Positions 1 through 64,000 of a stretch of DNA of 64,000 nucleotides are shown one piece after another. How positions within the stretch are numbered: position 1 is the first letter of the stretch; each line of letters opens with the position of its first letter. Location of the stretch: positions 35,950 to 99,949 of the IMG/VR virus record IMGVR_UViG_3300020735_000006, one strand, 5' to 3'. The stretch comes from a virus (Duplodnaviria > Heunggongvirae > Uroviricota > Caudoviricetes). The translations under genes were made by a program, and so were the position numbers. The notes under the pieces were generated by a model. The model searched no databases. It was not told the origin of the DNA and worked only from the letters and a program-made list of their open reading frames with translations.

Positions 1-1
1 A

Positions 2-184
2 GAGAACAATTTTTATAAAGCATGGCAAGCCGGGTTAACATACCTAGAGAATAAAATTGATACTAAGTATTTCCGGTACGAGTGGAATAAAGCCACCGGA
101 TTTTTAGCATTTATTAGCCCAATGTACTATATTGGTGATGCTAGTTATGTAGATTCAGGCAATAACACCTACCTTAAATTTTAA
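2..184 (+). CDS. 3' end (C-terminal ~60 aa) of an upstream ORF, partial
   Basis: Frame 2 is open from the window edge to the TAA at 182-184; no stops in 61 codons. Confidence 0.4.
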   Translation, partial: ENNFYKAWQAGLTYLENKIDTKYFRYEWNKATGFLAFISPMYYIGDASYVDSGNNTYLKF

Positions 185-194
185 TCGAGCACAT

Positions 195-1139
195 ATGAAA
201 AAACTATTAGCAGTATTAGCCGCAGTATTTGCATTAACAGTTAACGCACAATCCAATAAAGAAGTTGTTATTATTACCAGCTTTCCTGTAGGATCTGGCC
301 CGGACAGTTTATTGCGAGAAATACAACCAGATTTACAAAAGATTTACAATGCACCAGTTATCATTGACAACAAACCCGGTGGAAACGGTGCAGTAGCATT
401 TGAAGCATGTAACAGATCAATTGAGTCACAAAAGACTACACTATGTTATACAGAGGCCGCCGTGTTTTGGGCTATTCCTAAAATATATGGCAATGATCGC
501 GTAACAAAGAATCTTAAATTTTTTACAGTTAGCCACTTTGCTCCGTTAGTATTAGTAACGTCGGAAAATGTAAACAATCGCCAAGAGCTCATTGAACATA
601 TTAAGCAGAACCCAAACTTTGGTAGCTGGGCAGTAGGGTCAGTGGGACAGATTACTGGACAAGAACTATCTAACTACTTAAAGATAGATGCCCAACATGT
701 TCCATACAAAGATTATGGTCAGTGGTTAATGGATGTGGCTAATAACAATCTAGGATTTAGTTTTCCTACTATCGGATCAGCTACTCCATTGTATCGTGGC
801 AATAAGATTAAGTTTATAGCAGTAGCAACAAAGCATCGCGACCCTGTGTTTTCGGATGTACCGACTATGGAAGAATACTTCCCGGGGTTAAAGAACTTTG
901 TGCCACTAGGCGCATACGGTGCGTTTTATGTAAACAAAGACATGCCCGCTGCAACTGAAAAAACTTTGTTAGCAGGAATGAAACAAGCATTGGCTAATCC
1001 CAATCTAAGAAGCAGTTTAATTATTCGCGGATATAGACCATGGACAAAGACGGATGCAGAAACAAGAAAAGTATTAGAAGCAGAACAAGAGCATTATTAT
1101 CAAGCTCTTAAGCAGTTTAATATTAATTTACGACAGTGA
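195..1139 (+). CDS. Secreted periplasmic solute-binding protein, TctC/Bug-family-like
   Basis: N-terminal signal peptide MKKLLAVLAAVFALTVNAQ. Segment NKPGGNGAVAFEA resembles the Bug/TctC 'KPGAGG' core. Size ~310 aa, typical of the family. Confidence 0.45.
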   Translation: MKKLLAVLAAVFALTVNAQSNKEVVIITSFPVGSGPDSLLREIQPDLQKIYNAPVIIDNKPGGNGAVAFEACNRSIESQKTTLCYTEAAVFWAIPKIYGNDRVTKNLKFFTVSHFAPLVLVTSENVNNRQELIEHIKQNPNFGSWAVGSVGQITGQELSNYLKIDAQHVPYKDYGQWLMDVANNNLGFSFPTIGSATPLYRGNKIKFIAVATKHRDPVFSDVPTMEEYFPGLKNFVPLGAYGAFYVNKDMPAATEKTLLAGMKQALANPNLRSSLIIRGYRPWTKTDAETRKVLEAEQEHYYQALKQFNINLRQ

Positions 1140-1175
1140 TGCAGGAGGCAACTCCTGACTAATCAAAGAAAGGAG

Positions 1176-1628
1176 TTGGTAATGGAATTATTTGTACAAT
1201 ATGAATCAATCTGCACTGAATACTATCATGAGGATAAAGAGTACGGTGATTGGTCAGAAACAATAGACTACGAAGTTAAGGGTGTAAGCATATCTAGCCG
1301 CGGACGTTGGTCGGGATTAGCCCACGACGAAGAAAAGATAAATGTTGGCTTTGAAGCAGAAGCCGGCACACCACTATACATCCTATGGATGACTTATGGA
1401 TCTGGTGATAGCTTTGGACACGGCGATGGTTACGGAGAAATCTTGTGGGTATTTAAAAACGCAGATGTTGCCAAAACAGCATTAGAAATTTTCCAGGCAA
1501 ATTCTGAACAATATTCAATTCCGATTAAGGACGATGCAGGTAATGTTGTTACATTGCATAACCCAGGTTCGGGTTATTTTGAATGTGTTAATTCATTGCA
1601 AGTAGATACATTTTTATTAAGCATTTAA
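1176..1628 (+). CDS. Hypothetical protein
   Basis: 150-aa ORF with RBS AAAGGAG 8 nt upstream of ATG. Confidence 0.5.
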   Translation: MVMELFVQYESICTEYYHEDKEYGDWSETIDYEVKGVSISSRGRWSGLAHDEEKINVGFEAEAGTPLYILWMTYGSGDSFGHGDGYGEILWVFKNADVAKTALEIFQANSEQYSIPIKDDAGNVVTLHNPGSGYFECVNSLQVDTFLLSI

Positions 1629-1643
1629 AGAAAGGAGCATAAC

Positions 1644-2213
1644 ATGCCAGCAGTATTTTTAGTAAGCGACACGCACTTTGGCCACGCCGGCATGTGCCGC
1701 TTCACACAAGCAGATGGAGTCACAAAACTCCGCCCGTGGACTGATCCAGACGAAATGGATGAGTTTATGATTAAAGCGTGGAACGAACGGGTAGGACCAA
1801 AGGACAAAGTATATCACCTTGGTGATGTAGTCATTAACCGTAGAAGTCTGACTACACTTAGTAGACTTAACGGCGACAAAGTTCTTATCCGCGGTAACCA
1901 CGATATCTTTAAGGATGATGATTACAGACAATATTTCCGTGAACTACGTGCATACCATATTATGAACGGACTTATCCTTAGTCACATTCCGCTACACCCA
2001 GAAAGTCTCGGCCGCTTTGGAACGAACATACATGGCCACCTCCATTCTAATAGAGTGTTATTGCCAAATGGAGATATTGATGTTAGGTATCACTGTGTTT
2101 GTGTTGAGCAGACACCAGACTTCGCCCCGATCCTCTTCGAAGATGTATTAAAGAGGATCAAAGATGAGGGAGGAACGGTTGGTTTCCGTAATGGAAATGG
2201 CCCTACAATGTAA
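1644..2213 (+). CDS. Calcineurin-like metallophosphoesterase
   Basis: Motifs DTHFGH, HLGDVV, GNHD and HGHLH match the phosphoesterase signature D-x-H / GD / GNH[DE] / GH. RBS AAAGGAG upstream. Confidence 0.8.
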   Translation: MPAVFLVSDTHFGHAGMCRFTQADGVTKLRPWTDPDEMDEFMIKAWNERVGPKDKVYHLGDVVINRRSLTTLSRLNGDKVLIRGNHDIFKDDDYRQYFRELRAYHIMNGLILSHIPLHPESLGRFGTNIHGHLHSNRVLLPNGDIDVRYHCVCVEQTPDFAPILFEDVLKRIKDEGGTVGFRNGNGPTM

Positions 2214-2218
2214 AAGTT

Positions 2219-3316
2219 GTGGGGCTTTTTTTTGAACTAAATAGTTGCATGGCAAACGAATATTGCAGGTATCTATCAAATGGTTTTAGATTTCTAGGAG
2301 CCGACTTAACATATCAACCCTGTTGTTGGGTCCCGGCATCTAACCCGATATATTCAGCCGACCAACTCAATCAAGTTAGAATAGACACCACAAAAAAAGT
2401 TTTAGCAAATAAAGAACAATACTGCCACGATTGTATTAACCGAGAATCACGCGGGTTTAACACTAGTATAAGAAATCATAGTTTTAAGTGCATTCCAGAG
2501 GATGCCGAAGATGGCGAAATAATTGATTTATCTATTCAAATTGATACAACGTGCAATGCAGCCTGTGTGATGTGTGGTCCGCATTTTAGTAGCTTATGGC
2601 AAAAGGAAGCAAATCCGAAGGCTATATTATTTGACGCTAGTGACAAATATAAAAATCTAATAGATATATTAGATCTGAGTAAGGTAAAATATCTTAGATT
2701 TTTTGGTGGAGAGCCATTAGTCAACGATAATCATTTAATTATGTTAAATGCAATTCAACACCCCGAACAAGTAAATCTTTTATACTTTACAAACGGTAGT
2801 ATTTTTCCAAACCAAGAAACTATACAAGCATGGAACAAATTTAATAAAGTTTTTATTAAAATTAGTATTGATGCTATTGATGATAGATTTCATTATATAC
2901 GCTGGCCATTAAAATGGAATAAAGTTGAAAATAATGTATATGAAATATGCAAATTGGACTGTGTTGCTTCTGTTATTATTACTAGCACAATAAATCCAAT
3001 GAATATTTTATACTTCGACGAACTAGAATCTTGGTTTACTAATTTAAAAACTAAATTTTTAAAAGTAAATACATTGGATACCAGTATATGCTATGGTACA
3101 TGGGGGTTAGATGCTATTCCTCAACAACTTCGGGAACAAGTAATTAAAAAATACGGAAATGATCATAGAATAGCAAAAATGTTAGATAGTATTCTAACTG
3201 TTGATTCCACAAAATGGAATAAGTTAGTTGCAGAAATGTTACGGCTAGATTTACAAAGGAATCTATCATATACAGAAATTTTCCCAGAAGTAATCTCGAT
3301 CGTAAACAACATATAA
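2219..3316 (+). CDS. Radical SAM domain protein (paralog A), N-terminal Cys-rich extension
   Basis: CNAACVMC is a CxxxCxxC radical-SAM motif. Downstream FFGGEPL is a glycine-rich SAM-binding motif. N-terminal extra cysteines (C..PCC..CHDC). Paralogous to the next ORF, including the shared block IRWPLKWNKVE. Confidence 0.6.
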   Translation: MGLFFELNSCMANEYCRYLSNGFRFLGADLTYQPCCWVPASNPIYSADQLNQVRIDTTKKVLANKEQYCHDCINRESRGFNTSIRNHSFKCIPEDAEDGEIIDLSIQIDTTCNAACVMCGPHFSSLWQKEANPKAILFDASDKYKNLIDILDLSKVKYLRFFGGEPLVNDNHLIMLNAIQHPEQVNLLYFTNGSIFPNQETIQAWNKFNKVFIKISIDAIDDRFHYIRWPLKWNKVENNVYEICKLDCVASVIITSTINPMNILYFDELESWFTNLKTKFLKVNTLDTSICYGTWGLDAIPQQLREQVIKKYGNDHRIAKMLDSILTVDSTKWNKLVAEMLRLDLQRNLSYTEIFPEVISIVNNI

Positions 3317-3322
3317 AATACA

Positions 3323-4504
3323 ATGGCTAATAAACATTGCAGAAACTTGAGTAATCAATATGCTCTTAGTACTACCAAATTTGGAGTAATTGAATATCGA
3401 CCATGTTGCCAATATACTGGCGAGAGAATCGCTATTGACGATCGAGAGAATTTTATCAAAGCCAAGGAATTTTTTAATAACACTAGTGGATGGATTCCTG
3501 GGTGTAACTCTTGCAAACACATGGAACAATCAAATGTACATAGTGTATCGTATAGAACTCAATCATTTACTAGAACAGCATCCGATTATGATCACAACGA
3601 GTGTGTATCGCTTGACATTACATTAGATTTAGAATGTAATGCCGCTTGTATTGTGTGTGGTCCTCATACCAGTAGTACCTGGGCTAAACTCGAAGGTAAG
3701 GATATGCGAAATAATCATGTTGCGTATTCTATGACTAAATTTAATCCGCAGAAAGATTTAGAAAAATATAATAACCAATTTCAAATACAGTTGGATTCTA
3801 GTGATACCGCAGGATCTGATGTGTATTTGCGACAAATTATTAAATACATTCCTGTTGACAAATTAGAGATATTATTGCTAAAAGGTGGCGAGCCGTTTTT
3901 GACCGATTTTCATAAAAAACTTATGACCTATATTATTTCTGTGCATCCCAATCCTAAACAAATTGTTATACGGTACAATACAAATTGTAGCGTATTTCCT
4001 GATGCCGAAGTTTTAGAACTGTGGAAACACTTTAAAGAAATACGGTTAAATTTAAGTTTGGATGCAATAGGTAAGCAGTTTAATTATATCCGTTGGCCAT
4101 TGAAATGGAATAAAGTTGAAAAAATTGTCAAGCGGTTTATCACCGAAACAGATGCTAAGTTTGTAGTACAATGTACAATTAATCCTTTAAATTTACTCTA
4201 TCATGCTGAATTGTGCTTGTGGGCCGAGCAAAACATTCCATTGGACCGAACATATTCTAAATCGGGTGTTATTGCAGTAACCAGGTGTTACGGAAATCTT
4301 GATTTAAGCTATGTTCCACGTGCATTAACAAACGAAAGTATCAACATGTATGGTGAAGATCACGAAATTAATAAAATATTAAAAACATTTACTGTAGAAA
4401 ATCGTAATATAGAATCAATGATTAAATTCCTCGAAAAACATGATAAAATACGTAGCGAAAATTGGCGAGAAACTTTTCCATTAGTTGTTCCGTTTTTAAG
4501 CTAA
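3323..4504 (+). CDS. Radical SAM domain protein (paralog B)
   Basis: CNAACIVC (CxxxCxxC), GGEPFL, and the IRWPLKWNKVE block shared with the previous ORF. N-terminal C..PCC..CNSC. Confidence 0.6.
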   Translation: MANKHCRNLSNQYALSTTKFGVIEYRPCCQYTGERIAIDDRENFIKAKEFFNNTSGWIPGCNSCKHMEQSNVHSVSYRTQSFTRTASDYDHNECVSLDITLDLECNAACIVCGPHTSSTWAKLEGKDMRNNHVAYSMTKFNPQKDLEKYNNQFQIQLDSSDTAGSDVYLRQIIKYIPVDKLEILLLKGGEPFLTDFHKKLMTYIISVHPNPKQIVIRYNTNCSVFPDAEVLELWKHFKEIRLNLSLDAIGKQFNYIRWPLKWNKVEKIVKRFITETDAKFVVQCTINPLNLLYHAELCLWAEQNIPLDRTYSKSGVIAVTRCYGNLDLSYVPRALTNESINMYGEDHEINKILKTFTVENRNIESMIKFLEKHDKIRSENWRETFPLVVPFLS

Positions 4505-4532
4505 CTATATTATTTCAAAGTAATTACTATAT

Positions 4533-5618
4533 ATGTATTATTCTGTAGATAACCAAAAATTTACTAATAAATTCTTAGCGGCATCGTATGCTGGAAAAAA
4601 TAATCTAACTTTACATTTTAACATGTATGAGTCGGCTTTTGACAATATAGATTGGTTAAAAGAACCTATAGAAAGTTGGGATCAGTTACTTGATATGCGA
4701 GCTACCCAAATTGCTGCAAAAAATAAACCCATTGTATTAAATTTTAGCGGTGGAACAGACAGCCTAACAATATACGAAGTTTTTAAACGTAATAATATAC
4801 ATATAGACATTATCTATACAAGAGCACGAGTGGGTGTCAACGACCGTAGTAGTTATTCTCCTGTGTACGACTTCCTTAATAAAGGCGTATACGATAAAAC
4901 TACTAAGATTGTGATTAGAGAAGATAATGCAGAATTATTTAACGAACTATATCCCAATGAGGACTGGGTATGGGACACGGCCCAAAGATATCAATTTGCT
5001 ATGGCACAAGAGTCACGCGAATATTCTAGCCGTATATTAGGTACAGACGATTTTATTTCTGTTATTGGACTTGAAAAACCTCGTTTGCATTTTACTGATG
5101 ATGGGGTATACTCTTACCAAGATGATGAAAACTATGTAAGGCCAATGAATGATAATACATTAGATTGTTTTTACATAACTCCAGATTTGCCAGCATTACA
5201 TGTTAAACAATCGTATATGTTATTAAACTATATAAGAAGGTTGGCACCTAAATCTTCATTAAACGAGTTGGAAAAATTTAACACTATTCACCAACCGTTG
5301 AAATTTAACTGGATTAATTATAGCATAAGTGGGTGTGGTAGATATGGCGACTTAAATGATAGTGCCACTCAACATGCAGGTAATGCTTGTTCAAAATTTA
5401 TTATTCCAACAACTGGACAATTTAGTGGTCAAGAGTATCAAGGTCGTGGTAGCGATTGGTATTCTAGTTTGGCCGGCACACAAGCATTTAAAAACTATAC
5501 ACAAGGGTTAACGAATGTAGTAAATGATTCTGCTGGTAAATTTTTACAGTGGGATCCTACTAATTTTTATTCTATTAAGCAATTCAGATCTAAATATTAT
5601 CAATTAAGTTTTATTTAA
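4533..5618 (+). CDS. PP-loop ATP pyrophosphatase, AsnB/WbuX-like sugar amidotransferase candidate
   Basis: NFSGGTDS matches the SGGxDS PP-loop motif. Size ~360 aa is compatible with N-acetyl-sugar amidotransferase or asparagine-synthase C-domain proteins. Confidence 0.5.
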   Translation: MYYSVDNQKFTNKFLAASYAGKNNLTLHFNMYESAFDNIDWLKEPIESWDQLLDMRATQIAAKNKPIVLNFSGGTDSLTIYEVFKRNNIHIDIIYTRARVGVNDRSSYSPVYDFLNKGVYDKTTKIVIREDNAELFNELYPNEDWVWDTAQRYQFAMAQESREYSSRILGTDDFISVIGLEKPRLHFTDDGVYSYQDDENYVRPMNDNTLDCFYITPDLPALHVKQSYMLLNYIRRLAPKSSLNELEKFNTIHQPLKFNWINYSISGCGRYGDLNDSATQHAGNACSKFIIPTTGQFSGQEYQGRGSDWYSSLAGTQAFKNYTQGLTNVVNDSAGKFLQWDPTNFYSIKQFRSKYYQLSFI

Positions 5619-6498
5619 GTTTGGCTTTCCAAAAACTTGCTATTTTCTCATTGAGTACCTGTGTTTCTTCCCTATTGTAATTTACAGGCACGCATAAATC
5701 TTTAGCATACAGATTTTTAATATTCGGCGAGTTAGCATTAGCACGGTGTAAAATATCATACAACTCGGTTACTTTATCCTGTGCAAGATTAGATGGAGCA
5801 AATATCTGGTATGTTGAGGTTAATTCATTAAATCCATTGTATCCTTGTTTAGCAAAGGTATTTAGATCTTTAGCAGTTCCGGTGTAGCCAATTATATTAA
5901 TTCGATCTTGCCACTGTGTTACATTAGTCGGAACAGCTACATTGAGATCCAATGACGCATTACCTAATAGGTCTTGCATCCCGGCGCTAGTACTAGGATA
6001 GCCAATGAAATCTAATTGTGTATTGGGAAGAATTTTTTGTAATTCTTTAGCTACAGTTTCGCCAGCAGTACCAAGAATTACACCAATTGTTAAACGTTTT
6101 TGTTTTTTTAATTCAGCAGTGGATTTATATTTTGTGCTAACTACAGCATACGGCGAACCTATACATTCTACTAACAGTGGTGTAAATTGTCTAGTATCGT
6201 AACTTTCGTTGGGATATAGCATAGGTCTAATAAAAAATCCGCTAGAAGAACTCATTAATGTAATTCCGCGATTGTTTAATGTATGCAAAGCTGCAACTGT
6301 ACCGCCAGCCCCTGGTTTGTTCTCAAATACAAAAACATATTTTGATTGTGATTTATTGGCTTGGTTAGCCAATTCTCTAACCCATTCGGCACCATTGGCA
6401 CTTACAGCGAATGGCCAAACTAATTGTACTGTTTCTTGTGCTGTTGCTGTATTTACTTTTACAAATAAAAATAAGATTGCGGCAATAATTTTTTTCAT
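5611..6498 (-). CDS. Secreted periplasmic binding protein, TctC/Bug-family-like
   Basis: Signal peptide MKKIIAAILFLFVKVNTATAQ. NKPGAGGTVAA motif. Second member of the family in the window. Confidence 0.5.
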   Translation of the reverse strand: MKKIIAAILFLFVKVNTATAQETVQLVWPFAVSANGAEWVRELANQANKSQSKYVFVFENKPGAGGTVAALHTLNNRGITLMSSSSGFFIRPMLYPNESYDTRQFTPLLVECIGSPYAVVSTKYKSTAELKKQKRLTIGVILGTAGETVAKELQKILPNTQLDFIGYPSTSAGMQDLLGNASLDLNVAVPTNVTQWQDRINIIGYTGTAKDLNTFAKQGYNGFNELTSTYQIFAPSNLAQDKVTELYDILHRANANSPNIKNLYAKDLCVPVNYNREETQVLNEKIASFWKAKLK

Positions 6499-7146
6499 TT
6501 AATATACTTTCTTTGATAGTAGTTGTGTTGCTTTTATTGACTGCAATGACTTCCAATAATCTAAGAAATCAAGTTGATATCGATTTGGGCTAGGAAAATT
6601 AACAAGGACCGTCGAATTAACAAAATCCTCTAGCTGCGTAATTTGATCGGGGGAAAATTTAGTTATTAAATTTAATAATTCTGGATCAACATCTTTATCA
6701 TAATATGATTTACTCCCACTTAAAATTTGTTTTAAATATTGTTTAGTATCATTGGGTGCATTAAAGTGGCGGCGACTCACAGCCGTAAACCAATATGCTT
6801 GTTTTTCGTAGGCCATTCTTACTTGCAAATGTATGTTAGTATATAATAAAATCTTGTAAGTATTACTACTAATTGATTGGTTTGTTTCGTATACATCTGG
6901 ATTAAATAATGGATTGCATATTAAAAATAATTTTGAACCATTTGCTTTTTTGAGTTCTAAATTGTTGGGCCAAAATTCTGTATCTTTCCATGTATATGGA
7001 TTAATTGATAACTCGGCGGGAAATTGTTGAGTAATCATGGATTGTACTGTTTCTATATTATACTGGTATTTCCCAGATAACAGTAGATAGTAGTAAAGAG
7101 CAAATCCTCCCGATCCACCTTGATATAATATAGTAACATCTTTCAT
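6499..7146 (-). CDS. Hypothetical protein (possible P-loop/sulfotransferase-like fold)
   Basis: 215-aa ORF abutting the previous gene. N-terminal LYQGGSGGF glycine-rich loop. Confidence 0.4.
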   Translation of the reverse strand: MKDVTILYQGGSGGFALYYYLLLSGKYQYNIETVQSMITQQFPAELSINPYTWKDTEFWPNNLELKKANGSKLFLICNPLFNPDVYETNQSISSNTYKILLYTNIHLQVRMAYEKQAYWFTAVSRRHFNAPNDTKQYLKQILSGSKSYYDKDVDPELLNLITKFSPDQITQLEDFVNSTVLVNFPSPNRYQLDFLDYWKSLQSIKATQLLSKKVY

Positions 7147-7189
7147 TATGATATTTATTGCCCTGTATTTTACATTATAAATATTCTAT

Positions 7190-8341
7190 ATGACAACATC
7201 AACACTTTATGTCCTTTCCAGAGCCCCGAATGATAAATTTACATACAAGTTATATACTGATTTGTTATCTACACTAACCTGCGACTTTGAGGCATACTAT
7301 ATTTGGTCGGATCCTCCTGCTATACTTAAAAGATTTATGAATTATAAGGTTTTTACAAAACCCAATGTTATTATCGGCGTAAAAGATATGTTGGATTTGT
7401 GGTTAGATCATAATTTTTGGGATGGTAAACCTAGTGCCGGGGTAGAACTAATAGATAATATGGCCGCCCGTTTTCCTGAAACAAATTTTATTATTTTCAC
7501 TAGTCTAGAAAATATTAATCTCGAAGTAATAAAATCTACAAACATACAATTCGTACAATGGGGCGGCGACATAGTAAATCAAGCAGACTCATATCGATAT
7601 GTTATGCCTGTATTGGATAAAAATTTTAATTCCGATAAATCATTTATTAGTTTAAACCGGAATCGTCGACAGCACCGGGTAGTAACGTTAAGTTATCTAT
7701 TTGGTAAAGGGTATAACGAGTACGGCGAAATTACATACCTTGGTCAGTATATAGATGCACAGATTAATAATTTACTCGATTATCTACCTTGGAGATTTGA
7801 AGAACATCAAGATGACGCCCGTACTGCTATGTTGTCTGGATATCCAAAATTTTACAATAATAAATCGTTGGCAGCCGATGATTATAATATCTACGACGAA
7901 ATTAACGATAATGTTACAAACTTTAATCAAAATTTAAGAGAAAGATATCAAAATAGTTTTGTTGAGATTGTATCCGAATCGTCTTTTAGTGCCCCAAGTT
8001 ACTTAATAACAGAGAAATGGTTGAATAGTGTATATGGGTGTAATTTTCCTATCTTACTAAGTGGATGTAGTGCAATCGCCCACTTAAGAGAAGTGGGATT
8101 TGATGTGTTTGATGATATTATTGATCATACGTACGATACTATAGCCAATCCGTTCGATCGTATTATCTCGGCAATTGACAACAACAAAAGATTATTAATA
8201 GATGTAGACTATGCCAAGCAGTTATGGGAAGCTAATACACACAGATTTGAAAAGAACATCGAAGTGGCAAAAACTACAATGTATGATTGGTATAAACATC
8301 GTGCTACTGAACAATTTGCCCAATTGACGTGGAATAATTGA
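7190..8341 (+). CDS. Hypothetical protein (possible glycosyltransferase)
   Basis: 383-aa ORF within the sugar-modification region. No motif recognised. Confidence 0.4.
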   Translation: MTTSTLYVLSRAPNDKFTYKLYTDLLSTLTCDFEAYYIWSDPPAILKRFMNYKVFTKPNVIIGVKDMLDLWLDHNFWDGKPSAGVELIDNMAARFPETNFIIFTSLENINLEVIKSTNIQFVQWGGDIVNQADSYRYVMPVLDKNFNSDKSFISLNRNRRQHRVVTLSYLFGKGYNEYGEITYLGQYIDAQINNLLDYLPWRFEEHQDDARTAMLSGYPKFYNNKSLAADDYNIYDEINDNVTNFNQNLRERYQNSFVEIVSESSFSAPSYLITEKWLNSVYGCNFPILLSGCSAIAHLREVGFDVFDDIIDHTYDTIANPFDRIISAIDNNKRLLIDVDYAKQLWEANTHRFEKNIEVAKTTMYDWYKHRATEQFAQLTWNN

Positions 8342-8396
8342 CATATATAGCAATCTGTGTTAAACTTAGTTTTTACAAATCAACCTTAGGAATAAC

Positions 8397-8627
8397 ATGT
8401 CATCAAAATACCATAGTCGTCACGAACAGTTAGACGTAGAGAAATGCGTAAAAAATGCAGGTGGCAATAAGTTTGAATTAATTATTATGGCTGCACAACG
8501 CGGTCGCGAAATCCGTAGTCAAAATCAACACAGTATCCATATGGAACATCATCATGGTGTTGTTACAGCATTATTGGAAATCCAAGGCGGCAAAGTAGAT
8601 CAAGAGTATTTTAAAAAGATTAAGTAA
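8397..8627 (+). CDS. RNA polymerase omega subunit (RpoZ)-like protein
   Basis: NKFELIIMAAQRGREI aligns with the omega core NRFDLVLVAARRARQM. Downstream VTALLEIQGG resembles VIALREIEEG. Length 76 aa. Confidence 0.5.
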   Translation: MSSKYHSRHEQLDVEKCVKNAGGNKFELIIMAAQRGREIRSQNQHSIHMEHHHGVVTALLEIQGGKVDQEYFKKIK

Positions 8628-8690
8628 CATGTACAAGTATCAATTGTTGGTAACGTATTAAACTATACAAGAATTACTGAGTAGTATACA

Positions 8691-8783
8691 GGAGAGCTGG
8701 CCGAGCGGTCGAAGGCACCCGCCTACTAAGCGGGCATGGATCTTAACAATCCATCTGGGGTTCGAATCCCTAGCTCTCCGCCA
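8691..8783 (+). tRNA. Type II tRNA (Ser-like, long variable arm), apparent anticodon ACU
   Basis: Cloverleaf: acceptor GGAGAGC/GCTCTCC; 3-bp D stem; anticodon stem CCCGC/GCGGG with loop CTACTAA; 21-nt variable arm; T loop TTCGAAT; encoded CCA. Confidence 0.8.
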
Positions 8784-8785
8784 AG

Positions 8786-8805
8786 TACTAATAAGTTTGG
8801 GCATA
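8786..8805. repeat. Left arm of perfect 20-bp inverted repeat (TACTAATAAGTTTGGGCATA)
   Basis: Exact reverse complement of 9025-9044. Confidence 0.9.
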
Positions 8806-9024
8806 TGGCGTGGCGGCCATCTGATACATGTGGGAGTTTGAGTAACAGTCGTAGTACCGGCCCTGTGGCATGAGAATGTAATATCGGGTACTCCCGAGGG
8901 TACAATAAATTTTAAAACTGTGAAAGAGTTGCTAGATTCCATGAAAGAGCCTGTGAAGGCGAGCCTTAATGACTGGGTAGCTCCTGGTTGGCATTGTGGT
9001 CCACTGTCGAAAAGCAGATTTTAG

Positions 9025-9044
9025 TATGCCCAAACTTATTAGTA
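9025..9044. repeat. Right arm of 20-bp inverted repeat
   Basis: TATGCCCAAACTTATTAGTA is the reverse complement of 8786-8805. Confidence 0.9.
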
Positions 9045-9058
9045 ATAAATAGAGATAC

Positions 9059-9132
9059 GCCCCTTTAGTTAAATGGTATAACACTTGATTTGTAATCATG
9101 GATTAGCAGTTCGATTCTGTTAAGGGGCACCA
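9059..9132 (+). tRNA. tRNA-Thr (anticodon UGU)
   Basis: Acceptor GCCCCTT/AAGGGGC; D stem GTTA/TAAC; anticodon loop TTTGTAA; T loop TTCGATT; encoded CCA. Confidence 0.8.
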
Positions 9133-9138
9133 AATTTA

Positions 9139-9438
9139 ATGTCAAAGAAAAAACCCGAACCTATTAAACCAAGAACTACTTGGGGTCAGATGCTAACTAA
9201 AGAAGAATTGTTAGCACTACTAGATAGGATAGAGAAAAAACAACTAGCGAAAAAAGAAATGTCCGAAGAAGCCAAGAAGTCTAAGAATCCTTTTATCAAC
9301 GCCGCCAACGCCGCCAAGGCAGTAGCCGCAAATCCAAAAGTGCCCGGCACTACTACGGCACAAGTGCAAAAAGCTAAATCTACAGCTAAAGTCACTACAA
9401 ACAAACCAGCAAAAAAATCAGCAGGACGTGGTCGTTGA
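9139..9438 (+). CDS. Lys/Ala-rich histone H1-like basic protein
   Basis: 99 aa. C-terminal AKAVAANPKVPGTTTAQVQKAKSTAKVTTNKPAKKSAGRGR is low-complexity KA-rich, as in H1/AlgP-like nucleoid proteins. Confidence 0.5.
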   Translation: MSKKKPEPIKPRTTWGQMLTKEELLALLDRIEKKQLAKKEMSEEAKKSKNPFINAANAAKAVAANPKVPGTTTAQVQKAKSTAKVTTNKPAKKSAGRGR

Positions 9439-9866
9439 AGCCAAAGTTAGCACAAGCCTATATGGACACAGCAAAGATATTTGCTGAACTTAGCCATGCT
9501 AAAAGACTCCATGTGGGTGCTATTATAGTCAAAGATGATCGCATTATATCAATTGGCTACAATGGTATGCCCACGGGTTGGGATAACAACTGCGAAGATG
9601 TTATCCAACATTCCGACGATACAACCACACTAAAAACTAAACCAGAGGTATTGCATGCCGAAACCAACGCCATTGCGAAACTGGCAAAATCAAACGAAAG
9701 TGGGCTTGATGCTAGTTTATTTGTCACTCACGCTCCTTGTATGGATTGTGCCAAACTTATATATCAAAGTGGCATTTCTACTGTTTACTATCGTAATAGT
9801 TATCGTGAGTCTACAGGACTTGATTTCCTTACCAAATCTGGAGTAGAAGTAATTAATTTAGGCTAA
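9435..9866 (+). CDS. cd: dCMP deaminase
   Basis: HAETNAI and PCMDCAKLI are the zinc-binding HAE / PCxxC motifs of the CMP/dCMP deaminase family. ATGA overlap with the previous ORF. Confidence 0.8.
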   Translation: MKPKLAQAYMDTAKIFAELSHAKRLHVGAIIVKDDRIISIGYNGMPTGWDNNCEDVIQHSDDTTTLKTKPEVLHAETNAIAKLAKSNESGLDASLFVTHAPCMDCAKLIYQSGISTVYYRNSYRESTGLDFLTKSGVEVINLG

Positions 9867-9887
9867 TTTCTTGGACTAAATAAACTT

Positions 9888-9925
9888 GACTTACGCTTCC
9901 GGCGTATGTTATTATCAACCTAATA
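9888..9925 (+). promoter_or_regulatory. Putative sigma70-type promoter for the porin gene
   Basis: TTGACT followed ~17 bp later by TATGTTATTAT. Confidence 0.3.
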
Positions 9926-9971
9926 GTAATAAACTATTATCGTAGTACAATAATCAAAAAGGAGAAGTAAC

Positions 9972-11141
9972 ATGAAAAAGCTAATTTTAGCTATATTAGC
10001 AGTAACTGGATTTGGTGTAGCACAAGCCCAATCGAGCGTGACCGTATACGGCATCTTGGATGTTGGATACATTGGAAGTAACTACAAGGGAACTGGTACT
10101 TCGGCTACGTCGAAACAAACTACTAGTGCAATTGGCAATAACGGTGAATCTACTTCACGTTTAGGTTTCAAAGGCCAAGAAGATTTAGGTGGCGGAACTT
10201 CTGCTCTCTTTACCTTTGAAACTGGAATCAATCCGGCAGATAGTACATTATCTACATTTAATACACGTCAAGCATTTGTCGGTATTAAACAATCTGGATT
10301 AGGTCAAGTATTAGTAGGTACACAAAATACACCAATCTTTAATGCTGTTCAAATTACCGATCCGGGTAATGCAAACAACATGCTTGGTAATGCTATCTAT
10401 TCCACAAGCCCACAAGCCAACGGCAACGCTGGTACTGCACCGTATGCTGGTACTAGTTCAAGTGCTGGCGCAAGTGATGCATTTACATTGCGTACTTCGA
10501 ACGCAGTTAGTGTAACTTCGGAAAAGTTTGCTGGATTTAGCGGCACAGGTTTGTTAACTCAAAATAATCAAAATAATACACAAACAAGTCCTACCGAAGG
10601 TGGTCAAAATAACCACAGTGGTTGGGGCCTTGGCGTAAATTACGAGTGGCAAAAATTGTATTTGACAGCTAACTATCAAGCTCTTAAGAGTTTACAGTCG
10701 GCGGCTACTTTAACTAGTCCAACTCCAGCTATCTGGAATACAACTAGTGGTGGTACAAATACACAAGACAATCAAACATACGTTGCTGCAACATATGACT
10801 TTGGTATCTTGAAAGCCTATGCTCAATATGTAAACCGCAAGGCTACTGATACATTGAACACAGGTTACTATGCTCAACGTAAAGCTGAACAAATTGGTGT
10901 ACGTGGTTTTATTACTCCAACTATTGAAGCTTGGGTATCTGGCGGTTTAGGTAAAGTAACAGCGTTTGGCCAAGGTCAACCGTCTGCTAATTTCACCGCA
11001 TATCAGTTAGGAAGCAATTACTATCTAAGCAAGCGTACAAACTTGTATGCAATCTTTGGTTCAACACAAACTGCAAGTACATCAACTAATAGTGGTGTAT
11101 CTGGTAACAGTTATGGTTTAGGTGTACGTCATACGTTCTAA
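9972..11141 (+). CDS. Outer-membrane porin (Gram-negative general porin family)
   Basis: Signal peptide MKKLILAILAVTGFGVAQAQ. N-terminal SVTVYGILDVGY. Gly/Thr/Ser/Asn-rich beta-strand composition. C-terminal Phe (…GVRHTF). Confidence 0.7.
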   Translation: MKKLILAILAVTGFGVAQAQSSVTVYGILDVGYIGSNYKGTGTSATSKQTTSAIGNNGESTSRLGFKGQEDLGGGTSALFTFETGINPADSTLSTFNTRQAFVGIKQSGLGQVLVGTQNTPIFNAVQITDPGNANNMLGNAIYSTSPQANGNAGTAPYAGTSSSAGASDAFTLRTSNAVSVTSEKFAGFSGTGLLTQNNQNNTQTSPTEGGQNNHSGWGLGVNYEWQKLYLTANYQALKSLQSAATLTSPTPAIWNTTSGGTNTQDNQTYVAATYDFGILKAYAQYVNRKATDTLNTGYYAQRKAEQIGVRGFITPTIEAWVSGGLGKVTAFGQGQPSANFTAYQLGSNYYLSKRTNLYAIFGSTQTASTSTNSGVSGNSYGLGVRHTF

Positions 11142-11161
11142 TTAATTAATTAGAGTTCAAC

Positions 11162-11190
11162 AAAGGGGCTTAGGCCCTTTTGTTTTTTTA
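11162..11190 (+). terminator. Rho-independent terminator
   Basis: AAAGGG-GCTTAGG-CCCTTT hairpin followed by TGTTTTTTT. Confidence 0.7.
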
Positions 11191-11201
11191 AAGGATAAGA
11201 A

Positions 11202-11750
11202 ATGAAGAAATTATTATTAGTATTAGCATTAGTAGCATCATCTGCATTTGCGTCAGACAACTGGCAAAATGGTGATGGTACTTTAAATTGGAAAAACGGT
11301 GACGGCAAATTATGCTGGCGTGATAATTCATGGACTCCGGCCACAGCCGCACCAGGATGCGATGGATGGATTGCCCCTAAGGTAAACACAGTGACTTCCA
11401 CTAAGGTCACACTACAAGCCGACACATTGTTTAACTTTGATAAGTCAGTATTAAAGCCAGAAGGTTTTGCTGTTTTGGATAACCTGGTCGGGCAAGTAAG
11501 TGGCGTTAAAGTAGAAGTAATCGTTGCAGTTGGTAATACTGACAGTATTGGTACCGATGCTTATAACCAAGCACTTGGTCAACGTCGGGCTAATGCGGTG
11601 AAGGTATACTTAGTTAGCGAAGGTTTACCTGCTGACAAGATCTACACCGAATCAAAAGGCAAATCTAATCCTGTAGCAAGTAACGCTACAGCAGAAGGTC
11701 GTAGCCAAAACCGCCGTGTTGATATTGAAGTAGTTGGTACACAAAAGTAA
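11202..11750 (+). CDS. OmpA-family protein (C-terminal peptidoglycan-binding OmpA domain)
   Basis: Signal peptide. N-terminal NWQNGDG/NWKNGDG repeat. C-terminal NFDKSVLKPEG…GNTDSIGTDAYNQALGQRRANAVKVYL…NRRVDIEV is an OmpA_C-like signature. Confidence 0.8.
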   Translation: MKKLLLVLALVASSAFASDNWQNGDGTLNWKNGDGKLCWRDNSWTPATAAPGCDGWIAPKVNTVTSTKVTLQADTLFNFDKSVLKPEGFAVLDNLVGQVSGVKVEVIVAVGNTDSIGTDAYNQALGQRRANAVKVYLVSEGLPADKIYTESKGKSNPVASNATAEGRSQNRRVDIEVVGTQK

Positions 11751-11756
11751 CCAAAA

Positions 11757-11786
11757 TAAAAGCCCACTTAAAGTGGGCTTTTTGTT
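11757..11786 (+). terminator. Rho-independent terminator
   Basis: AGCCCACT-TAA-AGTGGGCT stem-loop plus TTTT. Confidence 0.7.
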
Positions 11787-11813
11787 GACTTTAATTTCTT
11801 GATATGTTATACT
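11785..11813 (+). promoter_or_regulatory. Sigma70-type promoter TTGACT-N17-TATACT
   Basis: Same architecture as the early-promoter family. Drives the small ORF at 11847. Confidence 0.5.
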
Positions 11814-11846
11814 AGCTACTAGTTAAACCCTAATTGGAGTAGTATA

Positions 11847-12008
11847 ATGTTTGAATCACTTGAAGTCCGTAAAGCGGCAAATGGTTTTATTTTAGTAGTA
11901 ACAACAGAAGAAGACGCTAAAGAGTTTGTTTATGATACTGAACGCAAATTGCTTCGTGTTATTAAAGCACACTTAGGCGAAAAGATTACAGCACAAGACG
12001 CTGATTAA
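11847..12008 (+). CDS. Small hypothetical protein (53 aa), not in the supplied ORF track
   Basis: ATG with RBS GGAG upstream and the promoter above. Translates MFESLEVRKAANGFILVVTTEEDAKEF… to TAA at 12006-12008. Confidence 0.4.
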   Translation: MFESLEVRKAANGFILVVTTEEDAKEFVYDTERKLLRVIKAHLGEKITAQDAD

Positions 12009-12808
12009 TATAATGCAAGCCCGGCATTCAATCCTTTAAGCGTTAAGTTTAATGATTGAATACGGGTTGTATCACCTGTAAAGTTGTTCGGACTTACAGC
12101 ATCAACAATAACCTCAGTAGTTAATCCGTGACTGTCTAAAAAGTTACGTGCTAATTCACTGAGCTTATACTTCTCGGGATATGCAATATTAATATCATCC
12201 CATTCAATTCCTTGAATTACCGCATCCATAACAGTAGGAATATCCTCTAGGTTAATGTAGTCAAAATAATGATCTTGAAAAATATGTATTGGCTTTTCTG
12301 CAAGATATAGTCTACGGAAGAAGCGTACAGGTTTTTCAGTATGATGGAATACACCAAAGAATCGTAAGTTAGTAAAGTTTTTGGTAGTCTTGCAAGTACG
12401 GGCCACAATGTTCTTAGCGTATGCGTAACTAGCCATGGGCATACGATCAAACAATAGTTCTTCTGATGCACAATCGATGTTCTGCGTAGTATCAAACTCG
12501 TTACCTGTACCAGCATTAATAAACTGACCAAACTTGTGTCTATTGCGCCATATATTCATGAACATGGCAAGGTTTTGTTGTTCTTCTTCGTGGTTTATGC
12601 CGTATATATTGTCTCTACCGGCTAGGGCAGTATGTATAACAATATCAATTTTATATGTGTCGAAAAAGCGACTAACACGATCTAAATTAGTCAATTCTAA
12701 TTCACTGTGACTAGGCGCTAATACGTTATAGTCTCGAGAGTAATATTCTTTAAGGTAGCTACCTACAAAGCCGTTGCCACCTGTGATGAAGATTGTCTGT
12801 TTACTCAT
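12005..12808 (-). CDS. NAD(P)-dependent sugar epimerase/reductase (short-chain dehydrogenase family)
   Basis: N-terminal IFITGGNGFVGSYL Rossmann GxxGxxG motif. Sits in the sugar cluster. Confidence 0.6.
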   Translation of the reverse strand: MSKQTIFITGGNGFVGSYLKEYYSRDYNVLAPSHSELELTNLDRVSRFFDTYKIDIVIHTALAGRDNIYGINHEEEQQNLAMFMNIWRNRHKFGQFINAGTGNEFDTTQNIDCASEELLFDRMPMASYAYAKNIVARTCKTTKNFTNLRFFGVFHHTEKPVRFFRRLYLAEKPIHIFQDHYFDYINLEDIPTVMDAVIQGIEWDDINIAYPEKYKLSELARNFLDSHGLTTEVIVDAVSPNNFTGDTTRIQSLNLTLKGLNAGLALY

Positions 12809-13470
12809 ATGCGATTTTTAGCCATTTCTTTTGCACGTGGAATACGTACATGATCATATAAGCCGGGCCAGTGTATAATCCAATCGCCTGGTTCCCATGT
12901 ACCGCGATTACCAAACATATCTTTACTAGTATCACAATAGTCGTATACAGCAGTTTCGTAACTGTTTAATTGATTCTGTGGTACAATCTTAACTATATCT
13001 AAGTTATCTTCGATGGTGTTAATCATAACCCATTGTTCAGTCCACGGATGATCTCGATAAAATGGTTCATCCTTGTGGCTTAAAATCATTTCAAAGTATG
13101 CACGGCCTTCTGGGCTATTACGTACTAGGAAGTTTCCTGCATTTAAGTTTAACCGGTCACTAGCAATAATAAAGTGATAATCATTATCAATGCGATCTTC
13201 AATTTTAATATTACTGTTAGTAATCATTGCATCGCACTCGCTAAACAATAGCCATTCAATTTCTGGATGCTTTTTAAAAATATCTAATACTACATACATC
13301 TTATTAAAGTTCATATAAGGACTATATGGTTCTGTCTTTAATGTAAATGAATCTTCCTTGCACGGGAAGAATAAGTATCCGTGTTTATCACAATACTCTT
13401 GCTTACTTGCATCTGTTAAGTCTGCAAACTCTTTAATGTTTTCGGTGCTCATACTAGCAACTGCGTACAT
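12805..13470 (-). CDS. Hypothetical protein, possible nucleotide-diphospho-sugar transferase
   Basis: 221 aa. Overlaps neighbouring genes by 4 nt. No firm motif. Confidence 0.35.
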   Translation of the reverse strand: MYAVASMSTENIKEFADLTDASKQEYCDKHGYLFFPCKEDSFTLKTEPYSPYMNFNKMYVVLDIFKKHPEIEWLLFSECDAMITNSNIKIEDRIDNDYHFIIASDRLNLNAGNFLVRNSPEGRAYFEMILSHKDEPFYRDHPWTEQWVMINTIEDNLDIVKIVPQNQLNSYETAVYDYCDTSKDMFGNRGTWEPGDWIIHWPGLYDHVRIPRAKEMAKNRI

Positions 13471-13471
13471 A

Positions 13472-14374
13472 TTAAATAATCTTTCTAAAGTATTCTATAG
13501 TATTTTGTAGACCTTGATTGAGATCTACTTGTGGTTCCCAACCAGTTGCTTGTTTAATTAAAGATAAGTTTGGAACAGGCTGTGTAGGTTCAACTACATT
13601 AGTACCAGTAAATGTAACAGAACTTGCAGAATTTGTCAATGATACTATACGGGTAGCTAACTCTTTAATAGTAAGTGTTTCTGGGTTACCCACATCAACT
13701 GGAGTTGTAAAATCATCCTCTGTGGCCATTAACCCTATTAGGGCATCTACTGTATCTGTAGCATAGCAAAAGTTTCTATACTGTTCGCCGTTACCATTAA
13801 TTGATATAGGTTCGTTACGTAAAGCCTGTACAATAAAGTTTACAATAGCACGGCCATCATTGACTTGTAAGTTTGGCCCATAGGTATTAAACAGTCTGGC
13901 TACCTTAGTGCGTACACCGTGTTGGGCATTATAAGAATAGAATAGAGTTTCTACTGCTTGCTTGCCACCTAAATAACAATGTCTAGGATTGAATACATTC
14001 TTGTTTGGCTCAAAAGTAACCGAACCATATACTTCTGCGGTACTAGTTTGTAGTATACGAGCATTGTATCGTTTTGCCAACTCTAATAAGTTTATTGCAC
14101 CCAATATGTTACTGCGAATAGTGTCTGTAGGTTCAAGTTGATAACGTTTTGGACTTGCAGGACTTGCTAAGTTATAAATTTCGTCTACTTCTAAATCCAA
14201 TGGTTCTTGTATATTATGGGTGATGAGTTTAAGTTGTTCACTTTTGTGTACATTACTTTGACTACCTGTGGAAAAGTTATCAAGACAATATACCATATTA
14301 CCTTGCGATAATAGTTTTTGAATTAAATGACTACCTAGGAATCCAGCACCACCAGTTATTAGAATTTTTTTCAT
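13472..14374 (-). CDS. UDP-glucuronate decarboxylase (UXS)-like NAD-dependent dehydratase
   Basis: KILITGGAGFLGSHLIQKLL…VYCLDNFSTGSQSNV closely resembles the UXS / dTDP-glucose dehydratase N-terminus. Confidence 0.65.
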   Translation of the reverse strand: MKKILITGGAGFLGSHLIQKLLSQGNMVYCLDNFSTGSQSNVHKSEQLKLITHNIQEPLDLEVDEIYNLASPASPKRYQLEPTDTIRSNILGAINLLELAKRYNARILQTSTAEVYGSVTFEPNKNVFNPRHCYLGGKQAVETLFYSYNAQHGVRTKVARLFNTYGPNLQVNDGRAIVNFIVQALRNEPISINGNGEQYRNFCYATDTVDALIGLMATEDDFTTPVDVGNPETLTIKELATRIVSLTNSASSVTFTGTNVVEPTQPVPNLSLIKQATGWEPQVDLNQGLQNTIEYFRKII

Positions 14375-14423
14375 TGATATATAAAATTTGACAGCTAGGT
14401 ATTTATGTGCTTAAATACGATAT

Positions 14424-15287
14424 ATGAAAATTTATGACTGTTTCACATTCTATAACGAGCTAGACCTACTTGAACTAAGATTAACAGAATTATACGACGT
14501 TGTCGACCACTTTGTTTTAGTAGAAGCTGACACTACATATACTAGTAAACCAAAGCCATTTTATTACGAAGATAATCAAGCTCGTTACGCTAAATGGGCT
14601 GACAAGATTATCCATATTAAAGTCGAAGATATGCCACATGATCTAGATGCATGGGTCAATGATATATACCAACGCAACCAAATTGCTCGTGGCATTGCAG
14701 ACGCAGATGACAATGACTTAATTATGGTTTGTGACTTAGATGAGATTGTACGCAGAGAAGCAGTAGAGTGTATGCGTAACAGTTCACAAGACTTATTTGC
14801 TATACGTATGGCCTTGTTTAACTTTAAGTTTAATTATATGCGTACAGCACCAGATCCATATCAAATTTGGGGCATGGCCGGACGTCGGCATTTGTTTAAT
14901 GATATCCAGCCCGATCCATTTAGACAACTACGTTTTCAGTTTATGGCAGCACCGTATAAGTTTAGTAACGACGGTTGCGAAGTTATCGAACACGGTGGCT
15001 GGCATTTTGGTTACATGGGCGATAATGAGTGGTTAAAGAATAAAGCTCAAAGTTTTGCACACACAGAAAGCGATACTCCAGAGTTCTTAGCACACATTGA
15101 CATTGATAAGTCCATAGCCGAACGTAAAGAGTGGAACCGTGCTAGTCCAAATGAGTATAAGATTGTCGAAATCAATGATTATTTCCCTCGGTCCTTGTTA
15201 GCTAACTTGGACAAGTATCAAAAGAACATACTTGACAATGCCGAAGCAAACATATATAATCTATTACCACCGTATCCATATCAATGA
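14424..15287 (+). CDS. Glycosyltransferase, GT17-like
   Basis: N-terminus MKIYDCFTFYNELDLLELRL is characteristic of bacterial GT17-family proteins. Confidence 0.45.
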   Translation: MKIYDCFTFYNELDLLELRLTELYDVVDHFVLVEADTTYTSKPKPFYYEDNQARYAKWADKIIHIKVEDMPHDLDAWVNDIYQRNQIARGIADADDNDLIMVCDLDEIVRREAVECMRNSSQDLFAIRMALFNFKFNYMRTAPDPYQIWGMAGRRHLFNDIQPDPFRQLRFQFMAAPYKFSNDGCEVIEHGGWHFGYMGDNEWLKNKAQSFAHTESDTPEFLAHIDIDKSIAERKEWNRASPNEYKIVEINDYFPRSLLANLDKYQKNILDNAEANIYNLLPPYPYQ

Positions 15288-16006
15288 ACATAATTATTCC
15301 AATGGCAGGGCGAGGTAGTCGCTTTGCTGAAAAACAAATCCTGACGCCCAAGCCATTACTTGATGTAAACGGACGTACTATGATTGAACGTGCCATTGAA
15401 AGTTTAGATTTGTATGGTACTTGGCACTTTGTTATACGTGATGATGAACATCGTGAACGTGTACAAGCAATGATTGAAACAATCAAACCTGGTAGTAAGT
15501 TTATTGCAATTGATTATGTTACCGAAGGTCCTGCTAGTAGCGGATTGTTATTTAAAGATCAGATTAATAACGATGAAGAACTTGTTATTGCTAACTGTGA
15601 TCAAATCATGGAATGGACTAGCAGTAGATTCCTGGACTATGTCCGCCACTATGATGGTGCAGTAGTTACATACCATGCACATACAGATAAAAACAGTTAT
15701 GCTCGAGTAAACAAAGAAGGCCTTGTACAAGAAATCCGTGAGAAGCAAGTAATAAGCAACATCAGTCTTAACGGTATTCACTATTGGCGAGAAGGCCGCA
15801 TGTTTGTTGATAGTGCAGAAGCAATGATAGCCACCAATGATCGTGCACCTAATGGAGAGTTCTACATTGGACCTAGTTATAATCATATGATCGCAACAGG
15901 ATTAACTGTGGGCATTTACCACATACCTAACCAGTTTCATCATCCAGTTGGTGTTCCCGACGACTTAGACAAATTTATAAGATATGAAAACAGCAAAACT
16001 TTCTGA
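15284..16006 (+). CDS. Sugar-phosphate nucleotidyltransferase
   Basis: IIPMAGRGSRF matches the G-x-G-[ST]-R signature of the NTP_transferase family. 4-nt overlap with the upstream gene. Confidence 0.7.
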   Translation: MNIIIPMAGRGSRFAEKQILTPKPLLDVNGRTMIERAIESLDLYGTWHFVIRDDEHRERVQAMIETIKPGSKFIAIDYVTEGPASSGLLFKDQINNDEELVIANCDQIMEWTSSRFLDYVRHYDGAVVTYHAHTDKNSYARVNKEGLVQEIREKQVISNISLNGIHYWREGRMFVDSAEAMIATNDRAPNGEFYIGPSYNHMIATGLTVGIYHIPNQFHHPVGVPDDLDKFIRYENSKTF

Positions 16007-16310
16007 CATGACACGTGGATGGTTCATCGGCGACTTTGAACCTAGTGTAATGCGTACTCCTTTGTTTGAAGTGGGCGTACTTACACACTTAAAGGGCGAA
16101 GTTTGGCCCGCACACTATCACAAACATGCTACAGAATACAATGTATTATTATCAGGAAGTATGCGTATTGCCGGAGAAGTTATTAGCGTAGGCGATATCT
16201 TTTGGTTTGAGCCCGAGGATGTTGCTGATCCAGAATTTTTAGAAGATTGTAAAGTCTTGTGCGTTAAACGCCCGAGTATAATTGGAGACAAGTATGAAGT
16301 TTTACCGTAA
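15984..16310 (+). CDS. Cupin-domain protein (possible NDP-sugar isomerase/epimerase)
   Basis: HYHKHATEYNVLLSG fits cupin motif 1, G(x)5HxH(x)3-4E(x)6G. Confidence 0.5.
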   Translation: MKTAKLSDMTRGWFIGDFEPSVMRTPLFEVGVLTHLKGEVWPAHYHKHATEYNVLLSGSMRIAGEVISVGDIFWFEPEDVADPEFLEDCKVLCVKRPSIIGDKYEVLP

Positions 16311-17487
16311 CCGTAGTGAAATAGATCCGAACAAATATCTTGTTGCTACTTATGCAATGACGAGTAGCACAAGTCTTGACGATGCTGCTTGGAACTTAGC
16401 TATCGGACAAAGTGTAGGTAATCCTAATGTACGCAACGAGTGGGAAACAGATGAACTGTTTGAAAATCACAGTTGTATTATACTTGCAGACAAAGCAGAG
16501 TTAGCACAAACAAAAGCAGGTACAGTTGAAATTGCGTTCCCTGTGGCAAACACAGATTGGGAATCAGATGGTATTAATCATTTAATTTGTCAGTTAATGG
16601 GTGGACATGTAGACATTGATTGTGTAACAGGATGTAGACTAATTAAACTAGAACTTCCGGAAACTGTAACTAAGCACTTCCTAGGTCCTAAGTTCGGTCT
16701 TACAGGAATTCGAGAATTTACAGGTCAATACAACAAGCCCCTGTTTGGTAGCATTGTTAAACCTAAAATTGGCATTACACCAGAAGTAATGTTAGAGATG
16801 GTTAAACAAATGGTTGACGGTGGTGCCGACTTTATCAAAGAAGATGAGATTATGTCAAACCCTGCGTGTGCTCCATTAGAACGCAGAGTAGAATTAGTTG
16901 CCAACTACCTAGCTAAACAAAGCCGTAAGGTTGTGTTTTGCCATACTATTAACTGTGATCCACATGTATTAGTTGAACGTGTTAAGCGTGTAGCAGAACT
17001 AGGTGGTAATGGAGTACATACAAACGTATTTTCAGGATTAGGTACTTACAACTCTATTCGTAAATTAGACTTGCCACTGTTCTTACACTTCCAGAAGTCT
17101 GGCGACAAACTAATGACTGATGCCAAACATCGTTTTAGTATTGCTTGGCCTGTTGTATGCCAACTTGCTACCTTAATGGGTGTTGACACAATCCAAACAG
17201 GTATGATGGGCGGATATAGTAATGACGATCCTGCAGAGTTAGCAGAAAGCATTAAGGTGTTACGTGAAGGTAATACATTGCCTGTATTAAGCTGTGGATT
17301 CCATCCTGGACTGGTAGAAAAGATTACAGCATTAGCTGGCAATGATTATATGGCCAATGTAGGCGGAGCAGTACACGGGCATCCAGGCGGTACAGTTGCA
17401 GGTGCACGTGCTATGCGTCAAGCAATTGACAAGACTTATGGTCCAGAATATGATGAAGCAATCGCAAAATGGGGATTAGTAAAATGA
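16282..17487 (+). CDS. RuBisCO large-subunit-like protein (form IV RLP)
   Basis: VKPKIGIT aligns with KPKLGLS. GGADFIKEDE aligns with GGLDFTKDDE. LPVLSCGFH…GGAVHGHPGG aligns with LPVASGGIH…GGGTLGHPWG. The HIHRA motif is replaced by HFQKS. Confidence 0.75.
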   Translation: METSMKFYRNRSEIDPNKYLVATYAMTSSTSLDDAAWNLAIGQSVGNPNVRNEWETDELFENHSCIILADKAELAQTKAGTVEIAFPVANTDWESDGINHLICQLMGGHVDIDCVTGCRLIKLELPETVTKHFLGPKFGLTGIREFTGQYNKPLFGSIVKPKIGITPEVMLEMVKQMVDGGADFIKEDEIMSNPACAPLERRVELVANYLAKQSRKVVFCHTINCDPHVLVERVKRVAELGGNGVHTNVFSGLGTYNSIRKLDLPLFLHFQKSGDKLMTDAKHRFSIAWPVVCQLATLMGVDTIQTGMMGGYSNDDPAELAESIKVLREGNTLPVLSCGFHPGLVEKITALAGNDYMANVGGAVHGHPGGTVAGARAMRQAIDKTYGPEYDEAIAKWGLVK

Positions 17488-18077
17488 GATGGGAACAAGA
17501 TTTAGTAACAGATATTAGAACAGGCGATGCGGAATTAGATGACCAAGACGGTCCGTTTAGTTTAGAAGGACGTAACTGGAGTGATATCAATGAACTTGCA
17601 GGTGTTGCACTTGCTAAAGAAAAGTTTTTAACTATTTGTGCCAATACAAAATCGATTCTTGAGATCGGAGTGAATCAATTTGGATTTACTAAGACTTGGC
17701 TAGATAATAAAAATAAAGATACAACCTATGTTGGTATCGATGTTGGCGATCGTAGTCATTTAAACAATCCCGATAATCTAGTTTGGACTATTCACGACAC
17801 TAGCAGTAACTATGATAGCAACGTTGCTAAGTTTAATAGCTTTGGCATTACACAATTTGATTTTATCTACATTGATGGATGGCATAGTATTAATCAAGTA
17901 CTAGCAGACTGGGAATATACTAATTTATTAGCACCTGGTGGATTAGTAGGATTCCACGATACTAACTATCATCCTGGTCCTAAGTTATTTACGCTGGCAC
18001 TAGATAGAACTAATTGGGAAGTAGAAGATATTAGCCCTAAAAATGATTGGGGTGTAGTGTTCGCAAGGAAACTATGA
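17469..18077 (+). CDS. Class I SAM-dependent methyltransferase (Methyltransf_24/CmcI-like O-methyltransferase)
   Basis: ILEIGVNQFG is motif I. DFIYIDGWHS resembles the DxxFIDGDH block of this family. Confidence 0.5.
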   Translation: MGISKMRWEQDLVTDIRTGDAELDDQDGPFSLEGRNWSDINELAGVALAKEKFLTICANTKSILEIGVNQFGFTKTWLDNKNKDTTYVGIDVGDRSHLNNPDNLVWTIHDTSSNYDSNVAKFNSFGITQFDFIYIDGWHSINQVLADWEYTNLLAPGGLVGFHDTNYHPGPKLFTLALDRTNWEVEDISPKNDWGVVFARKL

Positions 18078-18766
18078 AGATAGCATTATGCCTAAGTGGC
18101 GGACCGCGTTTTGAATATCGTGGGCTATTTCGATTAGTTGATGCACTTAAAGGTTACAATGAAGCTGACTTTTTTATTCGTACGTGGAAAAGTGAACAGT
18201 ACGGAGTAACTGCTGAACAGTTTGAAAACTACTTACGTGAAAATAGTCATGGTACATTAGATAAGTGTACATTCAGAGTAACACAAGTATTAGATGATAT
18301 TCCTGCGTATGCACCACCACCGAAGCGTCCACTCAATATAGCCGACTGGGCACCTAACTTTTTAGTCATGTGGTGGGGTATATTACAAAGTCATAAACTA
18401 ATGACAGACTATGTTGAACAAACAGGTACAGAGTATGATATGGTATTCCGTATGCGTACAGATATGGTACCACGCGGCGAAGTTGACTTATGTGACTATG
18501 CAGAAAAAGTAAAAACTAAAATGATCAATGCTGAGAATTTTGCTGATAACTTTTTATTCGGTAGTCCTGAGATGTACGCACGATTCCTAAGGTACTGGAA
18601 TTACCTAGATCATTTATCAACTACAGGTGAGTTTATACATCCGGAAGAAAGTTTAGAAAAATACTTTAAAGAAGTAGGTATAGACTACGAGTGCTTGCCG
18701 TTTATAGTAGAACCACAGTGGAACAAAGGCGAATACCGCGGACGCTGGAGAATGGACCATCAATGA
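18074..18766 (+). CDS. Hypothetical protein
   Basis: Start moved to the ATG at 18074: RBS AAGGA upstream and an ATGA overlap with the previous gene. The track ORF starts at 18047. Confidence 0.45.
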   Translation: MKIALCLSGGPRFEYRGLFRLVDALKGYNEADFFIRTWKSEQYGVTAEQFENYLRENSHGTLDKCTFRVTQVLDDIPAYAPPPKRPLNIADWAPNFLVMWWGILQSHKLMTDYVEQTGTEYDMVFRMRTDMVPRGEVDLCDYAEKVKTKMINAENFADNFLFGSPEMYARFLRYWNYLDHLSTTGEFIHPEESLEKYFKEVGIDYECLPFIVEPQWNKGEYRGRWRMDHQ

Positions 18767-19230
18767 TATACATAGCACACAGGGGGTTGTTTAATGGCCC
18801 AGACGATGGAATAGAAAATGACCCAGAGCAGATTAAGTTTGCTCTTAGTAAAGGATATGATTGCGAAGTAGACGTATGGTACAAAGCCGAAGACGAGTGG
18901 TTTCTAGGGCACGATGAACCTACGTATAATGTTAGCTACGATTTTATTGCACAAGGCGGATTATGGTTACATGCTAAGAATTTAGCCGCCTTGTATTACT
19001 TAACTGGCACGCCGCTTAATTACTTTTGGCACGAATCAGATTCACGTACATTAACAAGTCATCAATATATCTGGACCTATCCTGGGCACAAGTTGTCTAA
19101 GCATAGCATTATGGTTATGCCAGAAACAGTTGATCCCGAATTACTATCAACTAACGATGCTAACTGTTATGGAATATGTAGTGATTATATTGAAAAAATC
19201 ATTGACATACGGTCCGGCAAAGTTTTATAA
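18691..19230 (+). CDS. Glycerophosphodiester phosphodiesterase (GDPD)-like protein
   Basis: HRGLFNG…ENDPEQIKFALSKGYDCEVDVW…LGHDEP follows the HR-x-ENT-x-E-x-D-x-HD pattern of GDPD enzymes. Confidence 0.45.
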   Translation: MLAVYSRTTVEQRRIPRTLENGPSMIYIAHRGLFNGPDDGIENDPEQIKFALSKGYDCEVDVWYKAEDEWFLGHDEPTYNVSYDFIAQGGLWLHAKNLAALYYLTGTPLNYFWHESDSRTLTSHQYIWTYPGHKLSKHSIMVMPETVDPELLSTNDANCYGICSDYIEKIIDIRSGKVL

Positions 19231-19283
19231 TAAGCAATATCATAGTAAAATAAATACTAGCATCAATTAATAATGGAAGAAAC

Positions 19284-20324
19284 ATGTCAAAAAATGTACT
19301 AATAACAGGTGGTGCTGGATTTATCGCGCATCACGTCATCGATAAAATGCTTAAAGAAACAGACTACAATATTGTATGTTTAGATCGTTTAGACATTAGT
19401 GGTAACTTAAATCGTTTATATGATATGCTACAGGATCACGACCCTAAGATGGTTGCAGAGCGTATGCGTATTGTGTTCCACGATCTTAAAGCAGAATTAA
19501 ATGAAATGATTATCAAGGACATTGGCCCCATTGATATTATTTTACACTTAGCCGCAGGTAGTCACGTAGATCGCAGTATTGAATATCCACTGGAGTTCCT
19601 ACAAGATAACGTAGTGGGCACAGTTAACATGCTCGACTATGCACGTAAGCATTTGCCTAATTTGGAACGTTTTGTTTACTTCTCCACAGATGAAATCTTT
19701 GGTGTTGCTCCCCCAGGCGTAAGTTACAAAGAATATGATCGTTACAACTCAACTAATCCATATTCTGCTAGTAAAGCCGCAGGCGAAGAGTTCTGTGTTG
19801 CGTATGAAAACACTTACAAAATGCCTATTATTGTCACCCATACAATGAACGTATTTGGCGAACGTCAACATCCAGAGAAGTTTATTCCTATGTGTATTCA
19901 ACGTGCTCGTGATGGTGAGAAAGTATATATTCACGCTAACGCAGATTGTACAGAAGCAGGTACACGTATGTATATCCACGCACGTGATGTAGCAGATGGC
20001 TTGATGTTTATTCTAAATACATTACCTGCAGACTACAAACACACAGGCGATTATGGTTGGGCACATTGTCCTAAGTTTAACTTAGTAGGCACAGAAGAAG
20101 TTGATAACTTAACTTTAGCTAAAATGATTGCTGCTGCCCAGGGTAAAGAGTTAAATTACGAAATGGTTGACTTCCATGGATCACGTCCGGGGCATGATTT
20201 ACGTTATGCACTAGATGGTAGCCTGCTTAAAGAGCTAGGGTGGGAGCCGAAGATTAAACTTAGTGAACGTATTAAAGATATGACATTGTGGACATTAGAC
20301 AACAAACGTTGGTTGAGCAAATAA
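19284..20324 (+). CDS. dTDP-glucose 4,6-dehydratase-like NAD-dependent dehydratase
   Basis: VLITGGAGFIAHHV…IVCLDRLDISGN. Catalytic YSASKAAGE (YxxxK). Confidence 0.7.
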   Translation: MSKNVLITGGAGFIAHHVIDKMLKETDYNIVCLDRLDISGNLNRLYDMLQDHDPKMVAERMRIVFHDLKAELNEMIIKDIGPIDIILHLAAGSHVDRSIEYPLEFLQDNVVGTVNMLDYARKHLPNLERFVYFSTDEIFGVAPPGVSYKEYDRYNSTNPYSASKAAGEEFCVAYENTYKMPIIVTHTMNVFGERQHPEKFIPMCIQRARDGEKVYIHANADCTEAGTRMYIHARDVADGLMFILNTLPADYKHTGDYGWAHCPKFNLVGTEEVDNLTLAKMIAAAQGKELNYEMVDFHGSRPGHDLRYALDGSLLKELGWEPKIKLSERIKDMTLWTLDNKRWLSK

Positions 20325-20325
20325 T

Positions 20326-21042
20326 ATGACTAGACATGCATTTATCGTTACCTCTGCTATTAATAGTAAGTTTGGTGTGTTTACCCCAACACAACGATTA
20401 CAACAAACAATTGAAACTATTACTAGCATTAAAGCTAAAGTTCCTGATGCAATTATTGTTGTTATGGAATGTTGTGGCGAACCGATTAAAAAACTACAAG
20501 AAGATATTCTACGTGCCCATTGTCACGTATTTGTAGACTACAGTCGGGATGCCGAGGTACAAGCATTGTACGACAATGATAACTGGGACGTTGTAAAAAA
20601 TGGAACAGAGATTATGTGCTTTGGTCGTGCGTTAGCAGTATTGGCACACGAAGGATTGTTTACAAATGTTGATCGTATACATAAAATGTCTGGACGTTAT
20701 ATCCTAAATGATATGTTTGATCCTGCTACATACGATCAAACAGATGTCATTGATAAGATTGTTATTGGCCCTAAGTGTACAAGCCAATTCCCTCCAGAAG
20801 TAACACAAGTACCATTCCAGTATATGGCTCGTTTGTGGTCATGGCCAACTAGTCGAGTAGACGAAGTAGTTAAGGTATACAGCGATTCGTTTATTTTCTT
20901 TGCTGAACGTTTAAGCCAAGGCGGATATGTGGATATTGAGCATGTATTAGCTAAGTTCTTAAATCCAGCAGTAGTACATGAAATTCAAAATCTTGGTGTC
21001 GAAGGACAAATTGCACCTAACGGAACCCCAATTAAAAACTAA
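20326..21042 (+). CDS. Hypothetical protein
   Basis: 238-aa ORF, translationally coupled within the operon. Confidence 0.45.
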   Translation: MTRHAFIVTSAINSKFGVFTPTQRLQQTIETITSIKAKVPDAIIVVMECCGEPIKKLQEDILRAHCHVFVDYSRDAEVQALYDNDNWDVVKNGTEIMCFGRALAVLAHEGLFTNVDRIHKMSGRYILNDMFDPATYDQTDVIDKIVIGPKCTSQFPPEVTQVPFQYMARLWSWPTSRVDEVVKVYSDSFIFFAERLSQGGYVDIEHVLAKFLNPAVVHEIQNLGVEGQIAPNGTPIKN

Positions 21043-22265
21043 TGGAAGATTGCAAACAAATCACTGAATGTCTTGCCTGTGGCGGTCACGATCTGGTATT
21101 AACTTTAGATCTTAAAGATCAGCCATTGGCAAATAATTTTCAAAAGCATGGTGGAGTTAAAGATACCGACTTGTGGTTCCCTTTAGCTATTAACCGTTGT
21201 ACTAATTGTAATCACTTACAACTAACACACGCAGTTAATCCAGAAATTATTTATACACATTATCTTTATGTAAGTGGCACTAGCCAGACTAACAGAGATT
21301 TTATGAAATGGTTTGCAGGATTTGCCAAAGAACAGTTCGATCGTCCTGTGCTTAGTGTATTAGATATCGGGTGTAATGATGGTACACAATTAAACTTCTT
21401 AAAAGAACAACAATTTTTAACATACGGTGTAGATCCAGCAGAAAACTTATACCCTATTAGCAGTAAAGATCATAATATTGTTTGTGGATTCTGGGATGCG
21501 GAAAGTGCCAGTGGCCTAGGGCGTGACTTTGATGCAATCATAGCACAAAACAGTTTTGCACATAATCCTGATCCATTGCCATGGTTAAAGTTAGCCAAAG
21601 CATACTTAAAGAATGATGGAAAGATCTTTATTCAAACAAGTCAAGCAGATATGATTGTTAATGGTGAATTTGATACAATCTATCATGAGCACATTAGTTT
21701 CTACAATGCGTACAGTATGAAGTTGCTTGCCGAACGTGCCGGATTATATTTAATTGATGTTGTTAAACCCACTATCCACGGTACTAGTTATATCTTTATC
21801 TTAGCTAAACAACCAGCTAACGAATATCGTGTGGCAAATATTCTTGCGGTAGAGGAAGCTCTCGGATTACAGAACCCCGAAACTTACACTAAGTGGGCTG
21901 CAGGCGTTCGGGATCTAATTACAAAACTTAAAGATCAACTCGAATTATATCGCCATAATGGGTATGCTATTGTTGGGTATGGCGCTGCTGCTAAAGGAAT
22001 GACCTTACTTAATGCAAGTGATATTCACTTAGACGCAGTTGTAGATGACAATCCGTTAAAACAAGGATTGTTCTGCCCGGGCACAGCTATTCCCGTAGTC
22101 AGCCCAGATTATATTAAAGGTTTCACAGACCGAGACAGCATTGTATTTGTTCCGCTTGCTTGGAATTTTTACGATGAGATTGTAAAAAATATTCGCAAGG
22201 TACGTGATAACAAAAACGATATGTTTATTAAGTATTTTCCTGAAATAACACACGAATTTTTTTAA
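21042..22265 (+). CDS. NDP-hexose C-methyltransferase (TylCIII-like)
   Basis: N-terminal zinc-ribbon CLACGG…CTNCNHLQL followed by a class I methyltransferase core (VLDIGCNDG). Architecture typical of sugar C-3 methyltransferases. Confidence 0.6.
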   Translation: MEDCKQITECLACGGHDLVLTLDLKDQPLANNFQKHGGVKDTDLWFPLAINRCTNCNHLQLTHAVNPEIIYTHYLYVSGTSQTNRDFMKWFAGFAKEQFDRPVLSVLDIGCNDGTQLNFLKEQQFLTYGVDPAENLYPISSKDHNIVCGFWDAESASGLGRDFDAIIAQNSFAHNPDPLPWLKLAKAYLKNDGKIFIQTSQADMIVNGEFDTIYHEHISFYNAYSMKLLAERAGLYLIDVVKPTIHGTSYIFILAKQPANEYRVANILAVEEALGLQNPETYTKWAAGVRDLITKLKDQLELYRHNGYAIVGYGAAAKGMTLLNASDIHLDAVVDDNPLKQGLFCPGTAIPVVSPDYIKGFTDRDSIVFVPLAWNFYDEIVKNIRKVRDNKNDMFIKYFPEITHEFF

Positions 22266-22633
22266 TGAGTACCTTCCATTTTCCTATAATTGAATTAGTT
22301 GACAGATACACTATTGCTCGTGTAAAATACGAAAAGACCAATGGTGCTAATAGTGCTGAATTATCCTTTTATCAACTTGAAATCAATAAACTCGATATTA
22401 ATTTAATTAAAGATGATCTGCTGGCACTAGAAGATATACATCGCCGTATTTGGGCAATGGAAGATGATTTTAAAAAGTGTCGAATTGATGGTGCACCACT
22501 TAGCGATATCGGGCAACGTGCTTTAGACATACGAGATTTAAACAATCATAGAGTAGCATACAAAAATTCTATAGCAGAGAAGTTAAATGATCCTGTTAGA
22601 GAAATTAAACAAGACCACACAAGTGAAAATTGA
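22265..22633 (+). CDS. Hypothetical protein
   Basis: 122-aa ORF, operon-coupled. Confidence 0.45.
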   Translation: MSTFHFPIIELVDRYTIARVKYEKTNGANSAELSFYQLEINKLDINLIKDDLLALEDIHRRIWAMEDDFKKCRIDGAPLSDIGQRALDIRDLNNHRVAYKNSIAEKLNDPVREIKQDHTSEN

Positions 22634-23516
22634 AACACCCGTAACCATACTAGTTAAACGCAGAGCCGCCCTGGGCGATGTAGTAATGAGTACCGCAGTT
22701 GTGCGAGAGTTGTACAAGAAGTACGACGGTAAATGCTCTATTACTGTAGAAACAGAATTCCCACTTATATATAAAAACAATCCTTACATTGTTGATTTAC
22801 GCAATTGGGGAGAAGTTAATACTAGTGACTTTGATGTTGTTGTTAACTTAGATGACGCATACGAATTAAATCCAGATAATCATTTTATTGATAGTATGCT
22901 ATTCCGTGCATTTGGTGATAGCATAGGACGGTTAAATCGTGCGCCAGATTTACACGCAGACGATGCCGACAAAAGTATCGTAGACGCAGACATAAAAGAT
23001 ATAGGCCCATTCTTTGCGGTTCATATGCGTAACTGGCATTGGGCATTAAAGAATATCGGTATTGAAATTTGGTGTGATATTTTTGCTAAGGTGTTTGAAC
23101 AGAACGCAGATACTAAAGTTATGGTAATTGGTGGCCCAACAGATTATACGTTAGATCATCCATTGTTTATTGATGCACGTGCTAAGTACACACCACAACA
23201 GTTAGCATACTTGCTCAATTCTGCAGAATGTTTTGTTGGTATAGATTCTGGACCATTTAACATTGCTGCCGCAAGCGATACACATATTATTGGATTGTTA
23301 ACACACAACCCACCTAAAAATATCATGCCCATCCGTAAGTTTGATGCAGGATGGCATACTACAGCAATACAAGCTGACATTGATTGTGTTGGCTGTAACG
23401 TAAATCAAGCTCGTCCCGTAAGAGGAATTAATTGTATACACGGTGATTTCCGTTGTAACAAGTTATGGGACACACAAAAAATTGCCAACGCTATATTAAC
23501 ACAAATAGGAAAATAA
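22587..23516 (+). CDS. Glycosyltransferase family 9 (heptosyltransferase-like)
   Basis: ILVKRRAALGDVVMSTAVVREL matches the GT9 N-terminal motif ILVIRxxxLGDVVxxTPxxRAL. The start may lie downstream; the track ORF overlaps the previous gene by 47 nt. Confidence 0.55.
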   Translation: MILLEKLNKTTQVKIETPVTILVKRRAALGDVVMSTAVVRELYKKYDGKCSITVETEFPLIYKNNPYIVDLRNWGEVNTSDFDVVVNLDDAYELNPDNHFIDSMLFRAFGDSIGRLNRAPDLHADDADKSIVDADIKDIGPFFAVHMRNWHWALKNIGIEIWCDIFAKVFEQNADTKVMVIGGPTDYTLDHPLFIDARAKYTPQQLAYLLNSAECFVGIDSGPFNIAAASDTHIIGLLTHNPPKNIMPIRKFDAGWHTTAIQADIDCVGCNVNQARPVRGINCIHGDFRCNKLWDTQKIANAILTQIGK

Positions 23517-24245
23517 ATGCCAAACATTGTAATTACAGATCAAGTATATCAAGACCATCCGCAAGTTCAAGTTGTTAAAGATTGTTTTGAATTAGCTCAA
23601 CAAGGTATTAGTGCGATTCCGCCTTATGCCTTAACAATCCCCGGAATGAGTGGAATTGTATACCGTAGATTTATTAACAACTATGTACGCACTCTAATAG
23701 CGCCAAAGTACTTAGAAGTTGGTGTATGGACAGGTAGTACATTGTGTGCGGCTATCGGCGGCATTGATAATGTACGTGCAGTGGCCGTAGATAACTATTC
23801 AGAAAGCTATCCGCACTACTCTACAAGTCCAGAAGCAGACTGCCGCCATAATGTGGCTACTGTTAAGATTGACACAGCCAATCTTGAGTTATTATTAAAT
23901 CAAGCATTTGAAACATTTGAACCTGCTCCATATGGTCCATTTAACGTTTACATGTATGATGGTTACCACGATGAAGAAAGTCAATTCCAAGGCATTGACA
24001 AAGTTGCTCCTTGCTTAGAAGAGATTAGTTTAATTGTAGTTGATGATTGGAACGATAACGAATACTTCCCAACTGAATACAAAGGTGTTACATATGGTAG
24101 CCGCGAAAAAGCTGGAACATATCGTGCATTTGATCAAGTTGGTCTAGAGCTACTATACAAGATTGAAGTTGAAACAGGTGAAAACCCAATGTTCCCAAGT
24201 GATTGGCACAACGGATACGGAATCTTCTTAGTTAAAAAGATCTAA
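23517..24245 (+). CDS. Putative class I methyltransferase (O-methyltransferase family 3-like)
   Basis: YLEVGVWTGS motif-I-like and VYMYDGYHDEES (FIDxDH-like) blocks. Confidence 0.4.
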   Translation: MPNIVITDQVYQDHPQVQVVKDCFELAQQGISAIPPYALTIPGMSGIVYRRFINNYVRTLIAPKYLEVGVWTGSTLCAAIGGIDNVRAVAVDNYSESYPHYSTSPEADCRHNVATVKIDTANLELLLNQAFETFEPAPYGPFNVYMYDGYHDEESQFQGIDKVAPCLEEISLIVVDDWNDNEYFPTEYKGVTYGSREKAGTYRAFDQVGLELLYKIEVETGENPMFPSDWHNGYGIFLVKKI

Positions 24246-25006
24246 TGACAACATTTTTACATTCTGGAACTGCCGGTGATACTGTATATAGTTTAGCCGC
24301 AGTTAAAAAAATGGGTGGTGGCGAGTTTCAGATTGGTATTCGCAACCTAGAGCGTATTTTACCTACATACGGCTATCGTGCAGAGGATTGTGATCCAGCA
24401 CACCGAGGTCGTTACACAGAACGAGACTACGAGCTATTAGCACCATTGATTGAGCGTCAAACGTATATAACTAAGGTTACTCCTTGGCACGATGGTGATA
24501 ATAGGCCGGATGTAAACTTAGATCAATATCGTGCAGTACTGTATCGTACATTCGAAGGCAATATTGTTGAAAGCTATTTTAAAACATTCAACTTACCTTT
24601 TATGATGCAAGATTACGATACACCTTGGTTAGAAGCAGACGCAATTACTGAAGCCGCTATTATTGTAAACTCAACACCACGCTATAGAGATCCAGAAGCA
24701 TTTGGTACTTGGTTACAAATGTGTGCAGATGCCGAACTAGACAAAAATGGATTGTTTGTGGGCACTATTGCAGAATACGATGCGTTTGTTACCGCTACTA
24801 AATGTAATATTAAATATCGCCCGGTTAAGGACTTTTTGGAACTAGCCGGACTTATCGAAGGTGCAGACTTATTTTTGGGTAATCAAAGTATGGCACTTAG
24901 TATTGCTATGGGTTTGGGCAAAGCTAGTGTAGTTGAATTGCATAAAATCAAACCGATGCAGTATAGAGAATGTTTCTTCCCTAGAACTAACATTACCTAT
25001 TTCTAA
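24245..25006 (+). CDS. Putative GT9-like glycosyltransferase
   Basis: C-terminal LAGLIEGADLFLGNQSMALSIAMGLGK resembles the GT9 C-terminal GNDSGPMHLAAALG region. Confidence 0.4.
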   Translation: MTTFLHSGTAGDTVYSLAAVKKMGGGEFQIGIRNLERILPTYGYRAEDCDPAHRGRYTERDYELLAPLIERQTYITKVTPWHDGDNRPDVNLDQYRAVLYRTFEGNIVESYFKTFNLPFMMQDYDTPWLEADAITEAAIIVNSTPRYRDPEAFGTWLQMCADAELDKNGLFVGTIAEYDAFVTATKCNIKYRPVKDFLELAGLIEGADLFLGNQSMALSIAMGLGKASVVELHKIKPMQYRECFFPRTNITYF

Positions 25007-25032
25007 ATGATAAATAATTTTGTAAGTAGTTG

Positions 25033-25062
25033 TTGACAATACTTACAATTCTGTAGTACAAT
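25033..25062 (+). promoter_or_regulatory. Sigma70-type promoter TTGACA-N18-TACAAT upstream of groES
   Basis: Consensus -35 hexamer and a good -10. No CIRCE inverted repeat seen. Confidence 0.5.
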
Positions 25063-25100
25063 AAAAAATAAATTTAATTTAATCATTCACAAAGGAGATC

Positions 25101-27031
<1,931 letters not shown>

Positions 27032-27048
27032 GTTAGTAAATGTAAAAG

Positions 27049-27078
27049 AAGAGCCCCTTAATTGGGGCTTTTCCTTTT
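27049..27078 (+). terminator. Rho-independent terminator after groEL
   Basis: AGCCCC-TTAATT-GGGGCT hairpin followed by a T-rich tract. Confidence 0.7.
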
Positions 27079-27110
27079 ATGATAAATACTTTATAGATAA
27101 AGGAAATATC

Positions 27111-27341
27111 ATGACAGTCACAGTACAACAAGTATATAACTATAACCATACACCGGAACAATCTGCGCCGTTTAGTTACAAACTCGCAGAAATGAAAGAA
27201 CTTGGAACATTTGTTGAAACAAACTTCCCCGAAGGTGAACCTGGCCCAATTCTTACATTTACCACAGAGGAAGCGGCTAATGAATATGTTGCATTTATGA
27301 GTAACTTAAATCCAGTAAGTACCACTATTACTCCGGCATAA
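27111..27341 (+). CDS. Hypothetical small protein
   Basis: 76 aa. RBS AAAGGAAA upstream. Confidence 0.5.
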   Translation: MTVTVQQVYNYNHTPEQSAPFSYKLAEMKELGTFVETNFPEGEPGPILTFTTEEAANEYVAFMSNLNPVSTTITPA

Positions 27342-27362
27342 GTTAGCACACACTAACATAAT

Positions 27363-27386
27363 AAACCCGCTAAGGCGGGTTTTTTG
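27363..27386 (+). terminator. Rho-independent terminator
   Basis: ACCCGC-TAAG-GCGGGT hairpin plus TTTTT. Confidence 0.7.
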
Positions 27387-27415
27387 TTGACTAAAAATAC
27401 CCAAAATAGTATAAT
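27387..27415 (+). promoter_or_regulatory. Early-type promoter TTGACT-N17-TATAAT
   Basis: Perfect -10 and near-perfect -35 with 17-bp spacer. Spacer shares CCCAAAAT with the repeated promoter family. Confidence 0.55.
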
Positions 27416-27424
27416 AGAAGTATT

Positions 27425-27748
27425 ATGAAAATTGTAAAGCTATCTAATAGACACAAAGCCCATAAAAAGTGGGGATTTGCCATTGGCTTACGTTTTACTG
27501 AGTATGGCAATGATGCTCGCCAAGTATGTGAGTATCTGGAAAACGCATACAAGACCTATAGTTTCCAAAAGCCAGACTGGCGTTGGTCAAATGCCAAGAT
27601 TGAATGGTATGCGGACTTTGGTAATCGCCCAGCTCGATCAATTCATATTATGAATGACTATCGTCCACGTCCATATTGGATTTATTTGAAAAATGATGCA
27701 GACGTTAGTATGCTTATATTAACTGGGCTACTAGATGAAAATCGTTAA
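27425..27748 (+). CDS. Small protein, tandem paralog 1 of 3
   Basis: Begins MKIVKLSNR, ends LDENR. Overlaps the next paralog's start by 14 nt. Confidence 0.55.
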   Translation: MKIVKLSNRHKAHKKWGFAIGLRFTEYGNDARQVCEYLENAYKTYSFQKPDWRWSNAKIEWYADFGNRPARSIHIMNDYRPRPYWIYLKNDADVSMLILTGLLDENR

Positions 27749-28025
27749 ATTAGATCGTCGCTATACACAATGCCGTCTAAACAACTACTGGATAGCCTTG
27801 CACTTTGATGAGGAATACGATAGTAAGCCTAACTGGGGTCAGCCATTTTGGATAAAGCGTAAACTAGTAGACCATTATGGCCCGGGTGGCTATGCTGTGT
27901 GTAATAATCCTAGTCCGTGGTATAATGAATATGTTGGTAACTATTTAGAAATAATATATCTAAGAGACGAGTCAATGTTGACCTTCTTAGAGTTGAGTGG
28001 AGCATTTTTTGATGAAAATAATTAA
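27735..28025 (+). CDS. Small protein, tandem paralog 2 of 3
   Basis: Begins MKIVKLDRRY, ends FFDENN. Same W/Y-rich pattern. Confidence 0.55.
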   Translation: MKIVKLDRRYTQCRLNNYWIALHFDEEYDSKPNWGQPFWIKRKLVDHYGPGGYAVCNNPSPWYNEYVGNYLEIIYLRDESMLTFLELSGAFFDENN

Positions 28026-28296
28026 ACTAGATGGTAGATACGCAGGTTTCCCTAAGTGGAAATATGCCTTAGACTTTGGTAAGCACAAGTACGGCAAGCT
28101 ACCTAGACTAAAATATGCTGTGGGATTTAAAAAGTTATTCGGCCCAGACCGTTGGCACAATCCTGACCCTACTGTACGAGTGTTTGACCGTAACTGGTAT
28201 TTGTTTAACGAAAACTGGTATAACGACATCAAACACGGCCGTATCTTGTATAACAATGAATCGGACTTGAGTGCAGTACTACTCATGTTAGAATAA
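28012..28296 (+). CDS. Small protein, tandem paralog 3 of 3
   Basis: Start placed at the ATG at 28012 (MKIIKLDGRY), reproducing the 14-nt overlap geometry of paralogs 1 and 2. Confidence 0.5.
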   Translation: MKIIKLDGRYAGFPKWKYALDFGKHKYGKLPRLKYAVGFKKLFGPDRWHNPDPTVRVFDRNWYLFNENWYNDIKHGRILYNNESDLSAVLLMLE

Positions 28297-28297
28297 T

Positions 28298-28570
28298 ATG
28301 ACAACTATTAAAATACCACGTCAACCACAGCGTAATGGAATTAGGCTTAAAGAAGTAATTCCATTCCTTAAGGAAACACTTGGCGAATTTGAAGGACGCA
28401 TGTATGCTGGCCCCGGCTGGCGGTTCCAAATTAAGGATTGGAAGAATATTGGATGTGGCCGAAAACTTGTCCCTAGTATGATCTACGGTGGCGATACTGA
28501 ACCTGCACACTACTTGTTGGATGTACTAGATCCCGAAATGGCGTTGCTTATTAGTTTAAAGTTTGCTTGA
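28298..28570 (+). CDS. Hypothetical small protein
   Basis: 90-aa ORF immediately after the paralog array. Confidence 0.5.
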   Translation: MTTIKIPRQPQRNGIRLKEVIPFLKETLGEFEGRMYAGPGWRFQIKDWKNIGCGRKLVPSMIYGGDTEPAHYLLDVLDPEMALLISLKFA

Positions 28571-28595
28571 CCAATAATTCCCAATATTGTATAAT
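28567..28595 (+). promoter_or_regulatory. Early promoter TTGACC-N17-TATAAT (repeat family member)
   Basis: Spacer AATAATTCCCAATATTG. Confidence 0.55.
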
Positions 28596-28619
28596 GGTTG
28601 TATTAATTAAAGGACATAA

Positions 28620-29090
28620 ATGCTCTACTTCGCTTATGGTATGAATACTAACCGGGCCCAAATGGCCGACCGTTGTCCGATGGCCAAAAGCCTCGGACGG
28701 GCAGTATTAATGAACCATGAATTTCGATTTGCCCGTCACGCAGATATAATCGTAAATCCCGAATATAATACCCAAGGAGTATTATGGGATATTACTCCAG
28801 AATGTGAAAAGAATCTAGATGCATTAGAAGGGTTTCCTAATTATTATCTAAAGAAAACAGTTAGGGTATTACATAATAATAAGGCCGTAGAATGTATGAC
28901 TTATTATATGGCTGGAGAGAATATAGATGAAATGCCGTCGGATGGGTATTTAGAAATGTTATTCGAAGGTTATAAAGCACATAATGTTGATGATTATCAA
29001 ATATATGAAAGTTTAGCATTAATCGATAGTATTAAAGAGCGTCAGAAACAAATACAAAACAAATATTTTAACGAACAATATTGGGAATAA
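28620..29090 (+). CDS. Gamma-glutamyl cyclotransferase (GGCT/AIG2)-like protein
   Basis: N-terminal YFAYGMNTN…M..RCP resembles the YFAYGSNL motif of the GGCT/AIG2 fold. Confidence 0.55.
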   Translation: MLYFAYGMNTNRAQMADRCPMAKSLGRAVLMNHEFRFARHADIIVNPEYNTQGVLWDITPECEKNLDALEGFPNYYLKKTVRVLHNNKAVECMTYYMAGENIDEMPSDGYLEMLFEGYKAHNVDDYQIYESLALIDSIKERQKQIQNKYFNEQYWE

Positions 29091-29091
29091 T

Positions 29092-29298
29092 ATGAAACTA
29101 AAGAATATGATTATCGAATCTGAATATGATAATGCTTTCCCTGAAAATCAAGAATTTATTGATTGGGTTAATTGTATTGATTATGAATATAACGAAGCCG
29201 ATAATGTTCCGGCATTAACAGTAACAGAACGCACTAATATTGTGTTGCATAAAAACAACACCGAAGACTATAGCCCGTATAGCACCGTGAACAGTTGA
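29092..29298 (+). CDS. Hypothetical small acidic protein
   Basis: 68-aa ORF. Confidence 0.45.
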   Translation: MKLKNMIIESEYDNAFPENQEFIDWVNCIDYEYNEADNVPALTVTERTNIVLHKNNTEDYSPYSTVNS

Positions 29299-29304
29299 TT
29301 TTGG

Positions 29305-29333
29305 TAGACCGCTAATTCCCAAAATGTTATACT
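29305..29333 (+). promoter_or_regulatory. Early promoter variant TAGACC-N17-TATACT
   Basis: Same spacer family (CTAATTCCCAAAATGT). Confidence 0.4.
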
Positions 29334-29362
29334 ATTGTTATAGTAATTAATAAGGAGTAGCT

Positions 29363-29602
29363 ATGAAATGTTTTACTTGCCGTACAGAATATAATACTGG
29401 ACCGTGCCCAACGTGTGAAAGAAACAGGTTATTGTCTGAACAAAATAAGATCTTAGAAAGATCGAATACATCTTACCGTTATGATGGGCCACCTGCATCC
29501 GACGATCCTGTAATTATTTTTTGGTCTTGGGTGATTATGATAGTTATATTGGTCCCTCCACTATGTTTTTTCTATTATGTAGTAAGCGGTATGGCAAATT
29601 GA
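29363..29602 (+). CDS. Small zinc-ribbon membrane protein
   Basis: CFTC…CPTC pair of CxxC, plus a C-terminal hydrophobic helix (IIFWSWVIMIVILVPPLCFFYYVV). Confidence 0.5.
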   Translation: MKCFTCRTEYNTGPCPTCERNRLLSEQNKILERSNTSYRYDGPPASDDPVIIFWSWVIMIVILVPPLCFFYYVVSGMAN

Positions 29603-29627
29603 CCATTAATTCCCATAATGCTATAAT
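29599..29627 (+). promoter_or_regulatory. Early promoter TTGACC-N17-TATAAT
   Basis: Spacer ATTAATTCCCATAATGC. Confidence 0.55.
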
Positions 29628-29657
29628 GTATGTATAGTGAAATTAAAGGAGTTATAA

Positions 29658-29876
29658 ATGTCAATGTTTAATACTTGTGTAGATCAGTTAGTTAAAGTAA
29701 CTCTTACAAACGAAAACGTAAAAACTGAGTTTTATAACGGTACCTTGTTTGTTAGCACTATTACAGAAGCTCAAGCTCGTAGCGTATTCCATAGACTGAG
29801 CGAAACTTTGGGATTGGGCAAAGTACTAGTAAGCCCAATTGGCGACACAGGCGAATATGCCTTTGATTTTGTTTGA
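29658..29876 (+). CDS. Hypothetical small protein
   Basis: 72 aa. RBS AAAGGAG. Confidence 0.5.
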   Translation: MSMFNTCVDQLVKVTLTNENVKTEFYNGTLFVSTITEAQARSVFHRLSETLGLGKVLVSPIGDTGEYAFDFV

Positions 29877-29901
29877 CCATTAATTCCCAAAATGCTATAA
29901 T
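29873..29901 (+). promoter_or_regulatory. Early promoter TTGACC-N17-TATAAT
   Basis: Spacer ATTAATTCCCAAAATGC. Confidence 0.55.
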
Positions 29902-29931
29902 ATTAGTATAGTAATTAATAAGGAGCGAGCA

Positions 29932-30120
29932 ATGCCAAAATTTTATGTAACCAAAGCAGTTTATTTGAGTCTAGAAGTTGAAGCCGAACTCGAAGAAGAT
30001 GCGGTTAAAATTGCACAGGATATAGACTATACTGAGTGGGATGTCGACGATGAGGACGAGCCCGTAGCCGAAACTGATGTAGACCCTATTGAAAATCCAG
30101 AGTACTACAGACAAGGTTGA
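29932..30120 (+). CDS. Hypothetical small acidic protein
   Basis: 62 aa, Asp/Glu-rich. RBS AAGGAG. Confidence 0.5.
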   Translation: MPKFYVTKAVYLSLEVEAELEEDAVKIAQDIDYTEWDVDDEDEPVAETDVDPIENPEYYRQG

Positions 30121-30145
30121 TCATTAATTCCCAATATTGTATAAT
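30117..30145 (+). promoter_or_regulatory. Early promoter TTGATC-N17-TATAAT
   Basis: Spacer ATTAATTCCCAATATTG. Confidence 0.55.
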
Positions 30146-30174
30146 AGTTGTATTGTTAATAAGAAGGAGCTAGA

Positions 30175-31218
30175 ATGACCGTATCTTTTATTAAAATTAA
30201 AAACGGTGCATATCGCACTACAGAAGTAAGTGGTCAAGTATTCCAGTTAGTAGAACAATATAAAAACACAGCTAAAGGTGGATATGTGACTGTAAAGAAT
30301 GGTGGTAAGTTTCCTGGATTCCCGGAAGACATCCGTGTCAAAGTAGAAGGTATGAGTGATTACGAGTTTGTAAGTGAACAAGAATTTGTTGAAGCTGGCA
30401 ATACCCCGGTGGCAGAAGCTAAGGCATTAGAAACAGCACAAGAGTCCGACGAAGAAGTTATTGAGCGTATTCGTCAGCGTTTTGAGATCTTAGACGAAAT
30501 GGCTACTGCTGCTACCACAGGTGATATCCGTGCTATGATTGTAAGTGGCCCTCCTGGGGTTGGTAAGTCGTTTGGTGTAGAGCGCATTGTTGAAAAGGCC
30601 TGCTTGTTTGATCAAATCTCAGGTAAGCGACTACGTGCAGAAGTAGTTAAAGGTTCTGCTACAGCAATTGGTTTGTATACTACACTTTATAAGTATTCGG
30701 ATTCAAATTGCGTATTAGTGTTTGATGACTGTGACTCAATCTTGTTAGATGACGTTTGCTTGAACTTGCTTAAAGGTGCTTTAGACTCAGGTAAGAAGCG
30801 TAAGATTAGCTGGTTGTCTGATAGTAACATGTTGCGTCGCGAAGGCGTTCCAGATACATTTAACTTTAATGGTTCAGTAATCTTTATTACTAACTTAAAG
30901 TTCGATCAAATGAAGTCGCAGAAGTTGCGTGATCACTTGGATGCACTACAATCACGTTGTCACTATTTAGACTTAACACTTGACACAATGCGTGATAAAG
31001 TATTACGTATTAAACAGATTGCCAAAGATGGCGAGTTGTTTAGTGAATATGATTTTGATCAAGTGGTACAAGATGAGATCATCGAGTTCTTAGAAGAAAA
31101 CAAGAACAAGATGCGTGAGATGTCGTTGCGTATGGCTATTAAGGTAGCAGACTTACGTAAGAGTTTTCCACTTAAATGGAAGGCTATGGCTCAAGTTACT
31201 TGTATGAAAGCGGCTTAA
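30175..31218 (+). CDS. AAA-type ATPase
   Basis: Walker A GPPGVGKS. Walker B VLVFDDCD. Confidence 0.6.
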   Translation: MTVSFIKIKNGAYRTTEVSGQVFQLVEQYKNTAKGGYVTVKNGGKFPGFPEDIRVKVEGMSDYEFVSEQEFVEAGNTPVAEAKALETAQESDEEVIERIRQRFEILDEMATAATTGDIRAMIVSGPPGVGKSFGVERIVEKACLFDQISGKRLRAEVVKGSATAIGLYTTLYKYSDSNCVLVFDDCDSILLDDVCLNLLKGALDSGKKRKISWLSDSNMLRREGVPDTFNFNGSVIFITNLKFDQMKSQKLRDHLDALQSRCHYLDLTLDTMRDKVLRIKQIAKDGELFSEYDFDQVVQDEIIEFLEENKNKMREMSLRMAIKVADLRKSFPLKWKAMAQVTCMKAA

Positions 31219-31219
31219 T

Positions 31220-31450
31220 ATGTCTTACGAATGGTCAGCCCCGGATATTGAACAATCGGTTATTGAACGTATGGGAGAAATGTATACTCAGTATGCTGGT
31301 ACTCTGAGAGAATTGAATAACTTAAAATTTGGAAACAATGTAGTAGTTCCGGTAAGTGAAGAACACGCAAGATTTATGTTAGCAGTAGCACAGAGTTATT
31401 TAAGTAGACGCCATCAAGAAACCATTGATGTTTTAATGAAAGATTATTAA
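31220..31450 (+). CDS. Hypothetical small protein
   Basis: 76-aa ORF directly after the ATPase. Confidence 0.5.
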   Translation: MSYEWSAPDIEQSVIERMGEMYTQYAGTLRELNNLKFGNNVVVPVSEEHARFMLAVAQSYLSRRHQETIDVLMKDY

Positions 31451-31451
31451 T

Positions 31452-31628
31452 ATGATTAGAATTTGGGTAGGGTTTGCAATACTGTTCGCAGTATTCTATT
31501 TTGGTATTCCAGTTGTACGTCATATGTCTGGCGCAGAGAAATGGGACTTGACAAAAACCTTTTTGTTTAGTATGCTATGCAGTCTATTAGCATTTATTGT
31601 AATGATGTTATTTGTATTTTTATTCTAA
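31452..31628 (+). CDS. Small hydrophobic membrane protein (58 aa), not in ORF track
   Basis: Hand-translated: MIRIWVGFAILFAVFYFGIPVV…LLAFIVMMLFVFLF. Two predicted TM helices. Confidence 0.35.
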   Translation: MIRIWVGFAILFAVFYFGIPVVRHMSGAEKWDLTKTFLFSMLCSLLAFIVMMLFVFLF

Positions 31629-31636
31629 GGAACACA

Positions 31637-32434
31637 ATGAACAAGACTTTTAAATTAGGCGTACTGGTAGCGGCATTAGCGGCTACTACAGCATGTACTC
31701 GTATCGAAACAGGCACAGTAGGTCTGCGTGTTGATATGAGCAAACAGATTGCAGGTAACGAGTTACAGCCGGGTTCGTGGAATCAAACAATGTTTGGCGA
31801 TGTACTTGAGTTTCAAGTTCGCTCAATTCAAGTTGCGTGGGATAACTTAACTCCACAAACAGCAGATAACTCTACACTCAAAGACTTTGACGTAGCAATG
31901 ATTTATGAAATCAACCCAACCGCAGTAAGCGAGTTGTGGATTAATCAATCACGTAGCTTCCATACATATGATCACAGCGAATACTACTTGATGTACAAGT
32001 ATATGTCACAGTTGCTTAACTCTGCTACTGCAAAGGCTGTTCGCAAGTACAAGGCGCTTGATGTAGCTGATAATCGTGCTAACATCGAAGCTGATATCCG
32101 TACTATTGTAGACCAAATGCTTAAAGAAGAAAAACTAGACAAGTCAATTACTGTTAGTCAGATTCGTGTAACTAATGCTACTCCAGCAGATGACATTGTA
32201 GCAAGTGCAAATGCCGCAGTTAAAGCTACAAACGATTTGAAAACTAAACAAGTTGAAGTACAGATTGCTCAACAAGAAGCTATCCGTATCCAAACATTGA
32301 ATAGTAATTCACAGGCTATTCCATACATGAACGCAATGGCTACAATGGAAATTGCCAAAGCAGTACGTGAAGGCAAAGTCCAGACTATTGTTGTGCCAGC
32401 AGACTTCAAAGGTATGCTGAACGTAGGCAAATAA
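31637..32434 (+). CDS. Putative lipoprotein (possible SPFH/band-7-like)
   Basis: Start placed at MNKTFKLGVLVAALAATTAC (signal peptide plus Cys) with RBS AAGGAA. The track ORF starts 60 nt upstream without an RBS. Confidence 0.5.
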   Translation: MNKTFKLGVLVAALAATTACTRIETGTVGLRVDMSKQIAGNELQPGSWNQTMFGDVLEFQVRSIQVAWDNLTPQTADNSTLKDFDVAMIYEINPTAVSELWINQSRSFHTYDHSEYYLMYKYMSQLLNSATAKAVRKYKALDVADNRANIEADIRTIVDQMLKEEKLDKSITVSQIRVTNATPADDIVASANAAVKATNDLKTKQVEVQIAQQEAIRIQTLNSNSQAIPYMNAMATMEIAKAVREGKVQTIVVPADFKGMLNVGK

Positions 32435-32444
32435 GTTTTGTAGT

Positions 32445-32512
32445 ACCCGTAGCTCGTTTTAGCTCCTGAGTTACGGTTTTTATACCCCGGGTTTAACCAC
32501 TCGGGGTTTTTT
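32445..32512 (+). terminator. Tandem hairpins with T-tract (terminator)
   Basis: CCGTAGCTC…GAGTTACGG, then CCCCG…CGGGG followed by TTTTTT. Confidence 0.5.
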
Positions 32513-32550
32513 AATTTGCACTACTAAGAAAAATATGTTACACTAATGCT

Positions 32551-33735
32551 ATGGCACAATTTACATATTCCCACGTTGAAGACTACATTGAAATCATTGC
32601 CGGACATAGACATCCTGGCGGAAAAAGCAAACACAGTATATTCCAACTTCCCGAAAGTCCTATTAATTTAGCACGATACGATGTTAAAGTTATGGAAAGT
32701 TTTGCTGAGCAATGCCATAATGGAGTTGCATTTACAGATCGCCAGGCTAAGTTAGCTACAGATTTAGTTGTTAAATATGAGCGCCAATTATTTAAACTAG
32801 GTGTAGATATTACTCCAGTTAAAACAAACGCAGAATTTAGGATACCATTGCGCGAAATAGATCGTACTAGCCGAGTGTGGGTAGAAAATGACTCTATAAA
32901 TTTGAAATTTCCATACTTAGCAGATATAATTGAAACAGTTAGAGCAGAATCAAAATCTAGTAAAGGCAAAATACAATGGCAACACGAAAAAAAATATTGG
33001 TCTGCTGATTTAACTGAACACAATGTAAATTGGGTTTATACATTTGCTCGTCAACACAACTTTGACATTGACTCTAGTCTTACTAAAGCAATGGACTTGT
33101 TGCTAGACGCAGAAAAAGAACCATACGCAATCGAATTACGTGCCGATGCTGATGTATTAAGTATTACTAATGCACATGATACATTAACAGAATATGTTAA
33201 TGAACAATTAGGTGGACTTAGTACAGATAATTTACTCACATTAGTTGACAATGCTCCTATACTTGGATATACAGTTGATAAAGTTATTGAGGAAGTAGTT
33301 ATTGACGCATACGGTACACGATTCTGGAGTTTATGTGCTAACAGAGAACTTAAAGTTGATACAACAACTAGTAGTAACTTAGTTAAAGATATTGCCGAGT
33401 ATGCTTGCGCTACTAATAGATTTCCTATATATGTGTACGAACCTGATTTAAGTAATCGATTAAAAACAGAATTTAATAAATTCTTCCCGGGTGCAATGAT
33501 GACTCTTGATAATAAAGTAATGGATAAAGGAATTACCGAAGATATTAAGGTCGTATATACTACCAAAATTCCACGTGCGGCCATTGCACGTATACCGTTG
33601 ATGGTTAGTAGTGCTGGTATGTTATTTGGCGGTGACCGCCAAATGTGGATTCAAACAGCAGAAAAGGTTGTATACTTTACTAAAGATGTGTACAATAAAA
33701 ACTCCAAAGGACCAGACGTGTGCAAGCTAAACTAA
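32551..33735 (+). CDS. Hypothetical protein
   Basis: 394-aa ORF. Possible promoter TTGCAC-N17-TACACT upstream. Confidence 0.5.
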   Translation: MAQFTYSHVEDYIEIIAGHRHPGGKSKHSIFQLPESPINLARYDVKVMESFAEQCHNGVAFTDRQAKLATDLVVKYERQLFKLGVDITPVKTNAEFRIPLREIDRTSRVWVENDSINLKFPYLADIIETVRAESKSSKGKIQWQHEKKYWSADLTEHNVNWVYTFARQHNFDIDSSLTKAMDLLLDAEKEPYAIELRADADVLSITNAHDTLTEYVNEQLGGLSTDNLLTLVDNAPILGYTVDKVIEEVVIDAYGTRFWSLCANRELKVDTTTSSNLVKDIAEYACATNRFPIYVYEPDLSNRLKTEFNKFFPGAMMTLDNKVMDKGITEDIKVVYTTKIPRAAIARIPLMVSSAGMLFGGDRQMWIQTAEKVVYFTKDVYNKNSKGPDVCKLN

Positions 33736-35207
33736 TAATCAAAGACGAAGTTAATCTAAAAATTGAAGGACTTGAACTAGCAGATAGAACTGCATTAGTT
33801 AAGAAATTTAAATACGAAGTACCAGGCGCTAGATATCAGCCCGCTGTCAGACTAGGCAGGTGGGATGGTAAGGTTGCGTTCTTCCAACTTGGTGGTAGCA
33901 GTTATATCAACTTGCTTGCAGATATACTTCCTATCTTAGAACAGCGCAACTATGATGTTGAGATTGAAGATTTACGTGACTATAGAACTAGTTTTACATT
34001 TGATCAAGTAACTGAAGATACCTTTGCACATATACTGTGGCCAAAAGGACATCCGCAAGAAGGTAAGCCTATCGTTCTGCGTGATTATCAAATACAGATT
34101 TTAAACAACTTCCTAGCTAATCCACAAAGCATACAAGAAGTGGCAACGGGCGCAGGCAAAACTATTATGACTGCGGCGTTAAGTAAAAGCATTGAAGCTT
34201 ATGGTCGTAGTATTATTATTGTTCCAAACAAAAGCCTAGTAACACAAACAGAAGCAGACTATATTAACATGGGGCTTGATGTTGGCGTGTACTTTGGTGA
34301 TCGTAAAGAGTGGGGCAAAACACACACTATCTGTACTTGGCAAAGTCTAAACGTATTGCTAAAAGCAACACAAGCAGGCACAGCAGAAGTAACTATTGGT
34401 GAGTTTATTGAAGATGTTGTCTGCGTTATGGTAGATGAAGTACACATGGCCAAAGCAGATGCATTAAAGACTTTACTCACAGGTGTGTTTGCCAAGGTAC
34501 CTATTCGTTGGGGATTAACTGGGACTATTCCGCAAGAAGAATACGAACGTGTTAGTTTGTTATGCAGTCTTGGTCCAGTCATTGGTAAACTAACTGCCAG
34601 TGAACTTCAAGAAGCAGGCCACTTGGCTAATTGTCATGTAAATATAGTACAACTTCAGGATAGTGTAGAGTATACAGATTATCAAAGCGAATTAAAATAC
34701 CTGGTAACAAATACAGCACGTCTAGCATTTTTGGCCAGATTAATTGATGGTATTAAAGAAGGTGGCAATACACTTATTCTTGTTGATCGAATTGAAACAG
34801 GCAAGCTATTACAAGTAGAACTAAGCACGTTGTTTAGTTTACTCAGTAGCAAGCCTGACGTAGTCTTTGTTAGCGGAGCAACTAAGTCCGCAGAAAGAAA
34901 AGAAGAATATGATGAAATTGCAACAAGTACTAATAAGATTATTATTGCTACCTATGGTGTTGCTGCTGTGGGCATTAATATCCCTAGGATTTTTAATCTT
35001 GTGCTTATTGAGCCCGGTAAGTCCTTTGTTAGAGTTATCCAGTCCATTGGGCGTGGGATCCGCAAAGCGGAAGACAAAGATTTTGTCCAAATCTGGGACA
35101 TAACAAGTACCTGCAAGTTTGCTAAACGACACCTTACTAAGCGTAAGCAGTTTTATAAAGAAGCAAACTATCCATTTACAATAGAAAAAACACCATGGCA
35201 AAATTAG
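33720..35207 (+). CDS. SF2 DEAD/DEAH-box helicase, UvsW-like
   Basis: Walker A VATGAGKT. DEVH box. TGT motif III. QSIGRGIR motif VI. N-terminal extra domain, as in T4 UvsW. Confidence 0.7.
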   Translation: MQAKLIIKDEVNLKIEGLELADRTALVKKFKYEVPGARYQPAVRLGRWDGKVAFFQLGGSSYINLLADILPILEQRNYDVEIEDLRDYRTSFTFDQVTEDTFAHILWPKGHPQEGKPIVLRDYQIQILNNFLANPQSIQEVATGAGKTIMTAALSKSIEAYGRSIIIVPNKSLVTQTEADYINMGLDVGVYFGDRKEWGKTHTICTWQSLNVLLKATQAGTAEVTIGEFIEDVVCVMVDEVHMAKADALKTLLTGVFAKVPIRWGLTGTIPQEEYERVSLLCSLGPVIGKLTASELQEAGHLANCHVNIVQLQDSVEYTDYQSELKYLVTNTARLAFLARLIDGIKEGGNTLILVDRIETGKLLQVELSTLFSLLSSKPDVVFVSGATKSAERKEEYDEIATSTNKIIIATYGVAAVGINIPRIFNLVLIEPGKSFVRVIQSIGRGIRKAEDKDFVQIWDITSTCKFAKRHLTKRKQFYKEANYPFTIEKTPWQN

Positions 35208-35977
35208 TAGTATGCGGAGATTCGAATGCGGCTGCAAGTGTACATACTCCGGGAAAACACTTCAGTGAATTGCTTGCTGACCAATTAGACTATGAGTTAA
35301 TTAGTTTGGCTCGCGGTGGCATGAGTAATGCTGGTATTTGTTTGCAAATTGAATATGCTATTAATAAGATCAATCCACGCCCAGATTTTATTTTTATATC
35401 ATTAACTGATAGTTCACGCACAGAAATACCATACACCCCAACTAACTCTGCTTTTTTTGATAACAGTACAGATCTATGGAATAAACTGCGCCGCGGATAT
35501 GACATTACTCGCGGATTGGAAAACGTAGTATATGACCATGATAATTATCTAAGTTCTAGAAACTCTTTCTTAAACAAAAACCCAACTATACGATCTGATA
35601 ATGTAGGATCAATGACGTGGGAGGGATTTTATAAAGTGCCAGCGCAACAAAAGGTTGCAATGCAGTATTATATTACAGAATTGTTTGACATGAACTGGAA
35701 AGAACAGCTCGATATTTGGTGTATTAAAAATTGCCTCAGAGATTTAGTCGATTCCGGAATTCCATTTTTAGTTAGACAAGAACACTTTTTAAGAAATTGT
35801 GCTTGGTTGCCCGAGATTAATTGTATTGATAGTAATCTATTAAATTATGGCATCTATTCGCAAGCGAGCTTTAAAGATCCAGCATTTGTAGACCCAGGAT
35901 ATCATACCAAAGAGGAACACCAAGTTGAAATAGCCAACTTATTGTATCCGTATATAGAAAAAATACTACAACAATGA
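35195..35977 (+). CDS. SGNH/GDSL-hydrolase-like protein (paralog 1 of 4)
   Basis: N-terminal VVCGDSNAA (GDS block). ARGGMSN (Gly block). C-terminal DPGYHTKEEH (DxxH-like). Confidence 0.5.
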   Translation: MAKLVVCGDSNAAASVHTPGKHFSELLADQLDYELISLARGGMSNAGICLQIEYAINKINPRPDFIFISLTDSSRTEIPYTPTNSAFFDNSTDLWNKLRRGYDITRGLENVVYDHDNYLSSRNSFLNKNPTIRSDNVGSMTWEGFYKVPAQQKVAMQYYITELFDMNWKEQLDIWCIKNCLRDLVDSGIPFLVRQEHFLRNCAWLPEINCIDSNLLNYGIYSQASFKDPAFVDPGYHTKEEHQVEIANLLYPYIEKILQQ

Positions 35978-36771
35978 ATAAATTAATAGTGTGCGGATGT
36001 AGCTTTAGTGCACCAGCAAAAGATTTACCAGGTACTGCCTATGGAGAAGTATTAGCTAACAAGCTAGGATGGGAAGTAGAGATACTAGCTCGACAAGGAT
36101 GCAGTAATGGTGGCATTCGTATACAGATAGATGAAGTATTACGTCAACGCCCTACGTTTGCTATTATTGCCCCTACATTCCATGACCGTATGGAAATCCC
36201 TGCAAGTGCTGCACCATATGTACCACCGCCAGAAGAAAACAAAGGATGGAATTCGGATTTACAAAAACATTTACAACATAGTCATTTAAATGGATACAGC
36301 AAAGATGTTGGCATAGACAATGTAAATTATGGCAACAATCCGTATCGTATGATCTGCGAAACTATTTTTAGTCTAGTGGAGAATTATGATCATCCATATC
36401 GTAGTGCTAAAATAGATAAGAATACCCAGTTAGCAATGAAGCAATATGTTAACTTTTTGTATGATAGTGAATGGAAACGTCAACAAGACGAATGGATAAT
36501 TCGTGATGGTATTATGCAGTTATATTATGCCGATATCCCATTCTTACTAGTAGCAAATAACCTATGGAATAGCAATACCGTACGTGCGGCAATACCTAAT
36601 GTAGTTGATGACAAATATATGACCCTTGCCTATGAAGAAACTCCTGCTTATGCAACAAATACCTGGCCGTTTACCACAAAAATAGATCCCGGTTATCATG
36701 GTGATCCTAAGAGCCAAGAGTATCTAGCAGATACGTATTACAATATTATTAAAAATACTTGGAAATTATAA
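35974..36771 (+). CDS. SGNH-hydrolase-like protein (paralog 2)
   Basis: LIVCGCSFSAP, ARQGCSNGG and DPGYHGDP blocks parallel paralog 1. Confidence 0.5.
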   Translation: MNKLIVCGCSFSAPAKDLPGTAYGEVLANKLGWEVEILARQGCSNGGIRIQIDEVLRQRPTFAIIAPTFHDRMEIPASAAPYVPPPEENKGWNSDLQKHLQHSHLNGYSKDVGIDNVNYGNNPYRMICETIFSLVENYDHPYRSAKIDKNTQLAMKQYVNFLYDSEWKRQQDEWIIRDGIMQLYYADIPFLLVANNLWNSNTVRAAIPNVVDDKYMTLAYEETPAYATNTWPFTTKIDPGYHGDPKSQEYLADTYYNIIKNTWKL

Positions 36772-37712
36772 TGACAAATAATGCAATAACAACAACAGAA
36801 GCAGAGTTTAATTGGTTTAGTAATAATGGTGTGTTTATGCCAATGATCAATGATACTGGACGTAATATATTTTATAAAGCTGCAATCGAAAGTGCTGTAA
36901 AAGATAAGGTAGTATGTGATATTGGCACAGGTACTGGATTTCTAAGTGTTCTGGCCGCAAAAGCAGGCGCTAAAAAAGTATATGCAGTAGAAATGGATCC
37001 GGGTCGTGCCGAATTTGCCCGTAATGTAATTGCCAAGGTTGGACTCGGGGATGTCATTGAAGTTATCAATGATAATTTTTTAAATACAGATATTTCTGCA
37101 GACATTTATGTAAGCGAAACTATTGGCACACAGATATTCAATGAAAACATTATTGCCATTGCTAATCACGCTATCAGAAATGGCGGAGTGTTTATTCCTA
37201 GTCAATTTGAAATTGTAGCTCGTGTATATAAAAATCATCCAATATTCCCCATGGTGCAATCGAATAGTGATGCATTTGAGTTTCAACCAGACATCGAAAT
37301 TGATCCAGAGTTTGAAAATATTATCAATACTGGATTCCAACAACAACATGGATTAGATAATACATTATATCGTGCTAACTGTATTCACAATTTATTTTCA
37401 CAGTTACACAAGTTCGACGATCTACGTTTAACAACATTATACGAAACAGAACCTTTAATAGTAGACTTAAACAAACCCAACGATATTAATAATATACGTA
37501 TTACAATTCCAAATTCTGCCGTTGATACATCTACGCAAGATATATGTGTAGTATTATTTTGGAAAGCACGGTATCAAGATCTAACTATGAATGTAACAGA
37601 TACTATCTGGGGAAATCCTAGTAAAATTATTTTGCCTCGTTGCCGTAAAGTAGGGACTGATATTGTAACATGGTATGATCCTGCTATCAATGATTGGAGA
37701 TTTAGTTTTTGA
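36759..37712 (+). CDS. Class I SAM-dependent methyltransferase (PrmA/PRMT-like)
   Basis: VVCDIGTGTGFLSVLAAKAGAKKVYAVEMDP matches motif I / post-I of PrmA and PRMT-type methyltransferases. Confidence 0.55.
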   Translation: MEIIMTNNAITTTEAEFNWFSNNGVFMPMINDTGRNIFYKAAIESAVKDKVVCDIGTGTGFLSVLAAKAGAKKVYAVEMDPGRAEFARNVIAKVGLGDVIEVINDNFLNTDISADIYVSETIGTQIFNENIIAIANHAIRNGGVFIPSQFEIVARVYKNHPIFPMVQSNSDAFEFQPDIEIDPEFENIINTGFQQQHGLDNTLYRANCIHNLFSQLHKFDDLRLTTLYETEPLIVDLNKPNDINNIRITIPNSAVDTSTQDICVVLFWKARYQDLTMNVTDTIWGNPSKIILPRCRKVGTDIVTWYDPAINDWRFSF

Positions 37713-38257
37713 GAGCAGTCGCATTAGTAGCTCACCCCGACGATTGTGTTATCTTTGCTTGGCCTTTTATTGAAGCACATCCTGAGTTTGAATGGGTAAT
37801 TGTTTACTTGACCTATCGAGCATCGGACCCACGTGGGCAAGAACTAAAAGCATATTGGGATAAGCGTGGTATAGCGACAGTATTCATGGGTTATATAGAT
37901 GACTACACAGATCAGCAGACTGGAAAATTTAACTTTTGGGATCCGGGATTAGTAGGAGAACATACCGCAACAATGGTTCGTGCTATTAATACAGACTTAA
38001 TACTAACACATTACAAGGATGGCGACTACGGTCATATACATCATATGTTTATGTACCAAATAGCAGATTCATTAGATATACCAAAGGTTTACTTTGCAAG
38101 TACTTTCAATTATAATATAGAGTATGCAGTTGTAGATTCAGTTGCCATAGAAGAATTGCCGTTACACCAAGAAGTCATTGAAGGATTCCAGGATCGCAAC
38201 ATTGGCAGATATATTGTAACACCGGAAGCGGAACTTATACTAAAAGAAAAACAATGA
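37709..38257 (+). CDS. LmbE/PIG-L family N-acetylglucosaminyl deacetylase-like protein
   Basis: N-terminal VALVAHPDDCVIF (AHPDDE-like motif). HxxH later (HIHH). Confidence 0.6.
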   Translation: MRAVALVAHPDDCVIFAWPFIEAHPEFEWVIVYLTYRASDPRGQELKAYWDKRGIATVFMGYIDDYTDQQTGKFNFWDPGLVGEHTATMVRAINTDLILTHYKDGDYGHIHHMFMYQIADSLDIPKVYFASTFNYNIEYAVVDSVAIEELPLHQEVIEGFQDRNIGRYIVTPEAELILKEKQ

Positions 38258-38754
38258 GAATATTAACGTTAGACAACATAGCATATCCAATGGACCAGAT
38301 TCCAGATGAAATTGACGAAGTTAGGTTTTGTGTTTTGGATAATAGCGACCCTAAAGAACCGGATTATTTTTATATTCCCTTAATTTTTTTAGAATCTTTT
38401 AACAGTCCAGCACTAGTACTAAAGATTGGTGAGAATACAATACGTATGCCAGTGGATTGGCAAATTCTTATTGGCGAACCAGACTTTGGCGACTTAGAAG
38501 TTGTTCCACTAACAAGTATTAATGATCGTGGCTTTAATGTATTTTGTTTCAATCCATTAACAAGTTTCCGACCAGAATTTGCTCCTGTGGAAATCATTGA
38601 TATATATCAAGACGTTAAGTGGTATTTTCCTAAACTTAAACCTGGCCAACTATTAGCCATTCCCTTAACCGAAGGTCCAGAACCTATGTGTGCATATTTT
38701 ATTAAAGATATCTCACGTCAAAGCGAGGTCATTAACTACGGTAAGGTTTGGTAA
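38254..38754 (+). CDS. Hypothetical protein
   Basis: 166-aa ORF, ATGA-coupled. Confidence 0.5.
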   Translation: MRILTLDNIAYPMDQIPDEIDEVRFCVLDNSDPKEPDYFYIPLIFLESFNSPALVLKIGENTIRMPVDWQILIGEPDFGDLEVVPLTSINDRGFNVFCFNPLTSFRPEFAPVEIIDIYQDVKWYFPKLKPGQLLAIPLTEGPEPMCAYFIKDISRQSEVINYGKVW

Positions 38755-38755
38755 T

Positions 38756-39022
38756 ATGGGATTACTTAAACCTGGTGCTGCATACGTCTACGAACGAGCT
38801 GATGGTGTAACCTATGCTAGGGAAATAAATGCTCACCCCGGTGATAGAATAGCAATTGGCTGGGATTACGATTATAGACAAAAAACTGAACGTATTAAGT
38901 TATGGGACAGTATCCATAATGCCGCAAAGACTAATCCTGCTTTACAAGATGCTATAGAACGTGTTATAATGTTATATGAATTACAAAAAGGGGAAGATCC
39001 TCCCCAATGGCATCCGGTATGA
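38756..39022 (+). CDS. Hypothetical small protein
   Basis: Start moved to the ATG at 38756, immediately after the upstream stop. The track ORF begins inside the upstream gene. Confidence 0.45.
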   Translation: MGLLKPGAAYVYERADGVTYAREINAHPGDRIAIGWDYDYRQKTERIKLWDSIHNAAKTNPALQDAIERVIMLYELQKGEDPPQWHPV

Positions 39023-39183
39023 AAGAAGATAAATTTGGGCATAACGCTTTAATTGCAGAACTAAAAGAAGCTTCATTATGGGGCAACATAAAGAGACTAG
39101 CAAAGACAGACCCAGAGTTGCAAGAGCAGTTAGATAAAATCATTGTTTACTATAGGTTAAAATATGAGCAAAGAAGAAGATAA
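39019..39183 (+). CDS. Small hypothetical protein (54 aa), not in ORF track
   Basis: ATGA overlap with the previous gene. Hand-translated MKEDKFGHNALIAELKEASLWGNIKRLAKTDPELQEQLDKIIVYYRLKYEQRRR. Confidence 0.3.
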   Translation: MKEDKFGHNALIAELKEASLWGNIKRLAKTDPELQEQLDKIIVYYRLKYEQRRR

Positions 39184-39424
39184 AATCAAACATGGTACAC
39201 GTATTCAACGTGCGTGGAATTCGATCAAACGGCAATTAAAGATTGCACGAGCACACGGCAATCCTGTAGCTGAACCCCATCGCTATGCTAAACATCATGC
39301 AATGGATTGTGGGCAACCACATTGTACCTTGTGCGGTAATCCACGTAATAGTAAAGCAACTAAGGGCAAGGATAAGTTAACTACCCAAGAGAAACGTAAC
39401 AATCAAAAAGCAAAAGATGAGTGA
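39164..39424 (+). CDS. Small basic Cys/His-rich (zinc-finger-like) protein
   Basis: HAMDCGQPHCTLCGNP cluster. Lys/Arg-rich termini. Confidence 0.45.
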   Translation: MSKEEDKIKHGTRIQRAWNSIKRQLKIARAHGNPVAEPHRYAKHHAMDCGQPHCTLCGNPRNSKATKGKDKLTTQEKRNNQKAKDE

Positions 39425-39887
39425 TCCCTTAGATATTAAAAACGAAATGGCACAGTTTGATCGTAAGAATAGAGATTTTTACGATAGTCTTGATGAGCAA
39501 AATAAAAAGAAATTTGCTCCATTCTTGATGATTCGTTGGGGTAGTAGTGTAGGCGGTAGCGTAGACTTACAAGCATACTATCTAATGAGTTGCAATGAAA
39601 ACTTAAACAAGAACTTCTTTGAGATTAGCGCCTCCAAACATAAAAAGCTACAATGGCTATTAGCAACAACTGTAAGTCCAGGTATGGGCAATCAATATCA
39701 TCAATGGATTACTCCGAAGAAAAAAGGCGCAGGCGATAATAAGGCTGTTAAGTTTCTTAAAGAGTTATATCCTGAATTAAAAGAAGATGAGATTAAACTA
39801 TTAGCGCAGATTAACACTAAAGATGATCTTAAAACTCATGCCAAATCGATGGGCTGGGATGATAAGAAGATCAAAGAATTAACATGA
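39417..39887 (+). CDS. Hypothetical protein
   Basis: 156-aa ORF. Confidence 0.5.
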   Translation: MSDPLDIKNEMAQFDRKNRDFYDSLDEQNKKKFAPFLMIRWGSSVGGSVDLQAYYLMSCNENLNKNFFEISASKHKKLQWLLATTVSPGMGNQYHQWITPKKKGAGDNKAVKFLKELYPELKEDEIKLLAQINTKDDLKTHAKSMGWDDKKIKELT

Positions 39888-40624
39888 TTCAAAACCTAGT
39901 TGTCAATGGATGTAGTTACATGGAGGGCTACGCCGCCGGCCTTGGTCACAATGACCTGGCTACCCAATTGGGAATCTCTCATGCAGAAAGTTTAGCAATT
40001 GGTGGTAGTGCTAACAGTAGAATAATTAGAACAACATTAAAGCACAGTTATCAAACTACAGAGCCTACTTTCTATATTATGGGATTAACATTTGTTAGTC
40101 GGTTAGAACTTCCAATCATTGGAATGGGGCTAGAAGAAGAAAAAACATCGTTTGAAGGACGGTGGTGTAACCCACAAAATCAGGAGTTTTCTGATCGTTA
40201 CGATCACTTTTGGAATAGAGCAGAAAGTGAAAAATTTGTAAAACAAAAAATAATGGTAGAAGCATACAGTCTAATAGATCGTACAGAAGATTTAATGTAC
40301 CGCATACTTTCTACTATAGATAATTTACAAGCAAGAGGTCACCAAGTATTAGTTTATCAACAAGCAGATGACAGTTATCAATATTTACTAGGACGTGATA
40401 GATTACATCTATTTCGTAGTAGTGAGAATATCATTGATGGGTTCAACTGGGCTGCAATTAAATACCAACATGAGCAAGGTGTTCCATTCAATGAATCCAC
40501 GGGCCATGGGAACTTTATCGGTCATCAAAATACTCCGGAACATTTACGGCATCGTGCTACAGGTGCCCACCAAGTTCTTAATGAATACCTTGTAAAATAT
40601 ATCAATGATCGAAACCTTATATAA
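39884..40624 (+). CDS. SGNH-hydrolase-like protein (paralog 3, divergent)
   Basis: LVVNGCSYMEG, AIGGSANS and C-terminal STGHGNFIGHQ follow the same block order as paralogs 1 and 2. Confidence 0.4.
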   Translation: MIQNLVVNGCSYMEGYAAGLGHNDLATQLGISHAESLAIGGSANSRIIRTTLKHSYQTTEPTFYIMGLTFVSRLELPIIGMGLEEEKTSFEGRWCNPQNQEFSDRYDHFWNRAESEKFVKQKIMVEAYSLIDRTEDLMYRILSTIDNLQARGHQVLVYQQADDSYQYLLGRDRLHLFRSSENIIDGFNWAAIKYQHEQGVPFNESTGHGNFIGHQNTPEHLRHRATGAHQVLNEYLVKYINDRNLI

Positions 40625-41297
40625 GTGTAAATATTGTGAAAAAGACTTCCGTAAAGAATCAAGTCTTGCGGTACATCTCTGCGAGCAAAAGCGCCGTTGG
40701 CAACAAGAAAAGGAAGTGCCGGTCCAACTTGGGCTTAAGGCATACTTACGTTTTTATGAAATTACGCAGGGAAGTGCAAAGTTAAAAAGTTATATTGACT
40801 TTGCAAAGTCGCCGTATTATAATGCCTTTGTTAAGTGGGGCAGACATATGGTAGCCATTAGGGGTATTAATCCCACACAGTTCTTAGAATGGTTATTAAA
40901 GAATAATAAGAAGCTAGACTTCTGGTGTAAGGATGAGTTTTACGTTACTTACTTACACGAATACTTAAAACGTGAAGCAGTACAAGATGCACTAGAACGT
41001 GCTTTAAAGGAAATGCAGAATTATGCGGAAGATCATTTGGAACTTAGGAATGGGTTTAGCGACTATTTTAGGTATGGTAACGGGAATCGTATTTGTTATC
41101 ATATCAGCACTGGCAGGATTAGTCCTTGGGTTGTATATAACTGCGACAGTGGAGTTGCCTTTTTGGATTCGCTCGGTGAAGAACAAGTTGAAATGATTAT
41201 TCCTTGGATTGACCCCGAACACTGGCAACGCAAATTTAAAGATTACCTAGCCGATACTGAATGGGTTAAAGAAATATTATCGAAAGCAGGATTATGA
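40605..41297 (+). CDS. Hypothetical protein with N-terminal C2H2-like zinc finger
   Basis: CKYCEKDFRKESSLAVHLC. Confidence 0.45.
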   Translation: MIETLYKCKYCEKDFRKESSLAVHLCEQKRRWQQEKEVPVQLGLKAYLRFYEITQGSAKLKSYIDFAKSPYYNAFVKWGRHMVAIRGINPTQFLEWLLKNNKKLDFWCKDEFYVTYLHEYLKREAVQDALERALKEMQNYAEDHLELRNGFSDYFRYGNGNRICYHISTGRISPWVVYNCDSGVAFLDSLGEEQVEMIIPWIDPEHWQRKFKDYLADTEWVKEILSKAGL

Positions 41298-41884
41298 AAT
41301 TTAAATCGGATATTGACATTGATTTCGCAGACCGTACAAAGGCATTAGCATTACTTAAACATAATCCTGCAAGTATCAATCGCGACGGTAATTGGGTTCC
41401 GCACAATACAGGGGTATATGTAACTGATGTACCAATTGATCCATTTACTGGTCGTGCCAGCATCGATCATAAGGTAGCAGAAGATCGCGGTTATATGAAA
41501 TTGGACTTTTTGAATGTATCATTATATACTCAGATAAAAAGTGAGCAACATTTACAAGAACTTATTGCACAAGAACCAGAATGGGATCGACTATATGATC
41601 CAGAATTTTGTAGTCGGTTAATACATATTGGTAATCACTACGAAACACTTATTAAGATGCCAGAAGCAGTTAATAGTATACCTCGCATGGCGATGTTACT
41701 TGCAGTAATAAGACCTGCGAAGAGGCACTTAATAGGCGAAACCTGGGCAAATGTAGCTAAAACCGTATGGGAAAAGCCCCAAGATGATGGGTATTTCTTT
41801 AAACGTAGCCATTCTGTGGCCTATGCACACCTAGTGGTGGTTAATATGAATTTGTTAACTAACTCTACGAACGAGAGTAATTGA
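41294..41884 (+). CDS. Hypothetical protein
   Basis: 196-aa ORF. Confidence 0.5.
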   Translation: MKFKSDIDIDFADRTKALALLKHNPASINRDGNWVPHNTGVYVTDVPIDPFTGRASIDHKVAEDRGYMKLDFLNVSLYTQIKSEQHLQELIAQEPEWDRLYDPEFCSRLIHIGNHYETLIKMPEAVNSIPRMAMLLAVIRPAKRHLIGETWANVAKTVWEKPQDDGYFFKRSHSVAYAHLVVVNMNLLTNSTNESN

Positions 41885-42229
41885 TTTACGTTTACTACGC
41901 TTGGTAGCCATTTCTTTTAAGCTCACGTAAGGGCCCATTTTAATTTCTACATCCTTACTATTCATAGTACGTAGACACGTTTTAAAAATGCCCCAATCTT
42001 GCTTTAAAAACACATTAATAGGCATAAGTCTATTACTTTCCCACCACCATGTTTCCCCTAAAATTAAGAATACCTTCTTAATTTCTGCGTCTTTGAGACT
42101 GCCAAAATCATAAAGTGTTGTTATAACTTCGTCAAAGTTTTGAATGATGCCGATGTAATCGTTGCCGCCATAGGTAATATAGCTAATGAATGGGTACTGA
42201 CTTAAGAGTTGCTTGTAGTGATCTTCCAC
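41855..42229 (-). CDS. Hypothetical protein (convergent, minus strand)
   Basis: 124-aa ORF filling the gap between +strand genes. Confidence 0.4.
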   Translation of the reverse strand: MEDHYKQLLSQYPFISYITYGGNDYIGIIQNFDEVITTLYDFGSLKDAEIKKVFLILGETWWWESNRLMPINVFLKQDWGIFKTCLRTMNSKDVEIKMGPYVSLKEMATKRSKRKSITLVRRVS

Positions 42230-42264
42230 GTTATCCGATAAATATGTTAAAGACGAGCAAATAA

Positions 42265-42759
42265 ATGATTACTGTCAAAACATATTTATATCCGAATACC
42301 ATCGAGGTTCAAGTTTTTGATCCTACGATTTTCACAACAAGGAACCGCCAAGTGTATAGCCGCCCAATTAAAGTTTACCAAGGTGTAGACAATCCCGTTC
42401 AAGTTATCATGCGTAATCAAGACCAGAAATCAGTTAATCTAACTGGTTATGCTGTTCAAGCAGATATACAAGATCCTACTAATCAAGTTACAATTAATAG
42501 TTTTGCTGTGTCATTTGCAGATATTACTAAAGGACTCGGTAACTTCGTAATTGATAAAGATACACTTGATAGTTTAGAACAACGTTTTTATAAACTAACA
42601 TTTAAAACAATTAAACAATCCGATAACACAGAAGCTCCTATGTATATCGATGACAACTACGGTGTACCACTAGATTTAGAAGTATTGCCAGCTTACTGGT
42701 CTAATACAAGTGGTGAACCCGGAGTAGAAGAAACAGTATTTGATGGTGGAACACTATAA
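42265..42759 (+). CDS. Hypothetical virion-associated protein upstream of the tail fibre
   Basis: 164 aa, beta-rich. ATGA-coupled to the tail-fibre gene. Confidence 0.45.
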   Translation: MITVKTYLYPNTIEVQVFDPTIFTTRNRQVYSRPIKVYQGVDNPVQVIMRNQDQKSVNLTGYAVQADIQDPTNQVTINSFAVSFADITKGLGNFVIDKDTLDSLEQRFYKLTFKTIKQSDNTEAPMYIDDNYGVPLDLEVLPAYWSNTSGEPGVEETVFDGGTL

Positions 42760-44573
42760 TGACCGTAGCTAATGTACATATACAACAAGTCCTTTTGCGT
42801 AGAGGCAATACAATACAATCCAGCAGTTACACTGGCCCAATTGGTGAAGTTATTCTTGACACAGATTTGCATACTCTCAGAATACAAGATGGTGTAACTA
42901 CTGGCGGTGTGATGACCCTGGCAACACAAGCACAGATTGATACTTTAACTAATAATATTATTACTATTACTGGAGTTGACAGTAATATAGTTTCTGAAAT
43001 TACAAACATATTAAATGGTAATGTTACATTTGGTAATCTAATTCCAAGCGCAGATAATACATACAATCTAGGTACTCCAACAGAACAGTGGGAAAACTTA
43101 TACCTAAGTGGTAATAGTATTTTTATCGGTGGCTCAGAGTTAAGTGTTATTAATGGAAACTTAACCATTGGCGGCAATGCAGTTACTGGCGGAACACAAT
43201 GGAATATTCCTGTAGATGGTTGTCCAATCTATGCAGAATTAACAGCAGATCATTTTCGGGCATATACACAGAATAGTCATTTAGATTTAGAAAATATTGG
43301 TTACTGGAGTATTGGTAGCAATGCCAATGGGTCTGGTATTTTTGGTACAGACACCGATTCTACATTATACTCCAACTATGGCAATGTTTACATAAGAACC
43401 AATGACAGCCAGAGCTATTTTATATTTGATACCGCAGGAACTATGACAGTACCGGGCATTATTAATCTACCATATGGTTCTATTACTACCGGATTTGGTC
43501 CTGGCATATCGCTATTAGCTAACGTAGATGCAAACCAATACTTTACAGTAATGGCCACTGGCAATGCAACTAATATCGGCCAAACGTTGATTTTTACAGA
43601 ACAAAACAACATTGGATTTGAAATAGTTAACACTGAGAATGATAACAATTATAGTTGGCAATTTGATAGTCTAGGTCGTACAGTATTACCGGGTAACATC
43701 GTATTTTCTGACAGTACAGTACAAACAACCGCGGGTACTGTATGGACAGGAGCATGGGACCCAGAGGGTTACTATACTAGCAATGTTAGCATAGTTACAT
43801 ACAATGGTAATGCGTTCATAAAAATTGGTGGCAATGGCAATTCTGGAAGTAGTCCAGACAACGATAATATTCGTTGGACTCCTTTTTCAACTGGAAGCAC
43901 AGTAACAGGCAATATCGGATTTATCGGCGATGCTATGTATGACCTTGCTGGGATTACAATAGAGAACGCAGATTTGAGTCACGGTGCTACAGCGGCAGTT
44001 ATTATTCCTCCCAATGGATCTAATAATTCAGTACAAGTAAACAATACCAATGGCGCTATCGCAGTACAAGCAGGCACAGGATCGGTCATTACAGCGTCTT
44101 GGACATTTGGCACAGATGGAAATTTAACACTACCGGGTAATCTAAACTTTACAGCAAGTCCGAACGCTATCTCTGGTGTCGGTATCATTAACGCACAATA
44201 CTATTACGGTGATGGTAGCAATCTAACTAACTTACCATTGTCTACTCCTGCATTAATAGAGTTCTTAGCACAGGTTGGTAATGACACTTATGCAGCATCT
44301 ACAACTGATAATATTATCGTTGCAGATAGCAATGGTGGATTTACTGCATTTATTGTATTGCCATCTAATCCCGGAAATGGTAAGCAATATACTATTAAGA
44401 AATCAACAACATTTAGTAGCCATCCGATTACAGTTAGTGCTGCCGGGGGCGCAAATATTGAGGGTAGCAACCAGACTATAAGCTTCAATAATCCGTTTGG
44501 TTATATTACTTTGGTATACGATATTAATGCTGAGGGCTATTGGGTCATTGGTGGCAACTACGCATCAGTTTAA
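42759..44573 (+). CDS. Tail fibre protein
   Basis: N-terminus LLRRGNTIQSSSYTGPIGEVILDTDLHTLRIQDGVTTGG matches the conserved phage tail-fibre N-terminal motif (RGG…GExxxDTD…DGxTxGG). Long Gly/Asn/Thr/Ser-rich beta-rich body. Confidence 0.65.
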   Translation: MTVANVHIQQVLLRRGNTIQSSSYTGPIGEVILDTDLHTLRIQDGVTTGGVMTLATQAQIDTLTNNIITITGVDSNIVSEITNILNGNVTFGNLIPSADNTYNLGTPTEQWENLYLSGNSIFIGGSELSVINGNLTIGGNAVTGGTQWNIPVDGCPIYAELTADHFRAYTQNSHLDLENIGYWSIGSNANGSGIFGTDTDSTLYSNYGNVYIRTNDSQSYFIFDTAGTMTVPGIINLPYGSITTGFGPGISLLANVDANQYFTVMATGNATNIGQTLIFTEQNNIGFEIVNTENDNNYSWQFDSLGRTVLPGNIVFSDSTVQTTAGTVWTGAWDPEGYYTSNVSIVTYNGNAFIKIGGNGNSGSSPDNDNIRWTPFSTGSTVTGNIGFIGDAMYDLAGITIENADLSHGATAAVIIPPNGSNNSVQVNNTNGAIAVQAGTGSVITASWTFGTDGNLTLPGNLNFTASPNAISGVGIINAQYYYGDGSNLTNLPLSTPALIEFLAQVGNDTYAASTTDNIIVADSNGGFTAFIVLPSNPGNGKQYTIKKSTTFSSHPITVSAAGGANIEGSNQTISFNNPFGYITLVYDINAEGYWVIGGNYASV

Positions 44574-44618
44574 TCAATTGATTTGATTTAATTTAGCATT
44601 CCTGCTATAATAGTAGAA

Positions 44619-45650
44619 ATGTTGAACTCTATCCGCGACGCCGTTACACAAATATTACCAGGAAAACGTAAAACTAACTCTACTTCGGGTTGGATAAGTT
44701 TCAATGCACCCTGCTGTCATCATAACGGCGAATCAGCCGATACCAGATCACGTGGCGGTATGGTAATGAACCCAGACGGCGGCGTTAGTTATCATTGTTT
44801 TAACTGCAACTTCAAAGCAAGTTATGTTCCGGGTCGTCATTTAACATATAAATTCCGTAAGTTATTAAGTTGGATGGGAGCAGATGATGGCACAGTCAAA
44901 CGATTAGTTATTGATGCTATCCGTATCCAGGACTTAGTAGCACCAGAACAACTAGCAGAAGTAGTAGAACAAGAAGAAATTAAGTTTAAAGCGCGGCCTC
45001 TACCTAAAGATGCAAGCGACTTGGCGGAGCTTGGTCTAATGTATAAGCTCACAGACTATGTAGATATGCCAATGGAGTATGTGGCAGCAGTGGTATATGT
45101 CAATGATAGAAAAATTGATTTAAATAAATATCATTTCTACTGGACCCTTGATACATTACATAGCATGAACAAGCGTATAATTATTCCATTTACTTGGAAG
45201 AATCGAATTATTGGTTATACAGCAAGAACATTCGTTGAGGATGTAACGCCCAAGTATTATAACAGTCACGAAGGCAACTACGTATTCAACGTAGACAAAC
45301 AATTAAAAGATGCTAAGTTTGTTATTGTAGTTGAAGGGCCATTTGATGCTATGGCAGTAGATGGTGTTGCTATTCTAGGCAATGAGTGCAGCGAAATACA
45401 AGCAGATATTATTGATAGCTTAGGACGTGAAGTTATTGTTGTACCCGATGCAGATCGAGCAGGCGCCAACTTGGTAGACAAGGCAATCGAATATGGGTGG
45501 AGTGTTAGCTTTCCTATATGGCAAGAAGAACACAAAGACGTTGCAAGCGCAGTAGAAGCATATGGTAAACTATTTGTTATTAAAAGTATTATAGATGCAA
45601 AACAATCAAATAAATTAAAAATTGAGTTAAGAAAAAAGAAATTAGTATGA
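44619..45650 (+). CDS. DNA primase (zinc-finger + TOPRIM), gp61-like
   Basis: N-terminal CCHH…HCFNC zinc-binding region. VVEGPFDAMAV and VVPDADRAG acidic TOPRIM motifs. Confidence 0.7.
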   Translation: MLNSIRDAVTQILPGKRKTNSTSGWISFNAPCCHHNGESADTRSRGGMVMNPDGGVSYHCFNCNFKASYVPGRHLTYKFRKLLSWMGADDGTVKRLVIDAIRIQDLVAPEQLAEVVEQEEIKFKARPLPKDASDLAELGLMYKLTDYVDMPMEYVAAVVYVNDRKIDLNKYHFYWTLDTLHSMNKRIIIPFTWKNRIIGYTARTFVEDVTPKYYNSHEGNYVFNVDKQLKDAKFVIVVEGPFDAMAVDGVAILGNECSEIQADIIDSLGREVIVVPDADRAGANLVDKAIEYGWSVSFPIWQEEHKDVASAVEAYGKLFVIKSIIDAKQSNKLKIELRKKKLV

Positions 45651-46531
45651 TTTTAATACCGTTTGTTCCAGGTTCGTTTGCATCAACAGTTGAATACGTT
45701 TTGCGGGCATTTACTAAAGAGTATAAAGAAGATCGGATTAATTCAATAATTTGTAACGATGGGTCAATGCATTCTTTTAAAAAGACAAATCATATTTGTG
45801 AAAATACTGTATTAATGGATCAAATTTTAGAGTCCAATTTTACAAATGATATTGTAACTCCAATATATCCTTTTACAAATCTTCATGCAGATGAAACTAT
45901 TAGGTTAATCAACGAAACGGTGTTAGAATCTACTAGAATTGTTTTTCTTTACATTGCTAATATAGAGTATGCTGAGATTAATATGTTATTTCAGTATTAT
46001 AAAATTGCAATTGGATTAGGATTAGGAATAGATATATTCTGTGGTAAAAATCAAGATAACATAACTAATTGGAATGCTAAGTATACACATTGGTCAGATA
46101 TGCAAGTTTGGGAATTACGAGAATGGCTAAGTATATTTTATCCAATTTGGGTTAACGAATGGATAACTGCTGTAAATTATAACCCCCGGGGAATTAAGAT
46201 TAGCACCGGCGACATACTCAATGATACTAGTAATACCTTTAAAAAAATTATCAATTATTGTAACTTAACTGAAGATATTTTAGTAGACCAGTTTGCAGTA
46301 GAGTGGAGGCAAAAACAACAATATGTATTAGACGAATATGAATTAATAAAAGATATTGTTAACTATTCTATATCGGGCAAAGAATTAACATGGACTAAAT
46401 TAAACATTATATCAGAATCGATAATACAACAAAAATTAAGATTGAATGGGTTTGAAATTAAATGCTATGATCTAAATGAATTTCCAACCGATTCGACAAC
46501 ATTAGGATCTCTACTAGAAAGTAATATATAA
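45647..46531 (+). CDS. Hypothetical protein
   Basis: 294-aa ORF between the primase and helicase genes. Confidence 0.5.
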   Translation: MILIPFVPGSFASTVEYVLRAFTKEYKEDRINSIICNDGSMHSFKKTNHICENTVLMDQILESNFTNDIVTPIYPFTNLHADETIRLINETVLESTRIVFLYIANIEYAEINMLFQYYKIAIGLGLGIDIFCGKNQDNITNWNAKYTHWSDMQVWELREWLSIFYPIWVNEWITAVNYNPRGIKISTGDILNDTSNTFKKIINYCNLTEDILVDQFAVEWRQKQQYVLDEYELIKDIVNYSISGKELTWTKLNIISESIIQQKLRLNGFEIKCYDLNEFPTDSTTLGSLLESNI

Positions 46532-46537
46532 TATACT

Positions 46538-47977
46538 ATGGCAACTGAATACACACCAGAATTACAAAAATTGTTTTTAGAAATGATGATTCAAGACGCA
46601 CAAAGTTTTGTGAGAATACAAAATATTTACAATCCAGAGAACTTTGATCGCAGTTTAAGAGAAGCTGCTAAATTTATTGCTAGCCACTCGGCTGAGTATA
46701 AAACACTTCCCACAGTAGAACAAATTAAAGCACTAACAGGAGTAGAACTTAGACCGATTCCCGATACTGTTGAAGGTCATCAAGAGTGGTTTATGAAAGA
46801 ATTTGAGGGATTCTCACGTAAAGAAGAACTTAGTCGTGCTATTCTTAAAGCAGCAGATCTATTAGAAGAAGGCGACTACGATCCTGTAGAAAAGTTAATT
46901 AAAGATGCAGTACAGATCAGTTTAACTAAAGACTTAGGTACAGATTACTTTGCTGATCCACATGCACGTATTGACAAGTATTTTAATAGTGGTGGACAAG
47001 TAAGTACAGGGTGGCCACAAATGGATAAGATCTTATATGGCGGATTTAGTCGTGGCGAACTTAACATTTTTGCTGGCGGTTCAGGTTCGGGTAAGAGCTT
47101 GGTTATGATGAATATTGCATTAAGTTGGTTGCAAGCAGGACTAAGTGGTGTATATATTAGTTTAGAACTCAGTGAAGAACTAGTCGCACTAAGAACAGAT
47201 GCTATGTTAACTAGCATGGGCACAAAAGACATTCGTAAGGATATTGATACTACAGAACTTAAAGTTAAGATGGTGGGTAAGAAGTCTGGCAAGTATCGTA
47301 TTAAAGCATTACCGGCACAAAGTAACGTAAATGATATTCGTAGTTTCATTAAAGAGTATCAAATACAAACAAACAACAAAGTAGACTTTGTCATGTGCGA
47401 TTATCTAGACTTAGTAATGCCGGTATCGGTTAAAGTAAATCCAAATGATCAGTTTATTAAAGACAAATATGTAGCAGAAGAATTGCGTAACTTATCACAA
47501 GAGCTAGGCGTGTTGTTTGTAACAGCGTCGCAGTTAAATCGTAGTGCAGTTGAAGAAATTGAATTTGACCATAGTCATATTGCAGGTGGTATCTCTAAGA
47601 TTAATACAGCAGATAACGTATTTGGTATCTTTACAAGTCGTGCCATGAAAGAACGTGGCAAATATCAAATTCAATGTATGAAGTCACGTAGTTCAACTGG
47701 CGTAGGGCAAAAGATTGACTTAGAATATAACATTGAAACTATGCGTATTACTGACCCAGGCGAAGAAGTGGGTAGTGCCGGAGGCAATGGTTATAAGCCA
47801 TCTGCAAGTATTATGAATCAAATTAAGACTACATCTACTATTAATCAAACAACTGGATTACCTGTAGCTAAAGAAGGGTGGAAATTAGATGAAAACACAG
47901 CACCGCCGCCAGGCAGTAGTGTAGAAAGCACTAAATTAAAGTCAATGCTCGCTGGCCTAAAAGCCAAGTCTGAATAA
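46538..47977 (+). CDS. Replicative DNA helicase, DnaB/gp41-like
   Basis: Walker A AGGSGSGKS. RecA-fold blocks (DYLDLV Walker B, ASQLNR). Length 479 aa. Confidence 0.8.
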   Translation: MATEYTPELQKLFLEMMIQDAQSFVRIQNIYNPENFDRSLREAAKFIASHSAEYKTLPTVEQIKALTGVELRPIPDTVEGHQEWFMKEFEGFSRKEELSRAILKAADLLEEGDYDPVEKLIKDAVQISLTKDLGTDYFADPHARIDKYFNSGGQVSTGWPQMDKILYGGFSRGELNIFAGGSGSGKSLVMMNIALSWLQAGLSGVYISLELSEELVALRTDAMLTSMGTKDIRKDIDTTELKVKMVGKKSGKYRIKALPAQSNVNDIRSFIKEYQIQTNNKVDFVMCDYLDLVMPVSVKVNPNDQFIKDKYVAEELRNLSQELGVLFVTASQLNRSAVEEIEFDHSHIAGGISKINTADNVFGIFTSRAMKERGKYQIQCMKSRSSTGVGQKIDLEYNIETMRITDPGEEVGSAGGNGYKPSASIMNQIKTTSTINQTTGLPVAKEGWKLDENTAPPPGSSVESTKLKSMLAGLKAKSE

Positions 47978-47982
47978 ATCCA

Positions 47983-47990
47983 TATAAATA
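47983..47990 (+). promoter_or_regulatory. TATAAATA box (T4-late-promoter-like)
   Basis: Exact TATAAATA 21 nt upstream of the TTG-initiated ORF at 48011. Confidence 0.35.
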
Positions 47991-48010
47991 CAACATAACT
48001 GGAGCATACC

Positions 48011-48259
48011 TTGCAAAAGAAGGCCCGTAGCATATTAGACGAACTAGACACGTTGCTAGTACACAAAGATCGTGAGAATCTTGTGGAAAGCCGTGCCTCC
48101 AACGTAATCGCTGGAGCAATCAATCTAATCAATTATATACGTGAAAATTACGATGCCGAACAAGCAGGAGAGCTGGAACGCCGATTAATCAATTCAATCC
48201 GTACCCAAGAGCCAGAGAAATTTAAACGTGGTGTACGGAGAATGAAAAGTGAAGATTAA
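48011..48259 (+). CDS. Hypothetical small protein (TTG start)
   Basis: 82-aa ORF with GGAG RBS 8 nt upstream of TTG. Confidence 0.35.
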   Translation: MQKKARSILDELDTLLVHKDRENLVESRASNVIAGAINLINYIRENYDAEQAGELERRLINSIRTQEPEKFKRGVRRMKSED

Positions 48260-48899
48260 CGAGGTTATTGTAGAAGCATTAAACACAGATACTGGCACAC
48301 CTAATCCATCGGTATTTAAACCAAATCCTGCGCGAACCATACCACACCCAAAACTACAACAAAAGCCAACTTTATGGAATAAAATTAAAGCAGGAGCTAA
48401 AAGTTTTGTACAACCCGATGCCCAAGACACACAAAATACAAAAACAGAAGTTACAGCTCAACGATCTTCGCAACCTTGGATACGTTTATGGAATAGTAAA
48501 ATAGCAAAAAATCCAAGTCTTGCACAAAATCCAACAGAGTTATTAGCTTTCGCTAAAACAATTTTTGGAAATAGAATTCCTGTAGACCAAATTCCTGCAC
48601 CAACTGATATGAGTAGTGCAGGTGTTTCACAGTATATAACAAAATTAACTGATACATTTATGCAAACTCCAATACTTAAACAGACTCAGACACCAGGTGC
48701 ACAAGATCAACCGACAAAAAGTAGTCGTTTACTTGATCCAGAAGTAGATGTTATCAGCGCAAGGAATCCAATTGTTTTAAAATTTAATGGTAAACGATAC
48801 ACTCGACAACCAAATGGTGAATGGTCTAAATTAGGACAAACAAAACCGATTGATCTTCCTATGCAACAGTTTTTAAATAAAGAATTAGCAAAATTATGA
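48249..48899 (+). CDS. Hypothetical Pro/Gln-rich protein
   Basis: 216-aa ORF. Confidence 0.45.
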   Translation: MKINEVIVEALNTDTGTPNPSVFKPNPARTIPHPKLQQKPTLWNKIKAGAKSFVQPDAQDTQNTKTEVTAQRSSQPWIRLWNSKIAKNPSLAQNPTELLAFAKTIFGNRIPVDQIPAPTDMSSAGVSQYITKLTDTFMQTPILKQTQTPGAQDQPTKSSRLLDPEVDVISARNPIVLKFNGKRYTRQPNGEWSKLGQTKPIDLPMQQFLNKELAKL

Positions 48900-49666
48900 T
48901 GTATCTATACGAAGGCGGGAATGTATTCGACAATACTAGCGATGTAGCAAAAGAAAATGTTGCCGCAGTAGTAGATACGATTAAACGAGAATTGCCTAGT
49001 GGATTGCAAAAACAAGTAATGGCAGATATTGGCTCTGCTGGTTATAAAGTATCAAGTGGCGATATTGATTTGTTTTTAGATCAAGCAACTACAGTGAAGA
49101 ACTTTGGCGTAGAAGATGAAAAGCAAGCTAAACAAGCATTAGCACAATACTTTCAAGCTAAAGGTTATGCAGTAGCAGTAAAAGGTCGCAACGTACACGT
49201 TGATGTTCCTTATAAAACAGCAGACGGTAAGACATTATATGCACAAGTTGACTTAATGATCATACCTAATGCAAAAAAAGTTGCCGACTGGCACCAACAT
49301 GGCCCACGTGGCATGTACGATGATCCAGCATTCAAAGGCAATCAATTGTTTATTCTATTAAATAGTGTTGGTAAATTTTTAGGCCTTAAAGTAGATGCAT
49401 TTGGCGGTACAGTGATGCGCCGGGATGACAATTCCGTAGTTGCAGACACCCGTGAAGCAGCAGCAAAAGTACTCTTAAACCCGGGCGCACATGCAACAGA
49501 TTTAAATTCAGTAGCCTCTGTATTAAAAGCATTAGCCAGTGACCCCGACCGCGAAGGTAAGTTAGCGCAAGCCAAACAAGACCAAGCCAAGGGGTTACTA
49601 ACCCTTCCCGAGGATGTTACTCCGGGAAGCGCCGCATGGTTCCGCAAGATGGGACACCAAATATGA
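48896..49666 (+). CDS. Nucleotidyltransferase-fold protein (candidate)
   Basis: GSAGYKVSSGDIDLFLD fits the pol-beta-type NTase motif hG[GS]…[DE]h[DE]h. Confidence 0.4.
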   Translation: MMYLYEGGNVFDNTSDVAKENVAAVVDTIKRELPSGLQKQVMADIGSAGYKVSSGDIDLFLDQATTVKNFGVEDEKQAKQALAQYFQAKGYAVAVKGRNVHVDVPYKTADGKTLYAQVDLMIIPNAKKVADWHQHGPRGMYDDPAFKGNQLFILLNSVGKFLGLKVDAFGGTVMRRDDNSVVADTREAAAKVLLNPGAHATDLNSVASVLKALASDPDREGKLAQAKQDQAKGLLTLPEDVTPGSAAWFRKMGHQI

Positions 49667-50679
49667 AGATAAGAGATATTATTCTTGAAGGTGGGTGGGA
49701 CACAACCTTAACACAAGGTACAGTACTGCATCCTAAGATTGTAGCAGTAGCCTTACAAGTTGTAGATAAATTTGTAGCAGATTTTAATGCATCACTAGGT
49801 CCCAGAGTGGCACCTATACGTCGCGGACGTCCGACAGGATCCAGTGCTCATCATGAAGTAGATACACGTGAAGATCCAACTAAAATTTATGGCGACATTG
49901 ATTTACAAATGATCGCGCCCGAAACAGAAGGACAAAGTTATGCACAGTTTACAGCACAGTGGAATAAGCTAACTGATGACTTTGTTAAACAAGGACATGC
50001 TCCTTATGTGGATACAAGTGAAAGCAAACCCGGACATCCTATCTTTGCATTAGGTAACAACCAATTTGTGCAAGTTGATTTTATGTGGCACCCAGAACGT
50101 TTAGAGCAATGGGGTGCGTCACGTGTTACTCCTGAGCGTGGAGTTAAAGGATTGTTACACGGTAATATGTTTAGCGTATTAGGTGAATTACTTGACCTAA
50201 GTATCCAACATGCCGGTGTGCAATTAAAAGTAATAGATGGACAACATGTACCTTTTAGTAAACAAAAAGGTACAGAGGTAGTTACAGTTACGACTAGCCC
50301 AACAACATTTATATACGATATATTTAAGTATTTGGCTCAAGGTCTTGGTATTAAGAATCCTAAGATTAGCCCACTACTAAAACAAAATCCCGGCAATGAC
50401 GTCAATGACGTTAAGATTAGCAAGTTAGTTGAAGGTATTAAAGGCTTTGCTGAAAGTTGTGAAGCAAATGGTATGTTTGGCCAAGGAGACTTAGCAAACT
50501 TTACTTCTGCACAAGACTTTTTACAAAAGTTCCTACAGCGTTACGATGAAAAAGCACAGATAGATATTGCTGGCAAGAAACGTGATAAAGCAACGACACC
50601 AGAAGCTAAAGCACGTGCTGAGCAAGATAGACAAAAAATACAACAAGGTTTAGACATGGTTAAGGGTTATTTTAAATGA
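49636..50679 (+). CDS. Nucleotidyltransferase-fold protein (candidate, second copy)
   Basis: GSSAHH…KIYGDIDLQMI, an NTase-like motif. Confidence 0.35.
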   Translation: MVPQDGTPNMKIRDIILEGGWDTTLTQGTVLHPKIVAVALQVVDKFVADFNASLGPRVAPIRRGRPTGSSAHHEVDTREDPTKIYGDIDLQMIAPETEGQSYAQFTAQWNKLTDDFVKQGHAPYVDTSESKPGHPIFALGNNQFVQVDFMWHPERLEQWGASRVTPERGVKGLLHGNMFSVLGELLDLSIQHAGVQLKVIDGQHVPFSKQKGTEVVTVTTSPTTFIYDIFKYLAQGLGIKNPKISPLLKQNPGNDVNDVKISKLVEGIKGFAESCEANGMFGQGDLANFTSAQDFLQKFLQRYDEKAQIDIAGKKRDKATTPEAKARAEQDRQKIQQGLDMVKGYFK

Positions 50680-51764
50680 GATTAGATTTTATTAATAATA
50701 TTCTAGTTGAAGAACGCACCGGAGCTCAACCGCATCCAGAGGATGCAATATTTGATGGCGCTGATGTTGCCAAACAAGCGTTACAATCATTGCAATTTGT
50801 TATTAAGAACCCGCAATCAGTTACAATTAAATTTGACGGATTTCCGGCATTAATATTTGGTCGTATGCGTGATGGTAGATTTACAGTACAAGACAAATAT
50901 ATGTTTGATGCTAAGTACTTTGCTGATAGTCCTAAGAAATGGGAAGAATACGATTTACAGAAGAAATCAGGAAAAACACGTCCAGATTTATATGCTAAAT
51001 TAACAAATATCTGGCGCGGCCTAGAAGAAGCAGTAGGATCAAGTACAGGCTTTTTCTGGGGAGATCTATTGTGGTGGAATCAATTAACGCCTGTTAATGG
51101 TGCGTACGTGTTTAAACCAAATGTAGTAGAATACCATATACCTGCTAAGAGTACACTAGGTCAATCAATCGGACGTAGTGTAGGTGGTGTTGTAGTACAC
51201 CAATACTTTACCGACGATAGTGCAAAACCTGCACAGTGGAACGGCCAAGGCCTTAAACAAAATGGTTCAGTTGTTATATTAACTCCTAGTGCAGGTATTA
51301 AATTTAAGTTAGATGATCCTGTGCAGTTGACTAAAGGTGCTAACAATGCAGTTAGTCAATATGGTAATGTAGCAGAACAATTCCTAGCAGGTTTACCTGG
51401 AGTTGTTCGCCAAGCATTGCAAAAGTTTTTAAATAAAAAGATTACAGGACAAACTAACGAAGAGTTAGGACCATGGTTAGAACATAATGTTAGTGCTAAA
51501 CAATACAAGTTTCTAGTAGGGGAAGATGCCGGCGGATATCTATATCAAAACGAAAACGGTTTAAAAGCCCTATTTGCTATATGGAACGCGGTATATGCTT
51601 TAAAAATCAATTTAGCCAACCAGCTAGAAGGGCAAGTGCAAGGAATTCAGCAATTTGTCAACGGAAAACAACAAGGTGAGGGCTTTGTGTTTAATACACC
51701 GCAGGGACTGGTAAAATTAGTCAATCGCGGAACATTCAGTGCAGCTTTATTTGCAAAAGAGTAG
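50676..51764 (+). CDS. Possible nucleotidyl-transferring ligase-like protein
   Basis: TIKFDGFP contains a KxDG motif I, as in covalent nucleotidyltransferases (ligases / capping enzymes). Assignment weak. Confidence 0.3.
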   Translation: MRLDFINNILVEERTGAQPHPEDAIFDGADVAKQALQSLQFVIKNPQSVTIKFDGFPALIFGRMRDGRFTVQDKYMFDAKYFADSPKKWEEYDLQKKSGKTRPDLYAKLTNIWRGLEEAVGSSTGFFWGDLLWWNQLTPVNGAYVFKPNVVEYHIPAKSTLGQSIGRSVGGVVVHQYFTDDSAKPAQWNGQGLKQNGSVVILTPSAGIKFKLDDPVQLTKGANNAVSQYGNVAEQFLAGLPGVVRQALQKFLNKKITGQTNEELGPWLEHNVSAKQYKFLVGEDAGGYLYQNENGLKALFAIWNAVYALKINLANQLEGQVQGIQQFVNGKQQGEGFVFNTPQGLVKLVNRGTFSAALFAKE

Positions 51765-51790
51765 AGAAAATACAGTTTTTTACTAGTTTG

Positions 51791-51798
51791 TATAAATA
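51791..51798 (+). promoter_or_regulatory. TATAAATA box (T4-late-promoter-like)
   Basis: Exact TATAAATA in an AT-rich leader 41 nt upstream of the ORF at 51839. Confidence 0.35.
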
Positions 51799-51838
51799 AA
51801 TGTATGCAGAGATGCACATATATTAAGGAGATTTAAAA

Positions 51839-52249
51839 ATGGCAATCCAAACACGTTATGCAGGTGATGCAAATGGCGTTAACAACGTTGACGCAAAATA
51901 TGATGGTACATTAGCTACTATTATCGCTACAGGGTTAACAAAAAACCCAACAGCAATTAAAGTTTTATTAGGCGCACCTGGTGCAGCACAAACTTTTGTT
52001 GCCGGTGATTCAGCAACTGGTGGTCCTGTTGAAGCAATCCTAAAGCAAATCGCTATTGACTCTACAATCGTTATGTATCAAGTTGATACAGACCGTTTAA
52101 GTGTTTTAGTTGAAGCTACAGGTAACACAACTACAGCTATCGCTACACGTATTGCTTCTTTAGGCAATGCTAGTGTAACTTTAGGTACAGGTAACATTTG
52201 GGCTAACGCTACAACAGTTACAAGTACAACAGGTTTCAAAATCGCTTAA
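51839..52249 (+). CDS. Hypothetical Ala/Thr/Gly-rich protein, likely abundant structural/decoration protein
   Basis: Own promoter-like leader with RBS AAGGAG, and a strong terminator immediately downstream. 136 aa of low-complexity beta-rich sequence. Confidence 0.45.
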   Translation: MAIQTRYAGDANGVNNVDAKYDGTLATIIATGLTKNPTAIKVLLGAPGAAQTFVAGDSATGGPVEAILKQIAIDSTIVMYQVDTDRLSVLVEATGNTTTAIATRIASLGNASVTLGTGNIWANATTVTSTTGFKIA

Positions 52250-52271
52250 TAGCTTTTTTAAACAAATAAAG

Positions 52272-52297
52272 AAAGCACTTTTTAAGTGCTTTTTTTA
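52272..52297 (+). terminator. Rho-independent terminator
   Basis: AAGCACT-TTTTA-AGTGCTT hairpin followed by TTTTTT. Confidence 0.75.
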
Positions 52298-52309
52298 TGG
52301 CCGCTAAAT

Positions 52310-52744
52310 ATGTTTATGTCCAGCAATTTATATTTCTTCCAAGGTTACAGTCTAGTAGATATTACAGCAACTGGAATAACCCGCGGTAGTAACGATAGTA
52401 TGGAACGTAATCAACAACGCAACTGGGAAACAGTCTTACAATGCATTGGTCTACGTACACAGCCACACTATATACACGATCCTATTACTGCTGATCTTGA
52501 TGTAGGTAATTTAGAGTTTGGGGACTTTTATAATGGACAACAAAAGATTTGGATGTGGCAATGGGCAGTTGAAGGATCGGGCATATACGATTTACCAGGA
52601 AAAGAACTAGGTGGAATACATCAAGACTTTGAACAAGTTCCTATAGTAACAGGACTAATAGAAACAGCACGTTTTATGTTACCTATTTTTTATCCATACG
52701 GGTCTATCAAAAACATCTACTTTAAACAGATTATACCTGCATAA
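52310..52744 (+). CDS. Hypothetical protein
   Basis: Start placed at the first ATG after the terminator (52310). The track start at 52286 lies inside the terminator hairpin. Confidence 0.4.
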   Translation: MFMSSNLYFFQGYSLVDITATGITRGSNDSMERNQQRNWETVLQCIGLRTQPHYIHDPITADLDVGNLEFGDFYNGQQKIWMWQWAVEGSGIYDLPGKELGGIHQDFEQVPIVTGLIETARFMLPIFYPYGSIKNIYFKQIIPA

Positions 52745-52837
52745 ATAGTATAGATGCCCCGGCACACATTATGGCTCATTATCAAGGCACAGTACAGGCT
52801 CATTAAAAAGCATTACTTATAAACAGGAACAGCAAGT

Positions 52838-53095
52838 ATGGCCACCACAGAAATTGAAAAGAAGAGTCTAGAGGCGCATGTAGAGCTTTGTGCAGAAAGA
52901 TACTCCAATTTGGAAACTAAATTAGAAAACCTAGATTATCGTATGGACAAAATTGAAGGTCATATAGTTGACATCAAAGACAGCCTTGGTAAAGTAGGCG
53001 GAGAAAGTAACAAAACATTGATCACAATTGGCACGGCAGTATTTGTAGCGATGTTAACTGGAATGATCGGTGTAGTATTACACCTTATTAAATGA
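52838..53095 (+). CDS. Coiled-coil protein with C-terminal transmembrane helix (holin-like topology)
   Basis: 85 aa. N-terminal heptad-like region. C-terminal LITIGTAVFVAMLTGMIGVVLHLI. Confidence 0.4.
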   Translation: MATTEIEKKSLEAHVELCAERYSNLETKLENLDYRMDKIEGHIVDIKDSLGKVGGESNKTLITIGTAVFVAMLTGMIGVVLHLIK

Positions 53096-53301
53096 AAATA
53101 GTAGAATTACTAAACAACGTTCAATTAAGTTTGAACAACGAACAAGCAGATCTGTTGGGCAGGTTCCAACACGAATCTAAAATAGAAAAGAATAAGCTCG
53201 ACGAGCGCGAGCAACTAATAGCTAATCAACTAACGATGCAAGATGTATTATTGCGTCGGAATGAAAATGGTCAAATCATATACACGAAAAAAATTCGTTA
53301 A
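53092..53301 (+). CDS. Hypothetical small protein
   Basis: 69-aa ORF, ATGA-coupled. Confidence 0.4.
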   Translation: MKIVELLNNVQLSLNNEQADLLGRFQHESKIEKNKLDEREQLIANQLTMQDVLLRRNENGQIIYTKKIR

Positions 53302-53812
53302 GAAACAAGCAACAACTAAAATAGATCCTAGAGTAACAACTGAACTAAATTATGCCACTGATTATATTAAACAGTGGACTAAGCGTGAGCTGGGCAAACT
53401 ACAGGAAAATCAAGATACAAGCATTTGTATTCCAACTAACAGTGGATACAGAATTGGCTTGTACAATCTACGAGTGTATCCTAATAAAACCTGTGAATTG
53501 TTTGATCGTAACGATGAACTAGTACATACATTTGAGCACAAAATTAGTGCTATACTTTACACTATATACACCATTAAACGTAGATATCGCGACGCAGATG
53601 ATATTATACGAATAGATACAGATATAAATAAAAACTATACAGACATGCTTACATTGCGTCGGGGTATTACACGTGCTACCCTAGAAAAAGACTATGTAGC
53701 ACTTGATAGCAGACAAAATAGACTTGAAATAGCCGAACGAGAGTTAGAGCTGGCCAGGGCTAAAATGATGCAAATACATCACTATGCAAAGTTAACAAAA
53801 GTTTGGGCATAG
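53243..53812 (+). CDS. Hypothetical protein
   Basis: 189-aa ORF. Start uncertain; overlaps the previous ORF. Confidence 0.4.
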   Translation: MYYCVGMKMVKSYTRKKFVKKQATTKIDPRVTTELNYATDYIKQWTKRELGKLQENQDTSICIPTNSGYRIGLYNLRVYPNKTCELFDRNDELVHTFEHKISAILYTIYTIKRRYRDADDIIRIDTDINKNYTDMLTLRRGITRATLEKDYVALDSRQNRLEIAERELELARAKMMQIHHYAKLTKVWA

Positions 53813-53847
53813 ACATAAATACTACATAAAGTTTAGGAATATAAACA

Positions 53848-54561
53848 ATGAGACTCTCAGAAATGCGTACCGAAGTAACCCCACAGAAGATTAACAAAAT
53901 CGTTGAAAGCCGTTTTGGATTTTCTATTGATTATGATAATTTAACTTATGCTAAAGCTAAACGCTTAACACAAGCATTGGGTGAAAACATCACACAAATT
54001 AAAAAATCTTTTGGCAGCCATACTGCTGAAAAGAATAGCAAGTATATGGAACTTATGCTTGTTAAAGAAGGCCTAGATAAATGGCTATCAAGCGAACAAG
54101 GTTTGTTTGAAAGCGAAATGGGTCGTTCAGAAGCTGTTCTAGCTGCTAAGGATATTGTTGATAGCCTACAAGATATGTTAGAAAAAGTTTCTAAAGTACA
54201 AAACGAACAAATCCCTGCTTTAGTTGACACTATCCGTGATCAAATTGGTAGCGAACAAGCTGAAGCATTTAAAGGTGCTATTACTCCTGTTCTAACTAGT
54301 TTATATCAATCATTAAGTACTGGCCGTGAATCAACAGACACAGCAGTACGTCAATTAGCCGGTGAAGAAGCTCCAGCCGGTGACATGGACTTTGGTGGCG
54401 AAGAAGGCGGATTTGGCGGTGATGAACCGGGCGGCGAAGAAGGCGGATTTGGCGGTGATGAATTAGGAGCCCCTCCTGAATCAGACCTAGACACAGACAG
54501 CTTTAATGCTACTGATGCTGCTGCTGGTGGCGAAGAAGAATTAGGCCGCGAGCGTCGTTAA
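53848..54561 (+). CDS. Acidic Gly-rich repeat protein (scaffold/internal-protein-like)
   Basis: C-terminal GGEEGGFGGDEPGGEEGGFGGDELG repeats. Overall acidic and helical. Confidence 0.45.
   Translation: MRLSEMRTEVTPQKINKIVESRFGFSIDYDNLTYAKAKRLTQALGENITQIKKSFGSHTAEKNSKYMELMLVKEGLDKWLSSEQGLFESEMGRSEAVLAAKDIVDSLQDMLEKVSKVQNEQIPALVDTIRDQIGSEQAEAFKGAITPVLTSLYQSLSTGRESTDTAVRQLAGEEAPAGDMDFGGEEGGFGGDEPGGEEGGFGGDELGAPPESDLDTDSFNATDAAAGGEEELGRERR
54397..54462 (+). repeat. Direct tandem repeat, 2 x 30-nt unit with 36-bp period
   Basis: GGCGAAGAAGGCGGATTTGGCGGTGATGAA occurs at 54397 and 54433. Confidence 0.9.
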
Positions 54562-54562
54562 T

Positions 54563-54985
54563 ATGAAAATACGTGACATTCTAGAGTCGTTTGAATTAGC
54601 CGATGAAGCAATTGAAGATGAAGCAGATAGCCGTGGCGATTCTGCTTTAATCACCGCTCTAGAGTGGCTACGTAATGAAGCACAAAATAGTTCAGCAATA
54701 ACACCACGTGTTAAAGTTGATACTGTAATTGACCGTGTTCGCAATATTCCCGGTAATGAAGCATTTAACTATGCAGCATTAGAAGGTGCAAGAGAGCATA
54801 ATGATATAGTTAAGTCGTTAATTAAAGACATCAAAGATGATGACAAGACTGGTTCCAAGTACGTATACCTGGCACTACCAGAAAACACAATCGATCCAAA
54901 TGATCCCTTGGGCGCTCAAACTGCTGCTCCTGGTGACTCAAGTAAGATTGTTTCTAAAATGGCTAATCGCGCCGCAACCAAGTAA
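54563..54985 (+). CDS. Hypothetical protein
   Basis: 140-aa acidic ORF. Confidence 0.45.
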   Translation: MKIRDILESFELADEAIEDEADSRGDSALITALEWLRNEAQNSSAITPRVKVDTVIDRVRNIPGNEAFNYAALEGAREHNDIVKSLIKDIKDDDKTGSKYVYLALPENTIDPNDPLGAQTAAPGDSSKIVSKMANRAATK

Positions 54986-55001
54986 TTTACCTATTTAAAT
55001 A

Positions 55002-56084
55002 ATGTTAGTTTACAGTGATAGTGATATCATCGATAATGAGTGGTTGCCTAAATTTAATTTAGGTGACTATACTATATCTCATAGTTTTGAAGAATACCGA
55101 GATACCTCTGCGACAGTAAAAATTGCATTTACCATGCATAGATTACATTGCACCCATGATATTAACTGCACAGCATATCAAGGCTTTGAAGACAAAATCA
55201 ATCAATTAAGTTCTATTAGTAATTTAGTGTTTACATTCGAAAGTGAATTGCATAATTACCATTGGCGTATGTGGGAACAATGTCATCACGACAATGTCTA
55301 TTGGGTACTTCCCGGGCAAGTTAACACAAAAATGAATGATCATCTCATATTTTGGGGAGACTGGTTTAAAACAACCACATACATTTATAAAGAGTTGCCA
55401 GCACAATTATCTAATATAACAACATATCAAGTAAAACCAAAGTATTTTGATGCATTGCTTGGTAGTCCTAAACCACACAGAGATTTTGTAGCAACTGCTG
55501 TACAGAAAAATAATTTACAGGATAAGTTTATTATGACCTATGGTGGCAAATGGGATGATAATCAATTCTATGCCAAAGATTATTTTGTCTGGGAACCGGG
55601 GGTTGAGGTAATAGGAGAACAGCAACCTGGCACAGCTGGTCCAGTTAAATATTACGGGGTATATACTGGATTAAGTCGTGTAATACCTATTCAAGTCTTC
55701 AATGATACTGCCTATAGTATTATTACAGAAACAGATCACGACAATACATTAAGTTTCTTTAGTGAGAAAACTGCTAAACCAATGATTGCACGTAGATTGT
55801 TTATTGCGTTTACTGGTTATAAGTTTTTACAAAATCTACATAGACTAGGATTTCAAACATTTAGTAATGTAATTGACGAAAGTTACGATTTTATTGAAAA
55901 CGATAATGATCGTTATGCCGCAGCATTTGAACAAGTAAAACAATTATGTAATAGAGACCAAGCAGAAGTATATCAATTAATTCGTCCCATGCTAGAACAT
56001 AATTACAATCATATTATGACAACAGATTGGACTATGTTTGCTGCAGAACAAATTAATCAGGTACTTGATCAGCAACTAGTTTAG
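55002..56084 (+). CDS. Hypothetical protein
   Basis: 360-aa ORF. Confidence 0.5.
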   Translation: MLVYSDSDIIDNEWLPKFNLGDYTISHSFEEYRDTSATVKIAFTMHRLHCTHDINCTAYQGFEDKINQLSSISNLVFTFESELHNYHWRMWEQCHHDNVYWVLPGQVNTKMNDHLIFWGDWFKTTTYIYKELPAQLSNITTYQVKPKYFDALLGSPKPHRDFVATAVQKNNLQDKFIMTYGGKWDDNQFYAKDYFVWEPGVEVIGEQQPGTAGPVKYYGVYTGLSRVIPIQVFNDTAYSIITETDHDNTLSFFSEKTAKPMIARRLFIAFTGYKFLQNLHRLGFQTFSNVIDESYDFIENDNDRYAAAFEQVKQLCNRDQAEVYQLIRPMLEHNYNHIMTTDWTMFAAEQINQVLDQQLV

Positions 56085-56799
56085 CCCAAGCAACATGAGC
56101 ATCTGGGCCTGGATGAAATCCATCCTCCATGAAGTTATTCATTTCTTTAGCAACATCATAGATACATTGTTTATCATTGCCGGCAAATATCCACTGACTA
56201 AAATCTATTTCGTCTATTAGATATTTTAACTCAGGGAAATCTAATAGACCGAAGTCGCCATTGGGACTTAGATTCTTACCTGTGGTCCAATAGTTTACAT
56301 AACTCATAAACTTAAATGGAATACCTTTAGCTTTTAAATAGTTTTGTAGTTTTATAATTTCCATTAAGTTAATTGTTGCTAAACTTAGTTCACTACTAAC
56401 TTTATACATTTCATAAAACATCTTGTGTGCAACAGGATGTTTAAACCAAGTACCCATCTGTCCACCACTAAAGATCCATCCTAGTTTACCATTGGGTAAT
56501 CTTCGAAAGAATCCATAACTATCAAATAATGCTTCCCATGCACTATCCTCTAAGCTAGTTAAGTAGTCTAATCGACTAACACCAGACCACATAACAAGAA
56601 CTTGGTCGTACTGATCAGTAAGTGTTCCCCTAATTATGCTGTCACAAATATATTGATTTCCAGCCGCAGCTTCTGCAAGTGTTGTAATTTCATATTCGGG
56701 TAGGATCTCTTTAAGATATTTGGGCCAACAAACATTTAGTCCACCCGGATATTCAGGCCATTGCGTAAAGCTACATCCACTTATTAGAATTTTCATCAA
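56053..56799 (-). CDS. SGNH-hydrolase-like protein (paralog 4)
   Basis: N-terminal ILISGCSFTQW (same position as the GDS block of paralogs 1-3). C-terminal EDGFHPGPDAH is a DGxHP block-V signature. Confidence 0.5.
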   Translation of the reverse strand: MMKILISGCSFTQWPEYPGGLNVCWPKYLKEILPEYEITTLAEAAAGNQYICDSIIRGTLTDQYDQVLVMWSGVSRLDYLTSLEDSAWEALFDSYGFFRRLPNGKLGWIFSGGQMGTWFKHPVAHKMFYEMYKVSSELSLATINLMEIIKLQNYLKAKGIPFKFMSYVNYWTTGKNLSPNGDFGLLDFPELKYLIDEIDFSQWIFAGNDKQCIYDVAKEMNNFMEDGFHPGPDAHVAWAKLVADQVPD

Positions 56800-56842
56800 A
56801 ATATTTATTGATTAATGCTGGCACTGATGTTATAATTACAGT

Positions 56843-57553
56843 ATGATTATCCACAAATTTAACTACGCACCTATTAACCGAACTACTGTAGAAGGTAAAA
56901 GACATTATGCTTTACCCACAGGGGATAAAGTACCTAGTGTAACAACTATTTTGGACAAAACTAAAAGCGACGAATCTCGAGCCGCACTAGCACAGTGGCG
57001 TAAAAACGTAGGAGAAGTCAGGGCACAACAAATTACTACAGAAGCCGCTAACCGCGGAACACGTATGCATGCCTACTTAGAACAGTATGCACTTAATGAT
57101 GATTTAAAGCCCTTGCCTAATAATCCCTATGCACACCCCAGTTGGTTCATGGCCGCAGAAGTTATCCTTAAAGGATTGTCTAATGTAAATGAATTTTGGG
57201 GTGTTGAGGTCCCTGTTTATTATAGTGGCTTATATGCTGGCACAACTGATTGTGTTGGTGTGTGGAAAGGTCGTCCTGCAATTATAGACTTTAAACAAAG
57301 TAATAAAGTTAAAAAGCGTGAATACATTAGCGATTACTTTATACAATTAGCCGCATACGCACAGGCTCACAATGTTACACACGGCACTGATATTAATTGT
57401 GGTGTAATTATGATGGCTGTACAGCCAAAAGAGCTAGGTGATGGCACCCTTTCGACACCAGAATACCTAGAATTTGTTGTTGAAGGTGACGAGTTTGCAT
57501 ATTGGACAGAGGAATGGACAAAACGTGTAGAGCTGTATTACTTGACTGCATAA
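56843..57553 (+). CDS. PD-(D/E)xK-fold nuclease-like protein (candidate)
   Basis: …GTTDCVGV…AIIDFKQS… gives a D…(D/E)xK arrangement. Confidence 0.35.
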   Translation: MIIHKFNYAPINRTTVEGKRHYALPTGDKVPSVTTILDKTKSDESRAALAQWRKNVGEVRAQQITTEAANRGTRMHAYLEQYALNDDLKPLPNNPYAHPSWFMAAEVILKGLSNVNEFWGVEVPVYYSGLYAGTTDCVGVWKGRPAIIDFKQSNKVKKREYISDYFIQLAAYAQAHNVTHGTDINCGVIMMAVQPKELGDGTLSTPEYLEFVVEGDEFAYWTEEWTKRVELYYLTA

Positions 57554-57581
57554 ATACATTATATTTCAGGATTAGTATAAA

Positions 57582-58157
57582 ATGGCAATTGTTCAAATCA
57601 GTAAAATTCAACAGCGAAGAGGTCTACAACAAGACTTACCAGCATTAGCAGCCGGCGAAATTGGCTGGACCATTGATTCTCGTAGAGCATATATCGGCAA
57701 TGGTACCATTGAAGAAGGAGCCCCAACTGAGGGTATTACAGAATTATTAACACAATACTCAATTGTTGATTTTACCACCGGATTTGTTAGCAATGTACAA
57801 GCATTAGAAAGCAATGTGGCTACATTACAAGGTAATATTTTAAATATTTCCACGTCAATGGCAGGATTGCAAAGTATCTCAGCTACCTTGGTTGGACCAT
57901 CATCTGGAACTGTTAATTCGATGACTGCCAACAATGTTGTAATTAGTTACACACTAACACAGGGTTCAAAGCAACGCACCGGACAAATTAAATTAAGTCG
58001 CGTGGGTACGGCTGTTAGCTACGACGAAGATTATACTGAAACAGCTACAACAGATATTTCGTTTAGTTTTAATGCTTCGTCTGGTACAAAATCCGACTTT
58101 AACTATTCCACCACTACAACAACATCCTTATTATATAGAGTAGTAACACAGCCTTAA
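57582..58157 (+). CDS. Tail-fibre-N-terminal-motif protein (short fibre/adaptor candidate)
   Basis: QQRRGLQQDLPALAAGEIGWTIDSRRAYIGNGT shares the RRG…GE.G…D…IG.G motif with the tail fibre at 42759. CATAAATA box 26 nt upstream. Confidence 0.5.
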   Translation: MAIVQISKIQQRRGLQQDLPALAAGEIGWTIDSRRAYIGNGTIEEGAPTEGITELLTQYSIVDFTTGFVSNVQALESNVATLQGNILNISTSMAGLQSISATLVGPSSGTVNSMTANNVVISYTLTQGSKQRTGQIKLSRVGTAVSYDEDYTETATTDISFSFNASSGTKSDFNYSTTTTTSLLYRVVTQP

Positions 58158-58167
58158 CCAATTATAC

Positions 58168-58617
58168 ATGTGGAAACTTGATACTGCTGGGCGAATAGCC
58201 CAGTGGCGTGACTTTCGAAAATCGCTAGACGAATTACCATTTGATCAAGCATTAGACCAAGTTGCCAATCTTTGGCAAACGGTACCTTTCTGCCCTTACA
58301 ACTTAGATCCCGACAAACCGGAGAGTTGGCCAGATCCATGGACATTAATTTACGAAAATGTCTATTGCGATATTGCTAAGTGTTTGGGGATAGTGTATAC
58401 TATATTATTAAGCAAGCATGGCACGAATTTAAATGTAGAATTTAGAGTATATCAAGATCCTAAGACAAGATACAACTATAATTTAGCTTGGTTTAACAAA
58501 GGAAAATATATACTTAATATGGTCGACGGAGAAGTGTTAAATAACACACAGTTCAATAAAACATTAAAGTTAATTAAAACGCATACAGCAGTAGAATTAC
58601 AATTAGATAATTTTTAA
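58168..58617 (+). CDS. Hypothetical protein
   Basis: 149-aa ORF. Confidence 0.45.
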   Translation: MWKLDTAGRIAQWRDFRKSLDELPFDQALDQVANLWQTVPFCPYNLDPDKPESWPDPWTLIYENVYCDIAKCLGIVYTILLSKHGTNLNVEFRVYQDPKTRYNYNLAWFNKGKYILNMVDGEVLNNTQFNKTLKLIKTHTAVELQLDNF

Positions 58618-58626
58618 GAGAAATCA

Positions 58627-60948
58627 ATGACGACAATTCAAGTCACAAAAAGAAACGGACAAAAAGAGCCGTTAGCAGTAGAAAAGTGGCAGGCACAAAT
58701 TACAAAGGTGTGCAGTGGCATAGCAGATGTAAGTCAATCCATGATTGAAATCAAAAGTCAGCCGCACTTTTTTGATGGCATTACAACAAAAGAAATAGAT
58801 GAAATTACATTACGAGCGATTGTAGACTTAATCGACGTAGAAGCAAATCCCGATGTCGGACACGTTAACTATCAATACGTAGCAGGCAAACAGCGTTTGT
58901 CAATGTTACGTAAGGATGTTTATGGCAACTACGAGCCTCCTCGCCTGTATGACATTGTTAAAACAAATGTAGCCACAGGTCTTTACACAGATGAATTATT
59001 ATCTTGGTACACTGAAGAAGAGTGGGACAAGATGGATGCTATGTTAGATCATAGCAAAGATGAACTATACAGTTATGCCGCTATTGAACAGCTAATTGAA
59101 AAATACCTAGTACGTAATCGCGCTACAAAGGAAACATATGAAACTCCACAAATTCGTTACATGGTTGCAGCCGCTACTGTGTTCCACAAAGAAGAACCTA
59201 GTAGTGCCCGCTTGCGTTACATTAAAGAGTACTACAATGCAGCAAGCGATGGCTTATTTACTCTTGCTACTCCTGTGCTTGCTGGACTGGGAACCCCTAC
59301 TAAGCAATTTTCAAGTTGTGTGCTTATCCGCAGCGACGATGATTTGGATTCTATATTTGCCTCAGGTGAGATGATGGCCAAGTATGCCAGTAAACGTGCA
59401 GGCATTGGTTTAGAAATTGGTCGGTTACGTCCTTTGGGATCGCCTATCCGTGGCGGCGAAATTATGCACACTGGCATGATTCCATTCTTAAAGAAATGGT
59501 TTGGTGATTTACGTTCATGTTCACAAGGTGGCATTCGTAATGCTAGTGCTACAGTATTTTACCCTATTTGGCATCATCAGTTTGATGACCTAATTGTATT
59601 GAAGAACAATCAAGGTACAGACGAAACACGTGTACGCTTTATGGACTATGGTGTTGTACTAAGTGCATTGTTCTGGCGTCGTTTCAAGAACAAAGAAAAC
59701 ATTACCTTCTTTGATCCAAATGAAGTTCCTGATTTGTATCAAGCGTTCTATAGTAATATTGAACTGTTTGAAGACTTATATGTCAAGTACGAAAAGCGTA
59801 CAGACCTGCGTAAGAAAACAATGTCGGCAGAAGAAGTATTCAAAGGCGGCATACTAAAAGAACGTACAGACACAGGACGTATCTATCTTGTGTTCATTGA
59901 TAATGTACAAAAGCAAGGACCGTTTGATCCAGAGTATCATACTATCTATCAATCGAACTTGTGCTGTGAAATTTTATTACCAACTAAATCCTTTAAACGC
60001 TTAGATGACGAAGAAGGCCGCATTGCATTGTGTACACTAGGCAGTATTAACTGGGGTGCTTTCCGTAACCCAGAAGATATGCGCCGTGCGTGTCGCATCT
60101 TACATCGCAGTCTTAACAATATTTTGGATTATCAAGACTTCTTGTCAATTCAAAGTAAACTAAGCAACGACGAAATTCGTCCGTTGGGTATTGGTATTAC
60201 TAACTTGGCTTATTGGCATGCTAAACGCAGTTATAAGTATGGAGAGAAAGATGCTCTACATGATGTTAAATCATGGATGGAACACCAAGCCTACTACCTA
60301 ACTGAAGCTAGTGTCGAGTTAGCCAAGGAACGTGGCGCTTGTGTAGATTCTGCTCGAACACGTTATGGCCAAGGCGTCTTCCCGTGGGAGTTACGTGCCG
60401 AGGGTGTAAATCAATTAACAGACTTTACTCCTGAGTTAGATTGGGAAACACTAAGAACCAACATGAAACAATATGGTGTGCGTAATGCCACCCAGATGGC
60501 AGTTGCCCCAGTTGAGTCCAGTAGTGTTGTAATTAATTCTACCAACGGTATTGAAATGCCAATGAGTTTAATTAGTACCAAAGAATCAAAAGCAGGTTCA
60601 CTTACACAAGTTGTTCCTGAATATGCTAAACTTAAAAACAAATATCAATTGATGTGGGAACAAAAAGACTGTGCGGCATACTTAAAGACAGCGGCAGTTA
60701 TTGCGGCCTATGTTGATCAGAGCATAAGTACTAATACATTCTATTCGCCGAAGCATTTTCCGAACCGCAAAGTACCTGCGACACTGATTGCTAAGAATTT
60801 AATGCAAGCACAAATGTGGGGGCTTAAGACATTTTACTACTCACTAATTGATAAACAAGGAGCAAAAGCAGAAGCCGAAGAAGCTCCTGTTATGTTAGAA
60901 GAGATTGATTTTGATAATGAAGAAGATTGTATCGCCTGTAAATTATAA
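58627..60948 (+). CDS. nrdA: Ribonucleoside-diphosphate reductase alpha subunit (class Ia), with ATP-cone
   Basis: N-terminal ATP-cone (VTKRNGQKEPLAVEKWQAQI). Active-site region NLCCEI. C-terminal CIACKL cysteine pair. 773 aa. Confidence 0.9.
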   Translation: MTTIQVTKRNGQKEPLAVEKWQAQITKVCSGIADVSQSMIEIKSQPHFFDGITTKEIDEITLRAIVDLIDVEANPDVGHVNYQYVAGKQRLSMLRKDVYGNYEPPRLYDIVKTNVATGLYTDELLSWYTEEEWDKMDAMLDHSKDELYSYAAIEQLIEKYLVRNRATKETYETPQIRYMVAAATVFHKEEPSSARLRYIKEYYNAASDGLFTLATPVLAGLGTPTKQFSSCVLIRSDDDLDSIFASGEMMAKYASKRAGIGLEIGRLRPLGSPIRGGEIMHTGMIPFLKKWFGDLRSCSQGGIRNASATVFYPIWHHQFDDLIVLKNNQGTDETRVRFMDYGVVLSALFWRRFKNKENITFFDPNEVPDLYQAFYSNIELFEDLYVKYEKRTDLRKKTMSAEEVFKGGILKERTDTGRIYLVFIDNVQKQGPFDPEYHTIYQSNLCCEILLPTKSFKRLDDEEGRIALCTLGSINWGAFRNPEDMRRACRILHRSLNNILDYQDFLSIQSKLSNDEIRPLGIGITNLAYWHAKRSYKYGEKDALHDVKSWMEHQAYYLTEASVELAKERGACVDSARTRYGQGVFPWELRAEGVNQLTDFTPELDWETLRTNMKQYGVRNATQMAVAPVESSSVVINSTNGIEMPMSLISTKESKAGSLTQVVPEYAKLKNKYQLMWEQKDCAAYLKTAAVIAAYVDQSISTNTFYSPKHFPNRKVPATLIAKNLMQAQMWGLKTFYYSLIDKQGAKAEAEEAPVMLEEIDFDNEEDCIACKL

Positions 60949-61643
60949 TGAACTATCAACTAATTTATAATAATCTAATAGACCGTGCAATAACACGCAT
61001 AAACGAGGGATATGTTGAAAAACATCATATTGTTCCTCGTTGTTTGGGTGGCACTGATGTTAAAAACAATATTGTAAGTTTATATCCTGAAGAACATTAT
61101 TTGGCCCACTTACTATTATGTAAGATACATAAAGGCAATGCAAAGCTATTATATGCCGCATTAAATATGACGTCAGGGTCAATGATTAACAACGGTAAAC
61201 GTAACAATAAAGCCTATGGATGGTTGCGTAGACAATATTCTGAATCTATGTCCGGTGATAACAATCCTAATAGACGTAATCCAGAAATACAAAAGAAAGC
61301 GGCATTAAAACGTACTGGGCAAAAACGCACAGAAGAAACAAAGGCAAGAATGTCTGCGGCCCAAAAGGGCAGAACATTTTCTGAAGAAACTAAAAAGAAA
61401 ATGTCTGAGGCGGTTAAAAATAGACCCCCTATATCAGATGAAACAAGAAAGAAACTCTCGGAAAGTTCCGCCGGAAGAATCGGCCCGTGGGCAGGAAAAA
61501 CAATGTCAGCAGAGATAAAGGCTAAAATGTCTGCTTCTCGAACAGGCAAAAAGATGTCCGAGGAAGCAAAAGCAAAAATGAGAGTTGCTGCAAAAATTAG
61601 AGAAGAAAATAAACGTAAACAAAGAGAAAACAACCATGAGTAA
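60948..61643 (+). CDS. HNH homing endonuclease with NUMOD3 repeats
   Basis: HHIVPRCLGGTDVKNNIVSLYPEEHYLAH is an HNH motif. Five C-terminal repeats (e.g. SEETKKKMSEAVKNR) match NUMOD3 DNA-binding motifs. Confidence 0.8.
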   Translation: MNYQLIYNNLIDRAITRINEGYVEKHHIVPRCLGGTDVKNNIVSLYPEEHYLAHLLLCKIHKGNAKLLYAALNMTSGSMINNGKRNNKAYGWLRRQYSESMSGDNNPNRRNPEIQKKAALKRTGQKRTEETKARMSAAQKGRTFSEETKKKMSEAVKNRPPISDETRKKLSESSAGRIGPWAGKTMSAEIKAKMSASRTGKKMSEEAKAKMRVAAKIREENKRKQRENNHE

Positions 61644-62739
61644 AGCACAGTACGATCTTTCAAAACCAACCAACTATTTAAAACGAACAATGTTTTTAGA
61701 TCCAGCCGGTCCGGTCACCGTTCAGAGATTTGAAGAATTTAAGTATCCTAAAATTGCTAATTTTGAACAGCAACAAAGAGGATTCTTTTGGGTGCCGGAA
61801 GAGATTAGTTTAACTAAAGATTCAAATGACTTCAAAGACGCAAGTGATGCAGTCAAACATATCTTCACAAGTAACTTACTACGTCAAACGGCATTAGACA
61901 GTTTACAAGGACGTGGTCCTGTGCAAGTGTTTAGTCCGTGTGTAAGTCTTCCGGAATTAGAATCATTGGTGCTAATATGGTCGATGTTTGAAACAAACAT
62001 TCATAGTAAAAGTTACAGTCATATTATTCGTAATATCTATAATGTACCTAAGGATGTGTTCAACACCATCCACGACACTAAAGAAATTGTAGACATGGCG
62101 AGTAGTGTAGGCAACTACTATGATCAACTACATAAAATTAACTGTGCTAAAGAACTAGGGGATACCAATGTCTCCGAAACACATCATATCAAAGCAATCT
62201 GGATGGCATTACATGCCAGCTATGCTTTAGAAGCATTCCGCTTTATGGTATCGTTTGCTACAAGTTTAGCAATGGTTGAGAATCGTATCTTTATGGGTAA
62301 CGGTAATATTATTTCATTAATCCTACAAGATGAGTTACTGCATAAAGGATGGACAGCTTACTTAATCAATCAAGTAATTAAAGATGACAGTCGCTTTGCC
62401 TCTATTAAAGGCGAGTGTGAAGCAGAAGTGTATCAGTTATATATGGATGTTATCCGTGAGGAGAAAGCCTGGGCTGACTACTTGTTTAATAAAGGTCCTG
62501 TGATTGGTTTAAATGCCAATATCCTTAAGGATTTCGTTGATTATACCGCAGTTGGTGCACTAAAAGACATCGGTATTAAGTACCAAGCACCTGCGCCTAA
62601 GACAACGCCTATTCCTTGGTTTAACAAGCATACAGATACGAGTAAGAAACAAACAGCATTACAAGAATCAGAAAGTACGTCCTACGTTATTGGTGTTATG
62701 AGTGACGCAATTGACTATGACGCATTACCGAGTTTATAA
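61636..62739 (+). CDS. nrdB: Ribonucleoside-diphosphate reductase beta subunit
   Basis: Start set to the ATG at 61636 (MSKAQYDL…). Di-iron/tyrosyl ferritin-like fold with EELLH-type helices (LQDELLHKG). Overlaps the end of the HNH gene by 8 nt. Confidence 0.85.
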   Translation: MSKAQYDLSKPTNYLKRTMFLDPAGPVTVQRFEEFKYPKIANFEQQQRGFFWVPEEISLTKDSNDFKDASDAVKHIFTSNLLRQTALDSLQGRGPVQVFSPCVSLPELESLVLIWSMFETNIHSKSYSHIIRNIYNVPKDVFNTIHDTKEIVDMASSVGNYYDQLHKINCAKELGDTNVSETHHIKAIWMALHASYALEAFRFMVSFATSLAMVENRIFMGNGNIISLILQDELLHKGWTAYLINQVIKDDSRFASIKGECEAEVYQLYMDVIREEKAWADYLFNKGPVIGLNANILKDFVDYTAVGALKDIGIKYQAPAPKTTPIPWFNKHTDTSKKQTALQESESTSYVIGVMSDAIDYDALPSL

Positions 62740-62751
62740 GAAGGAAATGAA

Positions 62752-62976
62752 ATGAAAGCCATAGTATGGTCAAAGGATGCCTGTCCTTTTTGTGTTCAGG
62801 CAAAAGCATTATTAGAATCACGAGGCATTGACTACGAAGAACGTAATGTAATGCACGAATGGACTAAAGAGCAATTATTAGAAGCAGTACCAACCGCACG
62901 TACATTACCGCAGATTTTTTTAGATGACGTATATATTGGTGGTTTTACAGAACTTAGAAAACAATTACAAGGATAA
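62752..62976 (+). CDS. Glutaredoxin-like protein (NrdH/T4 NrdC-like redoxin)
   Basis: KDACPFCVQAK CxxC active site within a 74-aa thioredoxin fold. Immediately downstream of nrdB. RBS AAGGAAA. Confidence 0.8.
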   Translation: MKAIVWSKDACPFCVQAKALLESRGIDYEERNVMHEWTKEQLLEAVPTARTLPQIFLDDVYIGGFTELRKQLQG

Positions 62977-62978
62977 TT

Positions 62979-63290
62979 ATGTTAATCAACAAAGGATACT
63001 CCGAAGGAGATATCGTGTGTTTCAAAATGGTAACTGGTGACGAGATTGTTGCTAAAATTGTAAAAACAAACCCAGATGGATATGTGGTAAACCGTCCTTG
63101 CACAGTTATTCCTAGTAATCAGGGATTGGGATTGATGCAAAGCCTGATTTCTGCGGATATAAATACTAATGTAACGTTGAAATATGAGCATATTATTATG
63201 CACGGTCCCGTAATTACAGATATTGAAAATCACTATATCCGTACAACAACTGGAATTCAACCAGCCACTAAAGGCGGAATAATTACTTAA
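62979..63290 (+). CDS. Hypothetical protein
   Basis: 103-aa ORF. Confidence 0.45.
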   Translation: MLINKGYSEGDIVCFKMVTGDEIVAKIVKTNPDGYVVNRPCTVIPSNQGLGLMQSLISADINTNVTLKYEHIIMHGPVITDIENHYIRTTTGIQPATKGGIIT

Positions 63291-63292
63291 AA

Positions 63293-63622
63293 ATGTCAGT
63301 ACCTATTGCAGTCGTTGGGATACCATCATCTATTGCTGGATTTCCACCACCCCCGGGGACTATTGCGGTCGGTGCTGCAACAGTACGGGCCGGTCCGTCG
63401 GGTTTGCCGGTAGCTACAGTTGGATCATTGACTACGATACATGGTAATCCATATGATCCAAAAGCACCTGGATATAATCCAGTGTGTGCAGCAGCCACTA
63501 TCTCACAGGGTATTCCCAATATAATGGTAGAAGGTAGACCAGTTGCAATGCTGGGTGCCGCGTGTACTTGTGGTCAACATTTTGTTACCCAAGGAATTCC
63601 TAATGTATATGTGGGACCTTAA
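63293..63622 (+). CDS. PAAR-repeat-like spike-tip protein (gp5.4-like)
   Basis: 109 aa, Gly/Pro/Ala/Val-rich. Blocks like RPVAMLGAACTCG and GIPNVYV resemble PAAR-domain repeats. Confidence 0.45.
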   Translation: MSVPIAVVGIPSSIAGFPPPPGTIAVGAATVRAGPSGLPVATVGSLTTIHGNPYDPKAPGYNPVCAAATISQGIPNIMVEGRPVAMLGAACTCGQHFVTQGIPNVYVGP

Positions 63623-63625
63623 TCA

Positions 63626-64000
63626 ATGACTACTGCACTATCGTTAAATGCTCAAAGCATAATTAATAATGGCGGCGGTCTGTCGACCTCAGCTAATCTA
63701 TTATCTCAAGTTTCTACATACCAAGCCCACCCGTTATTGGCTACTATGGCCAACACTTATTCTACAGCAACAGCATCTAATGCCAATGTAATACTATTAA
63801 ATTCATTGTCTAGCATTGGCTCGGGAGTTACTAAAGGACAGTGGCTCATTGATGCATACCCTAGTAATATTACCCCAATATGTAGCGGTGCAGTAAACTC
63901 TAAGAGCTTTAGTACAACCTTATACAATCAATTTACATTGCCTTTTGCTAATGGTATGGCTGGATTTGCTAATGTGTTTTTAAATGTTTATTCTAGTATG
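63626..64000 (+). CDS. Hypothetical protein, 5' part (runs off window)
   Basis: Open frame of 125 codons from the ATG at 63626 to the window end. Confidence 0.4.
   Translation, partial: MTTALSLNAQSIINNGGGLSTSANLLSQVSTYQAHPLLATMANTYSTATASNANVILLNSLSSIGSGVTKGQWLIDAYPSNITPICSGAVNSKSFSTTLYNQFTLPFANGMAGFANVFLNVYSSM

What the first reader, a model, noticed from the sequence alone, without database searches (positions are those of the whole stretch)
12005..25006. 13-kb phage-borne glycan biosynthesis/modification island
The contiguous block encodes at least three NDP-sugar dehydratases/epimerases (UXS-like, RfbB-like and a short SDR). It also encodes a sugar nucleotidyltransferase, a cupin, a TylCIII-like NDP-hexose C-methyltransferase and two Methyltransf_24-like O-methyltransferases. 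Further members are GT17-like, two GT9-like and other putative glycosyltransferases, a GDPD-like esterase and the RLP. Most genes overlap by 1-4 nt, indicating operons. The content predicts synthesis of a branched, methylated deoxy-sugar or pentose and its transfer to an acceptor. The acceptor (DNA, virion protein or host LPS) cannot be read from the sequence. This is far larger than the one- or two-gene glucosyltransferase systems of T4.
Basis: partly seen in the sequence, partly recalled or inferred. Interest (0 to 1): 0.75.

Follow-up and report, generated by a model that had tools for sequence, protein, structure and literature searches.

The report
Jumbo-phage sugar island with RuBisCO-like core
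A 13-kb block of a roughly 300-kb uncultured jumbo phage really does encode a cytoplasmic sugar-building and sugar-transferring factory. Its conserved heart is a RuBisCO-like enzyme coupled to a sugar-nucleotide synthase, which gives the first testable function for the RuBisCO-like proteins known in phages since 2018.

Summary
Window 12005-25006 is filled by 18 tightly packed genes. All but three (20326-21042, 22265-22633, 24245-25006) match a sugar-nucleotide enzyme, methyltransferase or glycosyltransferase family by profile, solved-structure or fold search.

The DNA is phage. It carries T4-type replication genes closest to jumbo phages, the identical island lies on contigs up to 296 kb and in three independent samples, and its composition matches the rest of the window.

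The island has three modules:
- a UDP-xylose module on the minus strand;
- a cassette of nucleotidyltransferase, cupin, RuBisCO-like protein (RLP), O-methyltransferase, GT-A transferase and GDPD-like protein;
- a module of 4,6-dehydratase, 3-C-methyltransferase, GT9 and O-methyltransferase.

The last two each sit behind one of the only two perfect sigma-70 promoters in the 64 kb.

The new point is the RLP cassette. RLP and the nucleotidyltransferase are adjacent in 46 of 50 related viral contigs and 8 of 9 genome bins, always among varying glycan enzymes. The parts occur fused elsewhere as RLP-NT, GDPD-RLP and NT-cupin. The RLP keeps the Mg/carbamate enolisation site but lacks carboxylase residues.

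The likely role is making an unusual activated sugar. The sugar and the acceptor remain unknown. Large phage glycan clusters are already known, so this is a new variant of a known kind.

The parts
12005..12808 (-). Short SDR (267 aa), RmlD / GDP-fucose-synthase-like reductase or epimerase. Candidate 4-ketoreductase for the C-methyl sugar, or a UDP-pentose epimerase.
   Evidence: Pfam Epimerase 1.5e-16 and RmlD_sub_bind 5.9e-9. Motifs GGNGFVG and YAYAK. 74% identical in the syntenic locus L001.
12805..13470 (-). GT34-like glycosyltransferase (221 aa).
   Evidence: Pfam Glyco_transf_34 2.3e-20, 73.8 bits against cut-off 23. 85% identical in L001, 40% in L041.
13472..14374 (-). UDP-glucuronate decarboxylase (UXS), which makes UDP-xylose.
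   Evidence: PDB human UXS1 (4gll, 2b69) E 7e-82 over the full length. Motifs GGAGFLG, STAEVYG and YLGGK.
14424..15287 (+). GT17-like glycosyltransferase (287 aa).
   Evidence: Pfam Glyco_transf_17 9.5e-28, 97.7 bits against cut-off 26. Found in 4 related loci.
15232..15260 (+). Perfect sigma-70 consensus promoter (TTGACA-N17-TATAAT), 24 nt upstream of the nucleotidyltransferase start.
   Evidence: One of only 2 perfect matches in 64 kb; 0.07 expected; 0 of 100 shuffles reach 2. A perfect site also precedes the NT gene in L005 and L044.
15284..16006 (+). Sugar-phosphate nucleotidyltransferase (NT, 240 aa). Invariant partner of the RLP.
   Evidence: Pfam NTP_transf_3 1.1e-10. Motif PMAGxGxRF...PKPL. 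Family profile against PDB: 4evw 5.6e-33, then HddC, RmlA and GMPP. Next to the RLP in 46 of 50 viral loci. Fused to the RLP in the P0349 cluster.
15984..16310 (+). Small metal cupin (108 aa), probable sugar(-phosphate) isomerase.
   Evidence: Conserved H35, H44, H46 and E51. AF2 pLDDT 95. Top fold matches are Thermococcus phosphomannose isomerases and D-lyxose isomerase. Present in 34 of 50 loci. Fused to the NT in L074.
16294..17487 (+). RuBisCO-like protein (397 aa) of the phage 'form IV-like' clade. An enolising enzyme, not a carboxylase.
   Evidence: Pfam RuBisCO_large 3.6e-36. No NCBIfam equivalog reaches its cut-off. Alignment to 1geh: K175, K177, K201, D203, E204, S379, G381, G403 and G404 kept; E60, N123, H294, R295, H327 and K334 replaced. 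100% identical protein P0001 lies on contigs up to 296 kb.
17484..18077 (+). Methyltransf_24-type SAM methyltransferase (197 aa).
   Evidence: Pfam 1.2e-6, 29.8 bits against cut-off 26.3. Present in 30 of 50 loci. Replaced by a different methyltransferase in L001.
18074..18766 (+). DUF7796 protein (230 aa) with a GT-A glycosyltransferase fold. Candidate transferase for the cassette's sugar.
   Evidence: Homologues carry PF25072. AF2 pLDDT 93.7. Foldseek top hits are GT6 retaining glycosyltransferases, E about 1e-5, TM about 0.5. hhalign links it to the c44 (99%) and c9 (87%) families that flank the RLP elsewhere.
18763..19230 (+). Half-length GDPD-like phosphodiesterase domain (155 aa).
   Evidence: Invariant HR, EN, ExD, GHD, WxHxK and FxH motifs. 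Family profile against PDB GDPD 7e0v 4e-4. Present in 39 of 50 loci. Fused N-terminally to the RLP in P0378 and P0512.
19202..19231 (+). Second perfect sigma-70 consensus promoter (TTGACA-N18-TATAAT), 53 nt upstream of the dehydratase gene.
19284..20324 (+). NDP-hexose 4,6-dehydratase (RmlB-like, 346 aa).
   Evidence: PDB dTDP-glucose 4,6-dehydratases 7e-50. TIGR01181 scores 230.8 bits, below the equivalog cut-off of 365. Motifs STDE and YSASK. 92% identical in L001.
20326..21042 (+). Conserved protein of unknown function (238 aa).
   Evidence: No Pfam or NCBIfam hit. 75% identical in L001. A 28%-identical homologue sits next to the RLP cassette in L074.
21042..22265 (+). NDP-hexose 3-C-methyltransferase (TylC3 / TcaB9 type, 407 aa).
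   Evidence: Pfam Methyltransf_13, _23 and _14 all above their cut-offs. PDB 4rv9 1.3e-55 and TcaB9 8e-42.
22265..22633 (+). Small ORF (122 aa), function unknown.
   Evidence: Only a sub-threshold DUF6165 match, 17 bits against cut-off 27. Absent from L001. It is a called gene in three independent assemblies.
22587..23516 (+). GT9-like (heptosyltransferase-type, GT-B) glycosyltransferase (309 aa).
   Evidence: Pfam Glyco_transf_9 8.5e-7, 29 bits against cut-off 22, C-terminal part only. Weak NCBIfam heptosyltransferase hits.
23517..24245 (+). Second Methyltransf_24-type methyltransferase (242 aa).
   Evidence: Pfam 2.3e-6, 28.9 bits against cut-off 26.3.
24245..25006 (+). 253-aa protein, possibly GT9-like. 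Unproven.
   Evidence: No Pfam hit at E<=1. No significant BLAST match to the GT9 gene. Only motif resemblance by eye (GTAGD near the N-terminus, GADLFLGNQS near the C-terminus). Homologues at about 31% identity in 5 RLP loci.

Best explanation
The block is a phage-encoded, entirely cytoplasmic glycan factory. It lies in a roughly 300-kb T4-related jumbo phage whose host is probably a betaproteobacterium of the order Burkholderiales. It has three modules.

**Module A (12005-14374, minus strand).**
- UXS turns host UDP-glucuronate into UDP-xylose.
- A GT34-like enzyme transfers a sugar.
- A short SDR reduces or epimerises a sugar nucleotide.

**Module B (15284-19230, behind a perfect sigma-70 promoter).** This is a conserved, mobile cassette.
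- The RuBisCO-like protein uses its retained carbamyl-lysine/Mg site to enolise and isomerise a phosphorylated keto-sugar taken from central or nucleotide-derived metabolism.
- The small metal cupin carries out an adjoining sugar(-phosphate) isomerisation.
- The nucleotidyltransferase condenses the resulting sugar phosphate with an NTP to give an unusual activated sugar.
- A Methyltransf_24 enzyme O-methylates it.
- The DUF7796 GT-A protein transfers it.
- The GDPD-like half-domain handles a phosphodiester step next to the RLP.

**Module C (19284-25006, behind the second perfect sigma-70 promoter).**
- An RmlB-type 4,6-dehydratase makes an NDP-4-keto-6-deoxyhexose.
- The TylC3-type enzyme methylates C3.
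- The short SDR of module A probably reduces C4.
- GT9-like enzymes transfer the sugar, and a second Methyltransf_24 enzyme methylates it.

**Acceptor.** No island protein has a membrane segment, and there is no flippase, polymerase or priming transferase. The acceptor must therefore be reachable from the cytoplasm. I slightly favour virion proteins (about 0.4) over the host lipid A-core or envelope glycan (about 0.35), with DNA at about 0.1.

**Shown versus inferred.**
- Shown: gene families, phage origin, modular structure, conservation and fusions of the cassette, and RLP active-site content.
- Inferred: the substrates, the order of steps in module B, the pairing of the short SDR with module C, and the acceptor.
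For: **Families:**

**Phage origin**
- Helicase 51-55% identical to jumbo phages.
- PHROG replication and virion families in the window.
- The identical RLP is on contigs up to 296 kb, and the same island is in 3 independent samples.
- Island GC of 0.34-0.41 equals that of the rest of the window.
- L001 is collinear from the short SDR to GroEL at 52-92% amino-acid identity.
- In relatives L032-L038 and L047 the cassette directly follows homologues of T4 gp13, gp14 and gp15.

**Modules:** the only two perfect sigma-70 promoters in 64 kb sit before 15284 and 19284.

**Cassette**
- NT and RLP are adjacent in 46 of 50 viral loci; the cupin is present in 34, the GDPD-like gene in 39 and the methyltransferase in 30.
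- NT and RLP are adjacent in 8 of 9 GTDB loci, including a Beckwithbacteria polysaccharide cluster.
- Flanking genes vary but are always glycan enzymes: FkbM methyltransferase, GT2, GT4, GT25, GT61, WavE and radical SAM.

**Fusions**
- RLP-NT, in a cluster of 128 members from several sources.
- GDPD-RLP, and NT-cupin on the same contig.

**RLP residues:**

**Cupin:** nearest folds are phosphomannose and D-lyxose isomerases.

**NT:** it belongs to the sugar-1-phosphate family. Its cyanophage homologues are fused to a beta-phosphoglucomutase-like HAD domain, that is, to an enzyme that supplies a sugar 1-phosphate.

**No membrane segments:**
Against: - No substrate, product or acceptor has been observed; everything chemical is inferred from family membership.
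- The GDPD-like assignment rests on about 50 N-terminal residues.
- The RmlB-like enzyme is below the NCBIfam equivalog cut-off, so the nucleotide and the hexose are unknown.
- Four loci have only NT-cupin-RLP with no transferase nearby.
- In the Verrucomicrobiae chromosome the trio sits beside a fatty-acid desaturase rather than glycan genes, so a non-glycan use of the product is possible.
- Perfect sigma-70 promoters suggest early, host-polymerase transcription, which fits virion decoration less well than host remodelling.
Confidence: 0.72

Rival explanations
1. Host-envelope remodelling. The island's transferases act on the host lipid A-core or another envelope glycan at the inner face of the membrane. 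This changes the infected cell's surface to block superinfection or the re-adsorption of progeny, as was proposed for the 'LPS' clusters of cyanomyovirus P-SSM2.
For: - GT9 in the window, and GT25 and WavE in relatives, are LPS-core-type families.
- No exporter is needed if the host flips the modified core, and no membrane proteins are encoded.
- Perfect sigma-70 promoters imply early transcription by host RNA polymerase.
- The island lies next to host-like outer-membrane genes: a porin at 9972-11141 and a Bordetella-type OmpA at 11202-11750, the latter above its NCBIfam cut-off.
- The hypothesis has precedent in PMC1079782.
Against: - The same cassette occurs in a contig with eukaryote-type topoisomerase IB and TFIIS (a probable giant virus) and in Beckwithbacteria (candidate phyla radiation). 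By my own knowledge of these groups, not tested here, neither setting involves LPS. The sugar is therefore not LPS-specific.
- GT17, GT34 and GT61 are mostly eukaryote-type families.
- In some relatives the cassette is embedded in the virion neck and tail gene block.
Confidence: 0.35
2. DNA hypermodification. The activated sugars are attached to hydroxymethylated bases in the phage DNA to evade restriction, as in T4 and other phages with DNA glycosyltransferases.
For: - Phage glycosyltransferases often target DNA (literature cited in PMC12619734).
- The acceptor would be cytoplasmic, which fits the absence of membrane proteins.
- The window carries nucleotide-metabolism genes, namely a dCMP deaminase and RNR.
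Against: - The families found are GT9, GT17, GT34 and a DUF7796 fold nearest GT6. None was matched to a T4-type DNA glucosyltransferase.
- No pyrimidine hydroxymethylase turned up in the parts of the window that were searched. Only 64 of about 296 kb is available, and not every ORF was scanned.
- The cassette also lies in bacterial polysaccharide clusters.
- Three O-/C-methyltransferases and at least five transferases would be unusually elaborate for a DNA modification.
Confidence: 0.1
3. The RLP is unrelated to the glycan genes. It salvages S-adenosylmethionine by-products (methylthioribulose- or 5-deoxyribulose-phosphate chemistry, as in the Rhodospirillum rubrum RLP plus cupin shunt) for a genome rich in SAM-dependent enzymes.
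For: - By recollection, not tested here, an RLP next to a small cupin is the arrangement of the R. rubrum MTA-isoprenoid shunt.
- The island has four SAM methyltransferases, and two radical-SAM genes lie at 2219-4504.
- The NT shows weak IspD similarity (E 4e-4).
Against: - The NT has the PKPL-type sugar-1-phosphate signature and its best solved relatives are NDP-sugar pyrophosphorylases, not IspD.
- No mtnA, mtnP, mtnK or dxr homologue was recognised in the 50 neighbourhoods that were clustered, of which only the commoner gene families were profiled.
- The RLP is fused to the NT and to the GDPD-like domain.
- Methyltransferases produce S-adenosylhomocysteine, not methylthioadenosine.
Confidence: 0.07
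4. The segment is bacterial DNA (a chromosomal polysaccharide locus or a mis-binned or chimeric contig) rather than phage.
For: - The window carries several host-like genes: two TctC, a porin, OmpA and GroES/GroEL.
- Some RLP loci are in bacterial bins.
Against: - Replication genes in the same window are closest to jumbo phages.
- There is no compositional break.
- The same junctions are seen in three independent assemblies and in the syntenic L001.
- Fifty IMG/VR contigs up to 327 kb carry the core.
- T4-like neck and tail genes abut the cassette in relatives.
Confidence: 0.03

Closest known systems
'LPS' / glycan gene clusters of lytic T4-like cyanomyoviruses (P-SSM2, 24 genes in two clusters, PMC1079782; islands in S-CAM9 and S-PRM1)
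   Same: - Contiguous sets of nucleotide-sugar epimerases or dehydratases, nucleotidyltransferases and several glycosyltransferases in large lytic myovirus genomes, with no known acceptor.
- The window's NT has 35-38% identical homologues inside those islands.
   Different: - The cyanophage NT is fused to a HAD (beta-phosphoglucomutase-like) domain, and there is no RLP.
- The window adds an RLP-cupin-GDPD cassette, a 3-C-methyltransferase and UXS.
Phage 'form IV-like' RuBisCO-like proteins reported by Jaffe et al. (bioRxiv 10.1101/386292, also PMC6389311)
   Same: Same kind of protein: divergent RLPs on large myovirus-type phage contigs that group with Beckwithbacteria sequences. My loci include a Beckwithbacteria MAG.
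   Different: - That work left the function open. Its text does not mention glycosyl, nucleotidyl or cupin neighbours.
- Here the RLP is tied to a nucleotidyltransferase, a cupin and a GDPD-like domain by synteny and by fusions.
Bifunctional type II phosphomannose isomerase / GDP-mannose pyrophosphorylase (AlgA / ManC type; from my own knowledge)
   Same: - A nucleotidyltransferase is coupled to a cupin sugar-phosphate isomerase. An NT-cupin fusion of the phage type exists in L074.
- The cupin's best fold matches are phosphomannose isomerases.
   Different: - The cupin does not hit the Pfam MannoseP_isomer model.
- An RLP, not a phosphomannomutase, is the third conserved partner.
- The sugar is unknown.
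Characterised RLPs: DK-MTP-1-P enolase (MtnW), R. rubrum methylthioribulose-1-P isomerase, 3-oxo-isoapionate-4-P decarboxylase (OiaX)
   Same: Same fold, retained K175/K201/D203/E204 enolisation machinery, and loss of carboxylase residues.
   Different: - Scores of 132-162 bits are far below each equivalog cut-off of 409-700.
- The residue pattern at the second phosphate site differs.
- The genomic partners are biosynthetic (NT, glycosyltransferases) rather than catabolic or salvage genes.
Virus-encoded virion glycosylation machineries of giant viruses and mycobacteriophages (from my own knowledge; Freeman et al. 2023 and Pyle et al. 2024 as cited in PMC12619734)
   Same: - Soluble cytoplasmic glycosyltransferases together with complete nucleotide-sugar pathways, and sets that vary between related viruses.
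- The RLP cassette also occurs on a contig with eukaryote-type Topo IB and TFIIS.
   Different: No virion glycan has been shown for this phage lineage, and none of those systems is known to use an RLP.

Membership tests
Phage-borne glycan ('LPS-type') biosynthesis cluster | Located in a phage genome, not in host DNA | tested here: met
Phage-borne glycan ('LPS-type') biosynthesis cluster | Contiguous nucleotide-sugar-modifying enzymes together with several glycosyltransferases | tested here: met
   Three SDRs, an NT, a C-methyltransferase, two O-methyltransferases, GT34, GT17, GT9 and a DUF7796 GT-A fold.
Phage-borne glycan ('LPS-type') biosynthesis cluster | A glycan product on a defined acceptor | not testable with these tools
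   Needs glycan analysis of virions, infected-cell LPS and phage DNA.
Bona fide RuBisCO (forms I-III) | Full catalytic set E60, N123, K175, K177, K201, D203, E204, H294, R295, H327, K334 | tested here: not met
   Alignment to T. kodakarensis RuBisCO 1geh: E60, N123, H294 (to Q), R295 (to K), H327 (to Q) and K334 are replaced. rubisco_III scores 177.6 bits against cut-off 497.
RuBisCO-like protein (form IV sensu lato) | RuBisCO large-subunit fold with the carbamyl-lysine/Mg triad kept and carboxylase residues lost | tested here: met
   Pfam RuBisCO_large 125 bits against cut-off 30. K201, D203 and E204 are invariant in 35 family members.
Known RLP equivalogs (MtnW enolase, OiaX decarboxylase) | Score above the NCBIfam equivalog cut-off | tested here: not met
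   162 bits against 409, 132 against 514, and 157 against 700.
R. rubrum-type MTA-isoprenoid shunt (RLP plus cupin methylsulfurylase) | RLP and cupin accompanied by methylthioribose-handling and DXP-pathway genes | tested here: not met
   No such genes were recognised in the 50 clustered neighbourhoods. The conserved partner is a sugar-1-P-type NT. Cupin identity with the R. rubrum enzyme was not tested because no reference sequence was at hand.
UDP-glucuronate decarboxylase (UXS) | Extended SDR with GxxGxxG, the S/T-x-E and YxxxK motifs, and full-length similarity to solved UXS | tested here: met
   E 7e-82 to human UXS1 over residues 2-298. Motifs. Activity not testable.
dTDP-glucose 4,6-dehydratase (RmlB) | Equivalog-level score, and the TDE / YxxxK dehydratase motifs | tested here: inconclusive
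   Motifs are present and PDB RmlB matches at 7e-50. TIGR01181 scores 230.8 bits, below 365.1. It is a 4,6-dehydratase of uncertain nucleotide specificity.
NDP-hexose 3-C-methyltransferase (TylC3 / TcaB9 / KijD1) | Zn-binding Methyltransf_13, a SAM methyltransferase domain, and the Methyltransf_14 C-terminal domain | tested here: met
   All three are above the Pfam cut-offs. PDB 4rv9 1.3e-55.
GT9 (heptosyltransferase-type) | Pfam Glyco_transf_9 above the gathering score | tested here: met
   22587-23516 scores 29 bits against 22, but only profile positions 175-222 of 247 are matched.
GT9 (heptosyltransferase-type), second copy claimed at 24245-25006 | Pfam Glyco_transf_9 match, or similarity to the first copy | tested here: not met
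   No Pfam hit at E<=1. BLAST E 0.42. Only motif resemblance by eye.
Glycerophosphodiester phosphodiesterase (GDPD) | Full TIM-barrel GDPD domain with the catalytic His and metal ligands | tested here: inconclusive
   The N-terminal motifs HR, EN, ExD and HD are invariant and match solved GDPD 7e0v at E 4e-4. The protein is only about 150 aa, and Pfam finds nothing.
T4-type DNA glucosyltransferase system | An alpha- or beta-glucosyltransferase homologue together with a pyrimidine hydroxymethylase | tested here: not met
   Island proteins match other families. No hydroxymethylase was seen in the searched ORFs. Only part of the genome is available.

The most novel reading that the evidence does not exclude
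The nucleotidyltransferase, cupin, RuBisCO-like protein and GDPD-like domain together form a previously unrecognised route to an activated sugar.
- The RuBisCO-like enzyme supplies the step that a phosphomutase supplies in classical pathways. For example, a 1,3-isomerisation could convert a ketopentose 5-phosphate into a ketose 1-phosphate.
- The cupin would then isomerise that product to an aldose 1-phosphate for the nucleotidyltransferase.
- The cassette has spread among jumbo phages, candidate-phyla-radiation bacteria and probably giant viruses, to decorate virions or cell surfaces with a novel sugar.

This would be the first biosynthetic, glycan-directed function for any member of the RuBisCO superfamily.
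Probability: 0.35. Interest if true: 0.85.

Novelty: new variant of a known kind. Interest (0 to 1): 0.66.

Why it matters
[quoted passage not shown] This locus and its relatives give a concrete hypothesis: four small soluble proteins, with natural fusions that say which ones work together, make an activated sugar. If true, it widens the known chemistry of the RuBisCO superfamily from carbon fixation, salvage and catabolism to glycan biosynthesis.
- **The family is abundant.** A search for the RLP found 2,612 proteins at E<=1e-10, and a search for the cupin found 6,697 at E<=0.001. The sugar it makes is therefore probably a common, unrecognised component of viral or microbial surfaces in natural waters.
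- **It adds to a broader pattern.** Large lytic phages, like giant viruses, appear to carry complete and rapidly varying glycosylation machineries. The targets of these machineries remain unknown.

Tried and rejected
- Megablast of the 13 kb, and tblastn of the RLP, against 50,697 deposited phage records found nothing. The lineage and the RLP are absent from deposited and cultured phages.
- Pfam at E<=1 and NCBIfam gave nothing usable for 20326-21042, 24245-25006 and the GDPD-like protein.
- Local hhalign did not link the DUF7796 family to the WavE, GT2 or GT25 families.
I rebuilt the alignment from database hits.
- The afdb50 fold library was unavailable.
- One structure job was lost and re-run.
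- The N-terminal 327 aa of the singleton fusion P0385 gave no solved-structure match. I do not count it as a GT-RLP fusion.
- The MTA-isoprenoid-shunt reading of RLP plus cupin plus an 'IspD-like' NT was considered and rejected. The NT is of the sugar-1-phosphate type, no salvage or DXP genes were recognised nearby, and the RLP is fused to the NT and to GDPD.
- The 'moraphage' jumbo-phage paper (PMC12619734) was checked as a possible description of this lineage. It is not: those phages are predicted to infect Bacteroidota, and the paper does not mention RuBisCO.
- An Rfam scan found only the two tRNAs.
- Promoter-like and terminator-like sites as a whole are no more frequent than in shuffled sequence. 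Only the two perfect promoters stand out.
- Literature searches linking RLPs with nucleotidyltransferases, cupins, nucleotide sugars, polysaccharide synthesis or giant viruses returned nothing relevant.

Full report
**1. What is in the window**

The 64-kb window has a uniform, low G+C content (0.33-0.41) and is coded almost entirely on the plus strand.

Between 12005 and 25006 there are 18 closely packed genes. Gene calls made independently on three other assemblies of the same sequence fix the true starts of four genes:
- the RuBisCO-like protein at 16294;
- the first Methyltransf_24 gene at 17484;
- the next gene at 18074;
- the GDPD-like gene at 18763.

**2. The enzyme families hold up**

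*Module A, minus strand*
- 13472-14374 is a UDP-glucuronate decarboxylase. It matches human UXS1 at E 7e-82 over its full length and has the expected motifs.
- 12805-13470 is GT34-like (73.8 bits).
- 12005-12808 is a short SDR of the RmlD / GDP-fucose-synthase type.

*Plus strand, in order*

| Coordinates | Assignment | Evidence |
|---|---|---|
| 14424-15287 | GT17-like | 97.7 bits |
| 15284-16006 | nucleotidyltransferase | |
| 15984-16310 | cupin | |
| 16294-17487 | RuBisCO-like protein | |
| 17484-18077 | Methyltransf_24 | |
| 18074-18766 | DUF7796, GT-A fold | |
| 18763-19230 | GDPD-like half-domain | |
| 19284-20324 | RmlB-type 4,6-dehydratase | PDB 7e-50, STDE and YSASK motifs; below the NCBIfam equivalog cut-off |
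| 20326-21042 | unknown | |
| 21042-22265 | TylC3 / TcaB9-type 3-C-methyltransferase | three domains above the Pfam cut-offs; PDB 4rv9 1.3e-55 |
| 22265-22633 | unknown, 122 aa | |
| 22587-23516 | GT9-like | 29 bits against cut-off 22 |
| 23517-24245 | second Methyltransf_24 | |
| 24245-25006 | unknown, 253 aa | |

Neither Pfam nor BLAST supports it.

The protein at 18074-18766 gave a confident model (pLDDT 93.7). Its best solved neighbours are GT6-family retaining glycosyltransferases, so it is one more putative transferase.

**3. It is phage DNA**

- The same window carries a UvsW-type helicase that is 51-55% identical to those of the jumbo phages Phosso, Atu_ph07 and PA5oct.
- It also carries DnaB, a primase, a clamp-loader-like protein, class I ribonucleotide reductase and a virion-protein family.
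- A protein 100% identical to the RLP lies on contigs up to 296 kb. The island, with the same neighbours, was assembled from three unrelated samples.
- Fifty IMG/VR viral contigs, one of them 327 kb long, carry an RLP that is 60-81% identical.
- One of these, L001, is collinear with the window from the short SDR to GroEL at 52-92% protein identity.
- In another subgroup the cassette directly follows homologues of the T4 neck and tail genes gp13, gp14 and gp15.
- Island G+C matches the rest of the window.
- Neither the island DNA nor the RLP has any match in 50,697 deposited phage records, so the lineage is known only from metagenomes.
- Host-like genes nearby point to a Burkholderiales host. 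These are two TctC/Bug receptors, a Porin_4 porin and an OmpA that passes the Bordetella-type equivalog cut-off. This host assignment is an inference.

**4. The island is modular**

The only two perfect sigma-70 consensus promoters in the 64 kb (0.07 expected by chance) both lie inside the island on the plus strand. One is 24 nt before the nucleotidyltransferase gene and the other is 53 nt before the dehydratase gene.

Comparison with the 50 viral loci shows which genes travel with the RLP:

| Gene | Loci of 50 |
|---|---|
| nucleotidyltransferase | 46 |
| GDPD-like gene | 39 |
| cupin | 34 |
| Methyltransf_24 gene | 30 |
| DUF7796-type gene | 17 |

By hhalign, the DUF7796 superfamily is present in more loci than that count shows.

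UXS, the dehydratase, the C-methyltransferase, GT17, GT34 and GT9 recur in only a few loci.

The genes that flank the cassette differ from phage to phage but are always glycan enzymes: FkbM methyltransferases, GT2, GT4, GT25, GT61, WavE and radical-SAM enzymes.

The same association holds outside the viral collection:
- In nine GTDB genome loci, RLP and NT are adjacent in eight.
- In a Beckwithbacteria bin the four-gene cassette lies inside a GT2 / GT4 / methyltransferase polysaccharide cluster.
- In a closed Verrucomicrobiae chromosome the RLP-NT-cupin trio stands beside a desaturase and near a transposase.

**5. Natural fusions tie the cassette together**

A search of 1.8 billion representative proteins, checked by BLAST and by cluster look-up, found three fusions:
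- A 667-671-aa RLP-NT fusion. Its cluster has 128 members from Tara Oceans, MGnify, JGI and ENA. A cupin, a second NT, WavE and other glycan genes follow it.
- A 546-aa GDPD-RLP fusion on four contigs.
- Immediately downstream of that fusion on the same contig, a 415-aa NT-cupin fusion.

All four proteins are thus pairwise fused somewhere. This is strong evidence that they act in one pathway.

That last contig also encodes a eukaryote-type topoisomerase IB, a TFIIS zinc ribbon and a papain-like peptidase. It is probably a giant virus. I did not verify this.

**6. What the RLP can and cannot do**

Aligned to the Thermococcus kodakarensis enzyme, the phage protein keeps:
- K175 and K177;
- the carbamylated K201 with D203 and E204 (sequence GGADFIKEDE);
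- the first phosphate site (S379, G381, G403, G404).

It has lost E60, N123, H294 (now Q), R295 (now K), H327 (now Q) and K334.

These kept positions are invariant in 35 family members. No characterised RLP equivalog comes near its cut-off.

From established knowledge of the superfamily, this pattern means a Mg-dependent enolisation or isomerisation of a phosphorylated keto-sugar. It rules out carboxylation. The altered second phosphate site suggests a monophosphate substrate.

**7. The partners**

- **Nucleotidyltransferase.** It has the PMAGxGxRF...PKPL signature. Its best solved relatives are NDP-sugar pyrophosphorylases (4evw at 5.6e-33, then HddC, RmlA and GMPP). Its only homologues in cultured phages are in cyanomyovirus glycan islands, where it is fused to a beta-phosphoglucomutase-like HAD domain. 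There, its partner is an enzyme that supplies a sugar 1-phosphate.
- **Cupin.** It has a conserved His/His/His/Glu site. Its best fold matches, by two methods, are small phosphomannose isomerases and a D-lyxose isomerase, though the margin over other metal cupins is small.
- **A known parallel.** An NT joined to a cupin isomerase is the architecture of bifunctional PMI / GDP-mannose pyrophosphorylases (my own knowledge). In that pathway the missing middle step is a phosphomutase.

I therefore propose that the RLP, helped by the cupin and the GDPD-like domain, makes the sugar phosphate that the NT activates.

One chemically coherent version is:
1. ketopentose 5-phosphate to ketose 1-phosphate (RLP, the reverse sense of the R. 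rubrum RLP reaction);
2. ketose 1-phosphate to aldose 1-phosphate (cupin, the step that MtnA or ribose-1,5-bisphosphate isomerase performs next to RuBisCO-family enzymes);
3. aldose 1-phosphate to NDP-pentose (NT).

This version is inference only.

**8. The other two modules follow textbook logic**

- UXS needs host UDP-glucuronate and gives UDP-xylose.
- The dehydratase gives an NDP-4-keto-6-deoxyhexose. The TylC3-type enzyme methylates C3 of such 4-keto intermediates, and a ketoreductase is then needed. The short SDR is the only candidate in the island.
- The nucleotide carrier and the stereochemistry cannot be read from sequence.

**9. Acceptor**

No island protein has a hydrophobic segment (maximum Kyte-Doolittle mean over 19 residues is below 1.6). 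There is no flippase, polymerase, priming phosphoglycosyltransferase or ABC exporter. Assembly must therefore happen on something reachable from the cytoplasm.

- *For host lipid A-core or envelope:* the LPS-core-type families (GT9, GT25, WavE), the sigma-70 promoters and the adjacent porin and OmpA genes.
- *For virion proteins:* the eukaryote-type families (GT17, GT34, GT61), the cassette's position beside neck and tail genes in some relatives, its presence in a probable giant virus, and the rapid turnover of transferases between relatives.
- *DNA* cannot be excluded but has no positive support.

I put these at roughly 0.35, 0.4 and 0.1.

**10. Comparison with what is known**

- Large glycan clusters in lytic myoviruses have been known since P-SSM2 (24 genes; PMC1079782). 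They are visible in S-CAM9 and S-PRM1. An island of this size is therefore not new in kind.
- Phage RLPs were reported by Jaffe et al. as a divergent 'IV-like' clade of unknown function that groups with Beckwithbacteria. Their text does not mention nucleotidyltransferase, cupin or glycosyl neighbours.
- I found no paper in the searchable library that links an RLP to nucleotide-sugar or polysaccharide synthesis. The library is incomplete, so this is not proof of absence.

**11. Verdict**

As a glycan island it is a new member of a known kind. The RLP-centred cassette, with its fusions and wide distribution, makes it a new variant. It turns the open question of what phage RuBisCO-like proteins do into a direct biochemical experiment.

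Interest 0.66.

Noticed in passing
window 15232-15260 and 19202-19231: These are the only two perfect sigma-70 consensus promoters in the 64-kb window (0.07 expected). Both are on the plus strand, inside the island, and directly upstream of module starts. Perfect sites are also common in related loci (25 of 71), including one upstream of the NT gene in L005 and L044.
   Followed up: partly
window 9972-11141 and 11202-11750: The phage carries a Gram-negative porin (Porin_4, 6e-38) and an OmpA that passes the NCBIfam Bordetella-type OmpA equivalog cut-off (265 bits against 200). A strong bidirectional terminator follows at 11758-11782. These are host-like outer-membrane genes immediately upstream of the glycan island.
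   Followed up: partly
window 195-1139 and 5611-6498(-): There are two TctC/Bug-family periplasmic solute receptors. By my own knowledge this family is greatly expanded in Burkholderiales, which suggests the host lineage.
   Followed up: no
window 25101-25397 and 25409-27031: Phage-encoded GroES (Cpn10, 7.7e-32) and GroEL (Cpn60, 1.3e-73) lie directly downstream of the island. They are conserved at 85-86% identity in the syntenic contig L001.
   Followed up: partly
window 2219-3316 and 3323-4504: Two adjacent radical-SAM proteins lie upstream of the island. Their function is unknown.
   Followed up: no
window 8691-8783 and 9059-9132; about 8397-8627; 9435-9866: The window has tRNA-Ser(ACT) and tRNA-Thr(TGT) (ARAGORN and Rfam), a small RNA-polymerase omega (Rpb6)-like gene, and a dCMP deaminase.
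   Followed up: no
L074 (JGI 3300041086, contig Ga0452216_002933, 62.8 kb), 5804-14085: The RLP cassette appears here as two fusion proteins, GDPD-RLP (8001-9641) and NT-cupin (9678-10925). It is flanked by an RmlD-like SDR, Methyltransf_24, a TylF methyltransferase and a homologue of window gene 20326-21042. The same contig encodes eukaryote-type topoisomerase IB, a TFIIS zinc ribbon, WLM and a papain-like peptidase, so it is probably a giant virus.
   Followed up: partly
L072 (ENA ERZ27247690, k141_777211), 2707-5381 and 8001-12363: The RLP-NT fusion gene lies next to a phosphonate-biosynthesis set (PEP mutase, split phosphonopyruvate decarboxylase, Fe-alcohol dehydrogenase, NTP_transf_3), sulfatase-family proteins and a CMP-sugar synthase-SDR fusion. 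This suggests a phosphonate-decorated glycan locus.
   Followed up: no
L070 5341-6726 (Synechococcus phage S-CAM9 gp067) and L071 (S-PRM1 gp096): The cyanophage homologue of the island's NT is a 461-aa fusion of a HAD_2 (beta-phosphoglucomutase-like) domain with the NT. It is annotated only as a pyrophosphorylase or as hypothetical. It sits in a roughly 10-kb island with an epimerase, four glycosyltransferases, a second HAD protein and a sulfotransferase-like protein.
   Followed up: partly
P0382 and P0396: These are 726-742-aa fusions of an eIF2B-like (ribose-1,5-bisphosphate isomerase-type) domain with a RuBisCO that carries form III-type motifs. They belong to a different clade from the phage RLP and match the fusions described by Jaffe et al. 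P0417 is an RLP with an N-terminal domain that looks TIR-like by eye.
   Followed up: no

What the first reader, a model, noticed from the sequence alone, without database searches (positions are those of the whole stretch)
16282..17487. RuBisCO-like protein (form IV) encoded inside a phage sugar-nucleotide operon
The 401-aa ORF carries the diagnostic RuBisCO large-chain blocks. KPKIGIT aligns with KPKLGLS, GGADFIKEDE with GGLDFTKDDE, and LPVLSCGFH…GGAVHGHPGG with LPVASGGIH…GGGTLGHPWG. The HIHRA catalytic block is replaced by HFQKS, the signature of non-carboxylating RLPs. It is translationally coupled to a sugar nucleotidyltransferase and a cupin upstream, and to an O-methyltransferase and dehydratases downstream. 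I am not aware of RLPs described in phages or in NDP-sugar pathways. Known RLPs act on sugar phosphates, so it could generate an unusual sugar precursor.
Basis: partly seen in the sequence, partly recalled or inferred. Interest (0 to 1): 0.85.

Follow-up and report, generated by a model that had tools for sequence, protein, structure and literature searches.

The report
Phage RuBisCO-like protein in glycan cassette
A large phage carries a non-CO2-fixing relative of RuBisCO that is always packaged with a sugar-activating enzyme, here and in many phages and bacteria including SAR11, which suggests an unstudied role for the RuBisCO family in building surface sugars.

Summary
Window 16294-17487 (+) encodes a 397-aa RuBisCO large-subunit homologue (the ATG with a GGAGA ribosome site is the likely start, not the TTG at 16282). 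Pfam RuBisCO_large scores 3.6e-36, and the model matches form III and RLP structures at TM 0.80-0.84. It keeps K175, K177, K201, D203, E204, S379, G381 and G403/404. It has lost E60, T65, W66, N123, H294, R295, H298, H327 and K334, so it cannot carboxylate. The window is a T4-like large phage.

- Phage RLPs were already reported (Jaffe et al. 2019, "IV-like" clade, function unknown).
- The dehydratase, C-methyltransferase and glycosyltransferases are variable neighbours. The conserved partners are a nucleotidyltransferase (28/29 distinct loci), a small metal cupin (23/29), a miniature GDPD-like phosphodiesterase (21/29) and a Methyltransf_24 (19/29).

The same cassette sits in glycan islands of SAR11, Verrucomicrobia, Patescibacteria and other cellular genomes. 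RLP::nucleotidyltransferase and GDPD::RLP fusions exist.

Best reading: a Mg-dependent enolising enzyme that feeds an unusual phospho-sugar into a nucleotide-activated donor for glycan synthesis. Substrate and reaction remain unknown.

The parts
16294..17487 (+). RuBisCO-like protein (397 aa) of the 'IV-like' phage/CPR/SAR11 clade. It keeps the Mg-carbamate centre and lacks the carboxylase residues.
15284..16006 (+). Sugar-phosphate nucleotidyltransferase (NTP_transf_3, 240 aa). It is the near-invariant partner of the RLP.
   Evidence: Pfam 1.1e-10. NCBIfam weak hits to GlmU-N, MurU, AglF and RmlA. PDB 4evw E=1.5e-15. Adjacent in 28/29 distinct phage loci. Fused to an RLP in P0122.
15984..16310 (+). 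Small metal-binding cupin (108 aa) with invariant H35, H44, H46 and E51. It overlaps both neighbouring genes.
   Evidence: Alignment A2. PDB profile hits to cupins, 3.5e-6 to 1e-4. Present in 23/29 loci.
17484..18077 (+). Methyltransf_24-type SAM methyltransferase (197 aa). Its start overlaps the RLP stop (ATGA).
   Evidence: Pfam 1.2e-6. Gene call. Present in 19/29 loci.
18074..18766 (+). Unknown 230-aa protein, weakly DUF7796-like. An accessory gene, present in 11/29 loci.
18763..19230 (+). Miniature glycerophosphodiester-phosphodiesterase-like protein (155 aa) with the motifs HRG, EN, ExD, GHD, HAKN, FWH and GICSDY.
   Evidence: Alignment A1. PDB profile hit to GDPD 7e0v, E=2e-4. AF2 pLDDT 95.7. 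Foldseek top hits are GDPD 1v8e/1vd6, prob 1.00. Present in 21/29 loci. Fused to an RLP in P0151.
15232..15260 (+). Perfect 12/12 sigma-70 consensus match (TTGACA-17-TATAAT) just upstream of the nucleotidyltransferase start.
   Evidence: This is a consensus match only, and the total count in the region is not above shuffles.
19202..19231 (+). Second perfect 12/12 sigma-70 consensus match, at the end of the cassette and before the dehydratase gene.
12005..15287 (.). Variable glycan genes upstream: SDR (12005-12808 -), GT34-like (12805-13470 -), SDR epimerase/dehydratase (13472-14374 -) and GT17-like (14424-15287 +).
   Evidence: These are not conserved with the RLP across loci.
19284..25006 (+). 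Variable glycan genes downstream: a dTDP-glucose 4,6-dehydratase-like SDR, an unknown, a TylC3-type sugar C-methyltransferase, a DUF6165-like gene, a GT9-like gene, a second Methyltransf_24 and an unknown.
   Evidence: Shared only with the close relative L002.

Best explanation
The gene encodes a functional, non-carboxylating RuBisCO-like protein of the deep 'IV-like' clade. It keeps the carbamylatable lysine and the Mg ligands (K182, D184, E185), the KPK lysines (K156, K158) and the glycine loops that hold the C1 phosphate in RuBisCO. It therefore most likely binds a phosphorylated keto-sugar and carries out Mg-dependent proton abstraction (enolisation leading to isomerisation, epimerisation or tautomerisation), not CO2 fixation.

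It works inside a mobile, translationally coupled cassette: nucleotidyltransferase - cupin - RLP - (methyltransferase) - (unknown) - mini GDPD-like phosphodiesterase. Its obligate partner is the nucleotidyltransferase. The RLP product would be converted into a nucleotide-activated donor, or less likely a nucleotide-linked keto-sugar would be remodelled by the RLP. The variable glycosyltransferases around the cassette would then install the sugar on a glycan of the infected cell envelope or of the virion.

Shown: homology, residue pattern, purifying selection, cassette conservation in phages and cells, and gene fusions. Inferred: reaction type, order of steps, substrate, and destination of the product.
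For: - Family and fold: Pfam 3.6e-36; PDB hits 1e-39 to 1e-34 to form III and MtnW-type RLPs; AF2 model TM 0.80-0.84 over the full length.
- Residues: K175, K177, K201, D203, E204, S379, G381, G403 and G404 are kept. E60G, T65N, W66P, N123G, H294Q, R295K, H298D, H327Q and K334Y are changed. The pattern is shared by the whole clade.
- Selection: dN/dS is 0.04-0.06, and 176 columns are invariant among 22 phage homologues.
- Cassette in phages: among 29 distinct phage loci with at least 2.5 kb on both sides, NT is present in 28, cupin in 23, GDPD-like in 21 and MT24 in 19, all on the same strand within 4 kb. The short gene overlaps are conserved.
- Cassette in cells: at least the nucleotidyltransferase is adjacent to the RLP in 15 of 18 GTDB cellular loci. 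These include a complete Pelagibacter chromosome and a Verrucomicrobiae chromosome, flanked by GT9, WavE and CMP-sugar cytidylyltransferase genes.
- Fusions: P0122 is RLP::NTP_transferase and P0151 is GDPD-like::RLP.
- Phage loci elsewhere carry other glycosyltransferases (WavE, GT2, GT1-like) and FkbM methyltransferases next to the cassette.
- Clade: monophyletic in 39/40 NJ bootstraps against 88 other RuBisCO/RLP cluster representatives.
Against: - No substrate, product or activity is known for any clade member.
- No kinase, mutase or isomerase that would deliver a defined ketose phosphate is conserved in the cassette.
- The nucleotidyltransferase resembles sugar-1-phosphate enzymes, whereas known RLP substrates are ketose-1-phosphates that are not anomeric phosphates. 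The chemical hand-over is therefore unexplained.
- The role of a phosphodiesterase in a precursor pathway is unclear.
- The residues that bind the distal phosphate vary within the clade (K/R/S at 268, H/Q at 301), so even the number of phosphates on the substrate is uncertain.
- The RLP model is only of moderate confidence (pLDDT 77.8), with low confidence at 267-272, exactly the HFQKS loop.
Confidence: 0.55

Rival explanations
1. The cassette makes a nucleotide-activated (for example CDP-linked) polyol- or keto-polyol-phosphate head group, which is attached to glycans through a phosphodiester as in teichoic-acid-like substituents. In this reading the RLP isomerises a ketose phosphate, the nucleotidyltransferase acts on a primary (non-anomeric) phosphate like TarI/IspD, and the GDPD-like enzyme handles the resulting phosphodiester. 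This is a sub-variant of the main explanation with different chemistry.
For: The NT matches the MobA-like NTP_transf_3 family and has a weak IspD N-terminal hit. A GDPD-family phosphodiesterase is conserved in 21/29 loci and is fused to an RLP in P0151. Known precedent (my knowledge): CDP-ribitol and CDP-6-glucitol pathways activate ketose or alditol primary phosphates.
Against: The best NT similarities are to sugar-1-phosphate enzymes: GlmU-N, MurU, AglF and RmlA, with PF00483 in the P0122 fusion. No reductase is conserved in the cassette. GDPD enzymes are hydrolases, not known transferases.
Confidence: 0.15
2. Sulfur/SAM by-product salvage, as in known RLP pathways. The RLP plus cupin would act like the R. 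rubrum MTA-isoprenoid shunt (RLP isomerase plus cupin methylsulfurylase), or like Bacillus MtnW-MtnX-MtnD (enolase, phosphatase, cupin dioxygenase). The GDPD-like protein would serve as the phosphoesterase.
For: An RLP adjacent to a small metal cupin is reminiscent of both pathways (my knowledge of Erb 2012, Warlick 2012 and Ashida 2003). MtnW models score about as well as any other: 162 bits, PDB 4nas 6.8e-37. Several SAM methyltransferases lie nearby.
Against: Scores are far below the equivalog cut-offs: 162 against 409, and 132 against 513. The N123 position, a catalytic Lys in MtnW by my knowledge, is Gly104 here. No mtnA, mtnB, mtnK, mtnP or mtnX genes occur in about 70 loci. The cupin is missing from about 20% of phage loci and from the SAR11 loci, whereas the nucleotidyltransferase is nearly universal and sometimes fused. 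The flanks are glycosyltransferases.
Confidence: 0.08
3. The nucleotide-sugar made by the cassette is used to glycosylate phage DNA (hypermodification) rather than a surface glycan.
For: The phage is T4-like (UvsW, gp41-like helicase, primase, dCMP deaminase nearby), and T4-like phages are known to glycosylate DNA (my knowledge).
Against: The same cassette lies in cellular LPS-type islands with GT9, WavE and CTP_transf_3. The neighbouring GT families (GT17, GT34, GT9, WavE) are glycan or LPS types. No hydroxymethylase was seen next to it.
Confidence: 0.07
4. It is a true CO2-fixing RuBisCO (or an AMP-pathway form III enzyme) acting as an auxiliary carbon-fixation gene.
For: The best NCBIfam and PDB hits by score are form III RuBisCO.
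Against: Nine of the canonical catalytic or RuBP-binding residues are replaced, including K334, H294, H327, E60 and N123. The score is 178 bits against a form III cut-off of 497. No PRK, DeoA or e2b2 genes are nearby.
Confidence: 0.01

Closest known systems
'IV-like' phage RuBisCO-like proteins of Jaffe, Castelle, Dupont & Banfield 2019 (Mol Biol Evol 36:435; PMC6389311)
   Same: These are RLP homologues on IMG/VR and groundwater phage contigs, some Myoviridae and one of ~200 kb. They are divergent from all RLP clades, retain only part of the key residues, and group with Beckwithbacteria sequences. Here the protein has 53 IMG/VR relatives on contigs up to 327 kb, and forms one clade with a Beckwithbacteria MAG homologue, L064.
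   Different: That paper left the function open. Its main text does not mention a nucleotidyltransferase, cupin, phosphodiesterase or glycosyltransferase context. Three points are additions from this analysis: the conserved cassette, the gene fusions, and the presence in SAR11, Verrucomicrobia, Planctomycetes and Bacteroidota chromosomes. Their sequences were not compared directly.
DK-MTP-1-P enolase MtnW/YkrW (form IV-YkrW; PDB 2oem, 2zvi, 4nas)
   Same: Same fold, a similar length (~400 aa), the retained carbamate-Mg centre and K175, and enolisation chemistry on a 1-phospho-2-ketose. Sequence E-values are 1e-31 to 1e-37.
   Different: Only 25-28% identity. Scores are below the equivalog cut-offs. 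Gly replaces the Lys at the N123 position. There is no methionine-salvage gene context, and the partner is a nucleotidyltransferase.
R. rubrum RLP plus cupin of the MTA-isoprenoid shunt (form IV-DeepYkr; my knowledge of Erb et al. 2012 and Warlick et al. 2012)
   Same: An RLP encoded next to a small metal cupin that acts on the RLP's product.
   Different: The cupin is dispensable in many loci, and there is no MTA-processing gene context.
OiaX/OiaC 3-oxo-isoapionate-4-phosphate decarboxylase and related apiose-catabolic RLPs (Carter et al. 2018)
   Same: These are the nearest RLPs in cultured-organism plasmids, at ~30% identity. NCBIfam OiaX scores 157 bits. They act on a branched keto-sugar acid phosphate.
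   Different: Far below the cut-off of 700 bits. Those pathways are catabolic, with DUF1537 kinases and dehydrogenases. Here the context is anabolic and glycan-related.
Archaeal form III RuBisCO (PDB 8dht, 1geh, 3a12, 2d69)
   Same: The highest sequence and structure similarity of any solved protein: E=1e-39, TM 0.80-0.84.
   Different: The carboxylase residues are lost and there are no AMP-pathway partners.

Membership tests
RuBisCO large-subunit superfamily (PF00016) | Significant match to the catalytic-domain profile | tested here: met
   E=3.6e-36, 125 bits against a cut-off of 30.
RuBisCO large-subunit superfamily (PF00016) | Two-domain fold: an N-terminal alpha/beta domain plus a C-terminal (beta/alpha)8 barrel | tested here: met
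   AF2 model (pLDDT 77.8) aligns over ~410-440 columns to form III and RLP structures, TM 0.80-0.84, prob 1.00.
RuBisCO large-subunit superfamily (PF00016) | Activation and metal site K201-D203-E204, plus K175 | tested here: met
   K182, D184, E185 and K156 are invariant in 22 phage and 27 further clade sequences.
Bona fide carboxylating RuBisCO (forms I-III) | Complete set of catalytic and RuBP-binding residues (E60, T65, W66, N123, H294, R295, H298, H327, K334) | tested here: not met
   G38, N43, P44, G104, Q267, K268, D271, Q301 and Y308. NCBIfam form III scores 178 against a cut-off of 497.
Form IV RuBisCO-like proteins (sensu lato) | A RuBisCO homologue lacking residues essential for carboxylation | tested here: met
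'IV-like' phage/Beckwithbacteria clade (Jaffe et al. 2019) | Encoded on phage contigs, and groups with Beckwithbacteria homologues apart from other RLPs | tested here: met
   53 IMG/VR loci. The window carries T4-like and PHROG phage genes. The clade includes the Beckwithbacteria MAG locus L064 and is monophyletic in 39/40 bootstraps. Direct comparison with the published sequences was not possible.
IV-YkrW DK-MTP-1-P enolase (MtnW) | Score above the equivalog cut-off, and a methionine-salvage gene neighbourhood | tested here: not met
   162 against 409 and 132 against 513 bits. No mtn genes in the loci.
OiaX 3-oxo-isoapionate-4-P decarboxylase | Score above the equivalog cut-off | tested here: not met
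   157 against 700 bits. About 30% identity to annotated OiaX.
IV-GOS clade of Tabita et al. 2007 (recalled from memory) | Clusters with the ocean-metagenome RLPs that define that clade | not testable with these tools
   The paper is not held and no reference sequences were available. SAR11 homologues at 56-59% identity make this plausible.
Glycerophosphodiester phosphodiesterase family (for the 155-aa partner) | Catalytic His/Arg, Glu/Asn, Glu-x-Asp and His-Asp motifs on a PLC-like barrel | tested here: met
   The motifs are invariant in 26 and 42 sequences. Profile hit to 7e0v at 2e-4. Foldseek top hits are GDPDs. The protein is about 90 residues shorter than solved GDPDs (TMt 0.39), so it is a reduced variant.

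The most novel reading that the evidence does not exclude
This RLP clade catalyses a reaction not yet known for the RuBisCO superfamily. That reaction would supply a previously undescribed nucleotide-activated sugar or sugar-like donor. It would be the first anabolic, glycan-building role for a RuBisCO homologue, carried on a cassette exchanged between jumbo phages and abundant aquatic bacteria such as SAR11.
Probability: 0.45. Interest if true: 0.8.

Novelty: new variant of a known kind. Interest (0 to 1): 0.62.

Why it matters
RuBisCO-like proteins are a classic test case for how an enzyme scaffold acquires new chemistry. Every characterised RLP works in catabolism or salvage: methionine salvage, the MTA-isoprenoid shunt, and apiose breakdown.

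A deep RLP clade that is locked to, and sometimes fused with, a nucleotidyltransferase points to an unexplored biosynthetic use of the scaffold. The clade lies in glycan islands of phages and of very abundant bacteria. It probably also points to an undescribed sugar in their cell-surface glycans.

Surface glycans are phage receptors. A phage-borne copy could therefore remodel the infected cell's surface (superinfection exclusion) or decorate the virion.

The cassette is small, four to six genes, so it is directly testable by heterologous expression.

Tried and rejected
- INPHARED phages (tblastn), PHROGs and BFVD viral structures hold no relative of the RLP, so reference phages gave no context.
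- PLSDB plasmids gave only OiaX-type RLPs at ~30% identity.
- Literature searches linking RLPs with nucleotidyltransferase/cupin, glycosyltransferases, SAR11 or huge phages found nothing beyond Jaffe 2019 and the GOS paper. Tabita 2007 is not held.
- The first NJ tree was invalid: distance saturation gave NaN values, and a fused clade member was mislabelled as an outgroup. It was redone.
- The MAFFT mapping of H294 to H265 was rejected in favour of the ungapped HMMER mapping to Q267.
As a result the cupin and the nucleotidyltransferase were not modelled.
- PDB, NCBIfam and Pfam searches gave nothing for the 230-aa unknown, for Methyltransf_24, and for recurrent unknown neighbours in other loci.
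- The idea that the dTDP-glucose 4,6-dehydratase and C-methyltransferase pathway is the RLP's pathway was rejected, because those genes accompany the RLP only in this phage and L002.
Full report
**1. The observation**

The + strand ORF 16282..17487 exists. The TTG at 16282 is probably not the start. An ATG at 16294 lies six bases after GGAGA and gives 397 aa. This is the length of essentially all 120 listed homologues and of the gene called on three independent source contigs.

Homology to RuBisCO is unambiguous:
- Pfam RuBisCO_large scores E=3.6e-36, 125 bits against a gathering score of 30.
- phmmer against PDB gives 1.2e-39 for a form III RuBisCO (8dht), 6.8e-37 for an MtnW-type RLP (4nas), and 99 chains below 1e-5.
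- An AlphaFold model (pLDDT 77.8) superposes over its full length on form III RuBisCOs and on RLPs of several clades, with TM 0.80-0.84 at 22-28% identity.

The 'different TIM-barrel family' refutation therefore fails.

**2. Active site**

It indexes all 21 canonical positions correctly, which is an internal check.

Combining the MAFFT alignment with the HMMER alignments to 8dht and 1geh gives this pattern:
- Retained: K175 (K156), K177 (K158), K201 (K182), D203 (D184), E204 (E185), S379 (S333), G381 (G335), G403/G404 (G357/G358).

The protein can therefore still form the carbamate-Mg centre and probably still holds a phosphate in the P1 site. It lacks the residues needed for CO2 addition, hydration and cleavage.

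No curated subfamily model accepts it:

| Model | Score (bits) | Cut-off (bits) |
|---|---|---|
| Form III | 178 | 497 |
| MtnW (first model) | 162 | 409 |
| MtnW (second model) | 132 | 513 |
| OiaX | 157 | 700 |

It is an RLP in the broad form IV sense, but it belongs to none of the characterised RLP enzymes.

**3. Is it a phage?**

The 64-kb window is almost entirely + strand, densely packed and ~38% GC, with two tRNAs. It carries the following phage-type genes:
- a UvsW-like helicase, a DnaB/gp41-like helicase, a primase, a clamp-loader-like AAA protein and NrdA/NrdB;
- an exonuclease (phrog_298, 6e-55) and a DNA-polymerase fragment family (phrog_11778, 9e-60);
- several phage-only PHROGs of unknown function, such as phrog_1250 (1.5e-83) and phrog_11058 (7.7e-51).

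Fifty-three IMG/VR contigs, up to 327 kb, encode 60-84% identical RLPs. The identical protein lies on a 296-kb contig. The phage assignment is sound.

**4. Prior art**

Jaffe et al. 2019 (PMC6389311) reported about 80 non-redundant 'IV-like' RLPs on phage contigs, some Myoviridae and one a curated ~200-kb genome. These grouped with Beckwithbacteria sequences as an outgroup to other RLPs, with 'possible functionality unclear'.

That paper's main text does not mention sugar, nucleotidyl, cupin or glycosyl context for these genes. No paper in the searchable library combines RuBisCO-like, nucleotidyltransferase and cupin.

The clade is absent from INPHARED, PHROGs, BFVD and PLSDB, where the best hits are OiaX at ~30% identity.

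**5. What really travels with the RLP**

tblastn of 21 window proteins against the 53 phage loci, plus de novo clustering of all neighbouring ORFs, gave a clear result. The dTDP-glucose 4,6-dehydratase, the C-methyltransferase and GT17/GT34/GT9 accompany the RLP only in this phage and in one close relative (L002).

The conserved set is different. Among 29 distinct loci with at least 2.5 kb on both sides, the following lie within 4 kb on the same strand:

| Partner | Loci (of 29) |
|---|---|
| Nucleotidyltransferase | 28 |
| ~107-aa cupin | 23 |
| Methyltransf_24 | 19 |
| DUF7796-like protein | 11 |

The short gene overlaps are themselves conserved.

The ~150-aa protein has the invariant motifs HRG, EN, ExD, GHD, HAKN, FWH and GICxDY. 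Its profile hits a glycerophosphodiester phosphodiesterase (7e0v, 2e-4). Its model (pLDDT 95.7) finds GDPDs as top structural matches (1v8e/1vd6, prob 1.00). At 155 aa it is a reduced version of that barrel.

The cupin has an invariant H35/H44/H46/E51 metal motif and matches small Cupin_2 proteins.

Other loci surround the cassette with different glycan genes: WavE, GT2-like, GT1-like and FkbM methyltransferase. The cassette is thus a constant core inside variable glycan islands.

**6. Not phage-specific**

A scan of one genome per GTDB species found 18 loci at 38-60% identity. They include:
- a complete Candidatus Pelagibacter chromosome (NZ_CP159823.1);
- SAR11 single-cell genomes;
- a complete Verrucomicrobiae chromosome;
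- Beckwithbacteria, Saccharibacteria, Planctomycetes, Nanoarchaeia and Bacteroidota.

Fifteen of the 18 have the nucleotidyltransferase adjacent, and most also have the cupin and/or the GDPD-like gene in the same order. The flanks include GT9 heptosyltransferase-like, WavE and CMP-sugar cytidylyltransferase genes.

All of these RLPs share the clade signature: GQSxGNP, G104, KPK, KxDE, (H/F)xQ(K/R), Y308, SCG. In an NJ tree of 124 sequences, they and the phage proteins form one clade in 39 of 40 bootstraps. The other 89 sequences were the 88 nearest 50%-identity cluster representatives of other RuBisCO/RLP proteins, plus spinach.

Some short 'cellular' contigs may be mis-binned phage. The two chromosomes are not.

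**7. Fusions**

Two fused proteins turned up among the cluster representatives:
- P0122 (667 aa, 51% identical in its RLP part) is an RLP fused to a C-terminal NTP_transferase that is 37% identical to the window's nucleotidyltransferase.
- P0151 is a GDPD-like::RLP fusion or read-through.

Together with the adjacency statistics, this is strong genomic evidence that the RLP and the nucleotidyltransferase act in one pathway.

**8. Selection and expression**

dN/dS against two phage homologues is 0.04-0.06, with dS saturated for more distant ones. The gene is maintained.

Two perfect 12/12 sigma-70 consensus matches bracket the cassette, at 15232-15260 and 19202-19231. These are suggestive only, since the region's total count is not above shuffles.

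**9. Mechanism**

*Shown:* a conserved, selected RLP with an intact Mg-carbamate site, obligately paired with a nucleotidyltransferase in glycan islands.

*Inferred:* the RLP enolises a phospho-keto-sugar. All characterised RLPs and RuBisCO begin with Mg-assisted proton abstraction next to a carbonyl (established knowledge). The product would be passed to the nucleotidyltransferase to form an activated donor. The cupin (a metal-dependent isomerase or lyase type), the methyltransferase and the phosphodiesterase would tailor the sugar in many lineages. Local glycosyltransferases would consume the donor.

*One chemically economical possibility (speculation):* an MtnA-like interconversion between a ketose-1-phosphate and an aldose-1-phosphate, which would directly create a nucleotidyltransferase substrate.

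*Unexplained:*
- the role of a phosphodiesterase;
- the absence of any conserved kinase or mutase;
- the variation of the distal-phosphate residues (K/R/S268, H/Q301).

The rivals I considered are a polyol-phosphate head group, sulfur salvage in the R. rubrum or Bacillus style, DNA glycosylation and true carboxylation. They are weighed in the structured fields. The salvage and carboxylase readings are poorly supported.

**10. Verdict**

The gene is a member of an already reported but functionally unknown phage/CPR RLP clade.

What is new here:
- the conserved nucleotidyltransferase-cupin-RLP-GDPD cassette;
- the gene fusions;
- the spread of the cassette into SAR11 and other bacteria.

Together these make a glycan-precursor role the leading, testable hypothesis.

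Noticed in passing
window 9972-11141 and 11202-11750 (+), terminator 11758-11782: The phage encodes a Gram-negative porin (Porin_4, 6e-38) followed by an OmpA-domain protein. The pair is closed by a strong bidirectional terminator-like hairpin. Outer-membrane proteins on a phage are unusual and hint at the host type.
   Followed up: no
window 25101-25397 and 25409-27031 (+): A phage-encoded GroES (Cpn10) and GroEL (Cpn60) pair. The GroEL DNA is 72% identical to groL in two 'Acinetobacter phage MD-2021a' records.
   Followed up: no
window 2219-3316, 3323-4504, 4533-5618 (+); 5611-6498 (-): Two radical-SAM-like ORFs and a PAPS-reductase-like ORF in a row, then a TctC (Bug-family) solute-binding protein on the opposite strand.
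   Followed up: no
window 8691-8783 and 9059-9132 (+): A 93-nt tRNA-Ser with the unusual anticodon ACT, and a tRNA-Thr(TGT). Nearby are an Rpb6/omega-like ORF (8397-8627) and a dCMP deaminase (9435-9866).
   Followed up: no
window 15232-15260 and 19202-19231 (+): Two perfect TTGACA/TATAAT consensus matches bracket exactly the six-gene run from the nucleotidyltransferase to the GDPD-like gene. This suggests a separate host-sigma70 transcription unit. The total promoter-like count is not above chance.
   Followed up: partly
window 19284-22265 (+): A dTDP-glucose 4,6-dehydratase-like SDR plus a TylC3-type sugar C-methyltransferase (Methyltransf_13/14). These imply a second pathway, for a branched deoxysugar, in the same island, independent of the RLP cassette.
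   Followed up: partly
proteins P0190, P0155, P0169, P0158 (distant relatives): Other fusions in the superfamily: TIR domain::RuBisCO (P0190); IF-2B/e2b2 isomerase::RuBisCO (P0155, P0169); and an unknown 327-aa N-terminal region fused to a clade RLP (P0158). The TIR fusion may be defence-related.
   Followed up: no
loci L013, L014, L016-L018, L020, L023, L024, L026, L028 and SAR11 loci L055-L058: A sub-type of the cassette lacks the cupin and has the order GDPD-like, nucleotidyltransferase, RLP. In the phage versions it is followed by an unannotatable 259-aa protein.
   Followed up: partly
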